Of a stretch of DNA of 64,000 bases, positions 1 through 64,000 are shown in pieces. Location: positions 64,001 through 128,000 of the IMG/VR virus record IMGVR_UViG_3300044692_000034; one strand, given 5' to 3'. The position numbers and the translations under genes are program-made. This DNA is from a virus. The notes below the pieces were generated by a model. That model worked only from the letters and a program-made list of their open reading frames with translations, ran no database searches and was not told the origin of the DNA. The first letter of the stretch is position 1. Every line of letters starts with the position of its first letter.

Positions 1-12
1 TCGCAGAAACGA

Positions 13-168
13 CCGAGGGCCGTGCGGGCATGTGACGTAGACGAGGGATCTTCGCTGGTGCTCTGCCTCTTGAGCTACCCGGTCCTTATGAGACGCGAGG
101 CAGGATTCGAACCTGCAACCCCCAGCCTTGCCGGAGAACTCATCCACTTCGGCCCGCACGACCCTCGG
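13..168 (-). ncRNA. YrlA-like Y RNA (circularly permuted tRNA mimic with long terminal Ro60/Rsr-binding stem)
   Basis: On the minus strand the ends 5'-CCGAGGGTCGTGCGGGC and GCCCGCACGGCCCTCGG-3' form a terminal stem, with a GCCGAAG motif on the 5' strand. The T-arm GCAGG-TTCGAAT-CCTGC precedes the D-arm TAGCTCAAGAGGCAGAGC, and the two are joined by a closed acceptor-like hairpin. GCTGG/CCAGC replaces the anticodon stem. Confidence 0.8.
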
Positions 169-191
169 CTCGTGTGGCGCAGAGAGACGAA

Positions 192-267
192 CGTATGCGG
201 CGGGCATGTGATTCGCCAAGGGGTGTCGTAGGAAGATAACCCTCGGCTGTCGGCCCGCCGCGCTACG
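192..267 (-). ncRNA. second, short Y-RNA-like hairpin (no tRNA-like domain)
   Basis: It shares the stem motifs GCGGGCCGA...TCACATGCCCGC with the 13-168 RNA and has an internal GCCGAGGG/CCCTTGGC stem. Confidence 0.6.
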
Positions 268-284
268 CAGCGTACACCACTAGC

Positions 285-1271
285 TCAGCCAACACCATAC
301 GTCATGAAGAAATGGCCGGGATAGTAATCGACGGTGCCGTAATCGATCGGGGGTGAGCCGTGCCCGATCGTCTTGCCACCGCCGACGTATATCTCCACAT
401 GGCCGCCGTCCGCCGAGAACATTAGATCTCCCGGCTGCGGGTGCGTCGCGAGCGTGCCCTTCGATATCTGATCGAGCGTGTCGGTCCCGGGGTCTGGCGC
501 GCCCGCCGCAAGGTAGATGGCCCTCGCCCACTGTGAACAATCTGTGCGGTCCGGTGCCGGCGGCATCGGGTTGTCAGTGAGCGCGCCTTCTTCGCTGTAC
601 CGGTTGTATCCCGTCTTCGTTGAGAGCGTCGCTTCGGCTGCGCTGATGATCTTGGCGCGGACGCCGGCGAGGTCGCCTACGGCTGCGGCTGCGCCACGGT
701 ACAGCGCAGCTTTCTCTTCGACTTCACTGACGTACCATTCGGCGTTGTTGTACGCAAGGATCGCCCGGTGGTAGTCCTGCGGCGCGCCGTTCGCCACGAG
801 CATCCTGGCTGTGGCAGGCACCGCGTCTTTCGGATCGTAGACGTCGCCGCCCTGCCCGTACGCGTCCCACGTACTCGGCGGCCCGTTCTTGATGTTGAAC
901 TGGCCGGGACCGGCGCAGCATCCGTACGCGTTGACGCCCGAGTGCACACCCGGTGCCGTACTCCGCCCATGGTCTGTTTCGATGCTGTAGATGCCGGCGA
1001 TGATCGCCCAGTCGATGTGGTACTCGTCACCTGCCTGCCTGTACAGCGTCAGCATGTCCGGTGGGATGTCAGCTACTGCGACGGTGCTCGGCGCGTACCC
1101 AACCTGACCACCGCCAAGGCCACCGACGAGCATGCCAGCAACGGCCATCAGGAAGACGTAGACCGTGGCGCAGAGCACGAACCCGGCGAGCAGAGCCTTG
1201 CTAACGAGGCTCGTGTCATCCCAGCGTTGCCGTGCCGCCCGAGCAGCGACGGTGACTTCCATGGACGCCAT
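285..1271 (-). CDS. CwlT/VirB1-like conjugative cell-wall hydrolase (TM + lytic transglycosylase + NlpC/P60)
   Basis: N-terminal TM; SLT motifs IYSIETDHG, AGPGQF, AILAYNNA; NlpC/P60 motifs DCSQW, PGDLMF, HVEIYVGGG. Confidence 0.85.
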   Translation of the reverse strand: MASMEVTVAARAARQRWDDTSLVSKALLAGFVLCATVYVFLMAVAGMLVGGLGGGQVGYAPSTVAVADIPPDMLTLYRQAGDEYHIDWAIIAGIYSIETDHGRSTAPGVHSGVNAYGCCAGPGQFNIKNGPPSTWDAYGQGGDVYDPKDAVPATARMLVANGAPQDYHRAILAYNNAEWYVSEVEEKAALYRGAAAAVGDLAGVRAKIISAAEATLSTKTGYNRYSEEGALTDNPMPPAPDRTDCSQWARAIYLAAGAPDPGTDTLDQISKGTLATHPQPGDLMFSADGGHVEIYVGGGKTIGHGSPPIDYGTVDYYPGHFFMTYGVG

Positions 1272-1786
1272 CAGCTAAGCCCCGTGACCATCCAGCGGCC
1301 GTGCTTCTCCAAGGTGAGCTTCACAACGTAGTGGCGGTCGTGAGAGTCGAGTACCCATGCGCTCGTCGCCGCTTCGTTCTGCGTGATGTTCTTCACCTGC
1401 ACGAGCAACACCTTTGCCGTCGTTCTCCCCATGCTCGCGGGGGCTCGCGGCGGGTCAGCGAGCAACTGAGCCTTGAACTCAGGCGCGGCGTCGTTTAGGT
1501 CGCCTGGCGCGTTGCCGTACGAGAACGGCAGGTATTCCTTCAAGAACTGGCGCGTTGTATGGCGCGCTCCGGTGGAGTCCGGGTGCACAGGCAAGCCAGA
1601 CAACGTACCCGGAACCGGTGTCCTGACTGGGTCTGGCGGCTTCTCCGGGGCCGGCGTACGTGTCGGCTTCGGGGGCTGCGTCGGGTGCTGCCCGACAGGG
1701 TTCTGCGCGAGGTACCAAGCGAGCAGAGCAACGGCTACCGAGCAGAGCGCGACAGCCGCCGCTTTAGCTCTCGTCGACATTCTCAT
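1271..1786 (-). CDS. bitopic membrane protein of the conjugation operon (Pro-rich linker, possible NTF2-like domain)
   Basis: N-terminal TM and Pro-rich linker; TGATG-coupled to the downstream hydrolase. Confidence 0.6.
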   Translation of the reverse strand: MRMSTRAKAAAVALCSVAVALLAWYLAQNPVGQHPTQPPKPTRTPAPEKPPDPVRTPVPGTLSGLPVHPDSTGARHTTRQFLKEYLPFSYGNAPGDLNDAAPEFKAQLLADPPRAPASMGRTTAKVLLVQVKNITQNEAATSAWVLDSHDRHYVVKLTLEKHGRWMVTGLS

Positions 1787-3854
1787 CCTCTTCGACGTCC
1801 GTGTCGTCGTCTAGGCGGTCGTCTTGCTCCGTGTGCGTGCTCTCGACAAGCACACGCTTCTTTCTCTTGCTGCGACGCAACCTCCCTACTGCCTCGTCGT
1901 GAAGCTCGCGCGGGGTGCGACCCTCCTTCTGCGCGCCGCCCTCTCTCGTGTCGGCAGGTGTCGGGTCGTCTGGTGCCGTCCCGTCCGTAGCGGTAGCGGA
2001 CCCGCCTTGCGGCACACCCCTCTTGTTCGGATCGTGCTCCGTGCCGACGAGAGCCCACGCCACCCGGTGATTGCCCTTCTCGCCGTTCCCGCCCCCGTCG
2101 TTCAGGGCGGCTAGTTCTTCTTCGGTTGCGTACCGGTACTCGCGCTGACCGCGCTTGCCGCCGGCTCGCTTCCCGCGCCGCACACCGCCCGCTGTGTTAC
2201 GCCCCGGCTTGCTTGCGTCGCCCGGCTCCTCCGGCCAGCGCGGATCGGTGGTCCGCGTCGTCGAGCCACTGTCGAGGACGGCGTCGTCGTCCTCTGTGAT
2301 GTCGTCGTTGTTGCGCTTGCCGGCGTTAGGACCAGCGTCTGTCCCGTTGCCGCGCTGCGTACGGGAGCTGCGGAGCATGGACCGCACCGGGCGCATGGCT
2401 GCGTACATACCTGCGGCCGTGATAGCTGCGCTGCCCGTGCCGAGCCCGGCTGAGCGCCCGTGCGCGGCCTTGGCCAGCTCGTTGACGATGAGCTTGCGTT
2501 TGAGGTACACCGTCCAGAAAAACAACGTCTGGATGATGAACGCGACCTCGAAGCCGGCCCACTGTGTGGAGACGAGCAGAGCGGCGCTGACCCCCATGAG
2601 CACCGCTATGACGATCGCGTAAAAGATCTTGATGAATAGTGCGGTGGCGAGCCGCGTCGCCCACCATTTGACGAGGTCGATGCCGCGCGGGAAGATGCCG
2701 GCGACGAGCACTATGGGAGCGAGCCCGAAGAGCGCGAGCGCGACCACCTGCGCGATTATCACGGTCACAGAGAGACGGCCGAACAGGAGCATGAGAGCGA
2801 TCGCTCCCAGCCCAACAAGGAAGACGACCCTGACTCGTGAGAGCGCGCCGCCGGCTTGCTGGATGTCTACGGCTGCGCTGTCGTTCTTGTCGATCTTGCG
2901 TCCACGGAACTGCGCCGCGTACTTCGGGTCGTCTGGGACCTCTCCGCGTCTGAGTGCGTCGTACTCCTCGTCTCGTGCGTCCGTGCCGGGCGCTTGCCTC
3001 AGGAAGAACTTGGCGTAGCCGCCGTACCCGTTTGTGTCCTGCGTCGTGCTGCTGCGGCACACGTCAGCGAACGGGTTGCCTGGCGCCACCGACAGTGGGT
3101 AGCTGTCGTCTTGCGGCGAGGGTAGGTGCGTGTCGACGCAGTGCTCAAGGCCGCCGAACTCCAGGACGACCCACGGCTTGTAGATCATGATGTCGAACAC
3201 GTGGTCCGTGATGGACGTGCTCGGGTCGTCCCCCTTCTTGCCCACCGCACCGAATCCGTTCAGGAAGCTCGTGCTCACACCGTTAGCGAACTTGACCGCA
3301 CCACCGATGATGTATGTGGGGTTTGAGATGATGACGATGCACGCGACAGTGCATGCCAGCGACAGCGCGAACGCTGCGAAGACCTCGCCGGCTCTGCGTT
3401 GCACGAGCGCTCGCCACATGCCCCACACGCCCGCGCAGATGACCGCGAAGTACAGCCACCCTTGTGCGACGACCTGGCCCTCAAACTGTTGGACAGCTGC
3501 GGCGATAGCAGGCAACGCGCCATGCGGCCCCGTGATCAGCTGGAGATTGAACGCCCACGTGAAGACCTCGATGATCAGATTGAGGCCGTTGCAGATGAGG
3601 TCCCAGCCTTGCTGCGCGAACGATTGCCGCAGCTCCGGCACGATGCCGCCCGGGTTCGTGACACCGAAGTCGACGTGGTAGTCGAGGCCGTAGTTGCTGA
3701 GCGGGTACCTTGCCGCGAGCCCTTGCAGCCCTTGCGTCGGCCCGATGTTGACAAACGGGTCGCTGCCGAGGTATTCGGCGAATGCGCTCGCCGGCCCGAG
3801 TAGGTAGATCCCGAGCAGCCACGCTGCGACCTTGCCGGCTCTGCGTTTGATCAC
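1764..3854 (-). CDS. VirB6/TcpH/ConG-like polytopic membrane channel protein
   Basis: Many TM helices, a central extracytoplasmic loop (KPWVVLEFG) and a hydrophilic C-terminal tail. The GTG start at 3854 overlaps the VirB4 stop (GTGA). Confidence 0.8.
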   Translation of the reverse strand: MIKRRAGKVAAWLLGIYLLGPASAFAEYLGSDPFVNIGPTQGLQGLAARYPLSNYGLDYHVDFGVTNPGGIVPELRQSFAQQGWDLICNGLNLIIEVFTWAFNLQLITGPHGALPAIAAAVQQFEGQVVAQGWLYFAVICAGVWGMWRALVQRRAGEVFAAFALSLACTVACIVIISNPTYIIGGAVKFANGVSTSFLNGFGAVGKKGDDPSTSITDHVFDIMIYKPWVVLEFGGLEHCVDTHLPSPQDDSYPLSVAPGNPFADVCRSSTTQDTNGYGGYAKFFLRQAPGTDARDEEYDALRRGEVPDDPKYAAQFRGRKIDKNDSAAVDIQQAGGALSRVRVVFLVGLGAIALMLLFGRLSVTVIIAQVVALALFGLAPIVLVAGIFPRGIDLVKWWATRLATALFIKIFYAIVIAVLMGVSAALLVSTQWAGFEVAFIIQTLFFWTVYLKRKLIVNELAKAAHGRSAGLGTGSAAITAAGMYAAMRPVRSMLRSSRTQRGNGTDAGPNAGKRNNDDITEDDDAVLDSGSTTRTTDPRWPEEPGDASKPGRNTAGGVRRGKRAGGKRGQREYRYATEEELAALNDGGGNGEKGNHRVAWALVGTEHDPNKRGVPQGGSATATDGTAPDDPTPADTREGGAQKEGRTPRELHDEAVGRLRRSKRKKRVLVESTHTEQDDRLDDDTDVEEDENVDES

Positions 3855-6298
3855 GTCGCCATCTGCCTTGCGCGTTCGGCGGGGTTGGTGTTGAGCTGCC
3901 GCAGGAGGCGCGGGCTGGAGACGTCGATCTGAGCGCGAACCACGTGCCCCCAGATGTCCTTCACGAAGCACTTGCCTTCTCGTGCTTCGACGATCATTTG
4001 CGCCAGCTCGTCGTTGTCGGGGTCGAGGTTGAGTAGCGCGAGCGCGTCGCGTGCCTCCTCCAGCGTCTCCATCCCGAAGATGTAGAACGTGCCGATGAGT
4101 TTGACGATCTCACCCGGGTCGGCGATGTGCTGCGACGCGATGAGAGACGTAGCGAACTTCGCGCGGCCTTGCCTGACAATGTCCCAGATGAGCCGGCGGC
4201 CACTCGGCGTGGCAAGCAGGAAGTGAGCCTCGTCGAGCAGCAGCGTCTTGTGGATCGTGCGGTCATTGTTGATGAGCCGCATGGCGAAGTATGCGATGAG
4301 CCTGAGGGTCGCAACGCTCAGCCGTTCGATCTCGTCGTAGTCGGCGCGACTGACCATGCTGTCCGGGAGCACGAGCGCGCTCGGCCGGATCACCGTGACC
4401 TGCGCACGGTCAATGAACTGGCGTTCGCCGTTGGAGAACGCGAGCCGGGCGAGCCCTGCCGCTGCGCGTGTGCCGAGCGCATCGCCGGCGGCGTTGGCGT
4501 CCTCTCCTGCCGACGTCCTCATGAGCAGGTCGATAACGGCTTGCGCACATGGCTTCTCCATCTCGGCGACGACCTGCGCTGCCTTACGCACCTGCGTACC
4601 CCACGTCGACGGCACGTTCGTCGGTAGCAGCTCCATGAAATACGAATAGGCGCCGTCAACGACCTGCGACCTCGGCAGGACCAGAAATGGATCGAGGAGC
4701 CCAGCGTACATCACCGGGTCGTCCAGATCTACGACTTCCACACGGCCCTTGAGTTCGTCAACCTCCTCCAAGTGGTGGTCGGGCTTCGGGTCGACGTCAA
4801 CGATCTGGCCGCCGGAGAGCGCGTCCCCCACCGCCATCAGCTCCGCCGCCGTGGTCTTACCAGACCCCTGCGTACCGGCGAGCAAGTACGCGCTCGCGCG
4901 GTTCTCCTCGGGGGCGCGGCGCAGGTCGTTGAACAGTGGCCGCTCGTGCCCGTGTTTCGGGCTACGTCGGTCGACGTACCCGATGTACGTGCCGCTCCGC
5001 GAGCCGAGATCGTGCGTGGCAATAGGCATGAGCGTCGCGAATTGCAGCGGCGTGAGCCAATCGCGGTAGTGCGTGACTCGGCCGCCGTCGACGCGTGGCA
5101 GGTGGTCGTAGAACGCCCGCTTTTGCGTCCCGACGGGCAGCCACAACTTCACGGTGCCGAACAAAGCCCGCAGCTCCGAGATCTTCGCTTTGACCTCGTT
5201 TGTGGTCTTGCACCCGCCGATAGCGAACGACACGCTCGTGCGGAGCAGCGGCGGTTGGTCACTGCGCCGGAGCCGCATGTCAAGCCGGCGAGCCTGCCGC
5301 GCGTCGTCCTCGGACGCCCATGACTTCGCGCCGGCTGCGCTCTCGTCCTCATCGCTGAGAACGTTGTCGGCATCGCGGACCTTGCGCTGCACCCTCGAGA
5401 TGGCCTGAGAGTTCGCCTCCCACTCCACATGCATGACCATGTCAACCGGGAAGCTCGCACGCTCCAACGGCGTGAACAAGAACTCCGACTCGCCGGGGAA
5501 GATCGTCTCGTCGGGGAGCGCACCGAGGTACAGGATCGCTTGCCACAGGACGCCCTCTTCGGTGCGTGCCTGGAGGAACCCCTCGGCGTTGCGGATCGGC
5601 TCGTTCCCGAGCGAGAGCATGTCCGTCCCGAGCGGCACGTAGGCGTCATGCCCGTCGTCGGTTTCGACGACCAGGGCGTTCGGCTCCCAGTAATCGTCGA
5701 GTGGTGGCTCGCCGTGCCCGCGATACGCGGCCCGCCGGAAAAGCCATTGCAGCTCTCGGGTGGTGGCACGCCGCGCCGGCAGCCGGTCCGTCACCGTGGC
5801 GTGCATTTCTTCTTCGGCCTCGATAAGACCGTTGATCTCGGCCTTGCTGATCGGGCGGAGCTTGCCGACACCAAGCGCGTCCTCGGCCGTCGCCCGGACG
5901 CGTTCCATGTCGCGGCCGAGCGCCACACCGAACCCGTCGGTTGCTTCGGTCACGATCCTCGGGATGAGGTAGAACTCAGGGAAGTACGCCTTGCGGCCGT
6001 TGATCTTGTCCTTGTGCTGCTCGACGAACTGGCGGAGCAGCTTCTCAGTCTTGTACCGGTTGTCGAGGTTCCGTAGTGCCTGCTGGACGTACGCCTCGAC
6101 CTCGTACTCGCGGTTGACGCGGTACAAGGAGTAGTCGGCCTTGACGTCGTGCGTGAACAACTGGAGCCGCGACGCCCACGAACCCTTGTCGCGAAGGTAC
6201 GGGTAGCTGATCGGGTTGACGCGGTAGATAGCGCCGCGCTCAGCGCCGCGACCGACAAGGATGTTGCCGTGCGCGTATCGCAACGGGAACTTGTTCAC
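3851..6298 (-). CDS. virB4: VirB4-family conjugation ATPase (TcpF/ConE, AAA_10-like)
   Basis: 815 aa; Walker A GTQGSGKT, DVDPK, Walker B LLLDEAH, RQGRAK..SQ; gene context. Confidence 0.9.
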   Translation of the reverse strand: MNKFPLRYAHGNILVGRGAERGAIYRVNPISYPYLRDKGSWASRLQLFTHDVKADYSLYRVNREYEVEAYVQQALRNLDNRYKTEKLLRQFVEQHKDKINGRKAYFPEFYLIPRIVTEATDGFGVALGRDMERVRATAEDALGVGKLRPISKAEINGLIEAEEEMHATVTDRLPARRATTRELQWLFRRAAYRGHGEPPLDDYWEPNALVVETDDGHDAYVPLGTDMLSLGNEPIRNAEGFLQARTEEGVLWQAILYLGALPDETIFPGESEFLFTPLERASFPVDMVMHVEWEANSQAISRVQRKVRDADNVLSDEDESAAGAKSWASEDDARQARRLDMRLRRSDQPPLLRTSVSFAIGGCKTTNEVKAKISELRALFGTVKLWLPVGTQKRAFYDHLPRVDGGRVTHYRDWLTPLQFATLMPIATHDLGSRSGTYIGYVDRRSPKHGHERPLFNDLRRAPEENRASAYLLAGTQGSGKTTAAELMAVGDALSGGQIVDVDPKPDHHLEEVDELKGRVEVVDLDDPVMYAGLLDPFLVLPRSQVVDGAYSYFMELLPTNVPSTWGTQVRKAAQVVAEMEKPCAQAVIDLLMRTSAGEDANAAGDALGTRAAAGLARLAFSNGERQFIDRAQVTVIRPSALVLPDSMVSRADYDEIERLSVATLRLIAYFAMRLINNDRTIHKTLLLDEAHFLLATPSGRRLIWDIVRQGRAKFATSLIASQHIADPGEIVKLIGTFYIFGMETLEEARDALALLNLDPDNDELAQMIVEAREGKCFVKDIWGHVVRAQIDVSSPRLLRQLNTNPAERARQMAT

Positions 6299-6855
6299 GC
6301 ATACACCTCCAGCCGCTCACCGTCTTTGACGTCAACTTCTTGTAGCTCGCCGGCTGCGTCTGCTCGCAGCGTCACACGAGTGTTCTTCATTGCGACCCTG
6401 ACGGGGGCGTTGGTCCTGACCTTGGCGGGGCCGTGTACTCGGCCACGGCGCAGCTCAGCACCCGAGATGTCCCACCGCACCGGCAAATCCTCCTGCCACT
6501 CCTCCCACGTCTCTTCCTCCTCGGGATTGTCGCGTAGGGCCTGGACGGTGCGCGCCCAGAGGTAGATGTGGATGGACCGGCCGTCGGGCGCTTCCTGGCG
6601 TGCCGCAAACGCCACGATGACAGCCAACGACCCGTATCTGAACCACCCGGGCATGAGCCCCATGACGAGCCCCGTACCCGGCGTGTGCGACAGCAGGTAC
6701 ACCACGAGAACCGTTCCGAACACCCAGGCTGCGGTCTGCGCCGGGATGCCGCCGGGGACCATCTTTGTGAGGTCGAAGTCCCATACGCGCCGGATGCGCC
6801 AATCGGTCCTGAAGACGCGTCTGTACGAGACGACGCGTATGCGCCGTTGCTTCAC
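6295..6855 (-). CDS. TcpE/ConD (VirB3-like) membrane protein
   Basis: SYRRVF..WRI N-terminus, two TMs and a PDGR motif; sits just upstream of virB4. The GTG start overlaps the upstream stop. Confidence 0.8.
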   Translation of the reverse strand: MKQRRIRVVSYRRVFRTDWRIRRVWDFDLTKMVPGGIPAQTAAWVFGTVLVVYLLSHTPGTGLVMGLMPGWFRYGSLAVIVAFAARQEAPDGRSIHIYLWARTVQALRDNPEEEETWEEWQEDLPVRWDISGAELRRGRVHGPAKVRTNAPVRVAMKNTRVTLRADAAGELQEVDVKDGERLEVYA

Positions 6856-7193
6856 GAGGTGCCGGCGATCTTGTGCCCGATCGCGGTGACCATGTTGACG
6901 ATGCTGCCGCCGTCGAACACGAACATGCCCGTGATGATCACGGCCGCGATGTAGCTGATGATGATCCCGAGCTTGCGTGCGCCGGGAAACAGGAACGCGA
7001 GTGCACCTGCGGCGACTGCCGCCTTCCACGGGGTCTTGACGTTGTCGAGGACCCAGTTGCCGGCGTTCTCACCGTAGTTCGCGTTGTCGGTTGGGTCGGC
7101 GAGCACGATGGCGGGACCGAGCGCTGCGACCATTGCCATCGCCATGAGCAGCAAGAACACGCGCCGCCCCATACGAGTCACTTGCTGCATCAC
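6852..7193 (-). CDS. TcpD/ConC or VirB2-pilin-like small membrane protein
   Basis: Signal-like N-terminus plus two hydrophobic helices; lies between tcpC and tcpE. Confidence 0.65.
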   Translation of the reverse strand: MMQQVTRMGRRVFLLLMAMAMVAALGPAIVLADPTDNANYGENAGNWVLDNVKTPWKAAVAAGALAFLFPGARKLGIIISYIAAVIITGMFVFDGGSIVNMVTAIGHKIAGTS

Positions 7194-8050
7194 TTATCTC
7201 CTTCGTTCACTTTGGCTACGTACCAGCGGTCGCCCTTGACCAGCACGAGCCGATACCCGAGCGAGTACGACGCATCGTCCTCTTTTGCTGTCACCGTCGC
7301 GTACACCTGCCGCTCTCGTCCCTTCGCCGGCGCGAGCAGCCCGACACTGTTCACCTGGACGAGCTTCATCACGACAGGGCTCGCGCCGAGCTGCGCACCC
7401 GGGAGCGCCGGGCCGGCAGAGACGGCGTCTGCGTCGCCGGCAAGGTACGCCGTGAAGAACCTGTTGACGACGTCGAGTATGTCGCTCGACTCGTCGGGGC
7501 TGAGCTGGTCGAGGTCGTCGTTGTTGGGGGTGGCAACGAGCGGCGCGCTTGTCAGGCTCGGCAGCGCGTACACGACCAGCCCGTGGTTCTTGTCCGTCTC
7601 TACGGGCACGCCGAGGTATCTCGTCACAGCACGCCCGTTAGCCTGCATGGTCACAGCGACTGTGATGAGTGCGCGCTGCGACCCGGTCGTCGTCTCGTCA
7701 GACACGGCCGTGGCTTGCACGACCTGCGCCGGGGCCTTCTCGCCCCAGGTGGGGACCACGCGAGCACCAAGATTCGTCGAGACGAACGACTCAAGGTCCT
7801 GCTCGTAGAACCCGGGGTGCTTCGGATTGTACGAGAAGTACGTTCGCGCGAAGTCCATGGCGTACGCGCGAGCTGCATCGTCAGGCCACTGCGAACGCTG
7901 TTCTACGACCTTCGTTGGTCCTGCCGGCTTCGTCGGCGTTGTCGCAATAGCCGTGAGCCCCCGGAGCGCGATGATCACCAGGACGAAAGCGACCAGTCCT
8001 CGGCCTGCCTTCTTGGCGTACCCCTTGAGCTTCGTGCGCGTTGCCGCCAT
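7190..8050 (-). CDS. TcpC/ConB (VirB8-like) conjugation protein
   Basis: N-terminal TM and two NTF2-like halves (AMDFARTYFSY; VNRFFTAYLAGD; YSLGYRLVLVKGDRWYV). Confidence 0.85.
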   Translation of the reverse strand: MAATRTKLKGYAKKAGRGLVAFVLVIIALRGLTAIATTPTKPAGPTKVVEQRSQWPDDAARAYAMDFARTYFSYNPKHPGFYEQDLESFVSTNLGARVVPTWGEKAPAQVVQATAVSDETTTGSQRALITVAVTMQANGRAVTRYLGVPVETDKNHGLVVYALPSLTSAPLVATPNNDDLDQLSPDESSDILDVVNRFFTAYLAGDADAVSAGPALPGAQLGASPVVMKLVQVNSVGLLAPAKGRERQVYATVTAKEDDASYSLGYRLVLVKGDRWYVAKVNEGDK

Positions 8051-8156
8051 CCAATCCTCTCCGTGTTGGTGGCCGCTACATGATGCGGCGTTCGTTCGGT
8101 GAGGTGATGGTAGCCGGTCTGTCTAAGCCGCGACCATCATGAAACGGTGCGCATGC

Positions 8157-8420
8157 TTACATCGGCGGGATGGGTGGGCTGCTAGGCGGCCCAAGCGACT
8201 GTGACGCTTGCCACTGCCGCGCACGTTCCTCTGAGACGACACCGTGCCCCTTGCAGAAGTGACACATGATCGTATAGCGGCGGCCGGTGCCCGGCTCCTC
8301 CCTGCGCTCCACACCACCCTCACAGCATGGGCGCGGGCACTTGACGGACCCGCTCCCCAGCAATGCCGCCAAGTACCCGCCGGGCACGATACCGACGTTC
8401 TCGCTCATGCCCATCGCCAT
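8157..8420 (-). CDS. small zinc-finger hypothetical protein
   Basis: CPRPCC and CHFCKGHG motifs. Confidence 0.5.
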   Translation of the reverse strand: MAMGMSENVGIVPGGYLAALLGSGSVKCPRPCCEGGVERREEPGTGRRYTIMCHFCKGHGVVSEERARQWQASQSLGPPSSPPIPPM

Positions 8421-8439
8421 GCTGTGACCTACCTCTCGG

Positions 8440-9036
8440 CTAGCAGCCGACCCAGGCGCCGGCCCCTTGTTCCTTGTAGATGCGTGCCGCGCACGCGTCC
8501 TGGTCTCCTGGCACGTTCACGTCCAAGCCTTGGCAGACGCCGCCGGGCGAGTAGTGCGACCTGAGCGTCTGCCACCGGCCCGTTGCCCCCGACGAAGGAT
8601 TGGTGTTCGCCGGCCCCGTCGAGTAGTTGCCGTGAGACTCGTCCGCGCACGCCGGCAAGTTGGCGGCCACCCCGGACGAGACAACGCCGCTCGGTGCCTG
8701 CGGCGCGCCCATGGTGCGTGTGAGCAGCGGCGGCCCCGGCCACGGCACGCGCGCGCGCAACGCGCGGAGCTGCCGCAACGACTGCGCGATCTCGCCGCAG
8801 TGCGATGGCCTGATCTTGTGCGCACCGCTGTGGTAGCGATACCTGACCCCGAGGCGCCGGATGTTCCTGCCCGGTGCCCTGCGCCCGAACTTGTGACGTA
8901 CGGCGTAGTACTGCGCCGAGTAGTCCACGAGGAGTTTCCTCTCTCCGCAGACGGTGTGGCTCTGTTGCGTCGCCGCTTGCGCTGACCCTGTATGGAGCGC
9001 AGCGGTCGCAACGAGGACCGCTGTTAGCAGCCTCAT
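8440..9036 (-). CDS. secreted Rpf-like (resuscitation-promoting factor / lysozyme-fold) transglycosylase
   Basis: Signal peptide; C-terminal CADESHGNY...GRWQ...DQDACAARIYKEQGAGAWVGC resembles the Rpf consensus. Confidence 0.7.
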   Translation of the reverse strand: MRLLTAVLVATAALHTGSAQAATQQSHTVCGERKLLVDYSAQYYAVRHKFGRRAPGRNIRRLGVRYRYHSGAHKIRPSHCGEIAQSLRQLRALRARVPWPGPPLLTRTMGAPQAPSGVVSSGVAANLPACADESHGNYSTGPANTNPSSGATGRWQTLRSHYSPGGVCQGLDVNVPGDQDACAARIYKEQGAGAWVGC

Positions 9037-9110
9037 TCACCGACCTCCTTCGTTGGAAGCGGCGGACGCTAGCAGCCCTTATCTGTGCATGTCCATCAGC
9101 CATATGGCCA

Positions 9111-10127
9111 CTAGAAGAGCTGGTCCACAGAGGGGTACACGGTCAGCGGGGTTTGAGGCCAGCCGCGCATTGCTGTCGGTTGCTCCCTGACTTGTAGCCG
9201 CTCAGGGAAGTCGGGCAGCATGTCGGCCTTGCCAGGAAGGCCGTGCGCTCGCGCCCACCGCGTCCCCATCTGCTTCACGTGGACGGCGGTCGGCTTCTGT
9301 TCTTCGATGTCGAAGATGGGTTGGATCGGGTTGTGGGCTCGCCACACGAGGTCCCACATCCAATTTTCGTCGACGGGGCGTGCTTTTGGGCCGCTCTCTC
9401 CACCGATGATGATCTCGTCGATGTCGCGCAACGACAAGCCGCCATCGGTCTCGTCATGACCATCGTGCCAGTAGTGCCGCTCGCGCATGTCACCGGGGTC
9501 GCCGGTCTGCATGTCGCGCGGGTACGGATCATAGCTCGTGGTGTACATGGGGAGTAGCGGCCCGAGCAGCGGCTCAGCGCTGATAAACCGCACTGCCGTG
9601 TTCGTGTCGCGAAGCAGGTCGGCGCGCGACACGAACGCACGGTTCTCGATCGTAACGCCATGCCAGATGTGCGCTGGTGTCGGAAGGCCACCGCCGGAGA
9701 TGCTGTCGGCTGCTGCGTGGTGTCCTTGCGACGTGAGCAGAATGCGCAGGTTGGCCCAGAACGCCGTGTTGTTGAGCAGATTCCTCATTCGCTCAGGGCG
9801 TTTGGTCAGGACGCGGTAGATGTGCTGTGGTGCGGCCATCATCGTCGCGTACACCTGCAAGATGAACCCGACCTGGATGTCGTCGTGGAACAGGTCGCTG
9901 AGCGAATTGACGAAGATCATGCGCGGCGACGTCCATCGGATGGGGACTTCAAGTCTGTTCGGATGAAGCGTGATCGGTATCTCGCCGCGCTCGAACCGCA
10001 TGCCGCGCTCACGGAACGGCATCGTGTCGGCGATGTAGCAGTGAGCGCATCCGGGGCTGATCTTCCGACAGCCCCACGTCGGGTTCCAAGTGTCTGTCGC
10101 CCATGAAATAGCCGTGCGACCAGGCAC
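9111..10127 (-). CDS. phage Gp37/Gp68 (DUF5131) radical-SAM-like protein
   Basis: TWNPTWGCRKISPGCAHCY, FVNSLSDLFH, LTKRPER, SAEPLLGP, IGGESG. Confidence 0.9.
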   Translation of the reverse strand: MPGRTAISWATDTWNPTWGCRKISPGCAHCYIADTMPFRERGMRFERGEIPITLHPNRLEVPIRWTSPRMIFVNSLSDLFHDDIQVGFILQVYATMMAAPQHIYRVLTKRPERMRNLLNNTAFWANLRILLTSQGHHAAADSISGGGLPTPAHIWHGVTIENRAFVSRADLLRDTNTAVRFISAEPLLGPLLPMYTTSYDPYPRDMQTGDPGDMRERHYWHDGHDETDGGLSLRDIDEIIIGGESGPKARPVDENWMWDLVWRAHNPIQPIFDIEEQKPTAVHVKQMGTRWARAHGLPGKADMLPDFPERLQVREQPTAMRGWPQTPLTVYPSVDQLF

Positions 10128-10336
10128 TACTTCACCATCTCCCTCATCGTTCTGACGTACACCTCGGCGTGCCCGAGCATGTCATCAAACGATGCGACGA
10201 GCCGGGCGCGTATCGCCGCGAGCATCCGCGCCCCGTGACATGCGCTGACCATGCCAGCGCAATCCTCCCCTGCACGCGCGTTGCAGTCAGGGCAAGAGAC
10301 TTCGGCGATCGCCTCGTACACGGTTGGTGCTTTCAT
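10127..10336 (-). CDS. small zinc-finger protein
   Basis: CPDCNARAGEDC...H.AR; ATGA-coupled start. Confidence 0.55.
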   Translation of the reverse strand: MKAPTVYEAIAEVSCPDCNARAGEDCAGMVSACHGARMLAAIRARLVASFDDMLGHAEVYVRTMREMVK

Positions 10337-10833
10337 TCTGGCCACCCCAGGTAGTTCGGGCACTTGTCAGGCCCGTGCTCTGAGAGTTTGCCACCGTGAC
10401 CGCATCGCAGGCACGTGCGCACCACATGCCCTTCGTAAACGGCGTTGCCTTCGACCCACTCTACGTCCCACCACAGCGGTGTGTCAGCCGTGAGCCCGAT
10501 CTTCAGGAGCCTGCGCGCCTCAACCCGGCCTGCTTCCTTCAAGCGGTACTGAGCCCTGCCCCTGTGCCCGTACGTAGACCACGCGTAGCCGCGCCGCACG
10601 AGTGCCGTACACGCGCCCCCGAGCACAAACCCCGGCTGCTGCCACCCCGAGTACGAGTGCCCTCCCTTCGCGCCGCTGCCGTTCCTGCGTACCCCGTGCC
10701 CGAGCTTCGCGCGGTACGCGAGGTCGCTCGCGAGAGCGGGGCCGTGCCCTGACACCATTTCAAGGTCGTACAGCGCGAGTAGCAGGCGCTGCCCCGTCGG
10801 TGTTAGTGGCGTATCCCGACCCGTGCCCGCCAT
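10333..10833 (-). CDS. hypothetical protein (winged-helix-like with C-terminal Zn ribbon)
   Basis: ORF in the operon; LTPTGQRLLLAL...YRLKEAG; CLRCGH. Confidence 0.5.
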   Translation of the reverse strand: MAGTGRDTPLTPTGQRLLLALYDLEMVSGHGPALASDLAYRAKLGHGVRRNGSGAKGGHSYSGWQQPGFVLGGACTALVRRGYAWSTYGHRGRAQYRLKEAGRVEARRLLKIGLTADTPLWWDVEWVEGNAVYEGHVVRTCLRCGHGGKLSEHGPDKCPNYLGWPE

Positions 10834-10994
10834 GACGTGTCGTCAGCTCCTTGGTCGATGTCGTCGTAGCGGATCGCTGCGAGCCCGTTCCTGAGGCCGG
10901 CCGCGACACCTTGAGCCGGCCGCCCGGCATCGAGGTCACGTAGCGCCAGCTCCAGCAACAACCTCAGCGATGCCTGCTGCTCACTGTCTGCCAT
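10803..10994 (-). CDS. hypothetical protein
   Basis: GAGGAG RBS upstream of the ATG. Confidence 0.45.
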   Translation of the reverse strand: MADSEQQASLRLLLELALRDLDAGRPAQGVAAGLRNGLAAIRYDDIDQGADDTSWRARVGIRH

Positions 10995-11017
10995 GCCCTG
11001 CTCCTCTCCAGAGACAG

Positions 11018-11045
11018 CAGAGCCCCGGCGGCGGCCGGGGCTCTG
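11018..11045 (-). terminator. hairpin terminator downstream of the Lys/Ala-rich gene
   Basis: Perfect 11-bp inverted repeat CAGAGCCCCGG/CCGGGGCTCTG. Confidence 0.55.
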
Positions 11046-11070
11046 TCAGCGTGCGTGTCCTGGCGTACGG

Positions 11071-11685
11071 CTAGGCGGCCTGCGCCGGCTCGGACTCGGG
11101 GGTGTCGGCGCCACCCTGGCCGTCGCCCGCGTCCTCCTTCTTCGCGGGCGCGGCGGCGGCGAGCCGATCCTCGGCCGTCCCGTCGAGCTGCCAGCCGTAC
11201 GCGATCAGCGCGGCGGCCACGTGACGCGGCCGGATCGCGGCGGCCTCGTCGACCTGGCCGACGAGCGCCTTGAGGGGCTTCGTCGAGCCGCCCTCGGACC
11301 GGGCGAACGCGGCGAGGCGCTCGCTCGCGGACTCGAACGTCGGCGCGCTCTCGCCCTCGGGCACCTCGACGCCGTCGCCGTACAGGCCGGCGATGACGAG
11401 CAGGTTCTCCGTGGTCTCCCCGCCGGCCTTCTTGAGCGCCTTCGTGAACGCCCTGTCCATGAAGTCCTGCTGCTTCGGCGACGCCGGATTCTTGTAGCCC
11501 GGGACGAGCCGGACGAGCTTCGAACGCTGGACGACGTGGTCCTTGTACTTCGCGCGGCCAGTGCCGGCCTTCTTCGCGGCGGTCTTCTTCGCGACGGGCT
11601 TGGCCGCCGGAGTACCCGACGCCTTCTGCGCCCGCGCGGCGGCCTTCTCGGCTGCGCTGATCGTGGGGGTCTTTTCGTTGGCCAC
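11071..11685 (-). CDS. Lys/Ala-rich putative DNA-binding (histone-like) protein
   Basis: PAAKPVAKKTAAKKAG tract; strong GAGGAGG RBS; has its own promoter and terminator. Confidence 0.65.
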   Translation of the reverse strand: MANEKTPTISAAEKAAARAQKASGTPAAKPVAKKTAAKKAGTGRAKYKDHVVQRSKLVRLVPGYKNPASPKQQDFMDRAFTKALKKAGGETTENLLVIAGLYGDGVEVPEGESAPTFESASERLAAFARSEGGSTKPLKALVGQVDEAAAIRPRHVAAALIAYGWQLDGTAEDRLAAAAPAKKEDAGDGQGGADTPESEPAQAA

Positions 11686-11740
11686 TTCGGGGGTCCTCCT
11701 CTGGGGTCTTGCACGCCTTGCGGTCGTTGTCTAGAACTCG

Positions 11741-11768
11741 ACTATACAGACGGCTGACCGGTTTACAA
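11741..11768 (-). promoter_or_regulatory. sigma70-like promoter
   Basis: TTGTAA-16nt-TATAGT upstream of 11685. Confidence 0.55.
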
Positions 11769-11804
11769 GGGGTTGCGGCGAAAAATTTCTGCGCCGCAGC
11801 TCGG

Positions 11805-12029
11805 CTAGTCAGCGTCGTCGAAGTACTCGTACCCGACCCTGACGATCTTCTCACCGGTGTCGGCGCGGCACGCGACGATCTCGTTCCCGCCGTGATGCAG
11901 GCACATCTGCCATGCCGCATCCCTCGCGGCGGCGGCGTCGACCATCCCGTTCTCGTCGACATTGACATTGGCCGTATACCCGAGCGGGCTCTCTTCGTTG
12001 TCGCGGTAGAAGTTGATGCGTGCGATCAT
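11805..12029 (-). CDS. hypothetical protein
   Basis: GGAG RBS; coding-like codon bias. Confidence 0.6.
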   Translation of the reverse strand: MIARINFYRDNEESPLGYTANVNVDENGMVDAAAARDAAWQMCLHHGGNEIVACRADTGEKIVRVGYEYFDDAD

Positions 12030-12094
12030 CGTGGTCTCCGTTTAGACACGAAAGGGCGGCGTGCCGAAGCGACGCCGCCGAGTGTACGTGGTTG

Positions 12095-13171
12095 CTACGC
12101 CACCGCGACTTCGTGGATCAGCGCGCGCAGCTCTCGCTTCTCCCGCGAGTTCCGCAGCATGGAATCGGTGAAGCGCGTCTCGCGACTGCGGTTGCCCTTC
12201 AGGTGGTCGAGGAACTCCGTGCCGGCGAGATGCAGCCCGTAGCCTGTACCACGGTGCGCGTCCGGGATCGTCGGGGAGTTCTCCAGCAGGTTGCGAACGG
12301 CCGCGCGAGCCGTCTCGATGTTCTGCACCTTGGTGTCGCTGACGACGCTCGTGATCGCCTCGGGCGGCATCGGGATGAAGCGCTTCACGAACTCCTCGCG
12401 GCGCATCTTGTTGATCTTCAGCTTGGCCAGTTCGTTGGCCATCGTGACGTACACCGGCGTCTGCGTGCGCAGGCCCTTCAGCGCGTCGCGGGCCTCCTCG
12501 ATGCGCTCGGCGTAGTTCGCCGTGTGCCGGAACGTGAAGTTCGTGCCGAGGCGGTTGGCCTCGGCCTCGCTCGCGGCCTCGGTGTTGGCGCAGACGACGC
12601 GGACGGTGGTGGAGCGTGCCTTGAGGCTCGCTGTCCCGTCATGCGCCCACGTGACACAGATGAACGGAAGGATGGGGGAGTCGTCGCCCTTGATCTGGAT
12701 GGGCTCGTCGAGCCACGCGAGGACCCAGCAGAGCGCGCCCATCTTGAGGACGCCGGCGGACTCGTACTTGGCGTTGCCGGACGTGTCCGCGCCGAGGATC
12801 ATGTCCATGACGTCCCAGCCGACCGAGTTCTGGATCAGGGTGTACGACTCCTTGCCCTGGAACATGATCTGGTCGTGCGTCGGGTCGCCGGGCATGTCCT
12901 TGACCATCGTCTTCCAGCCGGGCGTCTCGCCCTTGCAGTAGAAGATGTCGCCGTCAGGCATGACGATGTACGGCTTGTCGAACCCGGGCCTGGCGAAGTC
13001 GTCGAGGTCGACGGGGTCGCCAATGCGAGCGGAGCGCTCCTCGACGATCGTGAAGTCATGGCCCGCCAACTTGATCGCTTCCTCTCGGCCGGGGAAGTCT
13101 TCCAGGACCGTTCCGAGTCCGTGCCACGCGGGCTCGTTCACAAAAAAACCGTCTTCGAAGTAGGCGGGCAT
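12095..13171 (-). CDS. DUF932 (LGT_TIGR03299) phage/plasmid protein
   Basis: PAWHGLG, YESAGVL, AHDGT, VRVVCANT, FRHT motifs. Confidence 0.9.
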   Translation of the reverse strand: MPAYFEDGFFVNEPAWHGLGTVLEDFPGREEAIKLAGHDFTIVEERSARIGDPVDLDDFARPGFDKPYIVMPDGDIFYCKGETPGWKTMVKDMPGDPTHDQIMFQGKESYTLIQNSVGWDVMDMILGADTSGNAKYESAGVLKMGALCWVLAWLDEPIQIKGDDSPILPFICVTWAHDGTASLKARSTTVRVVCANTEAASEAEANRLGTNFTFRHTANYAERIEEARDALKGLRTQTPVYVTMANELAKLKINKMRREEFVKRFIPMPPEAITSVVSDTKVQNIETARAAVRNLLENSPTIPDAHRGTGYGLHLAGTEFLDHLKGNRSRETRFTDSMLRNSREKRELRALIHEVAVA

Positions 13172-13217
13172 GCTAGGCGCTCCTCGGGGTGTTGGCGGTG
13201 GGCTGCATTGAGGAGCA

Positions 13218-13261
13218 AAGCTACAGGTACGCACTGTTCCTCTCAACAGTTGCCGTCAACT
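13218..13261 (-). promoter_or_regulatory. putative promoter with adjacent palindrome
   Basis: TTGAGA-17nt-TAGCTT; AGTTG-ACGG-CAACT inverted repeat just upstream of the -35. Confidence 0.4.
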
Positions 13262-13267
13262 TTGCAT

Positions 13268-13681
13268 CTACACCGCCAGTCCAAACTGCACATGTCCGCC
13301 GCGTAGCTTCTTTTCGGTATGCGGATACTCGAACTCGAACGTAAGCTGGTCGCCGTAGTCGACGTAGATCGGCTCACGCACGCGAGGCGTCACGGGGCTG
13401 CCGTCAAGCGGCTCATTGAAATGCGGACGGCGTACGCTCGCGACGCGTACCAACGGGACATGCACATCCCCGGAACCGTCCCACAACTTCGCGAACGCGC
13501 TCGACGCCGCCACGTGCTCGACATAGCCGCGCACACGCGCCCGGTCTGCCGGCGCATCCCGCACATCCACCGTGCCGGCGTGCGCGCCCTGCATGAGCAC
13601 AACGACCTCACGCTGAGACGCCCACGCGCCGCGCAGCTCCCACGCGATTACATCGGGTTGCCGTTCAGGGTGCAGACTCAC
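13268..13681 (-). CDS. hypothetical protein
   Basis: ORF in the minus-strand gene array. Confidence 0.5.
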   Translation of the reverse strand: MSLHPERQPDVIAWELRGAWASQREVVVLMQGAHAGTVDVRDAPADRARVRGYVEHVAASSAFAKLWDGSGDVHVPLVRVASVRRPHFNEPLDGSPVTPRVREPIYVDYGDQLTFEFEYPHTEKKLRGGHVQFGLAV

Positions 13682-13860
13682 TCGGCGTCTCCTGATGAGC
13701 CACGCCGAGGTAGAAGCCGCTCGTGCTCAGCTCGCCCAGCAAATCGCCGGCGGCGTGAGAGTCAGAGCGTAGGCCGTTGACGCGTCGCATCGCAGCCATG
13801 AGAGCCGACACCGCATCGAGAGCGTTGACGCGGTGCAGAGTGTTCGGCGGGCGGTCCACG

Positions 13861-14409
13861 TCACCCATCGTAAACCACCGGCACAACCGCCTTCGGTATG
13901 TACAGCGGGTGCTCAGGCTCGCCGCCCTTGCACAGCCTGAGCGCGTACAGCTCGCTACGCGCCGCGTCCCGTAGCAGGCGCGTTACGTGCTGAGCCCTGC
14001 CGTCGACAGGGCCTTTGTTGGCGCCCCACGCGCACACGATGCGGCCGGCGCGCGCAGCCTCTTGCGTGAGGTAGTTGTCGTTGAGTGGCCCTACCGGGTC
14101 CTCGGCCGCCGCCATGTCACGCGGCTTCGTCGCTCGGTACGCGTACAGGTTGCAGACGACCAAGCCGCCATACCCCCAGCGCTGCGCGTACCCGACGCAC
14201 TTACGCACCGTCGGGTCGAGCTTGTGTTCCGTCGCTGTGCTCGGGTTGAGCATGACGAACAAACAGATCTGGACGGTGTGGTCCCACACGCGCCAGAGCC
14301 GGTATCTGTGAACCGGCTCGGCAGTCCCGTTCTTGTGGTACGTGGCTCCCTCTCGACCAAGGATGTCGCCCCACGCTTCGATGACGGGAGACTCAGTTGC
14401 CTCGTTCAC
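13861..14409 (-). CDS. DUF1643 family protein
   Basis: YRLWRVW, FVMLNPSTA, DPTVRKC, NLYAYRATKP, CAWG, PEHPLY. Confidence 0.9.
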   Translation of the reverse strand: MNEATESPVIEAWGDILGREGATYHKNGTAEPVHRYRLWRVWDHTVQICLFVMLNPSTATEHKLDPTVRKCVGYAQRWGYGGLVVCNLYAYRATKPRDMAAAEDPVGPLNDNYLTQEAARAGRIVCAWGANKGPVDGRAQHVTRLLRDAARSELYALRLCKGGEPEHPLYIPKAVVPVVYDG

Positions 14410-14623
14410 CTTGCGACTCCTTTATGACGTCGTCGATGGCCTTGTCGACGGTGCGCCGCATCAGCTCCTTCATCTGTGGATCGTCCATGTACAGCCACGG
14501 GCTCAGGTCGTAGATGCTGCATCCCAGGGCCTCGGCGACCTCGCCGAGGTTCTTGCCCTCGGTGCTGTACATGTGCCGAGCACGCGCCATAGCTTCTTCA
14601 GAGAGCCGAAACGGGCGAGCCAT
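14393..14623 (-). CDS. small HTH DNA-binding protein
   Basis: GKNLGEVAEALGCSIYDL; GGAGG RBS. Confidence 0.6.
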   Translation of the reverse strand: MARPFRLSEEAMARARHMYSTEGKNLGEVAEALGCSIYDLSPWLYMDDPQMKELMRRTVDKAIDDVIKESQGERGN

Positions 14624-15893
14624 CGCCGTATACCTCCGCCGCTCGCAGATGCTCTTCGACTTGCGCGATGTACCGCTGGACGTCAGCGGCCGGACCCCGC
14701 TCGGCCGGTGCGGTCGGCAGCGACCACACTTCCCACCAGTACATGTCGATTCCCTCGAACCATGCTTGCGCGACACCGACTCTGGCTTCGCTGCCCTTGC
14801 GCCAGCGGTACAGCGCCCTCTCTGAGAGCCCCAGCCGCTTGGCCAAGCTCTCTTCGCTGAGCACCGTCACGTGCGTGCCGTCTTCAGCGATGTCGACGTA
14901 AGCCGCGAGGTACGCCTCAATGGCAGCAAGCAACGCCCGTGAGTCGATTGTCTTGTAGTTGCGCTGTGTGCGCACCTGCGTCGACTTCGGAACTACCTGG
15001 TCGGGGTGGACCCCCTCGCGCTTCTCCTTCCGGAGTCGGTAGCCGATACGACCGACCTCCAGAGCTTGAGCGTGTCGGACGGGGTCCTGCTTACGGCGCT
15101 CGCGGTACGCCTTCTGCGACGCCCTGACCTTCTCTCTGTTCCGCGCGCGCCACCGCCTTGACGCGGCCGTGTCAAGCTCGCGCTTGCGTTGCCGTGCCTC
15201 CTCGGTCATGACACCTTTCCGGTACGTGACCCAGTTCTTGTCGCACGTCTTGCAGTAGTACCGCTCTTCGCCGTAGAACCCTTCGGCGAGAGGCTTGACG
15301 TCCTTGCAGCGTGCGCAGCGCCGCACAACGACGCCGTCTTCCTCCCAGGTGGCGCGGCGAGCTTGCGCCCGCTCCTCCCGCTCAGCTTCTTCTTTGTCGT
15401 GGCACGCCTGGCAGACAGCCGACCGCCGCCGCGACACACCACGGCCCTTCTTCCCGTCCCCCCACGGGAACGCGCGGCCCGGCTTCTTCTCAAGGCAGTG
15501 GAAGCAATGCCGCCACGTACACAGCGGCCCATCGAGCTTGCACTCCTCGCACTTCTGCTGCCGGCCGACGAGAGTGCCCCTACCGCACGGGCACGGCTTC
15601 ACCACCGTCTGCTTGCCCGTCCGGGTCTGTCCCGCAGAGCGGGCAAGCTCCGACGAAGGCACCGTCTGGTTCGACCCAGGATCCGCAGCCGGTGCAACGG
15701 CGAGCGCCGTGACCGACGAACCGCCAGCGTTCGTCGTCTCCGCGTCCGACTCGTCGGTAGAGATACCGCCCACGAGCAGCTTCAGCGTGGCACCACCCTC
15801 GCGAGTCGATCCACCTGAACGTCTCCGACCGCGCGGTCGCGGTTGAGCCGTCGAAAGGTCCTCCTTCGACGGCTCTGCGGGCCATGCGCTCAC
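14598..15893 (-). CDS. multi-zinc-finger / basic / HTH protein (start uncertain)
   Basis: Several CxxC pairs, an Arg-rich helix and a C-terminal HTH (LAKRLGLSERALYRW). Confidence 0.6.
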   Translation of the reverse strand: MSAWPAEPSKEDLSTAQPRPRGRRRSGGSTREGGATLKLLVGGISTDESDAETTNAGGSSVTALAVAPAADPGSNQTVPSSELARSAGQTRTGKQTVVKPCPCGRGTLVGRQQKCEECKLDGPLCTWRHCFHCLEKKPGRAFPWGDGKKGRGVSRRRSAVCQACHDKEEAEREERAQARRATWEEDGVVVRRCARCKDVKPLAEGFYGEERYYCKTCDKNWVTYRKGVMTEEARQRKRELDTAASRRWRARNREKVRASQKAYRERRKQDPVRHAQALEVGRIGYRLRKEKREGVHPDQVVPKSTQVRTQRNYKTIDSRALLAAIEAYLAAYVDIAEDGTHVTVLSEESLAKRLGLSERALYRWRKGSEARVGVAQAWFEGIDMYWWEVWSLPTAPAERGPAADVQRYIAQVEEHLRAAEVYGDGSPVSAL

Positions 15894-16819
15894 TTGACCG
15901 ACGCGAACAACGCCGCGACGCGCTCGATCTCGTCGTCGGTCGTCCGCGCCTCGACGGCCTGGATGGGCTTGCCGGCGCGGGCGCGCTCGAGGAGCTTTGC
16001 GCGCTGCTCATTGCGCGTGTCATGCAGGCCCTCGATGTAGCTCGCCGGGCGCACGAGACGTTCCATGGCGCGCCCCGCAGCCGCCATCTGCCCCTCGCTG
16101 AGCACGTCCAGGTCGAGCAGGCCCGCAGGCGGGAGCGCGCGTAGCGTCTCCTGCCACGCCAGCTCCAGCACGACGAGGTGAGCGTTATTCTCGTTGCCGC
16201 GAGCGACGACCACCCCAAGCGCCTGATTCGTACGCTTCGTCCATCTGACGACGGCAGCCTTGCCAGTGCGCTTGAGCCCGACGTACACCATGCAGACGAA
16301 CTTGTGCGACGACTGGTCGCGCGGGAGGACGTAGTGCGCGTCGCGAACCAGCTCGCGCGGCACGTGCGCGAGCGAGACGGTCGCCTCGATGTTCATGCCG
16401 TCGATCTTGGTGTTGATGTCGATGGCCTTGAGCTGTTCCGTAAGGTCGACCCACGACTCGGCGTGCCACACGCCCCACTCGATGCGCTCCTCGACGACAG
16501 TGGTCGCCGGCGCCGTAGCCAGCTCCACCGGCGGCGGCTGCTCCTCTTGCGCGAACGGGTCCACGTCCGCCTGAGCGGGAGCCGGTGCGGCTGCCGGCGC
16601 CGGTGCGCGCACGGGCTCGATGATCGGCCCTTCGTCGAACGGCGCGAAGAGGTCGAGGTTCAGCTCGGGCTGCTGCTCGACGGCAGGTGCCTCGGCGGGT
16701 TCGTTGACGACGACGCGCCTGACCTCGTGCTGCGCCTCCACGAGCTTGCCGGACGCCTTCATGAGCGAGACGTCCGCGCTCGCCCTGCCGACCTTCAGCG
16801 TTGTCCTTTGGTTTGCCAT
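15890..16819 (-). CDS. ku: divergent Ku-like DNA end-binding protein
   Basis: HYVLP...GLKRTGKAAVVRWTKR...LVVLELAWQETLR parallels the prokaryotic Ku core; carries a Pro/Ala-rich insertion. Confidence 0.7.
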   Translation of the reverse strand: MANQRTTLKVGRASADVSLMKASGKLVEAQHEVRRVVVNEPAEAPAVEQQPELNLDLFAPFDEGPIIEPVRAPAPAAAPAPAQADVDPFAQEEQPPPVELATAPATTVVEERIEWGVWHAESWVDLTEQLKAIDINTKIDGMNIEATVSLAHVPRELVRDAHYVLPRDQSSHKFVCMVYVGLKRTGKAAVVRWTKRTNQALGVVVARGNENNAHLVVLELAWQETLRALPPAGLLDLDVLSEGQMAAAGRAMERLVRPASYIEGLHDTRNEQRAKLLERARAGKPIQAVEARTTDDEIERVAALFASVK

Positions 16820-16849
16820 GTTTGTCCTAGCCCCCTGCGTGGACGCGGC

Positions 16850-17614
16850 CTACGCGCCGCGCGTGGTGGTGTGCTTGCCGAGACTGCGGCTCCGTCCCGG
16901 CTCCGCCTGCTCGTCTCCGTCGTCGATCCGGCCGCCGCGCGTCTCGTACATGGCAGCGCTCGCCGACGCGTATACGTCGCTGCCCTGCGATGCGAACGTT
17001 GCCGCGAGCCCGGAGCTGCGACGCATCGACGCCCGCACGCCGGTGTCCGTGGCGGCGTAGTTGAACGCCTCGCCTGCGTCGGCGAGACCCATCTCCCGTG
17101 CCGTCGCCTCGGCCGACTGGTTGGCGCCGATGTACAGGAACCGCCAGCCCTCCTTCTTGCGCTCCGCGATGGCCTCGGCGCACGTCTCCGCCGACGCCTC
17201 GCTCTTGTTGTTCTTGCCGTCGGTGACGATCACCATGAGCACGGAGTCGTCTTCGTCGACGACCTTGTCGATCTCCGCGCCGTACTCGATGATCGCGTCG
17301 AATAGCGGCGTCTTGCCGCGCGGTTTGAAGTCGTCTGACGTGATCTCGTTGACCTTGTCGGGCTTCTCGCCTTTGACCTTGATGCGCAGCACCTCGTGCG
17401 GCGGCTGCCAGTCGAACCACGCCATCCAGATGCGCGTGCCTTTGACACCCTTGAGCCCTGCCGTGAACTCATTGACGCCGACGATGGTTGCCTCCTTGAT
17501 CCTGCCCATCGAGCCGGACTCGTCGAGCAGCATCGCGACGATGCGCTTGCCCTTCGCCTTGGTGTCCTTCACGGCCTTTGCCGCATCGGCGGCCGACTTG
17601 TGGTCGTCTGACAT
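16850..17614 (-). CDS. von Willebrand factor A (MIDAS) domain protein
   Basis: LLDESGSM, PRGKTPLFDA, IVTDG, GWRFLYIGAN. Confidence 0.85.
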   Translation of the reverse strand: MSDDHKSAADAAKAVKDTKAKGKRIVAMLLDESGSMGRIKEATIVGVNEFTAGLKGVKGTRIWMAWFDWQPPHEVLRIKVKGEKPDKVNEITSDDFKPRGKTPLFDAIIEYGAEIDKVVDEDDSVLMVIVTDGKNNKSEASAETCAEAIAERKKEGWRFLYIGANQSAEATAREMGLADAGEAFNYAATDTGVRASMRRSSGLAATFASQGSDVYASASAAMYETRGGRIDDGDEQAEPGRSRSLGKHTTTRGA

Positions 17615-17626
17615 ACGCGTCTCCTC

Positions 17627-18490
17627 CTAGTAGATGTTCAGCCTGCGACACGCCCGCAGGAACTCCATGCGCGCCACGGAGTACGGCATGCCGAACATGC
17701 ACCTGACTCCATCGGGCAGCACACAGTCTGGTGTGTCCCAGCCGGCTTCGGCGGGGCACAGGACCTTCCCTTCGCAGAACCGTGCACGTAGGTCAGCTCG
17801 CTTGACCTTCTCCCTCGTCTCGTTGCTCGGAAGCGGCACGCCAAGCGCCTCCAACACCACGGGCTGCATCAGCTCGTCGAGTTCGACGACGATGCCGGCG
17901 TCGATACAGCCCTGCGCCGCATCGGGGAAGTACGGCGCGTCGCGCTCCTCGCAGTAGGCCCGGATGGCGTCCATGGCTGCACGTTGCGCAAGCGTTTCGA
18001 GAGCGCGCTTGAGCGGCGAGCCGAGGTCGGTGATGTACGCCTCGTGGGCGTCATGGCAGAGCGCGTACTGACGCTCGGAGAGCGGCGCGTCGAGGTACAT
18101 GGAGTCGAAGATGTCGAGCACGAGCATGGAGTGCTCTGCGACGGAAAGCGGCCACAGCGTCTGGCCGAAGAACCGGTTGCAGTTGGCGAGGCCGGTCGCG
18201 ACATCGTCGAGGCAGATGCCCTCGGCGAGCGGGGCGAGGAAATCGATCGGCCCCTTCGTGAGCCCGTTGATCGATGTGCGGCTCGCGGGGTGGTTGCCGC
18301 CCGGATTGATCGTATGGTTCGGTTCGCTGTCGGCCGACAGGATGGCGCGGCGCTGCATCTCCTCGTCGACGCTCATGCTCTCCGGCTTCTCCTGCGCCTC
18401 TCGCACCCTCAGCTCGTCAGGGGTCGGGTCGCGGTGGCAGTGCGGACACCTGATGCCCAACGTCTCGTACATGCTCGGCGCAACGCTCAC
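17627..18490 (-). CDS. HD-domain phosphohydrolase (YfbR/YfdR-like 5'-deoxynucleotidase)
   Basis: NRFFGQT, SVAEHS, HDAHEAYITDL..PLK, VKRAD. Confidence 0.85.
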   Translation of the reverse strand: MSVAPSMYETLGIRCPHCHRDPTPDELRVREAQEKPESMSVDEEMQRRAILSADSEPNHTINPGGNHPASRTSINGLTKGPIDFLAPLAEGICLDDVATGLANCNRFFGQTLWPLSVAEHSMLVLDIFDSMYLDAPLSERQYALCHDAHEAYITDLGSPLKRALETLAQRAAMDAIRAYCEERDAPYFPDAAQGCIDAGIVVELDELMQPVVLEALGVPLPSNETREKVKRADLRARFCEGKVLCPAEAGWDTPDCVLPDGVRCMFGMPYSVARMEFLRACRRLNIY

Positions 18491-18538
18491 CCTAACCCCA
18501 TTTCTTTCATGACTACGTAGTTGGCCAACTATAGCCGC

Positions 18539-19297
18539 CTAGCCGGCGGCAGGCGGCCAATCTCCAGGAGGCGCGAGGTCAGGCATAAACATGATCTCGC
18601 ATGCCATGACTCCTGGCTTGTACACGGCACTGAATGTCACCACTTCGAACCGGTCCCATCGGTCGTCGGGGATCCAGCCGCCGAGCGGGTCGACGAGCTG
18701 CACCGGCTTCTTTGGGTCGAACTTGGAGGCGTCCTTCTTGCGGCCCTGGTGGACCTCGACAACGTCTGTTTCGAGTAGTTCCGCGATGAACGTGTTTGCG
18801 ATCTTCCAGGTGTACCGCGAGGCGCCGACGTCACCGAGCGGACCTTGGTCCCAATCGATGTCAGCGTAGTTGACCTCGAAGTACCTGCCGCGCACGAGCG
18901 TGTCTCCGAGGAACTTGCAGAACGGGTACACGAGGTTGTCGCGGTCACGCCGCTGCCTGTTCTCGAACGTGAACTCGACGTGAACCATCATCCGCTCGCA
19001 GCCGCGCGGCAACGACGTCGCATGCAACGCCTCCGCAAACGCCGTCTGCCACATCTTCTTGCGCGGCTGCCACACCATCGGATCCTCGCCGTTGTCGTTC
19101 TCGAACGGCTCCGGAAACCCGTGGTGCTCGATCCAGTAGTACGCCCGCTTGCACACCCGGCACAACCCGTGCCCCCGCTTCGGCTTCTTCGCCGGCGGCA
19201 CGAACTCGTGGTGCCGCTCCAGCCTGATCGTGACCGGCTCGACCGTCGGATACTCCGGTGCGGGTTCTTCTGGTATGGGCAGCCCCATCTGTGTCAT
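18539..19297 (-). CDS. RusA-like Holliday junction resolvase with insertion
   Basis: RRDRDNL...KFLGDTL...WIPDD acidic catalytic pattern. Confidence 0.65.
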   Translation of the reverse strand: MTQMGLPIPEEPAPEYPTVEPVTIRLERHHEFVPPAKKPKRGHGLCRVCKRAYYWIEHHGFPEPFENDNGEDPMVWQPRKKMWQTAFAEALHATSLPRGCERMMVHVEFTFENRQRRDRDNLVYPFCKFLGDTLVRGRYFEVNYADIDWDQGPLGDVGASRYTWKIANTFIAELLETDVVEVHQGRKKDASKFDPKKPVQLVDPLGGWIPDDRWDRFEVVTFSAVYKPGVMACEIMFMPDLAPPGDWPPAAG

Positions 19298-19958
19298 GAA
19301 ACGGAACGATACCGCCACGCGTACGGCTCAAGCTTGTCCACCGCAACATGTGCTCCTTGCAGCAGAACGCCGACACTCGAGGGATACCTACCAGCGACTT
19401 GCCGCACAGCCGGCACACCTTGTGACTTCTCGCGGCCTGACGTCTGTACACCATGCTATGTGCACGAGAACAGAACCGTGAGTCGCGTCGCTTAGCAGCG
19501 AATCGTTCGTTGCAGTACAGGCAGCGTCGCCGGCGACAACAGATGCGGTCCCTGTGCGTCTTCGGCTGGAACTCTCGCTTGCACCAATCGCACAGCCGAG
19601 GCGGCGGCGGCGTCTTTGACCGGCGGCGACCCTTGTAAGCGCATGTCGGTGTGCAGAATCGACCATTCTTACGTCCCACGAACGGTGTGTCGCACGCTGC
19701 GCACACGTGCTGGTAACGCGGCTGACGGCGCAACGGCCTGCACTCGGGACACAGGACCTGGTCACGCCGGTTAGCGAGAAACGCGTCAGCACACTCCTCG
19801 CAGTACTTGAGCATCGCCGGCTCGGGCTCGATGCCCTTAGTCCACGTACCCACAGCAGACGGCGACACCCCCAACATCTCCGCGATCACGCGCACGCTCT
19901 CGCCGTTGGTCTTGAGCACACGAGCACGAGTCTTGACAACCTCGGAGTACAGCGTCAT
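18945..19958 (-). CDS. HTH + repeated zinc-ribbon protein (3' end overlaps the RusA-like ORF)
   Basis: N-terminal HTH (SVRVIAEMLGVSPSAVGTW) and repeated CxxC...FC units. Confidence 0.55.
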   Translation of the reverse strand: MTLYSEVVKTRARVLKTNGESVRVIAEMLGVSPSAVGTWTKGIEPEPAMLKYCEECADAFLANRRDQVLCPECRPLRRQPRYQHVCAACDTPFVGRKNGRFCTPTCAYKGRRRSKTPPPPRLCDWCKREFQPKTHRDRICCRRRRCLYCNERFAAKRRDSRFCSRAHSMVYRRQAARSHKVCRLCGKSLVGIPRVSAFCCKEHMLRWTSLSRTRGGIVPFHDTDGAAHTRRTRTGVSDGRAGHDQAGAAPRVRAAGEEAEAGARVVPGVQAGVLLDRAPRVSGAVRERQRRGSDGVAAAQEDVADGVCGGVACDVVAARLRADDGSRRVHVREQAAA

Positions 19959-20125
19959 ACAGCTACTCCGCGCCTCTTGACCTCTGCAACAACGAGAGCA
20001 AGAGTCCAGTACCCACCAAAGTGTTCGTAAGCGTCACCCGCTCGCGCCCACTCCTCTCTCAGCTCCTCGTCGCTCATCTCGACGAGGAGCTGTCGGTACT
20101 CGGACTCTCGGCTCTCAGCGCTCAC
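19955..20125 (-). CDS. hypothetical protein
   Basis: Fills the gap after RNR; ATGA-coupled to the next gene. Confidence 0.4.
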   Translation of the reverse strand: MSAESRESEYRQLLVEMSDEELREEWARAGDAYEHFGGYWTLALVVAEVKRRGVAV

Positions 20126-20129
20126 GTGC

Positions 20130-22952
20130 CTAACCGCAGCCGGTGTTGTGCGTGGGGTCCCTCTGGCACGTCCAGCACGTACCGGTACGCACCATGACTC
20201 CGCCGCAGTGGCACGGCTTGGTGCCGGTGGGTCGCAGCTCCACGACCTTGCCGCTGAGCGGTACGGCCGGAAACTTGCCGTTCTTGTGGACGATGTCGAC
20301 GAGCGGTTCGCCACCCACGAAGAACGCCGGCCCCGTCTTCTCTACCTCCTGCGCGTCAAGGCGCGCGGTCATCGTGGCCTTGACGTCGTCGGTGAGCACG
20401 CCGGCTTCCTCTGCGTCCGTGACGCTGCCGTAGCGCGCCATGAACCAGCGCCAGATGTAGTCCGGCACGCTCGATGCGTTCCAGATCTCCGGGTTGCTCG
20501 TCTCACCCCGGGGCTCGAACTCCTCGCCGATGAACTGGTGTGCGAACTGCTCGGCCGGGACGCCGTACTGGAGCCCGACGCTCACGGCCTTCGCCCAGCA
20601 GCCCAGCATGCCGCTGAGGAACGACCCCTCGTTCCCGAACCCGTTGACGAAGATCTCGCCGGGCGTGCCGTCCTCGTGGTGACCGACGGTCAGGTACCCC
20701 TTGTGGCCGCCGACCGTGAACTTGTGCGTCACGGACGTGCGGGTGTCGGGAAGCCGGCGCCGTTGCGGCAAGTACATCGCCACATCGGCCTCGGCAGCCG
20801 TCTCGGCAGGACTGTTCTTCTTGATGTGCGTGAGCGCTGCCGTGACCTTGCTGTTGTCACGGAAGACGCTGATGCACTTGGCGCCACCCTTCCATGCCCT
20901 CACGTAGCAGTCGAGCACGTCCTCGCGGGTCGCCACCTCGGCGAGATTGACTGTCTTGCTCGGCGCGCCGGAGAGGAACGGTTGGATCGCGCAGACCATG
21001 TCGATATGCCCGTGCGCGTGGATGTCGTTTGCGCAGTCGAAGACCCGCCGGTCGCTGTCGACGATGAGCGAGTGGAATCGGTCGAGGTCGTTGCTGATCA
21101 GCGCCTCGACTGCCTCTTCGATGACGTCCGGGAGGTACCCGAGCCGATCCATGGCACGCCCCACCGCACGATTGACGATGATGACGCTGCCGCCGCCCGC
21201 GAGGCCCTTGTGCTTGATGAGCGAGAAGTCAGGCTCGCAGCCGGTGGTGTCGCAATCCATCAGGTGCGACACCGTGCCGGTCGGGGCGATGACGGTCACC
21301 TGCGAGTTGCGGTAGCCGCCCACGTCACCGAACTCCACCGCGTCGGACCAGTCGTCGACGGCAGCGGCCCACAGCGGCGTCGGCATCTCGGCGCGTGACA
21401 GCGCACTGTTGTGCTTCGAGATGACGGCGCGGTGCGTCGCCTTGTTCTCCTCGTAACGGTCGTACGCGCCGAGGGATTGAGCGAGCACAGCGCTGCGCCG
21501 GTACGAGCGGCCGGTGAGCAGAGCCGTGACGCTCGCGGCCATGTCCCGACCCTCAGGCGAGTCGTACGCGAGGCCCTGGCACATGAGCAGCGCGCCGAGA
21601 TTGCTGTAGCCGAGGCCGAGCTGCCGCAGCTCACGCGTGTTCTTGTCGATCTGTGGGGTGGGGCCTTCGGAGTATTCGCAGCAGATGTCCATCGCCGTGA
21701 TCAGGATGTCGATCGTGTGCCGGTATCCGTCGACGTCGAAAGACCCGTCGCTGTTCAGGAACTTGAGCAGATTGATCGATGCGAGATTGCAGGCAGAGTC
21801 CTCGTTGAGCCACGTCTCGGCGCACGGGTTGCACGTCGTGATGGGGCTGTACTTGCCGTGTAGGTACGGTGTCGTGTGCCACTCGTTCGCACGGTCAAGG
21901 AACACGAGCCCGGGGTCGCCGCAGACCCACGCGGCGTCCACAGCCGTCCTGAGCAGGTCACCGGCGTTGACGGTCTGCACCGTGTCGCCCGTGACGCGCG
22001 CCGTGAGCGACCACTGGTCCGTCGTGCTCATCCCCGTGGCACGCCGCATGAACTCATCCGATGCTCCGACTGAGAGGTTCGCGTTCTGAAAGCTCGTAAC
22101 CTCCGCGATCGTCTTTTCGCCCTCGGGGGTGAACGGATCGATGTTGTGGCCGGCGTCCCTGAGCGTGCGCATGCGGCCGTCTTCGCGGCGCTTGCACTCG
22201 ATGAAGTCGAAGATATTCGGATGGTCGGCGTCTTCGATGACCATCTTCGCTGCTCGGCGGTGCGCGCCGCCGGACTTGAGCGTGCCGGCATTGGCGTCCC
22301 CGAGGCGCATGTACGACGTCGGGCCGCTCGCGTAGCCGCCCGTGCTCAGCGTCTCCATGTCACCACGCAGTGCACTGATGTTGACGCCCGAACCGGCGCC
22401 GGACTTGAAGATCGCAGCCTCGGTGTTGACCCAATCCATGATAGAATGCTGGCCCTTGCCGCCCATCTTCTCGCCGAGCATCGTGTCCTCGATGCGAAGG
22501 AGGTAGCACGCGCTCGCGCACTGCCGGCGCCCCGGCACGCCCAGGTTGAGCCACACCGGCGTGTTGAACGCAGCCATCTGGTGGAGCAGGATGTAGCTCA
22601 GCTCGTCGAAGAACGTCAGGGCCGCCGACGCGTTACGCCACGCACCGTCGCCCGTCGGGTCGCCGAAGTACCCGGCGTTGTAGCCCCAGATGGTGATCTG
22701 CTCCACTACGCGCCGGACCATCGACCGGACGCTGTTCTCCTTCGCGCCGTTGACAGTTGCGAAGTACAGCTTGGCGGAGACGCCGACCGCTTTGGGGCTC
22801 CAATCGGCGGGGTACTCGACGTCCTTCTGCGAGAAGTCGCCTAGCTCGGCGTCGCCACGAGCCCAGGAGATGTCGTTGTAGGGGTTGCTGCCCTTCTTGG
22901 TGAAGCGCCGCCCAATCGGCACTTTCTTCTTCGGTGTGTCTAGAGCTGTCAT
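20130..22952 (-). CDS. nrdJ: class II (adenosylcobalamin-dependent) ribonucleotide reductase with TSCPD domain
   Basis: FNTPVWLN, SACY, GSGVN, RRAAKM, NPCAE, ACNLASINL, IAPTGTVS, SKTVN, RRRLP...TSCPD-like C-terminus. Confidence 0.95.
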   Translation of the reverse strand: MTALDTPKKKVPIGRRFTKKGSNPYNDISWARGDAELGDFSQKDVEYPADWSPKAVGVSAKLYFATVNGAKENSVRSMVRRVVEQITIWGYNAGYFGDPTGDGAWRNASAALTFFDELSYILLHQMAAFNTPVWLNLGVPGRRQCASACYLLRIEDTMLGEKMGGKGQHSIMDWVNTEAAIFKSGAGSGVNISALRGDMETLSTGGYASGPTSYMRLGDANAGTLKSGGAHRRAAKMVIEDADHPNIFDFIECKRREDGRMRTLRDAGHNIDPFTPEGEKTIAEVTSFQNANLSVGASDEFMRRATGMSTTDQWSLTARVTGDTVQTVNAGDLLRTAVDAAWVCGDPGLVFLDRANEWHTTPYLHGKYSPITTCNPCAETWLNEDSACNLASINLLKFLNSDGSFDVDGYRHTIDILITAMDICCEYSEGPTPQIDKNTRELRQLGLGYSNLGALLMCQGLAYDSPEGRDMAASVTALLTGRSYRRSAVLAQSLGAYDRYEENKATHRAVISKHNSALSRAEMPTPLWAAAVDDWSDAVEFGDVGGYRNSQVTVIAPTGTVSHLMDCDTTGCEPDFSLIKHKGLAGGGSVIIVNRAVGRAMDRLGYLPDVIEEAVEALISNDLDRFHSLIVDSDRRVFDCANDIHAHGHIDMVCAIQPFLSGAPSKTVNLAEVATREDVLDCYVRAWKGGAKCISVFRDNSKVTAALTHIKKNSPAETAAEADVAMYLPQRRRLPDTRTSVTHKFTVGGHKGYLTVGHHEDGTPGEIFVNGFGNEGSFLSGMLGCWAKAVSVGLQYGVPAEQFAHQFIGEEFEPRGETSNPEIWNASSVPDYIWRWFMARYGSVTDAEEAGVLTDDVKATMTARLDAQEVEKTGPAFFVGGEPLVDIVHKNGKFPAVPLSGKVVELRPTGTKPCHCGGVMVRTGTCWTCQRDPTHNTGCG

Positions 22953-22953
22953 C

Positions 22954-23589
22954 CTAGTCGAATAGTTTCGTGGTTTCCAGGTCGCCGCGCTTCTTGAGGA
23001 GCCTGTACCCCTCGTTAGCCCATTGCTCGAACCTGTCGGCAATGTCGCAGATCATTGTGATGCCGTCCTTGCGCTCTGCGTTCGTGCCTTCCGCCTTGCG
23101 CGTCCCGAACTCGCCTCTGTAGGGATACGCACCGATGTACGCGATCGCCCACTTGATTTCTTCGGGCTTGTACTTCTTGAGCCACTTCTCAACCGCGTCG
23201 AAGCGGTCGTCGGTTAGCTTGCTGTTCGGATGCCCGGTCTGCTCTTTCCAGTAGTTGAAGATGTCCTGAACGATTGGCCGCTTCGGGCTCTTTGCTCTCG
23301 CGTTGTCACGCTCATTCTCCAGCCGCGTGACCTTTGACCTATAGCTGCGTAGCTCCCTCTCCGCTTCGGCGAGTTGCTGCAACGCTCGTTCTGCTTCCGT
23401 CTTGTAGTGCTGGCAGTCTTCGCACAGTAGCTCACCGGTGGTGCCATCGACGAGCCGTAGCTGAGGTCGCGGGGCCTGCGGATCTGCGACCTGGCTCGGG
23501 TGGTACGAGTGGTGGTAGTCAGGCGCAATCGAGTCCGGCAGCAGGTCGTCCGGGTGCACTCCTCCTAGCTCATCGATGGCTCGTGCCAT
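22954..23589 (-). CDS. phage replication-organiser-like protein (coiled coil + helical C-domain)
   Basis: VQDIFNYWKEQTGHPNSKLT..R...YKPEEIKWAI. Confidence 0.55.
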   Translation of the reverse strand: MARAIDELGGVHPDDLLPDSIAPDYHHSYHPSQVADPQAPRPQLRLVDGTTGELLCEDCQHYKTEAERALQQLAEAERELRSYRSKVTRLENERDNARAKSPKRPIVQDIFNYWKEQTGHPNSKLTDDRFDAVEKWLKKYKPEEIKWAIAYIGAYPYRGEFGTRKAEGTNAERKDGITMICDIADRFEQWANEGYRLLKKRGDLETTKLFD

Positions 23590-24212
23590 TACGACTCCTC
23601 GATCGCCGGCCGAGTACGAAGAGGCCTCTCGCGGTGCCGCATGACCTTGCCCTTGAGACCCTGCATGAACGCCTGGTTCCTGCACCCGTTGGGGCAATCG
23701 ATGTACAAGCCGCCGCCGGGCTCGGCGGGCTGCGCAGCAATCCTAATTTCACCGTACACAGGATCGTTTCTCGTGTACGCCGGGACTGCCTGTCTTGGTG
23801 CTCTTGTCCTCAGCCATGCCCCCTGCGCCCCGCAGAACATGCAGTCGCAGCTCACCATGACCATCCACGGCTCGTGAATCTCGTCGAGCAGCGCCAAGAC
23901 GTCCATGAGCTTCTTTGCGCGGCGTGCCGGCGGGGGCGGTGGTGCGACATCGATGCTGCGCGCGTGGCTCTCGCCCGGCCGCAGCAGGTCACGGTACGTC
24001 AATCCGAGAGGACGAAGGATGTCGTTGATCTTGCAGTCGTACACGAAACAGTGCACGCTCGCGTTCCCTTCGAGCCCTTCTTTGACGAGCAGGTTGTGAT
24101 CGTCTCCGTCGTGCGCCGGGCACTTCGCACGGAACTTGTGGATAGGGCCGCGCGGATCGAACCCATGCGCGTCAAGCGCCTCGTACACAGTGCGGCAAGG
24201 GTCCGCGCTCAC
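23589..24212 (-). CDS. primase-type zinc-binding domain protein
   Basis: AKCPAHDG...VHCF..C..NDIL..LGL..RDL; no TOPRIM domain seen. Confidence 0.7.
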   Translation of the reverse strand: MSADPCRTVYEALDAHGFDPRGPIHKFRAKCPAHDGDDHNLLVKEGLEGNASVHCFVYDCKINDILRPLGLTYRDLLRPGESHARSIDVAPPPPPARRAKKLMDVLALLDEIHEPWMVMVSCDCMFCGAQGAWLRTRAPRQAVPAYTRNDPVYGEIRIAAQPAEPGGGLYIDCPNGCRNQAFMQGLKGKVMRHRERPLRTRPAIEES

Positions 24213-24694
24213 CCTATCCACGCCCCAACGCGACGCTGACTCGGCCTCCAGTAGTACTCGTACTGGCACTGCTGGCACAGCGGCTCCCCGGTCTCAGGCA
24301 GCTTGACAACCGCCGGCCTGTCAGTGTGGACGTGGCACCACTCCCACCCCGGGTACGTCCCACGGAACGGAAGCCCGTCTGCTTCGGGGTCGACCATACC
24401 GCCGTCTTGCGTGACGTGCACCGCGATGGTCGGCACGGGCATATGGGTGCGGTCTGTCTGGAATGGGCCGCAATGCGGCCCCTCGCAGATCGTGTACTCG
24501 TGCTCGTAGTGGACGACCTTGGCGTACCCGCACACGGGGCACAGCCTCAGGATCCACATGAGTGGGCGGTCGCCTGGTGTCTCACGCAGGTTCGTTGAGT
24601 CGCAGCCGCCGCACTTCTCTGGCAGCGTGTCCATCGTGCCGGCTGTGTACGACCCGCAGTCGAGACACTGAACCTGTTTTTGCGGACGTATCAC
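24209..24694 (-). CDS. Cys-rich multi-zinc-ribbon protein
   Basis: Multiple CxxC motifs. Confidence 0.55.
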   Translation of the reverse strand: MIRPQKQVQCLDCGSYTAGTMDTLPEKCGGCDSTNLRETPGDRPLMWILRLCPVCGYAKVVHYEHEYTICEGPHCGPFQTDRTHMPVPTIAVHVTQDGGMVDPEADGLPFRGTYPGWEWCHVHTDRPAVVKLPETGEPLCQQCQYEYYWRPSQRRVGAWIG

Positions 24695-24696
24695 AG

Positions 24697-25827
24697 CTAC
24701 GCCTCAACTTCGGGGTTGCCGCACGCCTCGGACGCCTTCTTCGGGTCGCCCTTGGCGAACACGAGCACGTGCTGATGGCAGCGCTCAAGCTTGCGGCTCG
24801 CGTTCACGTGCTTCGCGGCGCGGAGCATGGCCGTGCCCACGGAGCCCAGCAAGATGGCCTCGTTGTACAGGTGCATGCCGCAATCCTGCGCCGCCTGAAT
24901 CGCGTCCTTCATCACGCCGTACGCGAAGCCTGTCTTCTTGTTGCGGACCTCGCCGAGCACCCACACACTGAACGCGTCCTTGACGAGCAGGTCAGTTGAC
25001 TGAGCCATCGCGGAGCGCAGCATTGCCCTGAACGTCGAGTACGGTGCCGTCGACAGGTCGCGCGGGTCGTCGCTGTACACCTCCAGGTCGGCGTATGGCG
25101 GGCACGTCATGACCAGGTTGGCTTTGTCGAGTCCCATCGACCGCAGGCTGGTAGCGTCGCCCTCGTGCCACGTAGGCGCCGCAGGCGTACGCCCGAAATC
25201 AAATGCTCCGCTGAGGATTTCCTCAGCCTGCTTGCGATTATCCTCGACCTGTTCTGGCCGTAGCTCGACGCCGGTGTACTCGCGGCCGAGCGCGCCGGAG
25301 ACGACACCGCGCACAGCACCACCCGCGAACGGGTCTAGGACCTTGAGCCCTGGCGCACTGAACCAGCGGACGATGATCTCGCACAGCAGCGGATCGAAGA
25401 CGCTCGTGCCGGTCTTGAGTGACCCACTTGCGCCTTCCATCTCCTTCTCGCGGTCGTAGTACTTGGTGCGGAACTCCTTGGTCGAGATCTCCCGGCCAAG
25501 CTCCGCCTCGACCTCCGCCTTACGCGTGTAGAACTTCGGGTCGCCGTTGACGCCGGAGTTCATCATGAGACCCTTGTCGCGGCCCAGCTCTGAGCGGAGC
25601 CCGATGCTCAACCACTGGTCGCGACGTTCCTTCCAGTACCCGGCGCGCGTGTCGAGCACAGTGAACGGCGGCACCACGAACTTGTCGGTCAGTTTAGGCG
25701 CGGCGCCCTTGATGGCAATGACCTCGCCGGCGAGGTTGCGTTGCTCACCGTGGTCAACCTCCATGTCGAATCCGAGCTGCGGTGTGAGCGCATCCTTCAA
25801 CGCAGCGTCTGCCTTCTTACCGGCCAA
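24697..25827 (-). CDS. amino (N4-C/N6-A) DNA methyltransferase, copy 1
   Basis: VLDPFAGG (motif I) and TCPPY (motif IV). Confidence 0.85.
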   Translation of the reverse strand: MAGKKADAALKDALTPQLGFDMEVDHGEQRNLAGEVIAIKGAAPKLTDKFVVPPFTVLDTRAGYWKERRDQWLSIGLRSELGRDKGLMMNSGVNGDPKFYTRKAEVEAELGREISTKEFRTKYYDREKEMEGASGSLKTGTSVFDPLLCEIIVRWFSAPGLKVLDPFAGGAVRGVVSGALGREYTGVELRPEQVEDNRKQAEEILSGAFDFGRTPAAPTWHEGDATSLRSMGLDKANLVMTCPPYADLEVYSDDPRDLSTAPYSTFRAMLRSAMAQSTDLLVKDAFSVWVLGEVRNKKTGFAYGVMKDAIQAAQDCGMHLYNEAILLGSVGTAMLRAAKHVNASRKLERCHQHVLVFAKGDPKKASEACGNPEVEA

Positions 25828-26041
25828 GGCTCACCTCTCCCTTCCCTACCGTGAGGTGCCACCCGCCGCACGCATCGCAGCGATACGCACCCCCCGGTTC
25901 GACCTCTGCTGGCACAGCCGCCTGCGCGTTCTCCATGTGGATGCTCACGGCCCGGCGTAGAGCCCTGCCCTGCGTACTGAAGTAAGCTTTGCCGGTCGGG
26001 CACACCGGCGTCGTCTTGTGTGGCTGCCGCTTCAGGCTCAT
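25817..26041 (-). CDS. small zinc-finger protein
   Basis: CPTGKAYF...AYRCDACGGWHLT. Confidence 0.65.
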   Translation of the reverse strand: MSLKRQPHKTTPVCPTGKAYFSTQGRALRRAVSIHMENAQAAVPAEVEPGGAYRCDACGGWHLTVGKGEVSLGR

Positions 26042-27516
26042 ACGTCAAGCTCCGCCATGCCGCACGCCTCAGCCGCCTTCTTCCAGTCGCCCTTCACGAA
26101 CACGAGAACGTGCTGGTGGCAGCGAGTGATCTTGCGGGTACGCATGCTGCCCGCAGACCGCAATGCCGCAGTGCCGATGGAGTTCACGAGGACCAGCTCG
26201 TTGTAGAGCGGCATGTCGCATTCGCGCGCCATGAGCTTCGTGTCAGTCACGAGGTCGTATGGCATGCCCGATTTGGCGTTGCGTGCCTCACCGATCACGA
26301 CCACGGCGAAGCGGTCCTTCTTCAGGCGCTCGGCTGCTGCTGCTAGAGCTTGCGAGAGGAGCGCACGGAACGTCGCATACGTCGCCGTCGAGAGATCGCG
26401 TGGATCGTCGGAGTAGACCTCCAGGTCCGCGTAGGGCGGGCACGTGAAGATGAGGTCAGCGCTTGTCGGAGCGTCGGCGATGTTGCGAAGCTGTGTGGCA
26501 TCTCCCTCGATCCACGTCGGCTTGATGAACTCGCGACCGATGTCAATGCGGTCGGCGGTGTTGACGGTCGTGCAACGCGCGTTGAGCCATTCGGCTTGGT
26601 CGCGGTTGTCGGTGACCTGCTCGGCGCGTAGCTCGATGCCGGTGTAGCGGCGGCCGAGCACGCCGGCCATGATCCCTCTCACGGCCCCGCCAGCGAAGGG
26701 GTCGAGCACGACGGCGCCGGGTGCACTGAACCAGCGGTACGCCACTTCGCAGAGCAAGGGGTCGAAGATGCTCGTGCCGGTCTGCTCGCCCGGTTCGTTG
26801 TAGATCGTCTCGGGCCGCATGCCGATCGTCTTCCACGCGCTGCGGCGTTCCTGCCAGTACGCCTGCCGCGTGTCCAGGATCGTGAGCGGCGGCACGACGA
26901 ACTTGTCGGACAGGCTCGGTGGCTTGGTGAGCACTGTCTCGACCTGTATGTTGAAGCCGAGCTGCGGGGCGAGAGACGCCGCGAGCGTCGCATCGGCGCC
27001 GGTGCCTTCTTGCTTCGGCTCGGCGCCCTCGCGGTTCTGCTCGAACTTCTCGCGTCCGGGCCATGCCAGCGCGTCGGTACGCAGAGAGCGGCGCCGTAGC
27101 GGCTCATGCCCGCCGTCCACAGCCCCGAACAGGTCGGCTGCCGGTTCCGGTTCCGGCTCGGGCTCGGGCTCCGGCTCCGGCGTGGACTCGGGAGCCGACT
27201 CCTCGACGACGACCAGTTCTTCCGGTGCCGGTGGCGCATCGGGCACAGCTACGCCGCACGTCCCGTCACAGTCTGTGAACCCGCATGCGCCGCACGCGGC
27301 GTCGACGAGCGTCTGGCCCCTCACGGGCACGGGCGCAAGCACAGGCTCATCCCACTCAGGTTCGTAATCGGTCTCCGGCTCCGGCTCGTCGAACAACGAC
27401 GGCCCCGCCGAGCTGACCTTGCCTAGAGCACGCGCGCGTTCGATAGCTGCACTAGCAGATGCCAGTGCCTCTGGAGACATGTTCTCCAGACCCCTCTTCG
27501 GTTCAGCGCGGGCCAT
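26038..27516 (-). CDS. amino (N4-C/N6-A) DNA methyltransferase, copy 2, with acidic/Pro-rich N-terminal extension
   Basis: VLDPFAGG and TCPPY; paralog of 24697-25827. Confidence 0.85.
   Translation of the reverse strand: MARAEPKRGLENMSPEALASASAAIERARALGKVSSAGPSLFDEPEPETDYEPEWDEPVLAPVPVRGQTLVDAACGACGFTDCDGTCGVAVPDAPPAPEELVVVEESAPESTPEPEPEPEPEPEPAADLFGAVDGGHEPLRRRSLRTDALAWPGREKFEQNREGAEPKQEGTGADATLAASLAPQLGFNIQVETVLTKPPSLSDKFVVPPLTILDTRQAYWQERRSAWKTIGMRPETIYNEPGEQTGTSIFDPLLCEVAYRWFSAPGAVVLDPFAGGAVRGIMAGVLGRRYTGIELRAEQVTDNRDQAEWLNARCTTVNTADRIDIGREFIKPTWIEGDATQLRNIADAPTSADLIFTCPPYADLEVYSDDPRDLSTATYATFRALLSQALAAAAERLKKDRFAVVVIGEARNAKSGMPYDLVTDTKLMARECDMPLYNELVLVNSIGTAALRSAGSMRTRKITRCHQHVLVFVKGDWKKAAEACGMAELDV
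27141..27180. repeat. degenerate hexamer tandem repeat encoding (PE)n
   Basis: ccggtt/ccggct/cgggct units. Confidence 0.6.
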
Positions 27517-27989
27517 CAGACAGCTAGTGAGTCCTGGCCTGCCACATCGCCCTTCTCGCGATGGTTGCTCGGGCGGCCCATCCACTGCCGGATGGTTCCG
27601 ATCTTCGGCCACCGGTGGTTGGCCAGAAGGAAGTCGTCGAGCTTCGCGAAGAACGCTTCGCGCTTCTCCGGGTCGGACGTGAGTTCCTTGTCCTGCGCCG
27701 GCTCGGTAAGCGCGTGCCACGGCGCGTCGAACTCCAGCGCCGCCTCAGTGAGCCCCGTCGACGACCAGAACGCGGCGACGGCCTCGGCCTCGGCCAGCCG
27801 TTGCAGGCGCGTCACCGACCCCTGCACCGGGATGTCGAACATCTCGGCCATCTGCTCACGCGTGTACGAGCTGCCAAGCCGGTAGACGGCGTCGACGATC
27901 AGCAGGAGCATGCGCGTTGGCACGGCGTCCGACTGCTTGATCAGTCCGAGCTGCTGAAAACTCGTGTACTTGCTTCTGTAGCGGCTCAT
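27516..27989 (-). CDS. hypothetical protein (HTH-like)
   Basis: Coupled start; YTREQMAEMFDIP..SVTRL. Confidence 0.55.
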   Translation of the reverse strand: MSRYRSKYTSFQQLGLIKQSDAVPTRMLLLIVDAVYRLGSSYTREQMAEMFDIPVQGSVTRLQRLAEAEAVAAFWSSTGLTEAALEFDAPWHALTEPAQDKELTSDPEKREAFFAKLDDFLLANHRWPKIGTIRQWMGRPSNHREKGDVAGQDSLAV

Positions 27990-28204
27990 TACTCCTCCTT
28001 CGGAGCGGTCGGCAACGCGCTCCGGATTCTGTCCAATTCCCTCATCTCGTTCCGGTAGCTCTCGTGGGCCGCCTCCCTGGCCCGCTTGATCTCCCGTATC
28101 GCCCTACGCCACGTCTTCTTGTCTTCTTTGCTCGCGCTGCTGTCAATGAGCCCAACGATCCAGTCCAACTCGTTAGGTGTCAGCTCTGCGCGCGCTACAG
28201 CCAT
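27989..28204 (-). CDS. hypothetical protein
   Basis: TGATG/TAATG coupling with neighbours. Confidence 0.55.
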   Translation of the reverse strand: MAVARAELTPNELDWIVGLIDSSASKEDKKTWRRAIREIKRAREAAHESYRNEMRELDRIRSALPTAPKEE

Positions 28205-28488
28205 CAGCAGTCCAACCGTTCGACGCCGACGGCAAAGATGGCTCGCTCGGCTTCGAGCGCCGCTGCGTCAGCGACAAACTCGGCCGAGCAGCCCGGGTTC
28301 TGAATGGCGTTGAGGGTCGCCATACGAACCCTCGAACGGATCTGGCCGACCGCATTGCTGCCCAGCGCGTAGCGCCGGGCCGGCTTCGCACCGGGTCCCA
28401 GGAGCGAAGCGCGAACGAGATCGGCCTGTGTCGTAGACGACACGGATCCGGACGTATGAGATTGAGAACCACCAGTAAGATCCGGCAC
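28204..28488 (-). CDS. hypothetical protein
   Basis: GGGAGG RBS; coupled stop. Confidence 0.45.
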   Translation of the reverse strand: MPDLTGGSQSHTSGSVSSTTQADLVRASLLGPGAKPARRYALGSNAVGQIRSRVRMATLNAIQNPGCSAEFVADAAALEAERAIFAVGVERLDC

Positions 28489-28750
28489 AACGCCTCCCTC
28501 ATAGGCGTTCGTTAGGACGGTCGCTCAGTCGTATGGACCCCGGCTGAGCAGAGAGCACAGCGTATACCCGCCCGGCGCGAGCATGTTGGGGCGTCTCGCC
28601 GAAGTGTCTGGCGCGGCGCCCTAACTTGCCGCTCTACATGAGAGACCCGGCCGCATACCCGCCAAATGCAGGCGGTCTGCGGGTTTTGAGAGTGTCGTCA
28701 ACTACCCGTTTGGTAGCCGTGCTGACACTCTTCCGGACCTCTCGGCCCGC

Positions 28751-29335
28751 TTAGTCCAACGGACCTTTACCGTTGCCCTCGGCGAGCACCTTTTCCATCT
28801 TGGCCCTCATGTTGTCGAGGAGCCGGCCGGCGCCGCTCGTGTTGCCCGCCGCAAGCATGCGGTCGAACTCGCGCATCACCGCGTCTTCGCCGGTGCCGAG
28901 GTACTCGACGAAGATCGGGGTCAGCTCGGCGCTGACCTTCCACTCCTCGATGTTGCGGGTGTCGTCGTCGCGCCACTCGCCGATCGGCGTCTTGATGTAG
29001 CGTGAGACCTGGCAGAGCGCCGACACCCGGACGCGGCTACGCGGGTCGATGAGGCCGCCACGCAACGGGACCTGAGCACCACGCATCGCAACACGCGTCG
29101 TGACCGTCTCGTTCGGGCCGACGAGGTTGTTGACGGTGATCTCCGGGTCGCCGTCGAGAACGCCGTTCTCGAAGAGCTGCTGCTGCGTCAGGTCCTGCTC
29201 GTGCGCGCCGTTGGCCGCAGCCGCCGCGCGCTCCGCAATCGTCAGCGGCTTGCCCTTCGGCTTCTCGTCCTCGCCGACCAGCTCACTGCGCGGCGTCTCC
29301 TTCTGCCCACTCTTGTTCGTTGTTTGGTCGCTCAT
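28751..29335 (-). CDS. hypothetical protein
   Basis: GGAGG RBS; strong codon bias. Confidence 0.7.
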   Translation of the reverse strand: MSDQTTNKSGQKETPRSELVGEDEKPKGKPLTIAERAAAAANGAHEQDLTQQQLFENGVLDGDPEITVNNLVGPNETVTTRVAMRGAQVPLRGGLIDPRSRVRVSALCQVSRYIKTPIGEWRDDDTRNIEEWKVSAELTPIFVEYLGTGEDAVMREFDRMLAAGNTSGAGRLLDNMRAKMEKVLAEGNGKGPLD

Positions 29336-29627
29336 CCGATCCTCCCGTCAACGCCGACACCACGATGTCGACCAGTTTCATGTAGTGCTTGCCTGACCGC
29401 TCAAACCGCACATCGAGAAACCCGGGGTTGTCGACTGCGATCCCGCTGCGCTTGATGTCATACTCGCACAGCGCCCTCGCGGCAGCCTCAAGGCGGTCCT
29501 TGGTGAGCGGCAGGGTACTGCCGCCTTCCTCTTGCTGCTGCCGGACCTGCTCTTCTTGCCGCTTCTCGTCCTCCCGCACGAAGTCTTCGAACAGGTTGCC
29601 CCAGCCTGTGTCAAGTGGCCCCGCCAT
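29283..29627 (-). CDS. hypothetical protein
   Basis: AAGGA RBS; ORF in the gene array. Confidence 0.5.
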   Translation of the reverse strand: MAGPLDTGWGNLFEDFVREDEKRQEEQVRQQQEEGGSTLPLTKDRLEAAARALCEYDIKRSGIAVDNPGFLDVRFERSGKHYMKLVDIVVSALTGGSDERPNNEQEWAEGDAAQ

Positions 29628-30090
29628 CTGTTCCTTCCGTGTCGTAGTACCGCTCAAGGTACAGGACCCTGTCATCGTGGCCGTCGAGAAGTTCGAAGAA
29701 CGTGCGTGGTAGCTCCGTCACGCGCACCTTCCTGTTGTGCCGCTCATGATTGTCGTGGCAGCCACGGCACAGCGGTATGACGTTGCGCCACTCCAACTCA
29801 AGGCTGAGGAAGTGCTGTACCGGCAAGATGTGATGCGGGTCAATCCATGACGGGCTGCCGCACACGACACAGCAGCCCTCGGTTGCCGCGTACGCCAGTT
29901 CTTTCACCGCATCTGGTAGCGGGTCGCGGCGGTTGCTGTTCGCCACAGCGCGTTGTTTAAACTCACGCACCTTGCCGGCGTCAGCCTTGAGCGGCTTGTC
30001 ACCCGGCTTAAGCCCTGACGTCCGCTTGAGCCCCTTCTCAGGGTCGCGTTTGAGCGGCTTGTCCCCCCGCCGTAGCTGCGACCGTTTCAA
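29611..30090 (-). CDS. HNH endonuclease
   Basis: CVVCG...DPHHILP...NVIPLCRGCHDNH; basic repeated N-terminus. Confidence 0.8.
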   Translation of the reverse strand: MKRSQLRRGDKPLKRDPEKGLKRTSGLKPGDKPLKADAGKVREFKQRAVANSNRRDPLPDAVKELAYAATEGCCVVCGSPSWIDPHHILPVQHFLSLELEWRNVIPLCRGCHDNHERHNRKVRVTELPRTFFELLDGHDDRVLYLERYYDTEGTDGGAT

Positions 30091-30614
30091 AAGAGCCGCG
30101 TGGGGTCTAGCTCGATGTCGAACTTCTGTTCCAGCTTGCGGACGTCGTCGGCGATCGCGAGGTTGTAGACGGGCACGCCGTAGTGCCGGCACAGCCGCAT
30201 CGACTGCGCGGTGCCGCCGGTCTCGCGGCCGTTGGGCGTCCAGCACACTTGCATGTCAACAGGCTCGTTGCAGTTGCGGCCGAGCACCTGATGCGTATTC
30301 CTCGCCATGAGCAGCTGACCCGTACTCCCGAGCCGGTCCCACGCAGGATGGAACTTGCGCGCCAGCATCATCGCTAGCGGCGTCGGATAGTTGTAAACCT
30401 TCGCGGCCAGCAACGGCACGTTCTTGTTGAACGACATGAACGGTAGATAGACCGTCGCGTGCGTACCAGCGCCCTTCTCGAACGCCTGGTCCATGCCGGC
30501 GGCGTGCCCGCTGTAGCACTCCCACGACAGGCTCGCGAGATGCTGCGCGAGCCTGTACGCCATCTGCATGACCTCGACCGGCGAACGTCGCGACCCTACG
30601 CCTGCATAAACCAT
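30087..30614 (-). CDS. DprA/SLOG-like phage protein
   Basis: YAGVGSR, SGHAAGMD.AFE.GA, MARN..QVLG, GGTAQ...VPVYNL. Confidence 0.8.
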   Translation of the reverse strand: MVYAGVGSRRSPVEVMQMAYRLAQHLASLSWECYSGHAAGMDQAFEKGAGTHATVYLPFMSFNKNVPLLAAKVYNYPTPLAMMLARKFHPAWDRLGSTGQLLMARNTHQVLGRNCNEPVDMQVCWTPNGRETGGTAQSMRLCRHYGVPVYNLAIADDVRKLEQKFDIELDPTRLF

Positions 30615-30656
30615 TTGATCCTATGCCTTCATGTTTGCTGCTACCGCCGGCTGCAT

Positions 30657-31268
30657 CTACTCTCCGTCGTCGCACACCATGCCCGAACCGTACACGCTCG
30701 TATACGTTCGCCAGTCAACCCACGCGTCGCCGACCCAGAAGCCCCACACGCGAGCCGCCCGACCAGTCACGACCAGCGTCCATGCGCCCTCGGCGCGTGT
30801 CCTTGTGATGTGGGCGTGCTCGGCCTTGCGGTACCTGATGCATGGCGCTCGCATGATCTCGACCGTGTAGCCGGAGCCGTTGCACTTCGGGCAGTTGAGC
30901 CACGGGCCGCCTCCGTTCACGGCTCCGGGGCGCATGCACTCGCACGTGGTGAGGTCTTCGTACATGCCGCGCAGCACAACCGTGACGAACGGCCATGGGT
31001 GGTCGTGCGTGTCGCGGTCGTGCGAGTTCGGCAAGAAGCGGTGGAGCATGACCTTGTGCGAATGCGTCGACGTTGACCCGTCCGGCAGCGTCACGGCCTC
31101 GCGGCTTGTCGTGAACAGCATCCACCGCAGCAGCACCGGGCACGCTGCGTCGCCGATGACCTCGGGGTTGTGCCACCACCGCGCGACCCTCGGCGCCACG
31201 TAGCTGACCAGCGAAGCCAACGCCGTTGCCAGCCACGCCACACCCCACACCTTCAAGTGCTTCCGCAC
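30657..31268 (-). CDS. cupin-fold (cysteine-dioxygenase-like) phage protein
   Basis: LHRF...HDHPWPFVTVVLRGMY.....H.....WTLVVTG...WGF. Confidence 0.75.
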   Translation of the reverse strand: MRKHLKVWGVAWLATALASLVSYVAPRVARWWHNPEVIGDAACPVLLRWMLFTTSREAVTLPDGSTSTHSHKVMLHRFLPNSHDRDTHDHPWPFVTVVLRGMYEDLTTCECMRPGAVNGGGPWLNCPKCNGSGYTVEIMRAPCIRYRKAEHAHITRTRAEGAWTLVVTGRAARVWGFWVGDAWVDWRTYTSVYGSGMVCDDGE

Positions 31269-31272
31269 AGTG

Positions 31273-32352
31273 CTACTCCTCGTCGCTTACAGGCTCATCT
31301 TGCCGGCGCTCAGATGCGCCCATCCACACCCTGGACCCGAGGGACTTGTCCCAGTCGGAGAACTCCTGCGTGGCCGGCGTCTTCGACTCCACGCGGTCGA
31401 AGGAGCCGAGCCTACCACCAAGGTTGTCGACGAAGTGGACGAGGGTGGCAGCGCGTGTCGCCGGCGCCACACTCGCGCCGTGCTCAACCCTGCCGTGGTG
31501 CGAGCAGATGATGTGCAGCAGCTCATCAAACAGTGCGTTGTCGTCAAAGTCTTCTGAGATCTGCTCGATACATGACGAGACCAGGTGGAACGTGAGCGGC
31601 AGCTCCCCGAAGAGCATGCCGTGTGTCGTCATGCTCACCGTGTAGCCGTCGAGCGCGTACACGTTGATCTTGCCGATGTCGTGCAGGAGCGCGCCCGCGA
31701 GAGCCAAGTCGTAGTTGATCTCACCCGGGAAGTTGCCGGCCATGAGACGTACCCCCTCGGCCACCGTCACAGTGTGTTCGAGCAGACCATGCTTGTACGC
31801 CTGGTGGACCTTGAGCGCAGCCGGCGCATCGACGAACCGCTCGTACGTCTCGTCGTCGTTGAAGATCATCGTGAGCAACGAGACGATCGGCGGGCTCGTG
31901 ACCGTCTTGAGCAACGCATCGAGCCGGGCGCATAGGCTCGCCACGGAGTCCTGCGGCCCCTGCACGAGATCGACGATATTGTACTCGTCGTCCTTCGCAG
32001 CCCTAACGTGGAGCTGCCCGTTCGTCATGTTCGGGATGAGCCGTGGCCCGAACTGCTCGTGCACCTCGACGCGGCCTTGCGCACGGAGTATGTCGCCGTT
32101 CTTGACACCGCTCATGCGCTCGACGTCGTCCCATGCGACCATCTCGATCTCACTCGTGCGGTCGGAGAGCATGAACACGATGTACGGGACGCCGTCCTTC
32201 TTCTGCTTGTTCTCGACCTTCGAGACGACGAATGCTTGGTCGATGGCGTCGCCGGCGGTCATCTCGCGTACCGGCTTGCGGCGTTCGATGTACGACAGCT
32301 CGGTAACGGCTGGCGTTTCGGGTTCTGCCACTTCTGTGGTCACGTCCGTCAT
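31273..32352 (-). CDS. yhaM: YhaM/Cbf1-like 3'-5' exo(ribo)nuclease (OB + HD)
   Basis: N-terminal OB fold; APAA..VHQAY.HGLLEHT, LLHDIGK, HIICSHHG..EHGA. Confidence 0.9.
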   Translation of the reverse strand: MTDVTTEVAEPETPAVTELSYIERRKPVREMTAGDAIDQAFVVSKVENKQKKDGVPYIVFMLSDRTSEIEMVAWDDVERMSGVKNGDILRAQGRVEVHEQFGPRLIPNMTNGQLHVRAAKDDEYNIVDLVQGPQDSVASLCARLDALLKTVTSPPIVSLLTMIFNDDETYERFVDAPAALKVHQAYKHGLLEHTVTVAEGVRLMAGNFPGEINYDLALAGALLHDIGKINVYALDGYTVSMTTHGMLFGELPLTFHLVSSCIEQISEDFDDNALFDELLHIICSHHGRVEHGASVAPATRAATLVHFVDNLGGRLGSFDRVESKTPATQEFSDWDKSLGSRVWMGASERRQDEPVSDEE

Positions 32353-33599
32353 ATGCTGTCGACCCTTTCTGCGACCTCTTCGAACGCGGCCGTCAGCTCC
32401 GCGTCGGCAGCGTCGTTCTCTTCCTTTGACAGAGGGCCACGGTCGGAGTCGTCAGGCACCCAAATGCCGAACGTCTTGCCGTTGCCGGTCGCGTTGTTCC
32501 GGAACCGCAGCTCCATGCGACCCTTCGCGTTCTTGACCGGGATGGGGCCGTGAGCGGTCACCCACGCCTTGAGCGCACCATGCAACTGGTTCTTCACGTA
32601 TGTTGACTGGACGTACTCGGCGGCTGCTGCCTTGGCCTCCGGTAGCGTCCCTATGCCGCCCTCGAAGACTCTGTCGACGGCGTTGAGCGGGCAGCGCGTC
32701 GGCGCCGAGCAGTAGCCGCAATGGTGCCCAGGAGACGGCGAGAAGATCTCGCTCTTGCTGCCGCCCATGAGCGCACGATCCAGAAGCTCCACCAGCATGG
32801 TCATCTCCTCTCGGAGCGACTCCATGTCAGAGCGGCGAACCATTCCATACCGTGCGACGCCTTCGAACGGGTAGAACTCTCGCAGCTCCACGAACTGCGC
32901 GCTCGGGTACGTCTCCAACGCGAGGAGTCCGTAGAACCGCTGCTGGAAGTACCCGTGGTACGACAGGTGGTCCGGGTCGTCCCAGTGGTCACCCTTGTTC
33001 TGATCCGGGTGGTCACGCGGCGGTCCCTCCGGGGGAGCCTTTCGCGTCGTCTTCCAGTCGAGGATGGTTAGGCCGGGAACGCTGCGTTGCGCGTTGACGG
33101 GCGCGCCGAGGATGGCGTCGGGCTGGCCCGTGATCTGCCTGTTGATGACCTCACCGGTCGTCGGATGCGGATATGACACCGCCGTCGCGAGTCGTCGCTC
33201 CACGGCGATGAGCCGGCGCATACCGAACGTGTTCTCGTGACAGAACTTGATCATGACGATGCGGAGCACGCGGCGCTCACGCGCGCTCGGCAGCACGACC
33301 TCGTCGTCAGGGACGTCGCGTTGCCGACAGACCTCATACAAGATCCGCAGCCCCTCGCCGACCGGCATCTTGACGATCTTGTGGGCGCGCATGTACCGCA
33401 ACACCTGCGCAGCGGCACGATGGAACAAGATGCCTCGGGCCTGCGCGTCGTTGGTGTACTTGCCGCCGCCCTCGAGCCCGAACAACGCGCTGAGCGTGCA
33501 GTCGTCAAAGTTGGCCATGAGCGACTGCCGGTAGTCGGGGTACGCCTCGATGACCTCCGGCAGGGTGCGTGCCGGCAGCGTCCTCTTACGCCTGCCCAT
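32349..33599 (-). CDS. PD-(D/E)XK RecB/Cas4-like exonuclease
   Basis: VERRL, GQPD, ILDWKT, QQRFYGL, C-terminal HCGYC.....C; adjacent to the recombinase. Confidence 0.8.
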   Translation of the reverse strand: MGRRKRTLPARTLPEVIEAYPDYRQSLMANFDDCTLSALFGLEGGGKYTNDAQARGILFHRAAAQVLRYMRAHKIVKMPVGEGLRILYEVCRQRDVPDDEVVLPSARERRVLRIVMIKFCHENTFGMRRLIAVERRLATAVSYPHPTTGEVINRQITGQPDAILGAPVNAQRSVPGLTILDWKTTRKAPPEGPPRDHPDQNKGDHWDDPDHLSYHGYFQQRFYGLLALETYPSAQFVELREFYPFEGVARYGMVRRSDMESLREEMTMLVELLDRALMGGSKSEIFSPSPGHHCGYCSAPTRCPLNAVDRVFEGGIGTLPEAKAAAAEYVQSTYVKNQLHGALKAWVTAHGPIPVKNAKGRMELRFRNNATGNGKTFGIWVPDDSDRGPLSKEENDAADAELTAAFEEVAERVDSI

Positions 33600-34722
33600 C
33601 GCCCACCAGCTTCGCGCGCTCCTCCAGGTATTCCGCCTTTGCTGCGTCGAAGCGCTCGCGCAGCTCCTTGCCGGACTTCCGGGCCGCCTCGATGGCCTCC
33701 TTGTCGTCCTCGCCGGTGGCGGTGTCGAGCGCCGCCGTGATCGACGCCGCCTCGGTCATGAAGTCGGTGTGCTTGGTGTGCCACTCGGCGTCGAGCGCCG
33801 CAACCTTCTTGTCATTCTCGAAGTCGTCGAGGTCGGCCGTGGCGGACTCGACCCACGTATCGATGGCGTCCTGCGACGCGCCGCTGACGATCAACTCCAC
33901 CGTGAAGTAGTCGAAGCCGCCGAAGTCCAGCTCCCTGGCGCGGTCGACGATGGCGAGCACCTCGGGCGGGAGCGTCGAGTTCTTGCGGGCCTCGTCGGCG
34001 CCGATCTCCTCGTACTCCGCATCCGTCGAGTTGATCGTCTCGTCCTCTCCCTCGACGATGATGCCGCCGAGCGGAGTCGCCTGCCTGGCCGCCTGCCGCT
34101 CCGCAGCCGCGAGCAGCATGACCGACTTCTGCTTGGACCACGGGGAGTACGACGACGCGTCGGTCGGTTCGTACTGGTCGAGGTACGCGAGGAAGAACCC
34201 CTTCTGCCGGCCCGTCTTCGGGTCCCACACCTCGGCCCACGAGGCGACCATTGGGCCGCGCTTGCTCGGGTGCGCGTAGACGTGCCTGACCTTGCTCGTG
34301 CGGTCGGGCTCGTGCGTGACGGCGAACTGGTCGTTCTCGTGGATGACGTCGCCGCGCATGTCCATGCGGTTGCGCTGGACGATCTTCCGGAGGCCGTCAC
34401 GGCCGACCATGATGAGCAGCTTGCCGGGATTGCCGTTGCGCCCGTTCGACTTGGTGAACCAGATCTCGGACGTGTACGGGTCGAGCCCGTAAGCGAACGC
34501 CAGCTCCAGTGCGCTGGCCAGCTCGTTGTCATCGAGCTTGTCGGCCTTCGAGCGGAGCAGGGCCTTCTGCGTCTCCGGCAGGCTCGACCAGATCGTCTGC
34601 CTGGTCGCGAACTGCCGCTCCTGGCGGCGCTCGGAGACGACCAACTCCCCGCGCTCCACCGGCGGAGGGACAATGAACCCCTCGTCCCTCTCCGTCTTGT
34701 CCTTCGCCTTTGTCTCCGGCAT
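33586..34722 (-). CDS. Bet/RecT-family single-strand annealing recombinase
   Basis: YGLDPYTSEIWF, MVGRDGLRKI, PW.KQ...ML...AERQAARQA. Confidence 0.85.
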   Translation of the reverse strand: MPETKAKDKTERDEGFIVPPPVERGELVVSERRQERQFATRQTIWSSLPETQKALLRSKADKLDDNELASALELAFAYGLDPYTSEIWFTKSNGRNGNPGKLLIMVGRDGLRKIVQRNRMDMRGDVIHENDQFAVTHEPDRTSKVRHVYAHPSKRGPMVASWAEVWDPKTGRQKGFFLAYLDQYEPTDASSYSPWSKQKSVMLLAAAERQAARQATPLGGIIVEGEDETINSTDAEYEEIGADEARKNSTLPPEVLAIVDRARELDFGGFDYFTVELIVSGASQDAIDTWVESATADLDDFENDKKVAALDAEWHTKHTDFMTEAASITAALDTATGEDDKEAIEAARKSGKELRERFDAAKAEYLEERAKLVGDGQA

Positions 34723-34801
34723 GCCTGCTCTCCCAACTAGACGACAATCGGTTGTTGGGAACACGCTACAAGCCGCACCGGCGGCAAAACTGCCGAACAG
34801 G

Positions 34802-34963
34802 CTACCTCCCTACGACAAGCAGCTCAGTGCCGCACGCGTCGCAGGTGACCTGCTCCCCGTTGCTCACATCGCCCTCTACTTCGAACACCTCTCCGCACGC
34901 CTGGCAATTCAAGCGCGACCAGTGGCCTTCGTACTGCGCGTCTGCCATGAGCGACTCATCCAT
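34802..34963 (-). CDS. 53-aa LysW-like zinc-ribbon protein (absent from the ORF track)
   Basis: Translated by hand: MDESLMADAQYEGHWSRLNCQACGEVFEVEGDVSNGEQVTCDACGTELLVVGR. Confidence 0.6.
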   Translation of the reverse strand: MDESLMADAQYEGHWSRLNCQACGEVFEVEGDVSNGEQVTCDACGTELLVVGR

Positions 34964-35696
34964 GACACGACATTAGCTGAGCTGCGCCTTCGAGAAGGCG
35001 TCGCTCTCATCGCGGTGCCTCGGCAGTCGGACGAACCTGAGTGCCATTGAGACGGTGCTTCGAGCTAAAGGCGTCCTCTGTGAACCCAGTGAGTCGGCGC
35101 AGCTCAGCCCGGCGGCACGGTACCAAGACAGCGACGCGGCCCGTAGAGGAGGAGAGGATCCCGGGCCGCGTCGCGTACTCCCCCGCGCACGATTCGGAAG
35201 AGCACGCCGCAGGCTAACCACGCACGAACACGCATCAGCCGACACCTAGCCGAACGGCCGGCAACAAGAAGACGCGGCAGAACTGGAGCCCAGACGAGTT
35301 ATGCGCGTCCTCGTTGATATGGGGGCTACAGCTCTACCGCGCCGCGTGAGCCTACAGCAGCCGTTGCCTCAACTGCTCTGCGGTGGAATCTTGTTTGAAC
35401 CATTTGCAGCTAGCTTCCGAACTGCTTTAGGTGGTGTTCAGATGCTGGGGGGTGAGGGGACGAGCGGACTTCGGGAGATAGCGGACATTCAATCCCCCAC
35501 CCCCCTTCCCCCCGCCCCCATGAGTCAAAAATGGTGTGCGGAGAACGAGTTAGCGTGGCCCCTTTGACGGGCGAAGCGGCGACGGTGAGTTTCGTGCGAG
35601 GTTGCCGGCCTGTGATGCACGAACTGAGTCGTCCGCACGGTAAGCCGATGCATCTGTTAGGCTTACCGCGTCTGGTGTTGAGCGCGGCAGACCTTA

Positions 35697-35736
35697 CACG
35701 ACCCCCGGAACGCCAACCGGGGGTCGTGCTCTTTCT
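35697..35736 (+). terminator. hairpin with pyrimidine tail upstream of the plus-strand genes
   Basis: Perfect 12-bp inverted repeat CACGACCCCCGG/CCGGGGGTCGTG followed by CTCTTTCT. Confidence 0.5.
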
Positions 35737-35794
35737 GGCCGTCATCCTATTCATGTACGCTGCCGCCGTAAGGCCCCATCAACGGAGGTTCAGC

Positions 35795-36133
35795 ATGTCT
35801 CAGCGCCGCCACTTCTGGAACGGCGACACCACGGACCCGGCGCCCGCCCCCGCGCCGAGCCCCGCTCCCACGCCCACCCCGGCGCCGCCGGCCACCATCT
35901 TCGGTCTCACGCTGCCGGCAGGGTGGGTACAGACGGACCACAACTCGTTCACCAAGCCCAACTCGGGTGTGAGCGCCATGACCACCATCGACGGATGGAT
36001 CTTCACGAACATCGCGTACGTCGAAGCAGCAACGTTCTGGGGGCAGATGTCGTCGCAGCCCGGCTACAGCAGCCTGCCGCCCGTGACCAGCGTCTCGACC
36101 ACCGTCACCGTCACCGGCAACGTGGGCGGATAG
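35795..36133 (+). CDS. hypothetical protein (Pro/Ala-rich N-terminus)
   Basis: GGAGG RBS before the ATG at 35795; high GC3. Confidence 0.65.
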   Translation: MSQRRHFWNGDTTDPAPAPAPSPAPTPTPAPPATIFGLTLPAGWVQTDHNSFTKPNSGVSAMTTIDGWIFTNIAYVEAATFWGQMSSQPGYSSLPPVTSVSTTVTVTGNVGG

Positions 36134-36143
36134 GCTCCCGCCC

Positions 36144-36617
36144 ATGTACAAAACCATTCGCCGCGCGCTCGCGGCGCTACTCCCCCTGGCGGCCGTGCTC
36201 GCCCTGCACAGCTCGTCCGCGCTCGCGTGCACATCGAGCACGCCCACACCGCCGACGCCGTGGCCGGACAACCCCGCCACGACGTACACCGACGCGAACA
36301 CGCACGCGATCGTCTGCTCGACGACGAGCCTGCACATGGGCGACGCCGAGTGGACCCTCGCGAACCTCACGTACGGCGACTGGTGCAGCCGCCGCGAGCA
36401 GTGCCCCATCGACGGCACCGACGCGTGGGTCGGGTCGTGGGACACGCGCCCGCTCAAGCCCGTCCCCGGCCAGCCACGCGAGGTCTTCGCCGAGGTCTTC
36501 TGGTACAACACGACCTGGCGGCAAGCCTGCGAGTACGAAGGCGTCCTCCAAGGCGTCGACGTGAGCATGACCCTGGAGGCCGGCACCGGCCTCTGGGACG
36601 GTTGCTTCAGCTACTAG
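36144..36617 (+). CDS. secreted or lipoprotein-like Cys/Trp-rich hypothetical protein
   Basis: Signal peptide ending ALA-C; high GC3. Confidence 0.7.
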   Translation: MYKTIRRALAALLPLAAVLALHSSSALACTSSTPTPPTPWPDNPATTYTDANTHAIVCSTTSLHMGDAEWTLANLTYGDWCSRREQCPIDGTDAWVGSWDTRPLKPVPGQPREVFAEVFWYNTTWRQACEYEGVLQGVDVSMTLEAGTGLWDGCFSY

Positions 36618-36663
36618 CGCTTGCGTGGTCCCCGGCTCGTGCGCTGGGGACCACGCGCTCAGC

Positions 36664-36864
36664 CTAGAAGACCTCGTGCTCGTCCCAGTTGGGGTCTGTG
36701 AAGTCGCTAGGCGGCTCGATGTGCACGATCGTCCCGTTGATCGACAGCACATCTCCAGGCTTGAGGCGGACGCCTCCTACCCACGCCGCCGTCCCACGGT
36801 CCGTCACCTTCTTATACGTGATTGACTGCCCCGTCACGTCCTTGTCGTTGACTGTGACGGTCAT
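36664..36864 (-). CDS. hypothetical protein
   Basis: ATG 4 nt after the upstream stop. Confidence 0.5.
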   Translation of the reverse strand: MTVTVNDKDVTGQSITYKKVTDRGTAAWVGGVRLKPGDVLSINGTIVHIEPPSDFTDPNWDEHEVF

Positions 36865-36868
36865 GGGC

Positions 36869-37195
36869 TTACGTCCACGCCGCTGTCGGCCGCGACCCTG
36901 CGATCTTTTTCGCCTCATACCAGTCCCCCCTCACGATGAACTTGATCTGTGCGCCGTTGACGATAAAACGATTACTCGCTCGGTCGTACTTGATCTCGTC
37001 GTCGCGGAACTCTTTGCGTAGCTCCACCTCAACCATGCGGCGCTGCTGCTCCGCGTGCGCAAGCGTGTGCGAGAGCACCACCACGTACGCATGCGGCGTG
37101 TCTCGCACGTGCTCCGCCACTGCTCGCACTGCGGCTAGACGCTTTCCGTTACGCCTACCTAGCTGATAGTCGAGTTCTGCTTCCAGCATGCCCAT
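36869..37195 (-). CDS. short terminase-ATPase-like fragment
   Basis: GRRNGK, VVVLSHT...AE, NGAQIKF; ends where the Walker B would be. Confidence 0.45.
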   Translation of the reverse strand: MGMLEAELDYQLGRRNGKRLAAVRAVAEHVRDTPHAYVVVLSHTLAHAEQQRRMVEVELRKEFRDDEIKYDRASNRFIVNGAQIKFIVRGDWYEAKKIAGSRPTAAWT

Positions 37196-37424
37196 GCCGG
37201 AATGCTCGCACAGAAGACCGCCGGCCGCCCTAAGGCGGCCGGCTGAGTCAAGCCCTCACTCACTCCGACGAAGTCCCGTCAACACCCGTAGCCGATGCGG
37301 CAGAGTCCGATCAGAGAGCGACGTTCGAAGGTATTGGTATCGGTGCTGCCGAGCAGCGTACCAAAGACACCACGACCCGAGCCTAAGCCCGGGTCGTGGC
37401 ACTACACCTGCCGCCGGCGAACAG

Positions 37425-37961
37425 CTAGTACGTCGTCGTCACCGGGCCGGAGACGACGTTGATGTCGATCGCGGGGAACCCGTCCAGGAAGTCCGGCGTC
37501 AGATCGACGACCCACTCCTTCGCGACGCCGTGCTTCGGGTGGTCCACGTCGCGGCAGTACGCCACGATGTGGTCCTCCCAGATGTTGCCGTACGCGTTCG
37601 TGCCCGTGATGTGCGTACCACTCGGGTCGACTGGCGTGCCGATGGAATGCACCTTGCCCTTCGCGCACGTCGCGAGGTCGAACTGGCCGACGAGCCCACC
37701 GGACGACGTCAGGCTCGCGTCGACGCCGTCGATCGCGGCGCAGTCGGCATCGCCAGCCGTGGTGAGCGCGTTGATGTCCGCCTGGTTGACGCTCACCGGA
37801 TTCGCCACCGTGCCGGGCGGACGCCCGTTCAGCGACGCCTTGAACTGGAGGCCGTGGCACTGGTTGTACGGCTTCGTCGGGTTCGCGTGAGCGACCCCGG
37901 GTGCGACGAGCGCGAGCGCCGCAGCGCCCACGGTCACAAAGGCGCGCATGCCCTTGAACAT
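37425..37961 (-). CDS. secreted hypothetical protein
   Basis: AGGAGG RBS; signal peptide with AHA cleavage site. Confidence 0.7.
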   Translation of the reverse strand: MFKGMRAFVTVGAAALALVAPGVAHANPTKPYNQCHGLQFKASLNGRPPGTVANPVSVNQADINALTTAGDADCAAIDGVDASLTSSGGLVGQFDLATCAKGKVHSIGTPVDPSGTHITGTNAYGNIWEDHIVAYCRDVDHPKHGVAKEWVVDLTPDFLDGFPAIDINVVSGPVTTTY

Positions 37962-38084
37962 GTGATCCTCCTGGATCGTGCCGGGCTGCTCCCCATTAGA
38001 ACAGCCCTACCAGTTGGGTTCGTGCACTCGACCCCGAGAGCACGTCCGGATACCCGGCGGGCACTCTCCCACAGCACCACCATG

Positions 38085-38114
38085 AACGCAAACGGGCCGC
38101 ATCTCTGCGGCCCG
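38085..38114 (-). terminator. intrinsic terminator downstream of the tRNA
   Basis: CGGGCCGCA-GAGA-TGCGGCCCG followed by TTTGCGTT. Confidence 0.55.
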
Positions 38115-38190
38115 ATCGCTCACTGCCCGATGTAGTAGTGACTTGGCGGACGGGCTGATCACCGACGCCCGTAGGCGTCCCCGTCCGATG

Positions 38191-38264
<74 letters not shown>

Positions 38265-38286
38265 ACGGGGAGGAGAAGGTACACGG

Positions 38287-41016
38287 TTACATGAGAACCC
38301 ACAACCACGTCGGCGCAACCGAGTACGTCAACTTGATGAAGTGGCCGTTTGGGACTGGCACCCACCCCGACGTCACGCCCATGTCGACGCCATCGACCTC
38401 TATCTTCGTCACCGTGCCGCCCGTGACCTGCACCATCGCGCTGCGGCCGAAGTCGTTCACCTGCTCCACGGTGGTCGCTGGGACCGCTAGCACATCGCCT
38501 CCGGTGACCGGCCCGAGGTACCGGTTCATGTCCTCGATGACGATGTTCTGGCCACCCAGCTTGGACGGCTTCAGTAGCTCGTTGTGGCTGAAGTTGATCC
38601 GCCCGACCAGTGCGTTGTTCTGGTCGACGATGTGCGTGCCGTGGCTGGTCTCGATGTTCATCTGCTCGATGACGAGTGGGAAGCGGCAGCCGGCCGGCGC
38701 GTCTGTCTCAAACGCGTGCGTTGCCTCTTCGACGCTCATGTTCACGATGGTCGCGCCGTGGTACGCCACCGACCCGAGCCCGAACACGCCACCCGCCGAG
38801 ACGCAGTACACGCTCGCCCACCGCAGGCACGCAAGGTGGTCGGTGACCGTACCGGCGTAGTAGAAGTCCTGGCAGCCGTAACTGATCGACACACAGTTGT
38901 CGTTCTCGTTGACGTCGGGGAGCTTGCGGCCCATACCCTGCTGGTTGGTGGGGCGCCGCGCGTTCATCTGGCTGGCGGTGCGGCCGGTAAGCGCCGTGAA
39001 GTTACCTTCGCTGAACTGTGCGACGTGCTGGAGGTTGAGCGCGCAGAAGCACGGGTTCGCCGGCGCAATGATCTTGAAGCCGCTGTACGAGAACAAGACG
39101 TTCGTGTAGTGGCCGGTCATGCCGTTGTCATCGAGGACGCTGACGTCCTGCACGGTCGGGCCTCCGATGAAGCTCGGCACACCCCAGTCGTCGTCGAAGT
39201 CCTGTCCGACGATGCACGCGTACAGGCAGACGCCGTCGTGCTGCCCTGTCTGCTGGTTCCAATGGTTCCAAGCCGAGCCCTCGTCGACGCCGACTATCCT
39301 CCCAGAGAACTTTTGGTCGGTGTCGGCTTGGATCCAGATCGGCAGCGCCATGTTCCCGAGCGTCGGGCCGCCAACGATCAGGTCAGGCTTGAACATGTAG
39401 CCGCCGACGGAGAGCTTCATCTCGGCGTTGTTCGTGCCGTCTCCGGTTGCGTCGCAGTGTTTCGCATAGGCGTCCGCCATGCAGTCGAGGAACGCTTGCG
39501 TGTCGTCGGTGCCGTACACCGCGCGCTCTCCGGCAACTGCGGATGTTGCGGCGTCCGTGAGCACCACCGTGTTCTCATCGATGACGCTCGCGATGGTCGT
39601 CAGGTGCTCAAGACCGTCGGTGTCCCAATCGGAGCCGGCTCCGTCGACCATGATTGCCTTGCCGACGTCGGCTGTCGTGAAGCTCGCGCTTGCGCTCGAC
39701 AGATGCGTCTTCGTGCCGGACGAGATCACCACGTCCTGGAGGACGAAGGCGTCACGCTTGGCGCCGTAGTCCTCGGGGAAGTACCTGTTGCGGCCGACGT
39801 CGTCTCGTGTGTCGGGGTAGAGCGGAACCCACTCGTCGCCGATCTGCTCGGACGAGCGGTACCGCCGCCCCAGGCTGTTCGACGCGCTCGACGGGTTGGC
39901 GGGTGTTACCGCATTCGAGTTCGCCGACCCTGAGCCGTCGTCGTTCGTGGCCGTAACGACACACCTGATCGACTTGCCGATGTCGTCGGACGTGATCGTG
40001 TACGTGGAGTCAGTGGCGTCGGTAATGTTGACGCCGTTGCGCTGCCACTGGTACGTGAAGCCCGTCGGACTGTGCGTCCACGTGCCGTTCGTCGTCGTGA
40101 GCGTGGAGCCCGTTGTCAGGCTGCCGGAGACGGCCGGCGCCACGGTGTTCGCCGGCGCCAAGCTCGGCGCTGTCGGCGTCACCGTGTTCGAGTCGGCGCT
40201 CGCCGACCCTTGCGTGTTGGTCGCTGTCACGGTGCACTTGATGGAGTGCCCCTCGTCTCCGCCGACGAGCGTGTAGGTGTTGCCCGTCTCGCCTGAGATG
40301 TTGGCGCCGTCCCTCTTCCACTGTTTCGTGAACGTTGGGCTCGGGGAGCCGGACCATGACCCGTTGTTGCACGTCAGCACGTTGCCGGTCGTGGCCGTGC
40401 CCGTGATAGCCGGCTCGACGGTGTTTGCCGGTGCGCTGTCTCCGCCGCTTGGCATGGTGACGAGCGCGTCCACACCGTAGTGCGTGTGGTTGAACGTGTC
40501 GAACTGGATTGTGGACGGTGGCTCCGATGGGTCTGCGGGCGTAAATCCCTTGAATAGGCCGTTGTTGAGGCCGTCGCCGCCGGTAGTGGCTGTCAGGTTC
40601 CCATCGTCGGGGGAGTCGACCTCGTTGTCGAACACGTGCGCCTTGAACGCGTAGCCGCCGTTCGGGAGGTACACGGCGACGACGTAGTACGTCCCCGACG
40701 GAAACGGGTCTATGTCGATTGGGTCGTCGAGGAGCACCTCGTTCCACTCGCCGTGCGCGAGCCCCGTCGGGAACGCCTTCACGGCGACCAGCTCGGCGTC
40801 CGAGTGCAGGATCGCTGTGTGATCGAACGAATACACGTAGGCGTAGCAGCCGGCCATGTTCTCGGCACCCGTGCCGGGGAAGATGCGCACGCCGTCGAGT
40901 GTCGCTCCGCTGTCGCCGTTGATCACGGCTATCTGCGTACCGACGACGATCGCCGAGTGGTCGGTGTCGTTGCTGTAGCCGACGAGGTCGTCGCTACCGA
41001 AGACGCTAATGCTCAT
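38287..41016 (-). CDS. tail fibre/spike: DUF4082-like domain + two Ig-like repeats + beta-helix-like region
   Basis: PANTVEPAITG/PANTVAPAVSG repeats; PEDYGAK...YGTDDTQAF pectate-lyase-like lead-in. Confidence 0.7.
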   Translation of the reverse strand: MSISVFGSDDLVGYSNDTDHSAIVVGTQIAVINGDSGATLDGVRIFPGTGAENMAGCYAYVYSFDHTAILHSDAELVAVKAFPTGLAHGEWNEVLLDDPIDIDPFPSGTYYVVAVYLPNGGYAFKAHVFDNEVDSPDDGNLTATTGGDGLNNGLFKGFTPADPSEPPSTIQFDTFNHTHYGVDALVTMPSGGDSAPANTVEPAITGTATTGNVLTCNNGSWSGSPSPTFTKQWKRDGANISGETGNTYTLVGGDEGHSIKCTVTATNTQGSASADSNTVTPTAPSLAPANTVAPAVSGSLTTGSTLTTTNGTWTHSPTGFTYQWQRNGVNITDATDSTYTITSDDIGKSIRCVVTATNDDGSGSANSNAVTPANPSSASNSLGRRYRSSEQIGDEWVPLYPDTRDDVGRNRYFPEDYGAKRDAFVLQDVVISSGTKTHLSSASASFTTADVGKAIMVDGAGSDWDTDGLEHLTTIASVIDENTVVLTDAATSAVAGERAVYGTDDTQAFLDCMADAYAKHCDATGDGTNNAEMKLSVGGYMFKPDLIVGGPTLGNMALPIWIQADTDQKFSGRIVGVDEGSAWNHWNQQTGQHDGVCLYACIVGQDFDDDWGVPSFIGGPTVQDVSVLDDNGMTGHYTNVLFSYSGFKIIAPANPCFCALNLQHVAQFSEGNFTALTGRTASQMNARRPTNQQGMGRKLPDVNENDNCVSISYGCQDFYYAGTVTDHLACLRWASVYCVSAGGVFGLGSVAYHGATIVNMSVEEATHAFETDAPAGCRFPLVIEQMNIETSHGTHIVDQNNALVGRINFSHNELLKPSKLGGQNIVIEDMNRYLGPVTGGDVLAVPATTVEQVNDFGRSAMVQVTGGTVTKIEVDGVDMGVTSGWVPVPNGHFIKLTYSVAPTWLWVLM

Positions 41017-41426
41017 GTGAGTCTCTGAATCCAGATCGTCTTGGGGTCGTAATCGGTTGGGTCTGGTTCTGCGTCATCGGGGTCGGTGACAACCATTCCC
41101 GCGCTTGTCCCCTGGCCGTTGGTCCAGTTCCCCTCGCCGTCCAGGACGAGCGCCTGCCCTGCCTGCGGGTCGCTCATCTGGACAACGACGACCTCGTTCC
41201 AGGTCGTGTCGTGCCCTGAGTTCGCTGTGCCGATCCTGTGGAGCTGCCACAAGTGGTCGAGCGCTTCAATGAACGCGTTGTCGCGCTCATTGATGGCGAA
41301 GAAAGACTGCCCCGCGAACAAGCTCGCCAGCGACACCGCAGCACGCCCATCCTGCGGGTTTACATAGTCGAGACCGTCGCCTGGTCCGCGCCCGGGCTTG
41401 TACGCGTACTTGATGTAGGTGGCCAC
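41013..41426 (-). CDS. putative virion accessory protein
   Basis: Stop overlaps the fibre start; IWIQ C-terminus. Confidence 0.55.
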   Translation of the reverse strand: MATYIKYAYKPGRGPGDGLDYVNPQDGRAAVSLASLFAGQSFFAINERDNAFIEALDHLWQLHRIGTANSGHDTTWNEVVVVQMSDPQAGQALVLDGEGNWTNGQGTSAGMVVTDPDDAEPDPTDYDPKTIWIQRLT

Positions 41427-41435
41427 GGCCTTGTC

Positions 41436-41867
41436 CTATTTCTGCAATGTCGGCGGATACGGGTACAGGCTGCGACAGAAGCTCTCGATGTCGGCTTGGC
41501 TGCGAGACAACGGCAACCGCTCGGAGATCCTGACTCGCCGTCCGCGCGCATTCTCTGCCGTGGCCTTACTACGCGCATACGCCGCCTTGTCCTTCTGCCG
41601 TAGGAGGTTGCCGACGTCGTTCGCTAGCGAGATTAGGTCGGTGTTTGCGTCGTAGGACTCAAAGTCGCGTGAGACTCCACGTGCGCATCCGTCGCGAAGT
41701 TGGTCGGTTTGCGCAACTTGGCTCGCACGAGCCGCGTCACGCACATCAGCACGCGTCTTGACACCAAGAGCCCACACGGCGATGACGAGTGCACCGACAG
41801 CCGCGAGCATTGCAATGAACAACTTGGCGACCATGCGTGTGCTCTTATTTCTGTCGTCTTCGCTCAT
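41436..41867 (-). CDS. single-TM membrane protein (lysis cassette)
   Basis: One TM plus a helical domain with two Cys. Confidence 0.6.
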   Translation of the reverse strand: MSEDDRNKSTRMVAKLFIAMLAAVGALVIAVWALGVKTRADVRDAARASQVAQTDQLRDGCARGVSRDFESYDANTDLISLANDVGNLLRQKDKAAYARSKATAENARGRRVRISERLPLSRSQADIESFCRSLYPYPPTLQK

Positions 41868-42283
41868 AGCTTCGGCCCTGTGACCTTCTCGCTCGCGTAC
41901 TGATGACATGTCAACGGCCCGGTGTAGTCCGGCGTCTTGATGAGCGGCGGGACGTGCGGGTACCGGCGCTGCGCGGCTGTAATCACGCGCGGCGGTACGT
42001 TGAGATCGCGGAGCAGGTTGATGGTCGCGTCCGTTTGCGCGTTCGTCCGCTCACATGCGTCGACGGTTTGGCTCCAGCGTTGGCCCTGGTACAGCATCGC
42101 TGAGATCACGAATGTCACGGCTGCAATGACGATCGCAGCGCATACTGCTTTGACGACCTTGCCGTACCTGGCGTCTAGGTCACGCCGATACGCGCCCATC
42201 GACGACACCAACTCGTCGATGCGGTCACGTTTCGCACCATCTTGCCTGTCGTCTCCTGGTCCGGTCTTGATGTCGCGGCTCAC
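41864..42283 (-). CDS. single-TM membrane protein (lysis cassette)
   Basis: One TM plus two Cys; GTGA coupling. Confidence 0.55.
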   Translation of the reverse strand: MSRDIKTGPGDDRQDGAKRDRIDELVSSMGAYRRDLDARYGKVVKAVCAAIVIAAVTFVISAMLYQGQRWSQTVDACERTNAQTDATINLLRDLNVPPRVITAAQRRYPHVPPLIKTPDYTGPLTCHQYASEKVTGPKL

Positions 42284-42426
42284 TGTCGCCACCTCCGTAG
42301 CTCCATGACCACGCCCGGGACCAACAACAGGACTACGAACACGATGGCCCAGGATTCCATCGAGTCCGGAAAGGCTCTCCACAACAGGCCACACAGGGCG
42401 GTCACTCCCGTGAACCAGAAGGTCAT
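42280..42426 (-). CDS. 48-aa 2-TM membrane protein
   Basis: MTFWFTGVTALCGLLW...; coupled by ATGA/GTGA on both sides. Confidence 0.5.
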   Translation of the reverse strand: MTFWFTGVTALCGLLWRAFPDSMESWAIVFVVLLLVPGVVMELRRWRQ

Positions 42427-42701
42427 ACCTTTAGTTCCTCTTCTAGGGCTGGCGGATCGGCCGGTGGGATAGGGGGCGCGGGCGGACGCCTTAGCTCGCC
42501 AAGCGCGTCCGCTCCCTGTCCCACGGCCAACAGCCCGCCAAACACGGTCACGAATAGTGGTTCGACGATATGGTCGGGGGTAACGACCCACACCACGAAG
42601 CAGGCGACCAAACCGATCATTCCGAACAGGCGCAGACCGGCTGTGCTCCATTCGGACAGCGACTTGGGTGTCATTACCCGTCGTGATGGCGACTCCTTCA
42701 C
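42423..42701 (-). CDS. holin-like 2-TM protein
   Basis: Two TMs; immediately downstream of the endolysin. Confidence 0.55.
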   Translation of the reverse strand: MKESPSRRVMTPKSLSEWSTAGLRLFGMIGLVACFVVWVVTPDHIVEPLFVTVFGGLLAVGQGADALGELRRPPAPPIPPADPPALEEELKV

Positions 42702-42739
42702 CGTTTCCCCCTGACACCGGACTTATCCCCCTCGACTGC

Positions 42740-43552
42740 CTACCGGCAGTATTCGTGGCGGCGGTCGGCCGCGCGCTCCTTCTCGACGGCGTTGCGCTTC
42801 TCCGGGTTGCGGATGAGGTTCTGGATGTTGCTGCTCATCCCGCCGGAGACGTTGTCAGCCTGACTGCTGCCGATGCCGAGGATGTACGCCGCCCAGGCGC
42901 CGTTCTGCTTCGTCTCGGTGCCGTACGTGCCGTCGACGGTGACGCGACGGTCCTTGCGGCCGCAGCCATCTGCGCGGTCGTTGATGGACTCTTGGAGCGC
43001 CGAGACGTCCCGGCCTGTCATGCCAAGAGTCAGGTTCCGGTACGCCGCCTCCTGCGGGTACGGGACTCGCACGGCGCCCACCACCAGCGTGCGCGAGCGG
43101 GTGCGCTTGTACACGCCGCCGCCGTTGTTCTGGGAGCCGGCGGCCCCTGCGCTCGTGTTGCCCTCGATGCACGTGACGGTGGTGCTCGTCTTGCTCACGA
43201 GCACACCGACGTGGTCGGAGGGGTCATGGCTCACGCCCGGCCACTTGAAGTAGATGAAGTCGCCGGGTTGCGCGTCGTCGACATGGATGGGTCGGTAGTC
43301 GCCGAACCCGTTCATGACGTCCGGCGTGAAGCCCGTCGTGATCTGCTTGCAGCCGCCGTGCACCGCGACAGCGTTCGCGAAGCACTGGCACCACGGCACG
43401 CCCACGGCCGCGTTCTTCACCCACGGGTAGCCGGAGTCGATCTCCCACTGCGTGATGCCGTCCTGCCCGGGTCCCTTGTTCGAGCCGGGCGGGCTCTCCA
43501 CGACCTTGTTGACGCGGTTGCTTGCCCACTCGAGGGCGTGACTGGCGCTCAC
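42740..43552 (-). CDS. endolysin (CHAP domain + PG-binding-like region)
   Basis: PWCQCF, PGDFIYF, DHVG, IEGNTS; L.LGMTG.DV.ALQ...VDG.YG.ET. Confidence 0.85.
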   Translation of the reverse strand: MSASHALEWASNRVNKVVESPPGSNKGPGQDGITQWEIDSGYPWVKNAAVGVPWCQCFANAVAVHGGCKQITTGFTPDVMNGFGDYRPIHVDDAQPGDFIYFKWPGVSHDPSDHVGVLVSKTSTTVTCIEGNTSAGAAGSQNNGGGVYKRTRSRTLVVGAVRVPYPQEAAYRNLTLGMTGRDVSALQESINDRADGCGRKDRRVTVDGTYGTETKQNGAWAAYILGIGSSQADNVSGGMSSNIQNLIRNPEKRNAVEKERAADRRHEYCR

Positions 43553-44100
43553 GGTGCCACCCCCGCCCACTCCGGCGGCTTCTCGCTCGGCGGGACGCTA
43601 CCGGCCGGTACCTCGAGCGACAGGTCCGTGGGCGCACCGATGACGGGTTCCGTGGGCGCGCTGGACGGAACGGGAGCCGACGAATGCGGAGCCATGTCGT
43701 CGGCTGCTCGCGTTGTCTGCGCGCGCTTCCGTTCGCCGTCGAGGTAGTCAGCCAAGACCATGCGCATGACGCCCTCGACGTCGCCGAGGTTGGGGTACGC
43801 CGTCTGCTGCACATGACCGACGAGCGGTTCGAGCGCGTGCGTCGTCAGCTCTGTCGTGGGTGGCGCTGACTGCGCGGCGATGGCGAGGTTGGCCTGCTTG
43901 TAGCGGCCGATCATCGTCACGACGGCGAGGACGATGGAGATCGTCCCGCCGCCTACGGTGCCGAGCGTCTGCTGCGAATGGTCACCGAAGATGAACGCGA
44001 GCACGGCTGCGGCGAATCCGCCGGCCGTGAACGTGATGCCGAGCTTGGTTGCGACTCCGATGACTCGCTGCTCGGGGGTTTGCGTGTCCTGAACAGACAC
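43549..44100 (-). CDS. putative holin
   Basis: Two N-terminal TMs; coupled to the endolysin start. Confidence 0.6.
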   Translation of the reverse strand: MSVQDTQTPEQRVIGVATKLGITFTAGGFAAAVLAFIFGDHSQQTLGTVGGGTISIVLAVVTMIGRYKQANLAIAAQSAPPTTELTTHALEPLVGHVQQTAYPNLGDVEGVMRMVLADYLDGERKRAQTTRAADDMAPHSSAPVPSSAPTEPVIGAPTDLSLEVPAGSVPPSEKPPEWAGVAP

Positions 44101-44127
44101 GAGACTGGTCCTCCTCTGTAGTTTTGG

Positions 44128-46203
44128 TCATATCGACTTCTGGCCTGTTACGACCGCTAGGCGCTGGAGTAGCGCTTCGAAGCCCTCGCGGTTTTCGTCG
44201 AGGGACACGCTCGCTGTGAGCGTGTCGTGCGTGTAGGAGACGGCCGCGATCGTCCCATCGCGGCCCCACCCGCCGGTGTCGGGGTCGATCCTGTGGGAAC
44301 AGCGAACGAGTTCTCCAACGACGAGGTGTGCCGGGTCAATCGAGACGCCCGTGAAGATGTCGCGGACACCGCCGAGCCCCACAGCCTGGAACGACCCCTT
44401 GAATGGAATGGTCCGGTTTGACTGCAGGAACAGGTCTCCGATCCGGGCTCCCACAGCGGTGGTAATAGCCGAAGACGCCTCCAGGATTTTTGTGCGCCTA
44501 AACCCTCGGCGGTCCATGAGAGTGCCAGTCGCAACTGCCAAGTACAGGTCATCGACGTACATGGCGATGCCGCTTGTCGGCCCCTCCACGAAGACGTCGA
44601 ATTCGTACGGGCCGTCGTTAGCAACAAAAACAAAGTCGACTTTTGTCCAGGTGTTGAGAGGAAGGTCGGCGTTGCCGAGCAGAAGGGTCCTGTCTGGATC
44701 TTCGTCGAACGGGAACATTGTCAACCCGACTGACGTGACTGACACGGTGCGGTAGAGCCAGATGGACAGCTGGTATGACAGCCCAGGTGTCAACGTCGGG
44801 AACGTTGTCCCGGCGTCGACTCCGCTTGCTCCTGCTGTCATACGTAGGCTGTTCGAGCCCGTGTGCTTCTGCGTGGTGCTCTGCGCGATAGTGCCTGTGT
44901 CCTGAGACCAGCCCGTGGGCACGCCGCCGGTAGCGGACTCCATGCTCGGGTTAGATATGGCCGGCCCGTCCGCCCATGGCGGCCCGGCCTGCGTGCGCTT
45001 GACAGACACGGGGTTACCGTCCGGTCCTGTGCCTTCGACGATGACGCGGTTGTAGAGGTCTTCGCCGGAGTTAGCGGAGGCATCTTGGAAGTCCGTCCCG
45101 CGCCACTCGCCGATCTCGTAGACCGGCACGCTCTGCCTCGGCTTGAACCGCAGTTTACGACCAGGCACGACACGAATGTCGAAGTTTTCGTACGCGTTTA
45201 CGGCCGTAATGACCTCTCGTGGTGTGTGCGCTCCGTCCATCGACAACTCAGGGATGTTGAACGTCCCTGAGTCGATATCGGACAAATCAGCGGAGAGCAA
45301 CGGGGCGGCCTGCGTCAACGCATCTTTGATGACAGTGCCAGCGCGCAAGACGCTCTGCCCGCCACTTTCGTATGCCTTCTTCGCAAAGATACGAATCCCG
45401 GAGATTTGGACCGTCAGATCGACTGTGGGTGTTATGACGCTTGCGTTACCTGCTCTTAGATCGATAGCGATAGCGCGTACTGGCGCACTGCTGTAGTCGA
45501 GGTCAGATGTGTCGCTTGAAACACCAGACGTGAAGTGCGCGAACCGCACCGTGTTGGTCGTGAAATCGTAATCGGCTGGATCATCCTGGCCTGTAATGTT
45601 CACATCGACGTCAACGGTTCCGAATCCGCTTGTAAGCGCCCAATCGATCGAAACGTATTCGATCAGCAAGTCTTCGCCCATGTCGAACACAGCTCCGCAT
45701 GGGTCGCGCAGTAGGCCGGTGCCGTCGATGGCTGTGTTAGCCGGGCGCGTGATACTCAGACCCGCGTCACCGGCCTGAACCTGGCCAGCCGCATGGAACT
45801 CGTACAGCGGTGCCGTGACGCTTGCGCGTACGTCCTGGAAGGAGCTGAGCCTCGTGTGGACGTATCGCATGTAGTAAACGTCGTCGTCAAGGTGGTACTG
45901 CCAGCCTTCGCACTGCACGCTGATCTGCGGGTTCTCGCCATCGTCGATCGGCGTTTCTTTGATGCGGCCGTCCCACACGACCCTGCCGCCCACTTCGATC
46001 TCGACGGGCGTGAACGTGCCTAGGTCGGGGTAGATGCCGCGCGGGTCGCGCTTCAGGATGAACGAGGCCGTATCCGGCCCCATCGCGTTGAACGTGAACT
46101 GAACCTGTTCGGGGAGGACGCCGCGATAGCGATCGATCCCCATTGTCTCCCAGGTCCCGTTGAACGCCTCAACACGAACGGCAATGGAGTGCGGATCGTT
46201 CAT
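44128..46203 (-). CDS. minor tail / baseplate hub protein with carbohydrate-binding-like insert
   Basis: Position after Dit; NPSMES...GWSQ...HTGSNSL CBM-like segment. Confidence 0.7.
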   Translation of the reverse strand: MNDPHSIAVRVEAFNGTWETMGIDRYRGVLPEQVQFTFNAMGPDTASFILKRDPRGIYPDLGTFTPVEIEVGGRVVWDGRIKETPIDDGENPQISVQCEGWQYHLDDDVYYMRYVHTRLSSFQDVRASVTAPLYEFHAAGQVQAGDAGLSITRPANTAIDGTGLLRDPCGAVFDMGEDLLIEYVSIDWALTSGFGTVDVDVNITGQDDPADYDFTTNTVRFAHFTSGVSSDTSDLDYSSAPVRAIAIDLRAGNASVITPTVDLTVQISGIRIFAKKAYESGGQSVLRAGTVIKDALTQAAPLLSADLSDIDSGTFNIPELSMDGAHTPREVITAVNAYENFDIRVVPGRKLRFKPRQSVPVYEIGEWRGTDFQDASANSGEDLYNRVIVEGTGPDGNPVSVKRTQAGPPWADGPAISNPSMESATGGVPTGWSQDTGTIAQSTTQKHTGSNSLRMTAGASGVDAGTTFPTLTPGLSYQLSIWLYRTVSVTSVGLTMFPFDEDPDRTLLLGNADLPLNTWTKVDFVFVANDGPYEFDVFVEGPTSGIAMYVDDLYLAVATGTLMDRRGFRRTKILEASSAITTAVGARIGDLFLQSNRTIPFKGSFQAVGLGGVRDIFTGVSIDPAHLVVGELVRCSHRIDPDTGGWGRDGTIAAVSYTHDTLTASVSLDENREGFEALLQRLAVVTGQKSI

Positions 46204-48308
46204 TACGGCGTTCGGAGGAGGAACGACCGGGGAACGACGTCGACCTGAAGGCACCCTGAGTACGATGCCTGGTCTGAACCGGTCGTGGAGTCAGGGTTGT
46301 CAGGGACGAGGTTCGATGGCTTGATGAACCACTGCACGAGCCCGGGGGGTGGCTCGATGAGCGTGCCGCCGAGCCCCGTGTCTCGCTGCCCGGCGGGCCA
46401 CGGCCTACTCAGTGCGGAGTTGTACGTGATGCCGGCAAGGTCCCAAGTCAACTTCTTGGTGATCTCGTTATTCGTCCGGACCCACGACGGGTACACGCCT
46501 CCTTGCGTCGATTTGGCTGTCGGGCCAAGAGCCCGTTGCCTGATCGGCACGCAGATGATGTAGTTGATGCCGAAGTTGCCGGTGGATCCCGCACCGACAG
46601 ACCCTTGGAGGTCAAGTATGACGCCGGATGGCTCGACAGGATCACAGAACAGCGTGATCGTGCCTATACGCGTCAGCCTGTACACGTCCCCAGACGAAGG
46701 CGTGACGACCGGCGATCCTTCTGTGCCGTATTCGTCTGTGTAGACCGTTGCGCCGTACGAGGCAACGGTCGGTTTCGCCGACAACATCATCGTCGGGTTG
46801 ACTAGTCCGGGGTTGAGCTTGAGTCCAGCCCAGACCTCAAGAATCAGGTCATGCTGCGTGAAGTCGTCTGGAGACAGCAGCGACGGCGTAACGTTCCACG
46901 TAGCGTGAACCGTGGTAGCGCCCGACACATTGACCTCGGCGACACTGCCCCTGAATGCATTTGCGTCACTAGTTGACGTCAGGCCGCTCAGAGTCCTCCC
47001 GTTGATTGCAGAGTCCTCGGCTATCAGTAGCCCGAACGGGACCCTGTTGATACCGAAGTCCGTCTGAGCCCAGCTCACGAGCATGAATGCAGGCGGGTCG
47101 TCAGCAGTCTGCGACGTGATAAGTAGGTCTGCCTTCGCCGGGGCGGTACCGGGGATCTCGTTACCGAACCACGAGTACGTCGGAACGAACCCGGCGGGGT
47201 CGAACGGCAAGAACTGATTTGCCGAAACGAACGGGCAGAATTCGAAGTAGTTGATCTTTCCGCCCGTTGACCCCGGCTCCCAGGAGAATCCGATCCCCCC
47301 TTCGGGCATGGCAACCTTTTCGGTTGGCGACAGCGTGTACCCAGTTCCGCCGGTGGCAGCGTACGTCGTGACCGGAGTAGGAAGCCCTGTCTTCCAGAAC
47401 GACAAGATGAAACCGTCCTGGGATGCCTGTGCCAGAAGCCAACAGGTCGTGTTCGCCGGAATCCCCGAAAGAATGTTCACCGTCGCCCTATTGACGCGAA
47501 CGTTGTTAGTTACTACGTCGATTTTGATCGCACCAGGGCCGGCGCCCGTGTAGTCGGCGTAAAGCTCTATGAATGTCACAGCCGACACGATGCGCATGGC
47601 AATCCCTGCCTTCCATGACGCGTTCATCACGGGCGGCGTTGTAAAGCTGAGTAGGGCTTGACCCTCTCTCCACGTGTAGCCTCGCGCGGTGTGCCTGAGG
47701 CGCCGGTATTCAGTTGATGTCGATCCGGCATCGACGAGGGTTCCGTTCGAGACCAGCGTGTGCTCTGGGGTGCCGGCATCGAACACGTAGTCATCGAGGA
47801 TGTCGTCGTATGCGAAGCGGTCGCGGATCGTGCATGGCGCCCACAGGCCAAGCGGTTCCGTAGGGAACGTGATCGCGACGCGCATCGAGTTCGTCTGCAC
47901 GAATTCGACGGGGTTGTACGCGGGTGACCACGTACCGGGACCCATGATGACGAAGAACGTCGAAAGGCCGCCCTCTGGAGCCCATTCGACCATCCTCCCT
48001 ACGGCTGCGCTGTTCATGACGCGCAGGAGCGTCTCAACGTTGGCTGTGGCCTGCGCCAACGTATTCCCCTTGACGTACGCGGTCCAGGCGATAGCGCCGT
48101 TGTCGTGTGTCTCGCCTACGCTCAGAGACCCTCCGTACCGACGCGAGCGGGAGCTGTTCTGCTGCGTGCTCACACCGGGCGTGAAGGTGAAACCAGCGTC
48201 CCTGTCTCTGAAGTATCCGGTTGCGGAACCGGAGGCAGAGTTTAGGTCTAGGAGCGGAACGACTCGGCCGCCGCCATCAACGGTGACCACGCGAAGTGTG
48301 TCGGCCAC
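46203..48308 (-). CDS. distal tail (Dit-like) / minor tail protein
   Basis: Directly follows the tape measure; beta-rich. Confidence 0.65.
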   Translation of the reverse strand: MADTLRVVTVDGGGRVVPLLDLNSASGSATGYFRDRDAGFTFTPGVSTQQNSSRSRRYGGSLSVGETHDNGAIAWTAYVKGNTLAQATANVETLLRVMNSAAVGRMVEWAPEGGLSTFFVIMGPGTWSPAYNPVEFVQTNSMRVAITFPTEPLGLWAPCTIRDRFAYDDILDDYVFDAGTPEHTLVSNGTLVDAGSTSTEYRRLRHTARGYTWREGQALLSFTTPPVMNASWKAGIAMRIVSAVTFIELYADYTGAGPGAIKIDVVTNNVRVNRATVNILSGIPANTTCWLLAQASQDGFILSFWKTGLPTPVTTYAATGGTGYTLSPTEKVAMPEGGIGFSWEPGSTGGKINYFEFCPFVSANQFLPFDPAGFVPTYSWFGNEIPGTAPAKADLLITSQTADDPPAFMLVSWAQTDFGINRVPFGLLIAEDSAINGRTLSGLTSTSDANAFRGSVAEVNVSGATTVHATWNVTPSLLSPDDFTQHDLILEVWAGLKLNPGLVNPTMMLSAKPTVASYGATVYTDEYGTEGSPVVTPSSGDVYRLTRIGTITLFCDPVEPSGVILDLQGSVGAGSTGNFGINYIICVPIRQRALGPTAKSTQGGVYPSWVRTNNEITKKLTWDLAGITYNSALSRPWPAGQRDTGLGGTLIEPPPGLVQWFIKPSNLVPDNPDSTTGSDQASYSGCLQVDVVPRSFLLRTP

Positions 48309-51300
48309 TACACCACCCCGAGGCTGATACGAGACGCCGAACGAGAACCCTGATAGCCGAGCCCGCTTGTCACGGTCTTTCCGATTTGCGTCAGCATGGC
48401 GGGGTCGCCTGGTGTCAGCGTGTTGATGTTGTTCACAATGGTTGTGCCGCTGCCAGTGCCGCCGAAGAGGTCGACGCCCATGGCTGCGGCCTTGCCGGCG
48501 AGCGCCGGAGAGACAGACGGAACGTTCGGGCCGCCGTAAGCGCCCACCGAATTCGGGTTGTTGACACCGCCGAGCACACCGACGCCCGACTGGTTGATAT
48601 ATCCGCCGTAGCCGACGATCTGCTGGAGCCGGTTAGCTTGGTCGAGTTGCGCTTGCTGGTCGGCTGTGAGCCCTGTCGTTTCGGTTGTGTCGGGGGGCTG
48701 CTGCTTCGAGTCTTCGTAGTTCTGGTCTTGGATCGACCGGTCCGGTGCTGTCATGGCGACGCTCTGGCGCTCTTGCGCAATGTCAAGAACGTCGAGGCGT
48801 GCATCTTCGATGTCGAACGGCAAATCGCCGGCAATGTCCTGCCAGTTCTTCATGTTCGCCTTGTAGTGGCTGATGCTGGCGCGGATCCCGGAGCGGTCCT
48901 TTTGCTTGGCGTGCGTGAGAGAGTTCGTCAGATTCGTGATGATCGTGTCGTACGTTGCGATGATGCGCTTGACGACGTTGTATGCCTCTTCGAGCTTGTG
49001 CCAGATCGCGATGCGCAGGTTGTAGAGGTCGGTCAGCTCATTGACGCGCTGGTTGACCTCGTCGACGTTCACGTCTCCGGTCGTCTCGTTGACGAACGTC
49101 TCCTGACTCTGGCCGTACGCGCGGTCCTTCTGCGTGTACTGCTTCTGCATCGTGTCAAGCTGCGCCTGAACCTTGTTGTACGCCGTGATGTTGTCGCCTG
49201 TGACCTTCCTCAGGGAACCCACGCTGTACGGGTTTCTCGCGCCACTCGTTCCGAGCACGCCACCGGCTGCGAACTTACGAACCTTTCCGCCCATTGCACG
49301 TCGCATAGCCCCACCACGCGCCATGAACTGACGAGCTTGAGATGCAACCTGGTCGTAGCGTGCGGGGAAGGCGCTGCGCTGCACGGCTTGCGCGAGCGAG
49401 CCCGCCGAGCCACGCCACGGCCGGTGCGACTCCGCAGCCCTGAAGTAGTCCTCCGCCGCGAGGAGCGGGATGCCGGCATGCTTCCAGCCTTGCGACGGCC
49501 GCTGCTGGAACACGCCGATGGAGTCGCGGTCGCCGTAACCGAGGTTCTGGACGCCGGACTCAACGATTGCTGCTTCCCATCCCGACAGCTGCTCAACCGG
49601 TGACGCCTTAGTGACCTGGATGGCCTTGCGAATCGCTGCGACGACAGCCGGGTCCGGGTGGATCTTGCCGCCATCTCCAGAGAACGAACCCGTCACGCCA
49701 CCCGAGGCGGACGCTGACGCCAGAACGCGGTTCGCTACGCCAGTAGCCACCTTCAAGACCTGGTTGGCGAGCGCGCCAACCGCACCACCATTCTTGACCT
49801 TCGGCTGCGGTACACGTGGGAGTGCCGCTGCGGCGCCTGCGCTCGTGGCCGAGCTGGCATCCACGCCCATCACGGTGCCCTTGTCCTCGCCCTCGTGGAT
49901 GTGGTCAGGCGTTCCGCCCGGATAGTCGCCGACAGTGCCGAGGTTCTGGCCACGACTCACACGCTGGCCGACCTTCACGGCCCTGGACCCGAAGTGCGTC
50001 AGGAAGTACGTGGCTTTGTTGTCGCCGCTCAGGTACATGGACCAGCCGAACGGACCTCCGGCGCCCTCGTACGCGCCTGCGCTCGGGCTACGGCCACTGA
50101 ACCGCGCGATGGTGCCGCCAACCGGCGCGCCCACCCGCTCACCCGGCTTGCCGAAGACGTCAATGGCCGGATAGCCGGGCAGACCGGCCGTCTGGTGCGT
50201 CGGCGTGAAGCTGGCTGGAAGCTGGAGCATGCCGCCACCGGCGTAGTGCCGCATGCCAGAGCCCCACAGTTGCGAGAGGCTGCCCCAGGGGAGTCCGCCT
50301 GCCGCCTGAGTAAACCCGAGCGCGTAGTCCAGGATTTGCATCTGCGGCTCGTTGACGACGCCTTCGGTGCCGCTCATGGCTGCGACCGGACGCCCTGTGG
50401 GGTCGAGCAGGATGTGGTCGTCTGCGCTGGAGCCGCCGTAGGGGCTTGCCATGCCGCCGTGCGCGTTGGCTTTGACGCGCGGCTGCGTGCCGGTTCCGGT
50501 GGGGCCGGCGCTGCCTTCCTCGGGGCCACCAATGTACGACTGCCCCTTGACAATGTTCTTGGCTTCGCTGATGGAGAATCCGTAGACCTCCATCTCCTGC
50601 TCAAGGTACTGTCGGACCTGCGTGAGCCCCGCCTTGGTCGTCTTACCGGCCCGGTCCATCTGCTTCTTGATGGCGTCGGCTGCGGCGGAGAAGTTGGAGG
50701 CGAGTTTGTCTTTGCCTTGCGCGCTGAACGAGTCGAGGTCGTCGCGCACGAGCGTCATGTTCTGTTGAACGAACTTGTGGATCTGCTCCGTGCCGTCCTT
50801 GGCGCTGATCGAACCGTCGTGCATGCCGTCTTTGACGGCCTTGATCCCAATGCCGATGTTCTTTGACATCGCCTCGGACCACGACTGCGAGCCCTGCTGG
50901 AACGCCTTGTTGATCTCGTCCGTGTTGAACTTGATGTTGTCGCGGAGGTCCTTGATGTTGAGGACGCCCTGCTCACGGATCTTGTTGAAGTTCCCGAACA
51001 GCTCCGCTGCGGCACGCGGGTCGAGGATGTCCTGCGCGCGGATCTGCTTGAACGCTCGCGGGAACCTGCCGAACTGGTCCTGAATCCCCTGGATCGTCGG
51101 CTTCAGGTTCTCGAATTGCTTCTGGAGGTCCTTGAGGGTCGACTTGTTGAGCTTCTGGATCTCGTCAACGCTGAGCCCGAGGACCCTGCTCAACGCCGAG
51201 AGGTCCTCGTTACCTGCCTTGCCGGCGATTGCGCGGGCGAACGCCCCGCTGATCTGGTTGACGTTCGTGAACGGCGCCGTCTGGATGACCTGGTTCGGGT

Positions 51301-54300
51301 TACGCGGCGCTGGACCGGGCGTCACGCCCGGGAAGTACTGGCTACCACGCGTCGTGAACGATGGAAGCACGGCAGCGGCGCTGCGATTCAGCAGGTTCGC
51401 TGACGCTTGCTGCGCGTTCGTCGCGTTCGTTCGCGCCTGCTGCGCTCTCTGGCCCGACAACGGGTCCGGAACCAGCCCGAACGTAAAGTTCGACAGCACC
51501 TTTTGTGCCTTCTGAACCGGGTTACCCGGCGCGGTCATGTACGTCAGCAGCGCCACCACCGCAGCGGCCGGCCCAGACACCTTCGACAGGAACGAAGTGG
51601 CGCCCTCTCCGAGCGTCGCAACGCTCAACGCACGCGCCCCGGCGCCCACGGTACCCGCAGCAGCTCGCGCGCCCGCTGCAACGCGCCCCGCGCGGCTCAA
51701 CGCGACGTCCTCCACGGGGGTTGCGGCGGCCTTGGCAGCAGCGAGACGCGCCCTGCGTGCGTCCTCATACGTGGGACCGGCGATGAACACGCCCTCGGCG
51801 GTCCTGACGACACCTTCTGCTGCGCTGCCGCCGCCCCGTGCGACTGCTCCGGTGGCGATACCGCCAGCGATGGCGCCGGCTGCGCCCCCACCACCGCCGA
51901 TAATCGTGCCACCCGCCTGCGCAGCGTCATTCTCGGCCATGATGGTGCGTGCCTGCCGCAGGAGCTTGATGAGAGCGTTCATGCCGGAGATGGCTGCGGC
52001 GAGCCTGAGTGCCTTGACGAGCCCACCGGCCACGACGAGCGCGCCGATGGCGGTGCCGATAGCCGGGACCTTGTCGATGATCTCGTTGATCAGGCTCAGT
52101 GTCGTGTTCAGCATGCCGACGAACACGACGAGCGGCCCGTGGTCGCCGGTCAGCTTCTCGAAGATCTCGATGATCTGCGAGACGGCCTGAATGAACGCCG
52201 GTCCGAAGCTCGTGCTCGCGTTTTCGATGAGGTCGTGGAGCGCGGGCAGGAGGTCTTGCCGGATCGCGTCGATCAGTGGCGTGATCTTGCGACCATCGCC
52301 GAGGTCGAAGAATTCCTTCGCGGCGTCCTTGAGTAGGCCACCGGCGTCCAAGATCGCCGGGCGCGCGTTCGTGAAGTAGTCCTTGATCGCGTTCTCGCCC
52401 TTGGCGCTCTCCGTCCAGTCTTTGAAGACAGCGGCCTGCTCCTGGAGGATTCGGAGCATGTCGGAGCCGAGCGGGTACGCGTCCTTGAAGATGTTGTAGA
52501 GCGCGATACCGAGGTTCTCGGTGATGTCGAGGAGTTCGTGGACGACCCGCTCCGTCTCCTGGAAGAACTGCTTCATCTTGCCGTTGTCGCGGGTCGCTTG
52601 CGCCTGGTTACGGATGAAGACGGTCCACTGGTAGATCGTCTTGCTAATGGAGTCCGTTAGGTCGCCGCCGGCGACGGTGACATCCACGACAGCCTTGAGC
52701 AGATTGATCAGGCCCTTGCCGACAAGCTCGATGGTCTTGTCGTTGCGTTCCATGATCGTGCCAAGGTCGCGACCGAAGCCGTCGGAGCCCAGGAACTTGC
52801 CTAGGACCTCGATGAAGTCGCCGAGTGTGCCGCTCGTGCGCACAATGCCCGTACGGAAGACGTCGAAGTTCGCCATGGCGTCCTTGACGCCGGCCTCAAC
52901 ACCCGTGAATAGCTTCTGTCCTGCGGCCTGCTGTAGTGCTGTGTAGGTCGTATTCTCCTTGACGAGGTACTTGACGAAGTCGGCCTGCGCTGGTGAGAGT
53001 TGCTTCAGCTTCGCCGCGTACGTGTTCGCGGCCGACGTGCCCTTCTCTTGAGCTGTCGTGACGCCCGCTTGCGCGACACCGACGTCGTGGAGCGCTTCAG
53101 CCTGGTTGTTTGCTGCGTCAGTCACCTGCTTCTGCGCTTGGACAACCTGGTCAGACCCCTCGACGCCCTTCTTTTGTGCGTCGGCGTAGTCCTCGCGGGC
53201 ACGCTGCGCCTGAATCTGTACGTCCTTCAGGTTGTCGCGCGCTTGCTGAAGGTTATTTTGGGCTTCTTCGACGCCGAGGCGGCTCGCGTTCGGGCCATGC
53301 TGCGCTGCCTGTAGCGCCTTCTGCGCCTCCTGCACCTGCAACGCCGCTGCGCGCTCGCTCGTGCCGGCCTCCTCGGAAGCGCGCTTCATGTCCTCGAGGT
53401 CGCGGGTGGCCTGCTCGCGCGCCTGATTCAGCGCGACCAGCGAGTCCTTCTCAGCCTGTTGGTCCTGCTGGAGCGTGCGGCTCGCGTTGTGCAGCGACTC
53501 AGCCGCGCTCCGCTGCCGTGAGCCGGCGGTCACAGCGTTCTGCGAGGCTCGTGCCTGCGCGTTGAGACCAGCGGTGACGGCCGGGCCGATGCCCTGCGCG
53601 GCGAGCCCGATGGTGCCAAGCGCCTGCGCCGCAGCCGACCCGTAGTTCGGGAGCGTTGCAAGCAGGCCCGTCAACGGGCCGAGAGACGACGCAGCACCCA
53701 CCGCACCGGCCGTGAACGTGCTCAACGCCTGGATCGCGGCGCCGATAGCCTCAACAAACCCGGTCGACCTGATGACGCGCATCGCGATACCGAGCTGCCG
53801 GAGCCCGTTGACGGACTGGTTGCTTTCAGGACCGAGGCTCGACAGCAGCGAACCGAGCCCGCTACGTCCACCACCCCCGCCCCTGCCAACCGACGTAAAC
53901 GCGCGAGCTGTGTCGTCGGCGGCCTGGATGCTGCGCTTGGCGGCTGCCTCGTCAGCTTCGGCGCGGCGGCGTGCGCTGCGCTCGGCCTCGGCGTCGCTCT
54001 TGATCCGCTCGCGCTGGATGAGTGCGTCGTTTGCGATCTGCGCCTTGACACGCGTCGCATCGATCTTGAGCTGTTCTTCGACTGCCTGCGCCTCGATGCG
54101 GGACTGCTGACGCGCCTTCTGGCTGTCGATCCTGATCAGCTCGGACGCGGTCTGGCTGTGCTGCCGGACCTGCTGCGCCTCCGCTGCCTTCTGCTCCTGC
54201 TGGAGCTGTCGGTACGCCGCGTTGAACGACCGCGAGTCGAAGTCAGCGCCGAGCGTGGCCCTGAACTTCTCTTTGGCCTTGGCCTTGGCCTCTGCTTCCT

Positions 54301-54481
54301 TGAGCTTCGCGTCGTAGATCGCGAATGCGCGCTCGTCGACCTCCGCGCCAAGGTTCGCCTTGATCGGCTTGGCGGTCTCGGCCTCCAGCTTCTTGAGCTT
54401 GGCCTCGTACCGGTTGGCGCCGGAGTCGTCGACGTCGAAGCCGAGGCGCGCTGAAACGCCAGCTACGTCAAGATCGGCCAC
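48308..54481 (-). CDS. tape measure protein with M23 peptidase and lysozyme-like domains
   Basis: 2057 aa, Ala/Gly-rich with coiled coils; H..AID...YFLTHF...HIH (M23); AAIVESG.QNL.YGDRDSIGVFQQRPSQGW. Confidence 0.9.
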   Translation of the reverse strand: MADLDVAGVSARLGFDVDDSGANRYEAKLKKLEAETAKPIKANLGAEVDERAFAIYDAKLKEAEAKAKAKEKFRATLGADFDSRSFNAAYRQLQQEQKAAEAQQVRQHSQTASELIRIDSQKARQQSRIEAQAVEEQLKIDATRVKAQIANDALIQRERIKSDAEAERSARRRAEADEAAAKRSIQAADDTARAFTSVGRGGGGGRSGLGSLLSSLGPESNQSVNGLRQLGIAMRVIRSTGFVEAIGAAIQALSTFTAGAVGAASSLGPLTGLLATLPNYGSAAAQALGTIGLAAQGIGPAVTAGLNAQARASQNAVTAGSRQRSAAESLHNASRTLQQDQQAEKDSLVALNQAREQATRDLEDMKRASEEAGTSERAAALQVQEAQKALQAAQHGPNASRLGVEEAQNNLQQARDNLKDVQIQAQRAREDYADAQKKGVEGSDQVVQAQKQVTDAANNQAEALHDVGVAQAGVTTAQEKGTSAANTYAAKLKQLSPAQADFVKYLVKENTTYTALQQAAGQKLFTGVEAGVKDAMANFDVFRTGIVRTSGTLGDFIEVLGKFLGSDGFGRDLGTIMERNDKTIELVGKGLINLLKAVVDVTVAGGDLTDSISKTIYQWTVFIRNQAQATRDNGKMKQFFQETERVVHELLDITENLGIALYNIFKDAYPLGSDMLRILQEQAAVFKDWTESAKGENAIKDYFTNARPAILDAGGLLKDAAKEFFDLGDGRKITPLIDAIRQDLLPALHDLIENASTSFGPAFIQAVSQIIEIFEKLTGDHGPLVVFVGMLNTTLSLINEIIDKVPAIGTAIGALVVAGGLVKALRLAAAISGMNALIKLLRQARTIMAENDAAQAGGTIIGGGGGAAGAIAGGIATGAVARGGGSAAEGVVRTAEGVFIAGPTYEDARRARLAAAKAAATPVEDVALSRAGRVAAGARAAAGTVGAGARALSVATLGEGATSFLSKVSGPAAAVVALLTYMTAPGNPVQKAQKVLSNFTFGLVPDPLSGQRAQQARTNATNAQQASANLLNRSAAAVLPSFTTRGSQYFPGVTPGPAPRNPNQVIQTAPFTNVNQISGAFARAIAGKAGNEDLSALSRVLGLSVDEIQKLNKSTLKDLQKQFENLKPTIQGIQDQFGRFPRAFKQIRAQDILDPRAAAELFGNFNKIREQGVLNIKDLRDNIKFNTDEINKAFQQGSQSWSEAMSKNIGIGIKAVKDGMHDGSISAKDGTEQIHKFVQQNMTLVRDDLDSFSAQGKDKLASNFSAAADAIKKQMDRAGKTTKAGLTQVRQYLEQEMEVYGFSISEAKNIVKGQSYIGGPEEGSAGPTGTGTQPRVKANAHGGMASPYGGSSADDHILLDPTGRPVAAMSGTEGVVNEPQMQILDYALGFTQAAGGLPWGSLSQLWGSGMRHYAGGGMLQLPASFTPTHQTAGLPGYPAIDVFGKPGERVGAPVGGTIARFSGRSPSAGAYEGAGGPFGWSMYLSGDNKATYFLTHFGSRAVKVGQRVSRGQNLGTVGDYPGGTPDHIHEGEDKGTVMGVDASSATSAGAAAALPRVPQPKVKNGGAVGALANQVLKVATGVANRVLASASASGGVTGSFSGDGGKIHPDPAVVAAIRKAIQVTKASPVEQLSGWEAAIVESGVQNLGYGDRDSIGVFQQRPSQGWKHAGIPLLAAEDYFRAAESHRPWRGSAGSLAQAVQRSAFPARYDQVASQARQFMARGGAMRRAMGGKVRKFAAGGVLGTSGARNPYSVGSLRKVTGDNITAYNKVQAQLDTMQKQYTQKDRAYGQSQETFVNETTGDVNVDEVNQRVNELTDLYNLRIAIWHKLEEAYNVVKRIIATYDTIITNLTNSLTHAKQKDRSGIRASISHYKANMKNWQDIAGDLPFDIEDARLDVLDIAQERQSVAMTAPDRSIQDQNYEDSKQQPPDTTETTGLTADQQAQLDQANRLQQIVGYGGYINQSGVGVLGGVNNPNSVGAYGGPNVPSVSPALAGKAAAMGVDLFGGTGSGTTIVNNINTLTPGDPAMLTQIGKTVTSGLGYQGSRSASRISLGVV

Positions 54482-54600
54482 ATCCGGCTCCGACGGTCAA
54501 GAAGTGGCCGAAAGTGGCCTGCACACGGGCGCAGAGCCGGGAGTCCCACTGCCCACGCGGGCGAGAGAGCGAACAGCAGTGGGACTCGGGTAGGCATGGC

Positions 54601-55032
54601 TCAACGGCCCCGCTTTGGCCACATGCGCGCATCAAGGCGCTGCTTCGCCGCCAGCACGCGCGCCATCGCATCGTTGTACCGATCGACCGGGCGTGGAGCC
54701 TCATGCGGCGCGGGCGGCAACGGACCTTCCTGCCACTGACTGTTGCGTAGCGGGTCGAGGTCGTGAGGTTCCATGCCAGCCTTGATGCGTTCGTCGTTCT
54801 CGATGCGTGCGCTTAGGTCGCGGAGCCGGCGCCAACTGGTTCGGTCGAGGATCCGCTCTTCGTCCCATCCGTAGGCGGAGGCGAATCGGTTGAGGACGTC
54901 AGACTCGTCTCCGAAGACGGCGGCGTCGAACTCGGCGTCTGTGAGTGGTCGTCGGACGGCTCGGGCACCTTGAGGGTCATCTGGACGCCGAACAACCCCA
55001 GCATCGAGTTGATCCTCGGCCCGAGTTTTCCC
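54601..55032 (-). CDS. -1 frameshift extension of the tail chaperone (gpGT-like)
   Basis: G GGA AAA at 55032-55026; the -1 frame stays open for 143 codons (...DVLNRFASAYGWDEERILDRTSWRRL...) to TGA at 54601. Confidence 0.8.
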   Translation of the reverse strand, partial: GKTRAEDQLDAGVVRRPDDPQGARAVRRPLTDAEFDAAVFGDESDVLNRFASAYGWDEERILDRTSWRRLRDLSARIENDERIKAGMEPHDLDPLRNSQWQEGPLPPAPHEAPRPVDRYNDAMARVLAAKQRLDARMWPKRGR

Positions 55033-55688
55033 AGGACGTTGTCCTTGTACTGCGCGGAGATGACCTCGGAGCAGACGACGCCCAGCTCGATGAGCATGTG
55101 GAAGGGCTCGTCCATGAGCGCGTCGCCGGCCTCCTTGATCTTCTCGCGGATGGTCTCCTCGCCGTCGGCGGCGTAACGCCTGACGTCATCGTTCGGCATG
55201 CAGATCAAGCCGATGAGCGACGTCATCTGGTCCTCGGCCATCTCGATCATCATCGGGAAGACCTTGACGAAGCACTCCTGCGCGCTTGGCGTACGCGGAC
55301 GCTTCAACTTGTTCCCGCTCGCCTGCCAATCCTGCTCCGACAGGTGACCGAGAGGATCGGGACCCATCATCGGGCCGCCGGTGCGCTCATCCAGGATCGG
55401 CATGCGCCGCACGAGCGGACGCCCCTGCCTGTCGTACTGCACCTCACCGTCGACGACGACGGGCTCCTCGCGCATGAGGGGCTCCGGGGAGTACTGCGCC
55501 CGTGCGAACGCGCGGTCCAGGTCGACGGTGTTCTCCGCCTCGTACTCCTTGATGTACTGCTGCCATGCGCTCTGGATCTCCGGGGCCGCTTTGGCGACCT
55601 CGTCCAGGGTGCGCAGAACGCGGACGGCCTTACGACCCGAGAAGTCGTAGATCGTCACGGTCCGGTTGGTGAGCCTTACTTCGACCAT
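54813..55688 (-). CDS. tail assembly chaperone (gpG-like)
   Basis: Lies between tail tube and tape measure; contains a slippery site. Confidence 0.75.
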   Translation of the reverse strand: MVEVRLTNRTVTIYDFSGRKAVRVLRTLDEVAKAAPEIQSAWQQYIKEYEAENTVDLDRAFARAQYSPEPLMREEPVVVDGEVQYDRQGRPLVRRMPILDERTGGPMMGPDPLGHLSEQDWQASGNKLKRPRTPSAQECFVKVFPMMIEMAEDQMTSLIGLICMPNDDVRRYAADGEETIREKIKEAGDALMDEPFHMLIELGVVCSEVISAQYKDNVLGKLGPRINSMLGLFGVQMTLKVPEPSDDHSQTPSSTPPSSETSLTSSTDSPPPTDGTKSGSSTEPVGAGSAT

Positions 55689-55747
55689 GATCCTCTCCTG
55701 GCTCAGGCTCGCGCCGACGTACGCCAACGCGAGCAGAGCCGCTTTGG

Positions 55748-57100
55748 TTACGTGAACGCCGGCTGCTGACAGCCGACGGTGCAGGTGTAGAGATCGACGC
55801 CCGGGAGCTTCTGGAAGCGGCCGGTGAGCCCGACCTCGGCCGAGCCCTGGTCCGGGTTCGGGCCGGGACTGTCCGGGATCTCCCACTGGACGCCCTCGAC
55901 GTCGATCGCGAACGACGCGTACGTCTGCCCGCCGGAGTCCTTCTTCTGAAGGTTGGCGGAGTAGCCGCCGATCGGCGGGACCCGCTTGACGGGCTTGGTG
56001 CCGGCCACCGGCGTGGGATCGTTGTAGACCCACCGGTTCCACTTCTCCAGCATCGTGTTGTCGAACAGCATGGTCGCGCCGATGGTGGCGCCGACGTTGC
56101 CGCGCGCGAAGTCGAACGGGACGGTGTCGTCTCCGTACACGAACGAGAGGTCCAGGTTGAGGGTGAACTGGAACTGCGTCTGTCCCTCAAAGACCTGGCC
56201 GTCGAGGGTGTACGAGCCGTGGCCCTCGGTATAGATGAGGACCGGACTGGACGGCATGTCGACGGTCGGCTCCGTGGCTTCGTCGTACACCTCACCCGGG
56301 TCGACGAACATGATCGTCGGGGTGACGCGGAGGACCTTGGCGCCGGTGCTCGCCTCGATGACGAGCTGCCCGATCCTGCCGTCGTTCATCTTGAGGCGCT
56401 GGATGCTGCCGATGGTGGCGCCGACGGTCTGCCACCACGTCATCCAGAACCCGACGCCGCCGCCCGGCTTCGTCGCGTGCGAAGCGTTGACACCCGGCGT
56501 GGACTGCACGAACGTGACGTGCGGGCTGCTGCCGCCCGTCAGGTTGTTCGTGTACGCCTTGATCGCGGGCATCGGGCGCTTGGCTCTCAGCCCACCGTAC
56601 GTGAGCGTGATCGCCGCCGGCCACGGGCCGCCCGTGCAGGTGACGTTGCCGGCACCGATGTACGGGTGAGCTTGGAGCGCGGCCTGCACCGCACCGGCCG
56701 TCGCGTTGAAGTTCAGCGGCGTGGTCGGGCGCCCCTCGATGTCGAGCAGGATGCTGCCGCCCGTGGGCGTGCCTCCGAGCGCGATGGTGTCGATCTCGTT
56801 GGTGCCGGAGAGCAGGACGTCTTCGTCGCCGTGGAACATCCACAGCAGCCACGCCAGCTCATCGACGGACCCTTCGACGCCCGGCGTGCCGGTGCCGGTC
56901 ATCGAGTTCAGCCACGTGGTGACGTCGCCGAACGCGGTGCCATCCGAGAAGTTCTCCGTACCAGACTCGACGGCGACCTGTGCGCCACCGGTCACGAGCT
57001 TGAACGAGACGTCTGCGTCGGTGGCCGGCGTTCCCTTGGCCGACTGCTTCGCAGCCCAGACGCGATAGATGTTGGTCTCTGAGAGGGCAGCGTTGGACAT
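55748..57100 (-). CDS. major tail (tube) protein with inserted accessory domain
   Basis: Gene position and high codon bias; NEIDTIALGGTPTGG...NATAGAVQAAL insert typical of actinophage tail proteins. Confidence 0.8.
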   Translation of the reverse strand: MSNAALSETNIYRVWAAKQSAKGTPATDADVSFKLVTGGAQVAVESGTENFSDGTAFGDVTTWLNSMTGTGTPGVEGSVDELAWLLWMFHGDEDVLLSGTNEIDTIALGGTPTGGSILLDIEGRPTTPLNFNATAGAVQAALQAHPYIGAGNVTCTGGPWPAAITLTYGGLRAKRPMPAIKAYTNNLTGGSSPHVTFVQSTPGVNASHATKPGGGVGFWMTWWQTVGATIGSIQRLKMNDGRIGQLVIEASTGAKVLRVTPTIMFVDPGEVYDEATEPTVDMPSSPVLIYTEGHGSYTLDGQVFEGQTQFQFTLNLDLSFVYGDDTVPFDFARGNVGATIGATMLFDNTMLEKWNRWVYNDPTPVAGTKPVKRVPPIGGYSANLQKKDSGGQTYASFAIDVEGVQWEIPDSPGPNPDQGSAEVGLTGRFQKLPGVDLYTCTVGCQQPAFT

Positions 57101-57393
57101 TACTTCTCACCGTCCTTCTCTGCCTTGCTCTTGTCGCGGCCGGCGGATGGCTTCGGAGGCTTCTCCGGCTCCTGCTCCGGCTCCTCGTAAGCCTTCGCGA
57201 GCGCTGTCCTCTTGAGAGGCGCGTACTTGTCGAGCCTGGCGATGGTGGCTTGGTCGTCGACCACGAAGACGCCGTTCGGGCTGCCCTCGACCAACTCCCT
57301 GACGTTGACCGTCGTGCTGTCGTTCACGAAAACCGTGCCCAACGCATCCAGGTCCGTGTACCCCGCCTTTGGCGTGTATGCCACCGCTGTCAC
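57100..57393 (-). CDS. hypothetical virion-region protein
   Basis: TAATG-coupled to the tail tube gene. Confidence 0.6.
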   Translation of the reverse strand: MTAVAYTPKAGYTDLDALGTVFVNDSTTVNVRELVEGSPNGVFVVDDQATIARLDKYAPLKRTALAKAYEEPEQEPEKPPKPSAGRDKSKAEKDGEK

Positions 57394-57547
57394 CGGCCCG
57401 ACCCCCCTTGGAATCTGACTCGCGGCTTGCTGCCCATGCAGCGCCGCTGACTTTATTCGACTCCTAAGTGGGGGCTGACCCCGGCTTCGGTGGGCTCTAG
57501 GATGCCGAGCGGTGCGGAGTGCGTGTGCACTCCCTAGCCGTTCGGCG

Positions 57548-58000
57548 CTACGTCATGTTTTCGTCGTAGCACTGGAACAGGACGCTGCTCATGCCGGTGT
57601 AGCCCTGTCCGCTGTCGCTCTCAAGCATCTGGTGGCCGCGCCACTCCTGCGACTCGATGACCCGCAGGCCCGCCATCTGCCAGTTGAATTTGTCGATGAG
57701 CAGGCGCCGGCATGCGCTGTACAGCTCTTCGTTCCGTGGCCACGTCAGCGTGCGGTACCAGATGTCGATGATGGTGCGACGGAACTCGCTCTCGAACCTG
57801 GCGGCCGTGATGGCGTTGGTATGGATCAGCCCGATTACGGCGTCCTGGCCAACTGCGGTGCCTTCTCCTTCGCGCGGCGCGGGGGTGCCGTCTGCCGGCT
57901 GCCTCCAGATCGGCGGCAGCGACATGTTCGTGCCGTCGCGTGGGTCGCGGCCGATGCTGTTCTCGATGAGGTACGCCTGGATGCGGTCGGCGATGATCAC
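57548..58000 (-). CDS. tail terminator-like protein
   Basis: Size and position; IADRIQAYL N-terminus. Confidence 0.6.
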   Translation of the reverse strand: MIIADRIQAYLIENSIGRDPRDGTNMSLPPIWRQPADGTPAPREGEGTAVGQDAVIGLIHTNAITAARFESEFRRTIIDIWYRTLTWPRNEELYSACRRLLIDKFNWQMAGLRVIESQEWRGHQMLESDSGQGYTGMSSVLFQCYDENMT

Positions 58001-58401
58001 AGGACTGTGCTCTTGAATCGGGTCCGCGACCGCTTGCTCGCGAACGTTTTCTGAACCGAGATGCGTAGCTCCTTCTCGAACACCTTCGCCATCAGGATGG
58101 CGTTGGCTTCGAGGAACTTGGCACGGCCGCCACGCGGATGCTTGAAGTGCAGCGCCTCATGTTGCTTGACGGCGTACGCTCCTTCAACACGGACGAGGAC
58201 GTACCGTGGCAGGACGGTGACACTCACATGGTCGGCGAGCGAGTACCCGGGGTCTGGGTCACGTGCCGGGTCGCCGACTGGGATGTCGGCGATGGTGGCG
58301 AGCGCCAGCTCATCGCCAACAGTCTTGAGGACGTCGTGGCCAGCTTCTTCCATGGCCGCCACGAGCCGCTTTGCAAGACCGTCGAACTTGCTGCTAGGCA
58401 C
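57997..58401 (-). CDS. HK97 gp10-like neck protein
   Basis: YAVKQHE..HFKHPRGGRAKFLE. Confidence 0.75.
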   Translation of the reverse strand: MPSSKFDGLAKRLVAAMEEAGHDVLKTVGDELALATIADIPVGDPARDPDPGYSLADHVSVTVLPRYVLVRVEGAYAVKQHEALHFKHPRGGRAKFLEANAILMAKVFEKELRISVQKTFASKRSRTRFKSTVL

Positions 58402-58759
58402 GCCTGAGGATGATACGGGTTACGCCTGGTAGGCCGGGCGTGGTCGTACGCCGCCGCCACCGCACGATGCCAGTCTCCGCGTCCTGTCCGTCAATTTGGA
58501 ACTCGATGCCGTAGCCGACTTCGAATTCCAGCACAGCTGCGTCTATAACCATGGTCCGGTCGAGGAGCTGGTCGATGACGGGGAGCCCGAGGTCTCCTCG
58601 GCTTGCCCGTGTCCTGTCCTCGTCGACCTCTACGCAGAGTACGCGTTCCTTCCCTGACCACACTTCTGTGCCGGGTACCGCTGGCCTGTCCCACTCGGCT
58701 TCCTGCCCCGGACCAGTCACGCGCGTAAGAACGCAGTTCGTGATCGTCGGGAGCTTCAC
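58394..58759 (-). CDS. head closure/stopper-like protein
   Basis: Size and position; GTGA coupling. Confidence 0.55.
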   Translation of the reverse strand: MKLPTITNCVLTRVTGPGQEAEWDRPAVPGTEVWSGKERVLCVEVDEDRTRASRGDLGLPVIDQLLDRTMVIDAAVLEFEVGYGIEFQIDGQDAETGIVRWRRRTTTPGLPGVTRIILRRA

Positions 58760-59601
58760 CGCACGAGCACCCCCCGAGACCCCCTGACGATCGTGTTCAG
58801 CTCCGGTGTGGAGAACAGGTCGTTGTCGAGATTCGGCTTGGCGTACGTGATTGCCTGGCCGTCGGCTTCTCGACGGACGACTCTCGCGTCGATCGTGCCG
58901 TTCGTCGTCCCGTACATCTCCTGCGCGAGAAGGAACATGGCGCGCTGGACGTCGGCGCCGGCATAGTCCAAGCCGTGCTCGTAGCCAATGGTGGTGCGCT
59001 GCCCCGGCATCCCGTACGACGGGATCCAGTACAGCTTCGACGTTGACGGGTTGTATCTGATGCCTGCGATGGTGTCGGGGGCCCATGCCACGCCGCTGAT
59101 GTCGTCGTGGACCTCGCGGATCGTGCGCAGGTACTTCCAGGTCAAGAATGCGACGAGCCTGTGCGGGATGACCGTCTCGCGGACGTATCGGGGTACGGCC
59201 GCGTACCCGAGCGCGTCCTCTAGCCGTACCTCGATCTGCGTGCGCTTGTCAGCAAGCTGCTCATCGGTGTCGTCGGGGTACAGGCTCGCGAGTACAGACA
59301 GCGGGCACAGGAAACCGCCGACGATCTCGTGGTACGTGTAGAGAGCCTGCACAAGCCCCCCGTACGTGAACTTCCAGCGTGCCACGAGCGTGTCCAGTAG
59401 CGCGGTCTGCGTACCGTTGAGCTGGTAGGTGAACACACCTGTGCCGGCCTCTGTGGCTGCCGTGTCGGGCAGCAGGATCGTGCCGTCGGCGCGGGTGAGC
59501 TGGACCACAGCCGTGTCGGGCGACGGGTCGACGGGCGTGGTACCGGCTGTGACGGTGACCTTGATGGTGGGGTTGCTGCCTTGCAGGATTCTGTCGATCA
59601 T
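58756..59601 (-). CDS. head-tail adaptor with N-terminal Ig-like domain
   Basis: IGYEHG....DVQRA; position. Confidence 0.65.
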   Translation of the reverse strand: MIDRILQGSNPTIKVTVTAGTTPVDPSPDTAVVQLTRADGTILLPDTAATEAGTGVFTYQLNGTQTALLDTLVARWKFTYGGLVQALYTYHEIVGGFLCPLSVLASLYPDDTDEQLADKRTQIEVRLEDALGYAAVPRYVRETVIPHRLVAFLTWKYLRTIREVHDDISGVAWAPDTIAGIRYNPSTSKLYWIPSYGMPGQRTTIGYEHGLDYAGADVQRAMFLLAQEMYGTTNGTIDARVVRREADGQAITYAKPNLDNDLFSTPELNTIVRGSRGVLVR

Positions 59602-59903
59602 TAGCCTACCTCGAGGCGGCCGAGGTCTCGTGTTGGCGGCGCCAACGATACCTCATCGGCGGCTGGTCCTTCTGCGGGCTCGTCGGGTTCAGGCAACGCA
59701 GGCGTCACGTTGATGACACCTTCTTCGCCGGTGGTTGACCACGTGTAGCGCCACTGCCCGAGCTGCGGGAGCCACAACCGGGCCTTGCCCAGAGGCGCCG
59801 GCATGCTCCCATGGAACCCGTCGGGCGCATCGAATTCGAGGGTGCCGTCACGCGGCCCGCGCAGCATGATCGTTGAACCTTGTGGACGTTCGTGCGTGCG
59901 CAT
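59601..59903 (-). CDS. hypothetical protein
   Basis: TAATG coupling. Confidence 0.5.
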   Translation of the reverse strand: MRTHERPQGSTIMLRGPRDGTLEFDAPDGFHGSMPAPLGKARLWLPQLGQWRYTWSTTGEEGVINVTPALPEPDEPAEGPAADEVSLAPPTRDLGRLEVG

Positions 59904-59907
59904 GCGC

Positions 59908-60237
59908 TTACCCCAGGTCCTCGGTCACGACGAACGACGGGTTGCGTTCCTTGTTGTTCGGGAACGTTTGGATCTTGCCGACGGTCCACGTCACCTCGAT
60001 CTCGCAGAAGTACGTGCCTGCGGTGTCAAGGTCGCTCGCGCCCCATGTGTACGACCAGAGGCCGCTCGCGCCGGCCGGCACGTCGCAGGTGCCTTCGATG
60101 GGGTCGACGCGCGCGTCGCACACCGCGATGAACTTGACGGACGTCGCGCCGCTGATGTCGACGGGGCCGTCGTTGTCGGTGAGCTGCCCGCCGATGTCGG
60201 GGGTGGTGTCGCCTGTTTTCCACTCGGGGATTGCCAT
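59908..60237 (-). CDS. BppU-N-like small structural protein
   Basis: KTGDT.P....L.D..GPVDISGA...Y.W...DLDTAG.Y..EIEVTW...QTFP; GGAGG RBS. Confidence 0.7.
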   Translation of the reverse strand: MAIPEWKTGDTTPDIGGQLTDNDGPVDISGATSVKFIAVCDARVDPIEGTCDVPAGASGLWSYTWGASDLDTAGTYFCEIEVTWTVGKIQTFPNNKERNPSFVVTEDLG

Positions 60238-60245
60238 GTCGCCTC

Positions 60246-62276
60246 CTACGGGAACCTGTCCGAAAGGACGTTGTTGACTGTGTTGCTGTCCAGGACTGCG
60301 TTCTCGGAGTTCTCGTCGAGGAGCACATCGATGGTTGACGTACTGTCGTCGAGCTGAACGTTCACCGAGTTGGCCGCGAATACGGCGTTCACCGTGTTCT
60401 CGTCGAGGACTACTGCCTTCGTAGAACCGAAAAGTTCTGTGTTGGTCGGCTCCGCGCTCAAGACGAGCTTGTCGAGCGGCGTCGCATCCAAGATCACGTT
60501 GACCGGCATGGTGAGCGGCGGGCGGCCAAGCGCACGCAATCCGCCCGTTGCACTGCCGTGCCCCGCTGCCGTACCGATGAGCGCAGCGGGCGCATGGGGC
60601 ACGCCAGACATCGCACCCGAGCCGGCGGCCGTGCCACGCAGAAGGCTTACGATGCCGGTGGTATGCGAAAGTTCGTCGCCGGTTTGCCCCTGGTCGGTGT
60701 GAGCGGTGACGTCGCAAGCGAGCTGGAAGCCGACGTCAGCAAAGACAGCGGTGTACGACGCCGACGTCGCGCCACTGATGTTCGTTTGGTCGAACGTGTC
60801 GGGATCGACCCGGACCCACTGGTACGTGAACGTGAGCGGCGGCATCCCGAACCAGTTGCCGTCGTCCGGGTTGCTGACGGTGACCGTGACACCAACGTCG
60901 ACTGTGGTCTTGTTGAGCGGGAACGCTGGTCCGACATGGCTCGGCTCCGGGACCCTGAAGACGTACGCGCCCGTAGCGAGAGTCGCCGACGCCTCTCCTG
61001 AGTCGTTCGTCGCGTAGACGCGACAGTTGACATCATGAAATGAGATGTCGGCGCTCTTCGTAAGCACCAAGCTGTCGTCGGACGACCGGGCTTGGAACGT
61101 ATGCCCACCGATCGAGAAGAACTCGTACTCGAACGTAGGGGTCGGCGAACCAGACCACGCACCCGGGTCAACCGTGATCGTTACCTCTGAGTTGTCGGCC
61201 GGGAGGTAGACGCCTGCCGTGAGGTCACGCACGTAATCGCCGTGGAGTGTCGGAGCGACAACGTTGACTGGCGGCTCGGCCGGGAAATCGGGGCCGCCCG
61301 TCAGGGTGCCGGAGCCATCGGCGCTGCCTGAGAGCAGCGGTGGCGCATGCGCGGCGCCAGTGAGAGAACTGACGCCTGCCATGGTGCCCACTAGTGCCGG
61401 CACAAAGTTGATGGCGCCGGTTAGCGTGCTCGTGCCCGCCGAAGTGCCGGAGAGGATCGCGACTACCTTGACGGAGCCGGTTGTGGCGCCTGTCCCTGCC
61501 ATGGTGCCGGTGAGCTGCCCCGGCCGTGAGACGGTGCCGCTCATGGCGCCCAAGCCGGCCATGGTCCCCGACAGGTGGTCAGAGACCCGCACGGTGCCGC
61601 TCATCGAGCCCGTGCCATGCATGCTGCCCGAGATCGCAGCGCCCGTCGGCGGTGCGCTCGCAGCACCGAGGTAGCAGTCGTCCAGGAAGACTTCGAAGTT
61701 CTGGTTGCCGATGCCAGTAAGGCCGCTCGTGTACACCGAGTCGGTGAACGTAAGGAGCACATTCGAGAAATCGTTGACGTACGCTGTGAGCACGTCGTCA
61801 ACTATCTGGAAGAGGATGACGTCACCGGGGCTCATAGACCACGTGCCCCCGGACTCGTCACTTGTCAGCAGTGTCAGGTCGCTGTCAGCGAAGATGCCGT
61901 CGGCGCGTTCGATCTTGTATGAGTCGGTTCCGAGTGCGTTGATGTACCACGAGAACCGGTAGCCCGTCGTACCAAACCCGACGTTTGCGATGCGAAGCCA
62001 CAACGCCATCTGGATGTCGTTGGAGTTACCGATACCGTCGCGGTACTCCAACGCGATAGCGGAGTCCGTCAAGATGTTGCCGTCATCCCAGACCTGTGAC
62101 GCGCAGTCACCTGAGCCGTTGGCCTGCGTGCCGTCAGACCAGTAGCCCATGGTGTTGAACCCACCATAGACGTCACTTGCCGACCAGGACGTTCCGCCCG
62201 GGTTGTTACCGAGTTCTGTGCCGTCAGTCCAGCCGTCGAAGTTGTCGACTTCGGTTAGGCCGTCAGTAAACGGCAC
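60246..62276 (-). CDS. virion surface/fibre protein (lectin-like N-terminus, 20-aa repeats, Ig-like repeats)
   Basis: Repeats of xxGxMAGxGxMxG; PPVNVVAPT...GAWSGSPTPTFEY; TFTYQW...NISGAT. Confidence 0.7.
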   Translation of the reverse strand: MPFTDGLTEVDNFDGWTDGTELGNNPGGTSWSASDVYGGFNTMGYWSDGTQANGSGDCASQVWDDGNILTDSAIALEYRDGIGNSNDIQMALWLRIANVGFGTTGYRFSWYINALGTDSYKIERADGIFADSDLTLLTSDESGGTWSMSPGDVILFQIVDDVLTAYVNDFSNVLLTFTDSVYTSGLTGIGNQNFEVFLDDCYLGAASAPPTGAAISGSMHGTGSMSGTVRVSDHLSGTMAGLGAMSGTVSRPGQLTGTMAGTGATTGSVKVVAILSGTSAGTSTLTGAINFVPALVGTMAGVSSLTGAAHAPPLLSGSADGSGTLTGGPDFPAEPPVNVVAPTLHGDYVRDLTAGVYLPADNSEVTITVDPGAWSGSPTPTFEYEFFSIGGHTFQARSSDDSLVLTKSADISFHDVNCRVYATNDSGEASATLATGAYVFRVPEPSHVGPAFPLNKTTVDVGVTVTVSNPDDGNWFGMPPLTFTYQWVRVDPDTFDQTNISGATSASYTAVFADVGFQLACDVTAHTDQGQTGDELSHTTGIVSLLRGTAAGSGAMSGVPHAPAALIGTAAGHGSATGGLRALGRPPLTMPVNVILDATPLDKLVLSAEPTNTELFGSTKAVVLDENTVNAVFAANSVNVQLDDSTSTIDVLLDENSENAVLDSNTVNNVLSDRFP
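61295..61634. repeat. about six degenerate 60-bp (20-aa) tandem repeats
   Basis: 60-nt periodicity (atggtgcc.. at 61381, 61501, 61561, 61621). Confidence 0.7.
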
Positions 62277-62289
62277 GGCGACTCCCGGT

Positions 62290-62577
62290 CTACTGGAGGC
62301 CGGTCAACTGATCGGCGAAGAAGAAGAAGTTGTTCTCTTCGGCTTGCGTGCCCTGGCCCTCAGCGATCGCGATGAGGGCTGTGAGCTGCGAGAACGCGGA
62401 CTTGACGAGCGTGACGTCGTCCTCGGTGTATCCCATGCCCATAAGGGTCGGGGTGTCGCGGGCCGCGAGGTACGCCTGGATCTTCTCAATCGTCGCGAAC
62501 TGGTTATGCAGCCCGATGATGCAGTTGCCGATCGTCCGGTCCAGCGTGGCCTTGTCGACTGGGATTCCGACGCTCAT
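62290..62577 (-). CDS. hypothetical protein
   Basis: GAGG RBS; codon bias. Confidence 0.65.
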   Translation of the reverse strand: MSVGIPVDKATLDRTIGNCIIGLHNQFATIEKIQAYLAARDTPTLMGMGYTEDDVTLVKSAFSQLTALIAIAEGQGTQAEENNFFFFADQLTGLQ

Positions 62578-62579
62578 GG

Positions 62580-62831
62580 TTAGTCCTCGTCGAGTGCGGT
62601 CACGGTATACGTCAGTTCGCGTGAGATGGTCGTGCTGCCATCGTTCGCGAGACTGAAATCTGTTTGTTCGACGTGGTATCCGGCTGCACCACCGTCAGTG
62701 CTGACAACCAATACATCTCCAGAGATGACAAGGTCTGGCTCTACCTGGAGTGCCTCGAGGATCGTGAAGTATCCATCGGTGGGGTTGAACGGACCACGTT
62801 GCTGTCCGTTGAAAAGAAGATAGGTAGCCAT
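62580..62831 (-). CDS. hypothetical protein
   Basis: ATG immediately after the upstream stop. Confidence 0.55.
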   Translation of the reverse strand: MATYLLFNGQQRGPFNPTDGYFTILEALQVEPDLVISGDVLVVSTDGGAAGYHVEQTDFSLANDGSTTISRELTYTVTALDED

Positions 62832-62832
62832 G

Positions 62833-63897
62833 TCAGTCCGCTGTCGTGGTGTAAGCACTCGTCGCGAACGTCGCGGGCGTTTGGGTCGTAGACACCGTCA
62901 CGCTCGTGCACGTTCCGTACTTGCGCAGCTCACCGCTCACGTTGGTGGATGAGATTCCTTGGACGTTGGCGAATGCCACGATGGTGCTGCTGCCGGCCGT
63001 GCACGCCGCATACGCGATTGCGGAGCCGTTTGACGAAGAACCGCCTGATGCTGCGCCCATCACAGACGAATTGACCTGAGCCGGCGCGTATCCGGTGTAC
63101 GTCGGCTTATGCGAGCCGTCGTTCGCTGCCGTAGCGCCGTCGCTGTCGGTGAACGCGAGGATGCTCAGCGCGATGTAGAACGGGTCGACGAGTGCCGGGA
63201 ACCGGGTCTTCTGGTTCTCCTGATCGATGATCTGGTTCTCCCAGACATCCGACCAGCCCGTCCCGCCCGAGATCGTGTTCGTCTTCTTCTTCAGCTCGTC
63301 GGAGGCGGCCTGCCCCCACACCGCTGCGTGCTGCGCAAAGACCTGCTCCAGCCACACGTTGAACGCATCGCTGGACAGGATTGGAAGTTGCATGTACTGC
63401 CCGGCGTGCGGGTTCAACCACACGCGCTTGTCCTCTGGGATCTCCGTCGCAGCTTTGGCCCAGGGGCCATCGAAGACGCATGAGCGTTGAGCGTTGATCA
63501 GCTCAGCCGCCTCGTTCGTGTTGAACGTCTTCTCCTCGCCGAGCGGTTCCTTGATCGCCTCGAGGCCCTGCTGCGAGAGCATGTACGTCTTGCCCTCGAT
63601 CCGCCAATGCCGGTGGGGCATGGCGAGACGGCGGGCGAACGTCTCCGCCGTCTCGTCGTGCATCTCGATCGTGTGCGGGTGGCTCTGCGCGAGCAACGCG
63701 AGCCGTGTCGCGTTCTGCTGCTCGTCCAGGTCGACGACGTACCCCTTCTTGACCAGCGCCTGGACCTGCTTCGAAACGGCCAGCTCTGACCTGTTCGCGG
63801 CATAGGGGTCCGTGCGCAGCATGTGCGTCACGTCCTCGATATTCCGTGGGCAGCCCAGGTGGACGAGCGTCCGCCTGTCCAGTTCAAGAAGGGGCAT
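62833..63897 (-). CDS. virion structural protein (C-terminal phage fibre/decoration-like domain) with an unrelated N-terminal domain
   Basis: WSDVWENQIID...YIAL...YTGYA..QV...SNGSAIAY. Confidence 0.6.
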   Translation of the reverse strand: MPLLELDRRTLVHLGCPRNIEDVTHMLRTDPYAANRSELAVSKQVQALVKKGYVVDLDEQQNATRLALLAQSHPHTIEMHDETAETFARRLAMPHRHWRIEGKTYMLSQQGLEAIKEPLGEEKTFNTNEAAELINAQRSCVFDGPWAKAATEIPEDKRVWLNPHAGQYMQLPILSSDAFNVWLEQVFAQHAAVWGQAASDELKKKTNTISGGTGWSDVWENQIIDQENQKTRFPALVDPFYIALSILAFTDSDGATAANDGSHKPTYTGYAPAQVNSSVMGAASGGSSSNGSAIAYAACTAGSSTIVAFANVQGISSTNVSGELRKYGTCTSVTVSTTQTPATFATSAYTTTAD

Positions 63898-64000
63898 TCT
63901 GCGTGAGTCCCTTGTCGTTAGCTCGTGCGCTTGGCGCGAGCACGACGCGCCGCCGTGGGCTTGGCGGCGGTGCCGAGCGGAGCCGCGTCGCCGTTGGGCT

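Follow-up and report, generated by a model that had tools for sequence, protein, structure and literature searches.

A tailed-phage genome carries the channel half of a Gram-positive-type conjugation system

Phages and conjugative elements are treated as two distinct pathways of gene flow, and a classifier has to place each sequence in just one of them. The locus described here raises the question of why a large tailed phage should carry a conjugation-type operon, and what the encoded channel might transport. The record, IMGVR_UViG_3300044692_000034, is a 141.7-kb tailed-phage genome with 96% completeness according to IMG/VR. The window analyzed comprises 64,000 nucleotides (bases 64001 to 128000 of the record), and coordinates refer to it unless the genome or contig is named. 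We consider it probable that a single tailed-phage genome acquired the channel (MPF) half of a conjugation system of its host lineage long ago and has kept it as a working gene set.

The operon spans positions 285 to 8050 and contains seven T4SS genes, all on the minus strand and translationally coupled:

7190..8050, minus strand: TcpC/VirB8-like wall-spanning scaffold, one N-terminal TM segment (18-36); Pfam TpcC, 69.3 bits (cutoff 27), 5.5e-19
6852..7193, minus strand: 113-aa small membrane protein with two TM segments in the TcpD/ConC position; weak VirB2/TrbC-like match (Pfam TrbC, 0.0023, below cutoff)
6295..6855, minus strand: TcpE/VirB3-like membrane protein, 186 aa if counted from the start codon in the GTGA overlap; Pfam TcpE, 27.3 bits, just below the 29.9 cutoff
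3851..6298, minus strand: VirB4/TcpF-type T4SS ATPase, 815 aa; Pfam AAA_10, 1.7e-46; NCBIfam TcpF, 9e-50
1764..3854, minus strand: VirB6-like polytopic membrane channel protein, 696 aa, with TM segments; NCBIfam CD3337/EF1877 mobilome membrane family, 5.8e-29, 101 bits (curated cutoff 120)
1271..1786, minus strand: 171-aa bitopic membrane protein (X) with an N-terminal TM segment; role not assigned
285..1271, minus strand: CwlT-like membrane-anchored cell-wall hydrolase; Pfam NLPC_P60 above cutoff; PDB 8er5 and 6b8c

An earlier sequence-only reading had proposed these seven genes, their overlaps, and the integrity of their motifs. All three points were borne out. The full set lies on the minus strand at the coordinates proposed, and inspection of the sequence revealed GTGA overlaps at 7190/7193, 6852/6855, 6295/6298, and 3851/3854, a TGATG at 1271, and a further 23-nt overlap at 1764/1786. 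VirB4 has its Walker A motif (GTQGSGKT) at residue 475 and the family-invariant Walker B residues D689/E690, and the hydrolase has the NlpC/P60 Cys and His residues.

Most of the individual assignments also are supported by homologs in bacterial T4SS loci. TcpC, which matches PDB 3ub1 (an ORF13-like protein) at 3e-4, has homologs in 49 plus 51 loci. The TcpE-like gene occupies the position of TcpE-annotated genes, with homologs in 33 plus 28 loci, and homologs of the VirB6-like protein were found at the VirB6 position in 63 plus 77 loci, where the relatives match TrbL weakly. Protein X has weak homologs at the same position in a few bacterial T4SS loci, and its Atlas matches are unnamed actinobacterial clusters only. 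Conservation of the 113-aa protein, with its two hydrophobic segments, was seen only in contig L011, a relative described below. The hydrolase consists of a lytic-transglycosylase (SLT)-like domain (aa 59 to 187), 56 to 62% identical to that of the closest bacterial T4SS-locus hydrolases, and an NlpC/P60 endopeptidase domain (aa 240 to 306), whereas the bacterial hydrolase scanned, at locus L061, has a CHAP domain at its C terminus.

The immediate surroundings of the operon contain the following features:

9111..10127, minus strand: DUF5131 protein (phage Gp37/Gp68 family), upstream flank, collinear in L011; Pfam, 3.7e-61; phrog_2045, 1.5e-65
8440..9036, minus strand: 198-aa secreted protein with a signal-peptide-like N terminus, candidate Rpf-like lytic transglycosylase
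8157..8420, minus strand: 87-aa zinc-ribbon-like protein, rich in Cys; its gene lies between tcpC and the transglycosylase-like gene
56..124, minus strand: Y RNA-like (YrlA) element; Rfam YrlA, 31 bits, E 4.9e-4, under the gathering threshold

The YrlA-like element lies in the spacer that separates the hydrolase gene from a phage Ro60 gene and marks the downstream boundary of the operon. Phage-family genes occur on both sides (phrog_850 Ro60 downstream; phrog_2045, 1221, 3230, 7371, and 318 upstream), and phage genes flank the operon over more than 60 kb in either direction. Its composition is phage-like, with tetranucleotide z values of -0.9 to -1.1 and GC3 values of 0.72 to 0.87, inside the span of values seen in the phage genes used as reference. 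The sequence-only reading had seen no att site, integrase, or composition break, and repeat, profile, and composition searches agree: no composition break was found at the operon, the only repeats were short and imperfect, with none att-like, and the whole record has no integrase or recombinase match to PF00589 or PF00239. Partition genes of the ParA/ParB type likewise gave no match to PF02195 or PF01656 in the 141.7 kb.

Two contigs from different sequencing runs resemble the region. L011 (SRR29078251) is collinear with positions 1999 to 9673, and L105 (SRR29078156) is collinear with genome positions 61372 to 65635, including the spacer and Ro60. Both are short (3 to 8 kb); we take them to be related phages from their collinear identity of 73 to 75%, since they end before any virion genes. 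The 198-aa and 87-aa genes (8157 to 9036) accompany the operon in L011, the sole relative covering them. The 198-aa protein had no match in Pfam, PHROG, NCBIfam, or PDB and no homolog in bacterial T4SS loci; its nearest Atlas clusters include PF06737 Transglycosylas members (score of 0.94), which we treat as a lead only. The zinc-ribbon-like protein had no family match.

The remainder of the window contains well-supported phage genes, three of which are given here:

55748-57100: major tail protein
48308..54481, minus strand: tail tape measure protein, 2,057 aa, with an M23 peptidase domain; PHROG tape measure families, 2.8e-54; Pfam M23
42740..43570, minus strand: phage endolysin; PHROG endolysin families, 6e-21

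These genes were confirmed, together with RecT and an exonuclease, a class II RNR, methylases, and Ku. Across the record, the tailed-phage hallmarks comprise TerL, portal, protease, HK97-type MCP, tape measure, major tail protein, and endolysin; the head genes (portal, protease, and capsid) and the large terminase lie in the same record outside the window. The capsid protein is 36 to 42% identical to those of Rhodococcus, Mycobacterium, and Gordonia phages. Many phage genes have no annotation. The phage is long-tailed and has no recognizable lysogeny genes.

Comparison with L011 shows purifying selection on the operon genes. All open reading frames are intact in both sequences, and the operon and upstream genes have dN/dS values of 0.15 to 0.26 (0.16 for VirB4, 0.145 for the 198-aa protein at 84% aa identity, and 0.26 for the 87-aa protein at 68%) at a dS of about 0.8 to 1.9; these ratios are approximate, since dS near 1 approaches saturation. 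More distant relatives of VirB4 were found in 160 bacterial or metagenomic loci (33 to 48% identity), nearly all from Solirubrobacterales/Thermoleophilia, and the homology of these loci with the phage is limited to the T4SS genes. The nearest bacterial copies of VirB4 are 45 to 48% identical to that of the phage. The phage protein retains 82 of 96 near-invariant family positions, and 12 of the 14 changes are common to L011. The stem branch of the phage clade is 1.34 substitutions per site, and this long stem and the changed near-invariant sites indicate that acquisition or divergence is old.

The closest relatives of every MPF gene are found in chromosomal T4SS elements of Solirubrobacterales/Thermoleophilia (for example, Solirubrobacter deserti NZ_JAPCID010000003.1, locus L107), where the gene order is the same. 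The module descends from this T4SS family, which is nearly confined to Solirubrobacterales chromosomes, and the host is most likely a soil actinobacterium of that order. The bacterial elements add a Replic_Relax relaxase, a VirD4-type or 895-aa P-loop membrane protein, ParA, and methylases, whereas the phage has none of these genes from them; its two upstream genes are its own.

By CONJscan logic, a conjugative T4SS of the MPF_FATA type comprises VirB4, a coupling protein, a relaxase, and accessory MPF genes. The phage has VirB4, the VirB8-like TcpC, the VirB6-like protein, and the dedicated wall hydrolase. Six-frame searches of the 141.7 kb covered five relaxase families (PF03432, PF13814, PF02486, PF08751, and PF03389) and gave no match to any of them, and no coding frame contained a 3-His relaxase motif. 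The VirD4-type coupling protein family PF02534 had no match in the 141.7 kb, and a family HMM for the 895-aa coupling-type ATPase of the bacterial loci had none in six frames of the phage. Since Replic_Relax and the coupling ATPases are absent, the phage carries only the channel half and no self-sufficient canonical conjugation system. Since it lacks the DNA-processing half, integrase, and partition genes, it is not an ICE. The sequence-only reading had called the element a candidate conjugative phage or phage-ICE hybrid with an intact conjugation operon. The intact, co-oriented Gram-positive-type T4SS set in a single tailed-phage genome stands; the terms hybrid and intact conjugation system are not supported, as the five relaxase families searched, a cognate coupling protein, and an integrase are missing.

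One further gene, outside the window and hence invisible to the sequence-only reading, bears on how the channel might be supplied with DNA. A 472-aa membrane-anchored FtsK-family ATPase is encoded at genome positions 140224 to 141642, at the far end of the contig, some 68 kb from the operon. It scores above the Pfam FtsK_SpoIIIE cutoff and has two N-terminal hydrophobic segments and a Walker A motif; its best NCBIfam match is plasmid TraB, at 48 bits far under the equivalog cutoff of 800. With FtsK/SpoIIIE proteins encoded on Streptomyces plasmids, among them pSVH1 (TraB), it shares 34 to 38% identity (E of 1e-36 to 1e-41), compared with E values of only 1e-7 to 1e-10 for actinophage FtsK-like genes. 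Full-length homologs (43% identity) are located in FtsK-RepSA-Xis-Int elements. In actinomycete ICEs, the closest homologs stand where the transfer translocase is encoded, and they are not T4SS linked. Overall identity to TraB/TraSA translocases (pSVH1 TraB and pSAM2-type AICEs) is 34 to 45%, but the phage protein is shorter than the 772-aa pSVH1 TraB, and RepSA, Int, and Spd genes were not seen beside it. FtsK-like genes without an assigned role also are carried by many large actinophages. TraB recognizes clustered 8-bp repeats at a clt locus; in the phage, seven of the 12 clusters of 8-mer repeats in the genome fall within contig bases 238 to 1900, and their adjacency to the TraB-like gene needs a circular junction that was not observed.

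Together, the channel and the DNA pump suggest that the phage may be able to pass material directly from cell to cell besides forming virions. In the infected cell, VirB4, the VirB6-like and TcpE-like proteins, the TcpC scaffold, and the wall hydrolases would assemble an envelope-spanning channel. TraB alone translocates dsDNA and needs no relaxase (PMC4447253, PMC3429521), and since its family has this property, DNA transfer independent of both relaxase and virion is possible. We tentatively suggest that the cargo may be phage dsDNA fed by the TraB/TraSA-type translocase, giving contact-dependent spread to neighbors; otherwise, the channel would be used for protein export or envelope remodeling. 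The more specific proposal, a dual-route element whose TraB-type translocase would pump unprocessed dsDNA through the VirB4/VirB6/VirB8 channel into adjacent cells, we consider unlikely. If true, it would allow spread independent of virions and receptors and would join in one machine the two conjugation mechanisms of Actinomycetota, which have been described as mechanistically separate (PMC3429521). The distance of about 68 kb between the TraB-like gene and the operon, with no functional tie between them, speaks against transfer of dsDNA. To our knowledge, TraB systems use no VirB4 channel, and the VirB4 channels that move DNA do so with a VirD4 or TcpA coupling protein and a relaxase. There also would be less time for conjugation-like transfer, since infection by a phage lacking lysogeny genes ends in the death of the cell.

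Several other explanations of the locus were weighed. An assembly chimera, or a separate ICE beside or inside a chromosomal prophage, already is largely refuted and hardly merits belief: the contig was assembled from a metagenome and its first 2 kb are unusually GC rich, but both operon junctions recur in the 73 to 75% identical contigs from independent assemblies, phage genes extend for more than 60 kb on each side, and searches for an integrase, att repeats, or a step in composition were negative. No att-bounded ICE lies beside a separate prophage, and the only detectable close relatives retain the operon. A captured ICE fragment that is nonfunctional and awaiting loss, already disfavored, is highly improbable. 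The absence of half of the ancestral system speaks for it, but every gene has stayed intact in two lineages at a dS of about 1 with low dN/dS, translational coupling is kept, the composition is fully phage-like, and the stem branch is long.

Among functional alternatives, a channel repurposed for a job other than moving DNA, an alternative that the sequence-only reading also had raised, is possible though far from assured; it might export effectors or toxins against neighbors, remodel the thick envelope so that virions can leave or enter, or block incoming conjugation or superinfection. T4SSs without VirD4 exist, such as Bordetella Ptl, Brucella VirB, and Helicobacter ComB. The absence of relaxase and cognate coupling protein, the 14 altered VirB4 positions (which suggest changed partners), the two phage-specific secreted or small proteins added upstream, and a hydrolase C-terminal peptidase domain unlike the bacterial one scanned all are in keeping with repurposing. 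Against this, no effector candidate emerged, the phage is already equipped with an endolysin and a tape-measure M23 domain, and a seven-gene machine seems costly if it serves only exclusion or lysis. It is improbable that the relaxase and coupling protein of resident host elements serve the channel, loading phage or host DNA or boosting transfer of those elements. The T4SS family is widespread, with one to four copies common per Solirubrobacterales genome, and the phage has kept precisely the part that such elements would be able to complement; however, cross-compatibility is doubtful because the VirB4 proteins are only 45 to 48% identical and conserved sites have changed. A canonical autonomous conjugative phage, in which an unrecognized relaxase would nick an oriT and ssDNA would pass through the T4SS with the FtsK-like protein in the role of a TcpA-type coupling protein, is very improbable. 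The MPF set is complete and under selection, the ATPase shares the membrane-anchor and ATPase architecture of TcpA-type coupling proteins, and many phage genes are unannotated, but five relaxase families, and the 3-His motif in any coding frame, are missing, only MPF genes have homologs in the 160 bacterial loci, and the cognate Replic_Relax and 895-aa ATPase were left behind.

The MPF_FATA systems (ICEBs1 ConB-ConG/CwlT, Tn916, and pCW3 TcpC-TcpH) have the same component set and order as the phage operon, translationally coupled, with about 25% identity in the top matches to plasmid-borne systems; unlike them, the phage lacks relaxase, cognate coupling protein, and integrase, and its operon is located in a tailed-phage genome. 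Phage and conjugative functions have been found in one unit before, as here by gene content: Escherichia coli p1002-1 is a conjugative phage-plasmid cointegrate (bioRxiv 10.1101/2025.03.14.643293), Streptococcus phage-ICE tandems are complete elements side by side (PMC13651849), and conjugal transfer was reported for the "conjugative prophage" Phi1207.3 (PMC4260502). The cointegrate and the tandems, however, consist of complete elements, each with full machinery, whereas the present phage has only the channel half, deeply assimilated, and no integrase or partition genes. The SPP1 gp31-gp32 cassette encodes an ATPase with a VirB4/TrwB/FtsK-like fold, which was proposed to act together with the small membrane proteins gp31.1/31.2 as a translocon in the membrane (Godinho et al. 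2018, PMC6316719). The homology of gp32 is by HHpred only, and that paper names no VirB8-like, VirB6-like, or hydrolase partners (PMC6316719); the present set, in contrast, is a recognizable full MPF core. In the literature, we came across no earlier account of a phage with a full channel set.

The locus presents a complete mating-channel gene set under selection, assimilated in a large phage that gives no hint of living integrated or as a plasmid. Should the channel carry phage DNA, the phage could do without free virions or receptors for its spread, with consequences for soil phage ecology, host-range prediction, and the classification of mobile elements. If proteins are exported instead, this would be an apparently undescribed phage-encoded T4SS acting on neighboring cells. 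Either outcome is testable in a cultivable order, as isolates exist for Solirubrobacter, Conexibacter, and Patulibacter. The comparison also revealed an abundant, uncharacterized family of T4SS elements in Solirubrobacterales whose coupling-type ATPase has no Pfam model; it is multicopy, with two loci in OY970210.1 and four in JAFDWB01.

Analysis of its gene content indicated that the 141,737-bp record, of which the window is bases 64001-128000 and which is rated 96% complete in IMG/VR and is without a terminal repeat, is the genome of a tailed phage. GC content is approximately 64 to 65% throughout the window, and the minus strand holds nearly all convincing genes. The recognized genes besides the channel operon are listed below (genome coordinates refer to the whole record).

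Phage genes by location
In the window: tape measure protein, 2057 aa, with an M23 domain
In the window: major tail protein
In the window: Ig-domain tail or fiber protein, 909 aa
In the window: endolysin
In the window: RecT and a PD-(D/E)XK exonuclease
In the window: class II ribonucleotide reductase
In the window: two DNA methylases
In the window: Ku
In the window: DUF932 protein, HNH endonuclease, and dNMP phosphatase
Just past the high end of the window: capsid, prohead protease, and portal
Past the low end of the window: Ro60, RlaP nucleotidyltransferase, topoisomerase-like protein, SNF2 helicase, and large terminase
Outside the window, genome 140224-141642: TraB-like FtsK/SpoIIIE protein, 472 aa, with two N-terminal hydrophobic segments and an ATPase domain

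The capsid protein shares 36 to 42% identity with its counterparts in Rhodococcus, Mycobacterium, and Gordonia phages, and its relatives in IMG/VR, all on short contigs, reach 46 to 47% at best. The large terminase gene (genome 43000-44652) and the portal gene (genome 131121-132854) lie approximately 86 kb apart on the contig, or approximately 52 kb apart if the genome is circular, unlike in most tailed phages, where terminase adjoins portal. A distant relative (L008) has matches to both on a single 16-kb contig. Three tRNA genes were found, for Met (window 38190-38264) and for Tyr and Ser (genome 37857-38036, outside the window). No Pfam or PHROG match was obtained for the products of 10964-11968, 18539-19318, or 14598-15893 in the window. 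The last of these, a 431-aa protein, is overlapped at its start by the Ku homolog (window 15890-16819), and the two may constitute a phage end-joining pair in which the partner of Ku is unrecognized.

Inspection of window 285-8050 bore out the seven-gene operon with overlapping starts and stops that had been claimed in the sequence-only reading. Its genes are joined by GTGA overlaps at four junctions, by TGATG at another, and by a 23-nt overlap at the remaining one. The Walker A and Walker B motifs of VirB4 and the Cys and His residues of the NlpC/P60 domain are all intact, again as claimed.

Channel operon (window 285-8050, minus strand), in gene order
TcpC/VirB8-like protein (Pfam, 69 bits)
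Two-TM protein, 113 aa
TcpE-like protein (27.3 bits, slightly below the cutoff)
VirB4 (AAA_10, 1.7e-46; NCBIfam TcpF, 9e-50)
VirB6-like polytopic protein (CD3337/EF1877 family, 6e-29)
Bitopic protein, 171 aa
Membrane-anchored hydrolase with a lytic-transglycosylase-like domain and an NlpC/P60 domain

A scan for sigma-70 promoters and terminators around the operon gave no excess over shuffled expectation. The phage also has a strict leaderless promoter-like motif (TTGNNN, 16 to 17 nt, a TAGTCT-like element, 6 to 7 nt, and ATGCC), which is absent near the operon; all 11 copies lie in the small-gene region at genome 9000-32100 on the minus strand, and the plus strand has none.

The closest VirB4 homolog (79% identity) lies on L011, an 8.2-kb Logan contig from run SRR29078251 that is collinear with window 1999-9673 at approximately 75% nucleotide identity; an overlapping 3-kb contig (L012) was found in a second run, SRR29078107. 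The DUF5131/operon junction, which the sequence-only reading had marked for checking, is crossed collinearly by L011, which comes from a separate run. At the other end, a 4.5-kb contig from run SRR29078156 (L105), whose Ro60 is 63% identical, is collinear with genome 61372-65635 and covers the end of the 171-aa gene, the hydrolase gene, the Y-RNA spacer, Ro60, and the following gene. Both operon junctions are therefore present in a diverged, independently assembled relative. The tetranucleotide z score of the block is -0.9 to -1.1, nearer the genome mean than most windows, its GC3 of 0.72 to 0.87 is inside the range of the compared reference phage genes, and its immediate flanking genes belong to phage protein families. 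No convincing att-like repeats were found around the block, and six-frame searches of the whole record revealed no tyrosine or serine recombinase. The earlier claim that att site, integrase, and composition break are all lacking thus held up in the repeat, recombinase, and tetranucleotide/GC3 searches. The T4SS block is neither a chimera nor an ICE, and we consider an artefact extremely unlikely. For the eight genes common to L011, dN/dS was 0.15 to 0.26 at dS of 0.8 to 1.9, values that are approximate because dS is near saturation, and the ORFs are intact on both sides. Decay of the operon is excluded, and the possibility that the block is inert cargo is very remote.

The two genes directly upstream of the operon are kept in L011 and are absent from bacterial T4SS loci. 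One encodes a 198-aa secreted protein. Some members of its nearest atlas clusters are Rpf-like transglycosylases, which makes it a candidate Rpf-like transglycosylase, although this is only a lead. The other encodes an 87-aa zinc-ribbon protein. Downstream, the Ro60/TROVE gene (genome 62038-63864) lies 420 bp from the hydrolase gene. The intervening spacer, part of which is window 1-284, contains tRNA-like/Y-RNA-like elements, with a subthreshold Rfam YrlA match at 56-124, and the hydrolase, spacer, and Ro60 arrangement is conserved in L105.

Searches of IMG/VR with VirB4, as a single sequence or as a profile, recovered no close relatives. Three IMG/VR sequences of 175 to 198 kb with "VirB4-like" matches at 22 to 26% identity (L022 to L024) were dropped as not T4SS; the match in L022 is a stand-alone 418-aa ATPase without the N-terminal half of VirB4. 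INPHARED yielded only three Firmicutes prophage records, at approximately 25%, and the feature matched best is labeled a conjugative transposon protein. With the VirB4 family profile, 80 loci from metagenomes and 80 from genomes were retrieved, at 33 to 48% identity. The named genomes among them are nearly all Solirubrobacterales or other Thermoleophilia (Solirubrobacter, Conexibacter, Patulibacter, and Gaiellales), and named bacterial Ro60 homologs indicated the same lineage. The taxonomy of the VirB4 and Ro60 homologs suggests that the phage probably infects a member of the Solirubrobacterales. The T4SS family is nearly confined to Solirubrobacterales/Thermoleophilia genomes and is often present in several copies per genome, with two loci in OY970210.1 and four in assembly JAFDWB01. 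One 16.2-kb contig (L015; JGI Ga0136621_1000455) is a near-perfect inverted duplication of a T4SS operon joined inside the VirB6-like gene; either the assembly folded back on itself or the palindromic element is real. In L010 and in a 26.8-kb JGI contig, VirB4 is encoded by two neighboring ORFs (587 plus 223 aa and 619 plus 184 aa).

When all phage proteins were compared with the 160 loci by tblastn, the only matches were to TcpC, TcpE, VirB4, the VirB6-like protein, the 171-aa protein, and the hydrolase. The bacterial gene complement was defined by clustering VirB4 neighbors in long loci. This revealed that the bacterial loci also carry an SLT+CHAP hydrolase, ParA, and C5 methylases, with a Replic_Relax relaxase in six loci and a VirD4-type coupling protein in three. 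Near the T4SS genes of 17 bacterial loci (L096, L010, L098, and L104 among them) we noted an 895-aa membrane-anchored P-loop protein. Its family ranges from 875 to 1080 aa, has the Walker A sequence GRSR[YW]GKT, and has no Pfam model. In L010, such a gene directly precedes the Replic_Relax relaxase gene, and members of this family probably act as coupling proteins in Solirubrobacterales conjugative elements. The phage has no match to VirD4-type PF02534 or to the 895-aa family HMM, none to Replic_Relax, Relaxase, Rep_trans, TrwC, or MobA/MobL, and neither ParA nor ParB. A cryptic relaxase was sought by the three-His motif, which occurs in no phage coding frame; nothing credible emerged. With none of the DNA-processing families searched for present, what the phage carries is only the channel half, an intact and selected MPF gene set without its cognate partner half. 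In the VirB4 tree, the phage and L011 form a fully supported clade with a stem of 1.34 substitutions per site that falls inside the family diversity; where this stem attaches is poorly resolved. Of 96 near-invariant positions, 82 are retained in the phage VirB4 (the bacterial median is 99%), and L011 shares 12 of the 14 changes. The long stem and the changed positions fit a module acquired long ago that has since adapted to changed partners.

The operon proteins are predicted to form an envelope-spanning channel in the infected cell. VirB4 would supply energy, the VirB6-like and TcpE-like proteins would make up the membrane part, TcpC would act as a wall scaffold, and the hydrolases would open the peptidoglycan. 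What such a channel carries can be suggested only tentatively. One possibility is phage double-stranded DNA moved with the TraB-type pump encoded at the far contig end. The top NCBIfam match of that protein is plasmid transfer protein TraB (5e-13), far under the equivalog cutoff. In an exhaustive search, full-length homologs proved to form a large family (35 to 45% identity), and both homologs with long contexts lie in FtsK-RepSA-Xis-Int elements, the layout of pSAM2-type AICEs. The protein is 34 to 38% identical to FtsK/SpoIIIE proteins from small Streptomyces plasmids (E values of 1e-36 to 1e-41), including that of pSVH1, which we take to be the model TraB, whereas E values against actinophage FtsK-like genes are only 1e-7 to 1e-10. 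VirB4 and the TraB-like protein are both hexameric RecA-type ATPases. T4SS-type and TraB-type transfer in Actinomycetota are regarded as two mechanistically different systems (PMC3429521). The TraB-type translocase gives the DNA-transfer idea a new and testable route. A second possibility, about as likely, is that the channel instead serves proteins or envelope functions. Canonical relaxase-dependent conjugation is improbable, given that no relaxase or cognate coupling protein was found in the phage, and we regard dependence of the channel on resident host elements as quite unlikely.

Component by component, the phage operon resembles the MPF_FATA-type core of ICEBs1, Tn916, and pCW3. Unlike conjugative systems, the phage lacks a relaxase and a cognate coupling protein, and unlike ICEs, its block lacks an integrase and att sites. 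The proposal of a conjugative phage or phage-ICE hybrid stands insofar as the module is phage borne, real, and selected, as judged from the junctions and dN/dS; it fails insofar as only the channel half is present and the block is not an ICE. The phage/conjugation hybrids that we found in the literature, p1002-1 (bioRxiv 10.1101/2025.03.14.643293) and the streptococcal phage-ICE tandems (PMC13651849), combine complete elements, either fused or accreted side by side. Conjugal transfer has been reported for the prophage Phi1207.3 (PMC4260502). A survey of phage-plasmids looked for conjugation genes in phages, and the part of it drawn on here reports no MPF-bearing tailed phage (PMC7969092). The nearest published idea is that of SPP1 gp32, for which a VirB4/TrwB/FtsK-like fold was noted and a translocon proposed; only gp32 with gp31.1/31.2 was put forward there, and VirB8-like, VirB6-like, and hydrolase partners are unmentioned (PMC6316719).

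The first 1.9 to 2 kb of the contig has a GC content of 72 to 74%, versus approximately 65% elsewhere, and a tetranucleotide z score of 4.6. The idea that this stretch is host flank is unsupported: its longest ORF gave no homolog, and there is no tRNA gene close by. Hairpins and palindromes abound in genome 1-2000 (GAGCGGCCCG..CGGGCCGCTC twice and CGGATGNGCNCATCCG three times), and the first 1.9 kb accounts for 7 of the 12 8-mer repeat clusters found genome-wide, compared with 0 to 1 in shuffles. On an assumed circular map, this GC-rich end would lie directly upstream of the TraB-like gene. Its candidate roles are those of an origin, a packaging site or terminus, or a clt-like site.

Follow-up and report, generated by a model that had tools for sequence, protein, structure and literature searches.

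A conspicuous characteristic of the DNA analysed here (positions 64,001 to 128,000 of IMG/VR record IMGVR_UViG_3300044692_000034; this whole 64,000-nucleotide stretch is the window referred to below) is the presence of a conjugation-channel operon in a virus. Conjugation channels and virions are usually seen as two alternative vehicles of mobile DNA, and the original prediction, made from the window alone, was that the operon has neither a coupling protein nor a relaxase beside it. This raises the question as to whether these partners lie elsewhere in the phage genome, are borrowed in trans, or are dispensable for a channel that exports something else.

A mating-channel operon in a closed phage genome

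The region 285–8420 of the window, on the minus strand like every operon gene described below, is a Tcp/Con-type mating-pair module of the Gram-positive type. The VirB8-like TcpC/ConB protein (7190–8050, 286 residues; PF12642, E = 5.5e-19) is bitopic, with a single N-terminal membrane helix at residues 18–36, and has homologues in 59 related loci. The VirB2/TcpD/ConC position is taken by a 113-residue protein with two membrane helices (6852–7193; weak TrbC/VirB2 match, E = 0.0023), whose gene overlaps each neighbour by 4 nt and corresponds to a gene of ~100 codons at the same position in all relatives. The adjoining TcpE/ConD-like membrane protein (6295–6855; PF12648, E = 5e-6, below the Pfam cut-off) has orthologues that carry PF12648, and its 186-residue form agrees in length with that of L010, a second phage-type contig. 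An 815-residue VirB4/ConE/TcpF-type ATPase (3851–6298; AAA_10, E = 1.7e-46; top NCBIfam match TcpF, 9.3e-50) has the Walker A motif GTQGSGKT at residue 475; across the family alignment, neither the Walker A nor the DEA Walker B columns vary. The polytopic VirB6/ConG/TcpH-like protein (1764–3971; at most 735 residues, its start being uncertain) shows several hydrophobic segments, 68% identity to the L010 copy and an NCBIfam match to the CD3337/EF1877 mobilome membrane protein (6.9e-29, below the cut-off); its relatives give weak TrbL matches. A 171-residue protein with an N-terminal membrane helix (1271–1786) matched nothing in a family search and has same-position homologues in five clade-A loci. 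The last gene (285–1271) encodes a 328-residue cell-wall hydrolase with a C-terminal NlpC/P60 peptidase (PF00877, E = 1.1e-5) and a conserved N-terminal domain, the first 190 residues being 45–62% identical to the final cassette gene of cellular relatives. One operon thus encodes VirB4, the VirB8-like and VirB6-like proteins, the small membrane proteins and the wall hydrolase. Its unit comprises nine genes, all intact and overlapping by 1–4 nt at most junctions, and the cassette gene order is kept in more than 80 loci.

The flanks had been described as carrying zinc-finger, Rpf-like and DUF5131 genes upstream and Y-RNA-like genes downstream. DUF5131 is clear (9111–10127, E = 3.7e-61). The other two upstream genes are a Cys-rich, zinc-finger-like protein of 87 residues recognised by inspection (8157–8420; only in the phage copies, 67% identical to that of L010) and a secreted Cys-rich protein of 198 residues with a signal-peptide-like N-terminus (8440–9036), whose gene is probably the first of the unit and was not found in the cellular loci compared. 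The latter is possibly an Rpf-type lytic transglycosylase: its nearest clusters in a language-model atlas carry PF06737 (Transglycosylas, score 0.94), the sole pointer to this type, and Pfam and PDB searches gave no match. Downstream, a YrlA-like match at 56–124 (31 bits, E = 0.001) stays below the Rfam cut-off, with a Ro60/TROVE gene beyond it.

The 141,737-bp record, derived from a metagenome and classed as linear, is the genuine and closed genome of a soil tailed phage (~142 kb). It encodes a portal, prohead protease, major capsid and major tail proteins, a 2057-residue tape measure protein and a large terminase, and the operon lies in the middle of its non-structural genes. An independent 47.8-kb contig bridges the ends, with agreeing gene sizes and spacing within 2 nt; since this second assembly joins the ends, no genes are missing from the record. 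The host is presumed to be a Solirubrobacterales-like actinobacterium.

Several observations show how the phage keeps the cassette. The GC content of the cassette (64.7%) is that of the phage (65.0%), compared with 70–73% for cellular copies. L010, assigned to a phage from no more than 8 kb of common gene order, has the same DUF5131, 198-codon and 87-codon genes ahead of tcpC. Every cassette gene is under purifying selection relative to this copy (dN/dS 0.15–0.24 at dS ~1), and the 198-codon gene is the most conserved of the block (84% identity, dN/dS 0.145). As judged from these sequence comparisons, the cassette is a long-term phage resident under purifying selection.

The phage has the channel of cellular elements without their partner genes

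Every cassette gene has its closest homologues, in the same order, in integrative elements of Solirubrobacterales/Thermoleophilia (e.g. L016, L031, L047 and L071; VirB4 identity 35–48%). In the main clade of the VirB4 tree (69 rows, SH-aLRT 100), 54 of the 55 loci with enough flanking sequence encode an 875-residue coupling-like ATPase, nearly always followed by Replic_Relax, the two lying 1.5–6 kb downstream of the hydrolase; in about a dozen loci an integrase follows as well. The cassette genes alone are common to the phage and all these cellular loci, and the phage locus is trimmed relative to them, being devoid of the 875-residue ATPase, Replic_Relax and the integrase. In ICEBs1/Tn916, which had been taken as the benchmark, the genes for the coupling protein and the relaxase immediately precede the channel genes. 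That layout applies only to two Gaiellales loci, where such a pair, a DotL-like coupling protein (PDB IcmO, E = 2.5e-8) with a Replic_Relax-like gene, adjoins tcpC on its upstream side, whereas in the 54 others the pair sits downstream of the hydrolase.

Some close cellular relatives may likewise have the channel without partners. There is no coupling-type P-loop gene within ~10 kb in L025, L026, L028, L013 or L083; in L084, pieces of a coupling gene are still present. A homologue of the 875-residue ATPase is missing from all six such clade-A genomes, and Replic_Relax from four of the six, although absence is weak evidence in what are mostly draft metagenome bins. Several cellular VirB4 copies have internal stops or are split. 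As for candidate cargo, no gene beyond the cassette is conserved among clade-A loci.

We searched all six frames of the whole 141.7-kb record with twelve families at a reporting limit of E ≤ 1. Two matches emerged: FtsK_SpoIIIE, outside the window, and a sub-threshold one at the VirB4 P-loop. None of seven relaxase families (Relaxase, PF03432; Rep_trans, PF02486; TrwC, PF08751; Replic_Relax, PF13814; MobA_MobL, PF03389; Mob_Pre, PF01076; TraI_2, PF07514) is present in the closed record at this limit, an absence that covers the families searched; a relaxase of an unfamiliar family is conceivable among ~100 small phage ORFs that lay outside the family-library comparisons. The same applies, for the whole record at E ≤ 1, to VirD4-type coupling proteins (T4SS-DNA_transf, PF02534; TrwB_AAD_bind, PF10412; TraG-D_C, PF12696) and to RepSA and tyrosine recombinases (Phage_integrase, PF00589). 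Searching the phage by tblastn with the relatives' coupling-like ATPases (875 and 602 residues) and Replic_Relax proteins returned nothing. No predicted phage protein contains a strict histidine-hydrophobic-histidine (HUH) nuclease motif, and among the phage proteins only VirB4 and the FtsK-like protein have a convincing strict Walker A motif. The absence of both partners from the window is borne out, and for relaxases and VirD4-type coupling proteins of the searched families it extends to the entire record. The suggestion of a relaxase elsewhere in the genome fails for the searched families, and the pair that might have lain just outside the window, restoring a conventional system, is not there. 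By these sequence searches the phage genome has neither a DNA-nicking enzyme nor a standard coupling protein among the families searched.

A remote FtsK-like ATPase

The suggestion of a coupling protein elsewhere fares better, in that a membrane-anchored ATPase of FtsK/TcpA fold is encoded at genome positions 140224–141642, ~12 kb past the window end. It has hydrophobic helices within its first 95 residues and the Walker A motif GEPGSGKS at residue 216. Foldseek places its predicted model (pLDDT 89.5) about equally close to the FtsK motor (E = 1.6e-20) and to TcpA, the coupling protein of pCW3 (E = 7e-19; TM 0.74 by target length); a PDB sequence search has the same two proteins on top. Could this protein be the coupling protein of the channel, in a TcpA-like role, moving phage DNA into neighbour cells with no classical relaxase and making this a conjugative phage? 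The N-terminal anchor followed by an FtsK-type motor is what a TcpA-type protein should have, the channel genes are of the Tcp type, in which coupling relies on an FtsK-like protein, and the channel and ATPase modules both come from elements of one host group. Against this, the gene is 64–68 kb and more than 70 genes away from the operon, and the relatives examined do not co-occur with channel genes. The three closest homologues examined (40–43% identity) are Tra proteins of Tra-RepSA-Xis-Int modules, from actinomycete integrative elements that need no T4SS; of 19 virus records that encode a relative of the ATPase, 14 of them at least 90% complete, not one has VirB4 (AAA_10); FtsK-like genes are common in actinophages devoid of a T4SS; and strong members of the ATPase family occur in only three of the six clade-A host genomes. 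In addition, we know of no T4SS that exports DNA without a relaxase. We therefore consider a coupling role unlikely.

Nor does the protein fit well with the actinomycete Tra/TraB dsDNA translocases. Its top NCBIfam match is plasmid TraB (5e-13) and it belongs to this sequence family (43% identity), but the phage has no adjoining RepSA and integrase, and the ATPase model has no C-terminal winged-helix DNA-recognition domain.

A channel-only module?

Because the closed phage genome lacks a relaxase, the module alone cannot run canonical relaxase-piloted DNA transfer. Because the channel is complete and selected, yet comes with no nicking enzyme or standard coupling protein, a role other than ordinary conjugation is probable. 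The explanation we favour, with about an even chance of being right, is that the operon is a relaxase-independent, channel-only module, derived from a conjugative element minus its coupling ATPase and relaxase and kept by the phage lineage as a working unit. A tailed phage of Solirubrobacterales-like actinobacteria would have acquired the mating-channel module from such an element, leaving the donor's coupling ATPase and relaxase behind. In infected cells the channel may then be assembled, breaching the wall and spanning the envelope, with VirB4 as its power source; its cargo could be protein, nucleoprotein or something else.

In Helicobacter pylori ComB DNA uptake and Bordetella Ptl toxin export, a VirB4-powered channel works with neither a relaxase nor a VirD4-type coupling protein. 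Those systems are Gram-negative and chromosomal and have known cargo, whereas the phage module is Gram-positive-type and phage-borne. To our knowledge, there is no well-established protein-exporting T4SS of the Gram-positive Tcp/Con type. VirB4 clusters without a relaxase within 60 ORFs have been classed as 'putative protein-exporting T4SS' (Guglielmini et al. 2011, PMC3158045), and the phage operon falls into this class with no relaxase of the searched families in the entire closed genome.

Among the well-studied systems, the pCW3 Tcp locus of Clostridium perfringens (TcpA, TcpC–TcpH, TcpM) likewise unites TcpC, TcpE, the TcpF-like VirB4, a VirB6-like protein and a hydrolase for peptidoglycan in a single operon, and the phage FtsK-like protein is predicted to share the TcpA fold. 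The phage differs in having no TcpM-like or other searched relaxase and an FtsK-like gene far outside the locus. ICEBs1/Tn916 (ConQ, NicK, ConB–ConG, CwlT) has the same core order of VirB8-like protein, small membrane proteins, VirB4, VirB6-like protein and wall hydrolase. Where it has the partner genes, the phage has the Cys-rich, secreted Rpf-like and DUF5131 proteins, and the hydrolase activities of the phage appear split between two genes at opposite ends of the unit. The characterised plasmid systems share ~25% sequence identity with the phage module.

Alternatively, the partners could be supplied in trans, with the coupling protein and Replic_Relax of a host-resident ICE acting on an oriT-like site in phage or other DNA, via the phage-made channel. 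The presumed host order abounds in elements with the ATPase and Replic_Relax (54 loci, two in some genomes), and their channel proteins are homologous to those of the phage. At VirB4 identities of 35–41%, however, it is doubtful that the coupling protein of a resident element would recognise the phage channel; resident elements bring their own channel, leaving a phage-borne second one without obvious use; and the clade-A genomes show the gaps in Replic_Relax and the 875-residue ATPase described above. We regard borrowing as rather improbable, and export of something else is better supported. A second, virion-independent mode of spread, in which the channel and the membrane FtsK/TraB-like pump would pass phage DNA between touching cells with no relaxase, is quite improbable; if true, it would merge both actinobacterial conjugation mechanisms on one virus. 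Finally, that the cassette is a functionless passenger, or the record a mis-joined phage and integrative element, is very unlikely: the metagenomic origin, the linear classification and the damaged cellular VirB4 genes might point that way, but the nine phage genes are intact and mostly overlapping, have dN/dS values of 0.15–0.24 against a second phage copy with the same upstream junction and have the composition of the phage rather than that of the cellular copies, and another, independent assembly of this phage closes the circle.

Implications for phages and conjugative elements

In the literature searched we found no complete T4SS channel operon maintained by selection in a tailed phage, and across 50,697 deposited phage records, VirB4 matches occur in three Firmicute records only and VirB6-like matches in none. 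Streptococcus phage-ICE tandems (Sci Adv 2026, PMC13651849) also have phage and conjugation genes travelling together; they are described as two complete elements placed side by side through site-specific integration, whereas here a trimmed channel operon of phage composition sits amid phage non-structural genes. The favoured reading of a channel-only module shifts the question from whether this is a conjugative phage to what a virus gains from the channel alone, a question made sharper because the closed genome has no relaxase and not the coupling ATPase seen with the cassette in 54 cellular elements. Relatives with and without the partner pair provide a natural test case for whether Gram-positive T4SS channels can work without a relaxase, and the locus gives access to a conjugative-element family of Thermoleophilia that is so far unstudied.

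A closed tailed-phage genome

The 141,737-bp record (G+C 65%), of which the window covers bases 64001-128000, carries nearly all of its genes on the minus strand. With a large terminase (Pfam; genome 43000-44652) and a portal, prohead protease, major capsid protein, major tail protein and 2057-aa tape measure (PHROGs), it is, by gene content, a real tailed phage. Rhodococcus and Mycobacterium phages have the most similar capsid proteins (36-42% identity). The phage was also assembled independently as a 47.8-kb contig, in which the FtsK-like gene (genome 140224-141642 in the record) is preceded by genes of the same sizes as those at the record start. Both assemblies place the FtsK-like and portal starts 8689 nt apart, and the interval that runs from a 126-aa gene over the record ends as far as the FtsK-like start measures 5016 nt in the contig vs. 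5018 nt in the record. Since gene sizes and spacings agree, the record ends abut, and the phage genome is judged to be circular or circularly permuted, without missing parts. The joined ends (genome 1-742 and 141643-141737) form a non-coding stretch of ~0.9 kb, bounded by the FtsK-like gene and the last of the small genes, with several strong G+C-rich hairpins (e.g. 552-578 and 609-635) and loose repeats; possible roles are terminator cluster, origin and packaging site. The layout is unusual for a siphovirus, with terminase (43000-44652) and portal (131121-132854) ~52 kb apart along the direction of transcription, separated by ~77 small genes and the FtsK-like gene.

The channel operon and its neighbours

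The Tcp/Con-type type IV secretion system (T4SS) operon (window 285-8420, minus strand) encodes, in order, TcpC, a small two-helix membrane protein, TcpE, VirB4/TcpF, a VirB6-like membrane protein of the CD3337/EF1877 type, an anchored protein of 171 aa and an NlpC/P60-domain hydrolase. Overlaps of 1-4 nt join most of these genes; those of the VirB6-like gene, whose start is uncertain, with its neighbours are longer. Promoter and terminator scans of the operon gave results at chance level. Two phage-specific genes precede it, for a Cys-rich 87-aa protein and a secreted 198-aa protein; a protein atlas places the latter near Rpf-type transglycosylases, which we treat as no more than a lead. Beyond both, further upstream, is DUF5131. 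Family matches agree with the original prediction, which had described the operon and its surroundings correctly.

Directly downstream of the operon is an RNA quality-control module, comprising a sub-threshold YrlA (Y RNA-like) match (window 56-124, minus strand; 31 bits, E 0.001) just upstream of a Ro60/TROVE gene (genome 62038-63864, minus strand), which is followed by RlaP-type RNA-repair genes. DUF932 (TIGR03299 phage/plasmid-like protein), DUF1643 and a Ku-like protein are encoded together at window 12095-16819 (minus strand), with a VWA protein after them at 16850-17614. The Ku gene is reminiscent of mycobacteriophages Omega and Corndog, whose genomes circularise through host end-joining.

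Whole-genome search for a relaxase and a coupling protein

Six-frame searches of the whole record at E<=1 returned zero matches to Relaxase, Rep_trans, TrwC, Replic_Relax, MobA_MobL, Mob_Pre, TraI_2, RepSA, Phage_integrase, T4SS-DNA_transf, TrwB_AAD_bind or TraG-D_C. FtsK_SpoIIIE gave one over-threshold match, at genome 140224-141642, and a weak one on the VirB4 P-loop. The suggestion that the missing partners might lie beyond the window is half right for the coupling protein, in that an FtsK_SpoIIIE-type protein is encoded there, and fails for the relaxase, with Relaxase, Rep_trans, TrwC, Replic_Relax, MobA_MobL, Mob_Pre and TraI_2 matching nothing in the whole record. Barring a loose match in a poorly coding frame, strict Walker A motifs in six frames occur only in VirB4 and the FtsK-like protein, and the strict histidine-hydrophobic-histidine (HUH) nuclease motif is missing from every predicted protein of the record. 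In Pfam or PHROGs scans of ~80 of the larger proteins, out of ~190 predicted, nothing is relaxase-like; the functions seen are replication, recombination, nucleotide and RNA-repair functions.

Two candidates for a hidden relaxase were rejected. A PD-(D/E)XK protein beside RecT is read as a recombination exonuclease. The other, a 363-aa protein with a PHROGs 'DNA topoisomerase' match (genome 54136-55227, or 16136-17227 of locus L005, minus strand; E 1e-98), is Topo VI-A/Spo11-like, its confident model (pLDDT 91.5) best matching Topo VI subunit A and the Corynebacterium glutamicum MksG-type nuclease. The Arg-Tyr-Tyr motif, Toprim Glu and DxD motif do not vary, and the protein is consistent with the 'Mini-A' family of type IIB topoisomerase-like proteins encoded by viruses (PMC7671362). 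It is the sole enzyme predicted from the genome with the potential for a covalent tyrosyl-DNA link. With matches to more than 6000 cluster representatives, it belongs to so large a virus family that it is unlikely to be a T4SS-specific partner.

Cellular relatives usually carry a partner pair

A single-protein scan found no other viral contigs with VirB4, and three large viral contigs from an alignment-based scan were dropped as relatives, since they have the ATPase domain alone in common with it (22-26% identity) and lack the rest of the cassette. Close matches to VirB4 in a large protein collection number only 19. The species-genome collection holds 171 relatives, and because nearly all belong to Solirubrobacterales and other Thermoleophilia, this group is suggested as the host of the phage.

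We assessed the relatives by tallying tblastn matches and building a VirB4 tree, which contains a well-supported clade of 69 rows. In 54 of the 55 clade loci with enough flank, an 875-aa ATPase with two N-terminal membrane helices, a Walker A motif and no Pfam match is encoded downstream of the hydrolase; Replic_Relax follows it in nearly all 54, and an integrase in about a dozen. The phage and L010, a 79%-identical phage-type copy, fall outside the clade, in the remaining 16 rows. Two loci of this set, both from Gaiellales, encode a DotL-like coupling protein and a Replic_Relax-like protein immediately upstream of tcpC, and L084 retains fragments of such a pair. A plain label of 'pair absent' does not hold for L082, which has a different coupling protein upstream. 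No coupling-type P-loop gene lies within ~10 kb of the cassette in L025, L026, L028, L013 or L083, where the flanks are ordinary or non-conserved genes. The 875-aa ATPase has a homologue in none of six genomes of the 16-row set, and Replic_Relax occurs in only two of the six, remote from the cassette. Taken together, the 54 of 55 loci, the Gaiellales pairs and the pairless loci make a coupling-like ATPase plus Replic_Relax the rule in the cassette family, variable in position and lost several times. The phage has neither the 875-aa ATPase version nor the DotL-like version.

L016, L031, L047, L071 and ~50 other loci form a large uncharacterised family of Solirubrobacterales integrative conjugative elements, present in two copies in some genomes, with the order TcpC-to-hydrolase cassette, sometimes DNA methylases, 875-aa coupling-like ATPase, Replic_Relax and, in about a dozen loci, integrase. 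In the metagenome contig L014 the cassette is duplicated in inverted orientation, the mirror-image copies meeting inside the VirB6-like gene, which is probably an assembly fold-back. One rival to a relaxase-independent role is that the phage channel uses the relaxase and coupling protein of a resident element in trans.

The FtsK-like ATPase is an unlikely coupling protein

Coupling through the FtsK-like pump is a second rival, possible but unlikely from the genomic comparisons. The protein has N-terminal membrane helices, and its confident model (pLDDT 89.5) fits TcpA, the coupling protein of pCW3, about as well as the FtsK motor. Its closest sequence relatives are Tra proteins (40-43% identity); the three loci examined each have the tra gene beside RepSA, an integrase and an excisionase-like gene. 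Actinomycete integrative conjugative elements classically carry this module, which transfers DNA without a T4SS. VirB4 is absent from all 19 virus records with relatives of the protein (31-39% identity; 14 of the 19 at least 90% complete). FtsK-like genes are also common in deposited actinophages, and 64-68 kb separate this one from the operon. It is for these reasons that we consider a coupling role unlikely. The 0.9-kb joined-end stretch near the gene contains no clear 8-mer array of TraB-type recognition repeats.

A probably long-resident channel module

The cassette has the G+C content of the phage (64.7% and 65.0%, with 70-73% in cellular copies); L010, which comes from a different sample (SRR29078251), has the same junction upstream, with its DUF5131, 198-aa and 87-aa genes; and every cassette gene has a dN/dS of 0.15-0.24 at dS near 1. 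Composition, junction and dN/dS therefore point to long residence under purifying selection, and a chimeric assembly of the record is argued against. Such selection also speaks against the weakest rival, an operon without any function.

Our literature searches did not find a tailed phage with such a T4SS channel operon. The nearest theme is that of phage-ICE tandems (PMC13651849), but there two whole elements lie joined next to each other. What the comparisons show here is a T4SS module, on a closed phage genome, that consists of the channel alone, trimmed of the DNA-processing genes of its relatives and kept by selection. In the scheme of Guglielmini et al. 2011 (PMC3158045), such a module is a putative protein-exporting T4SS, and we infer that the operon would work as a relaxase-independent envelope channel.
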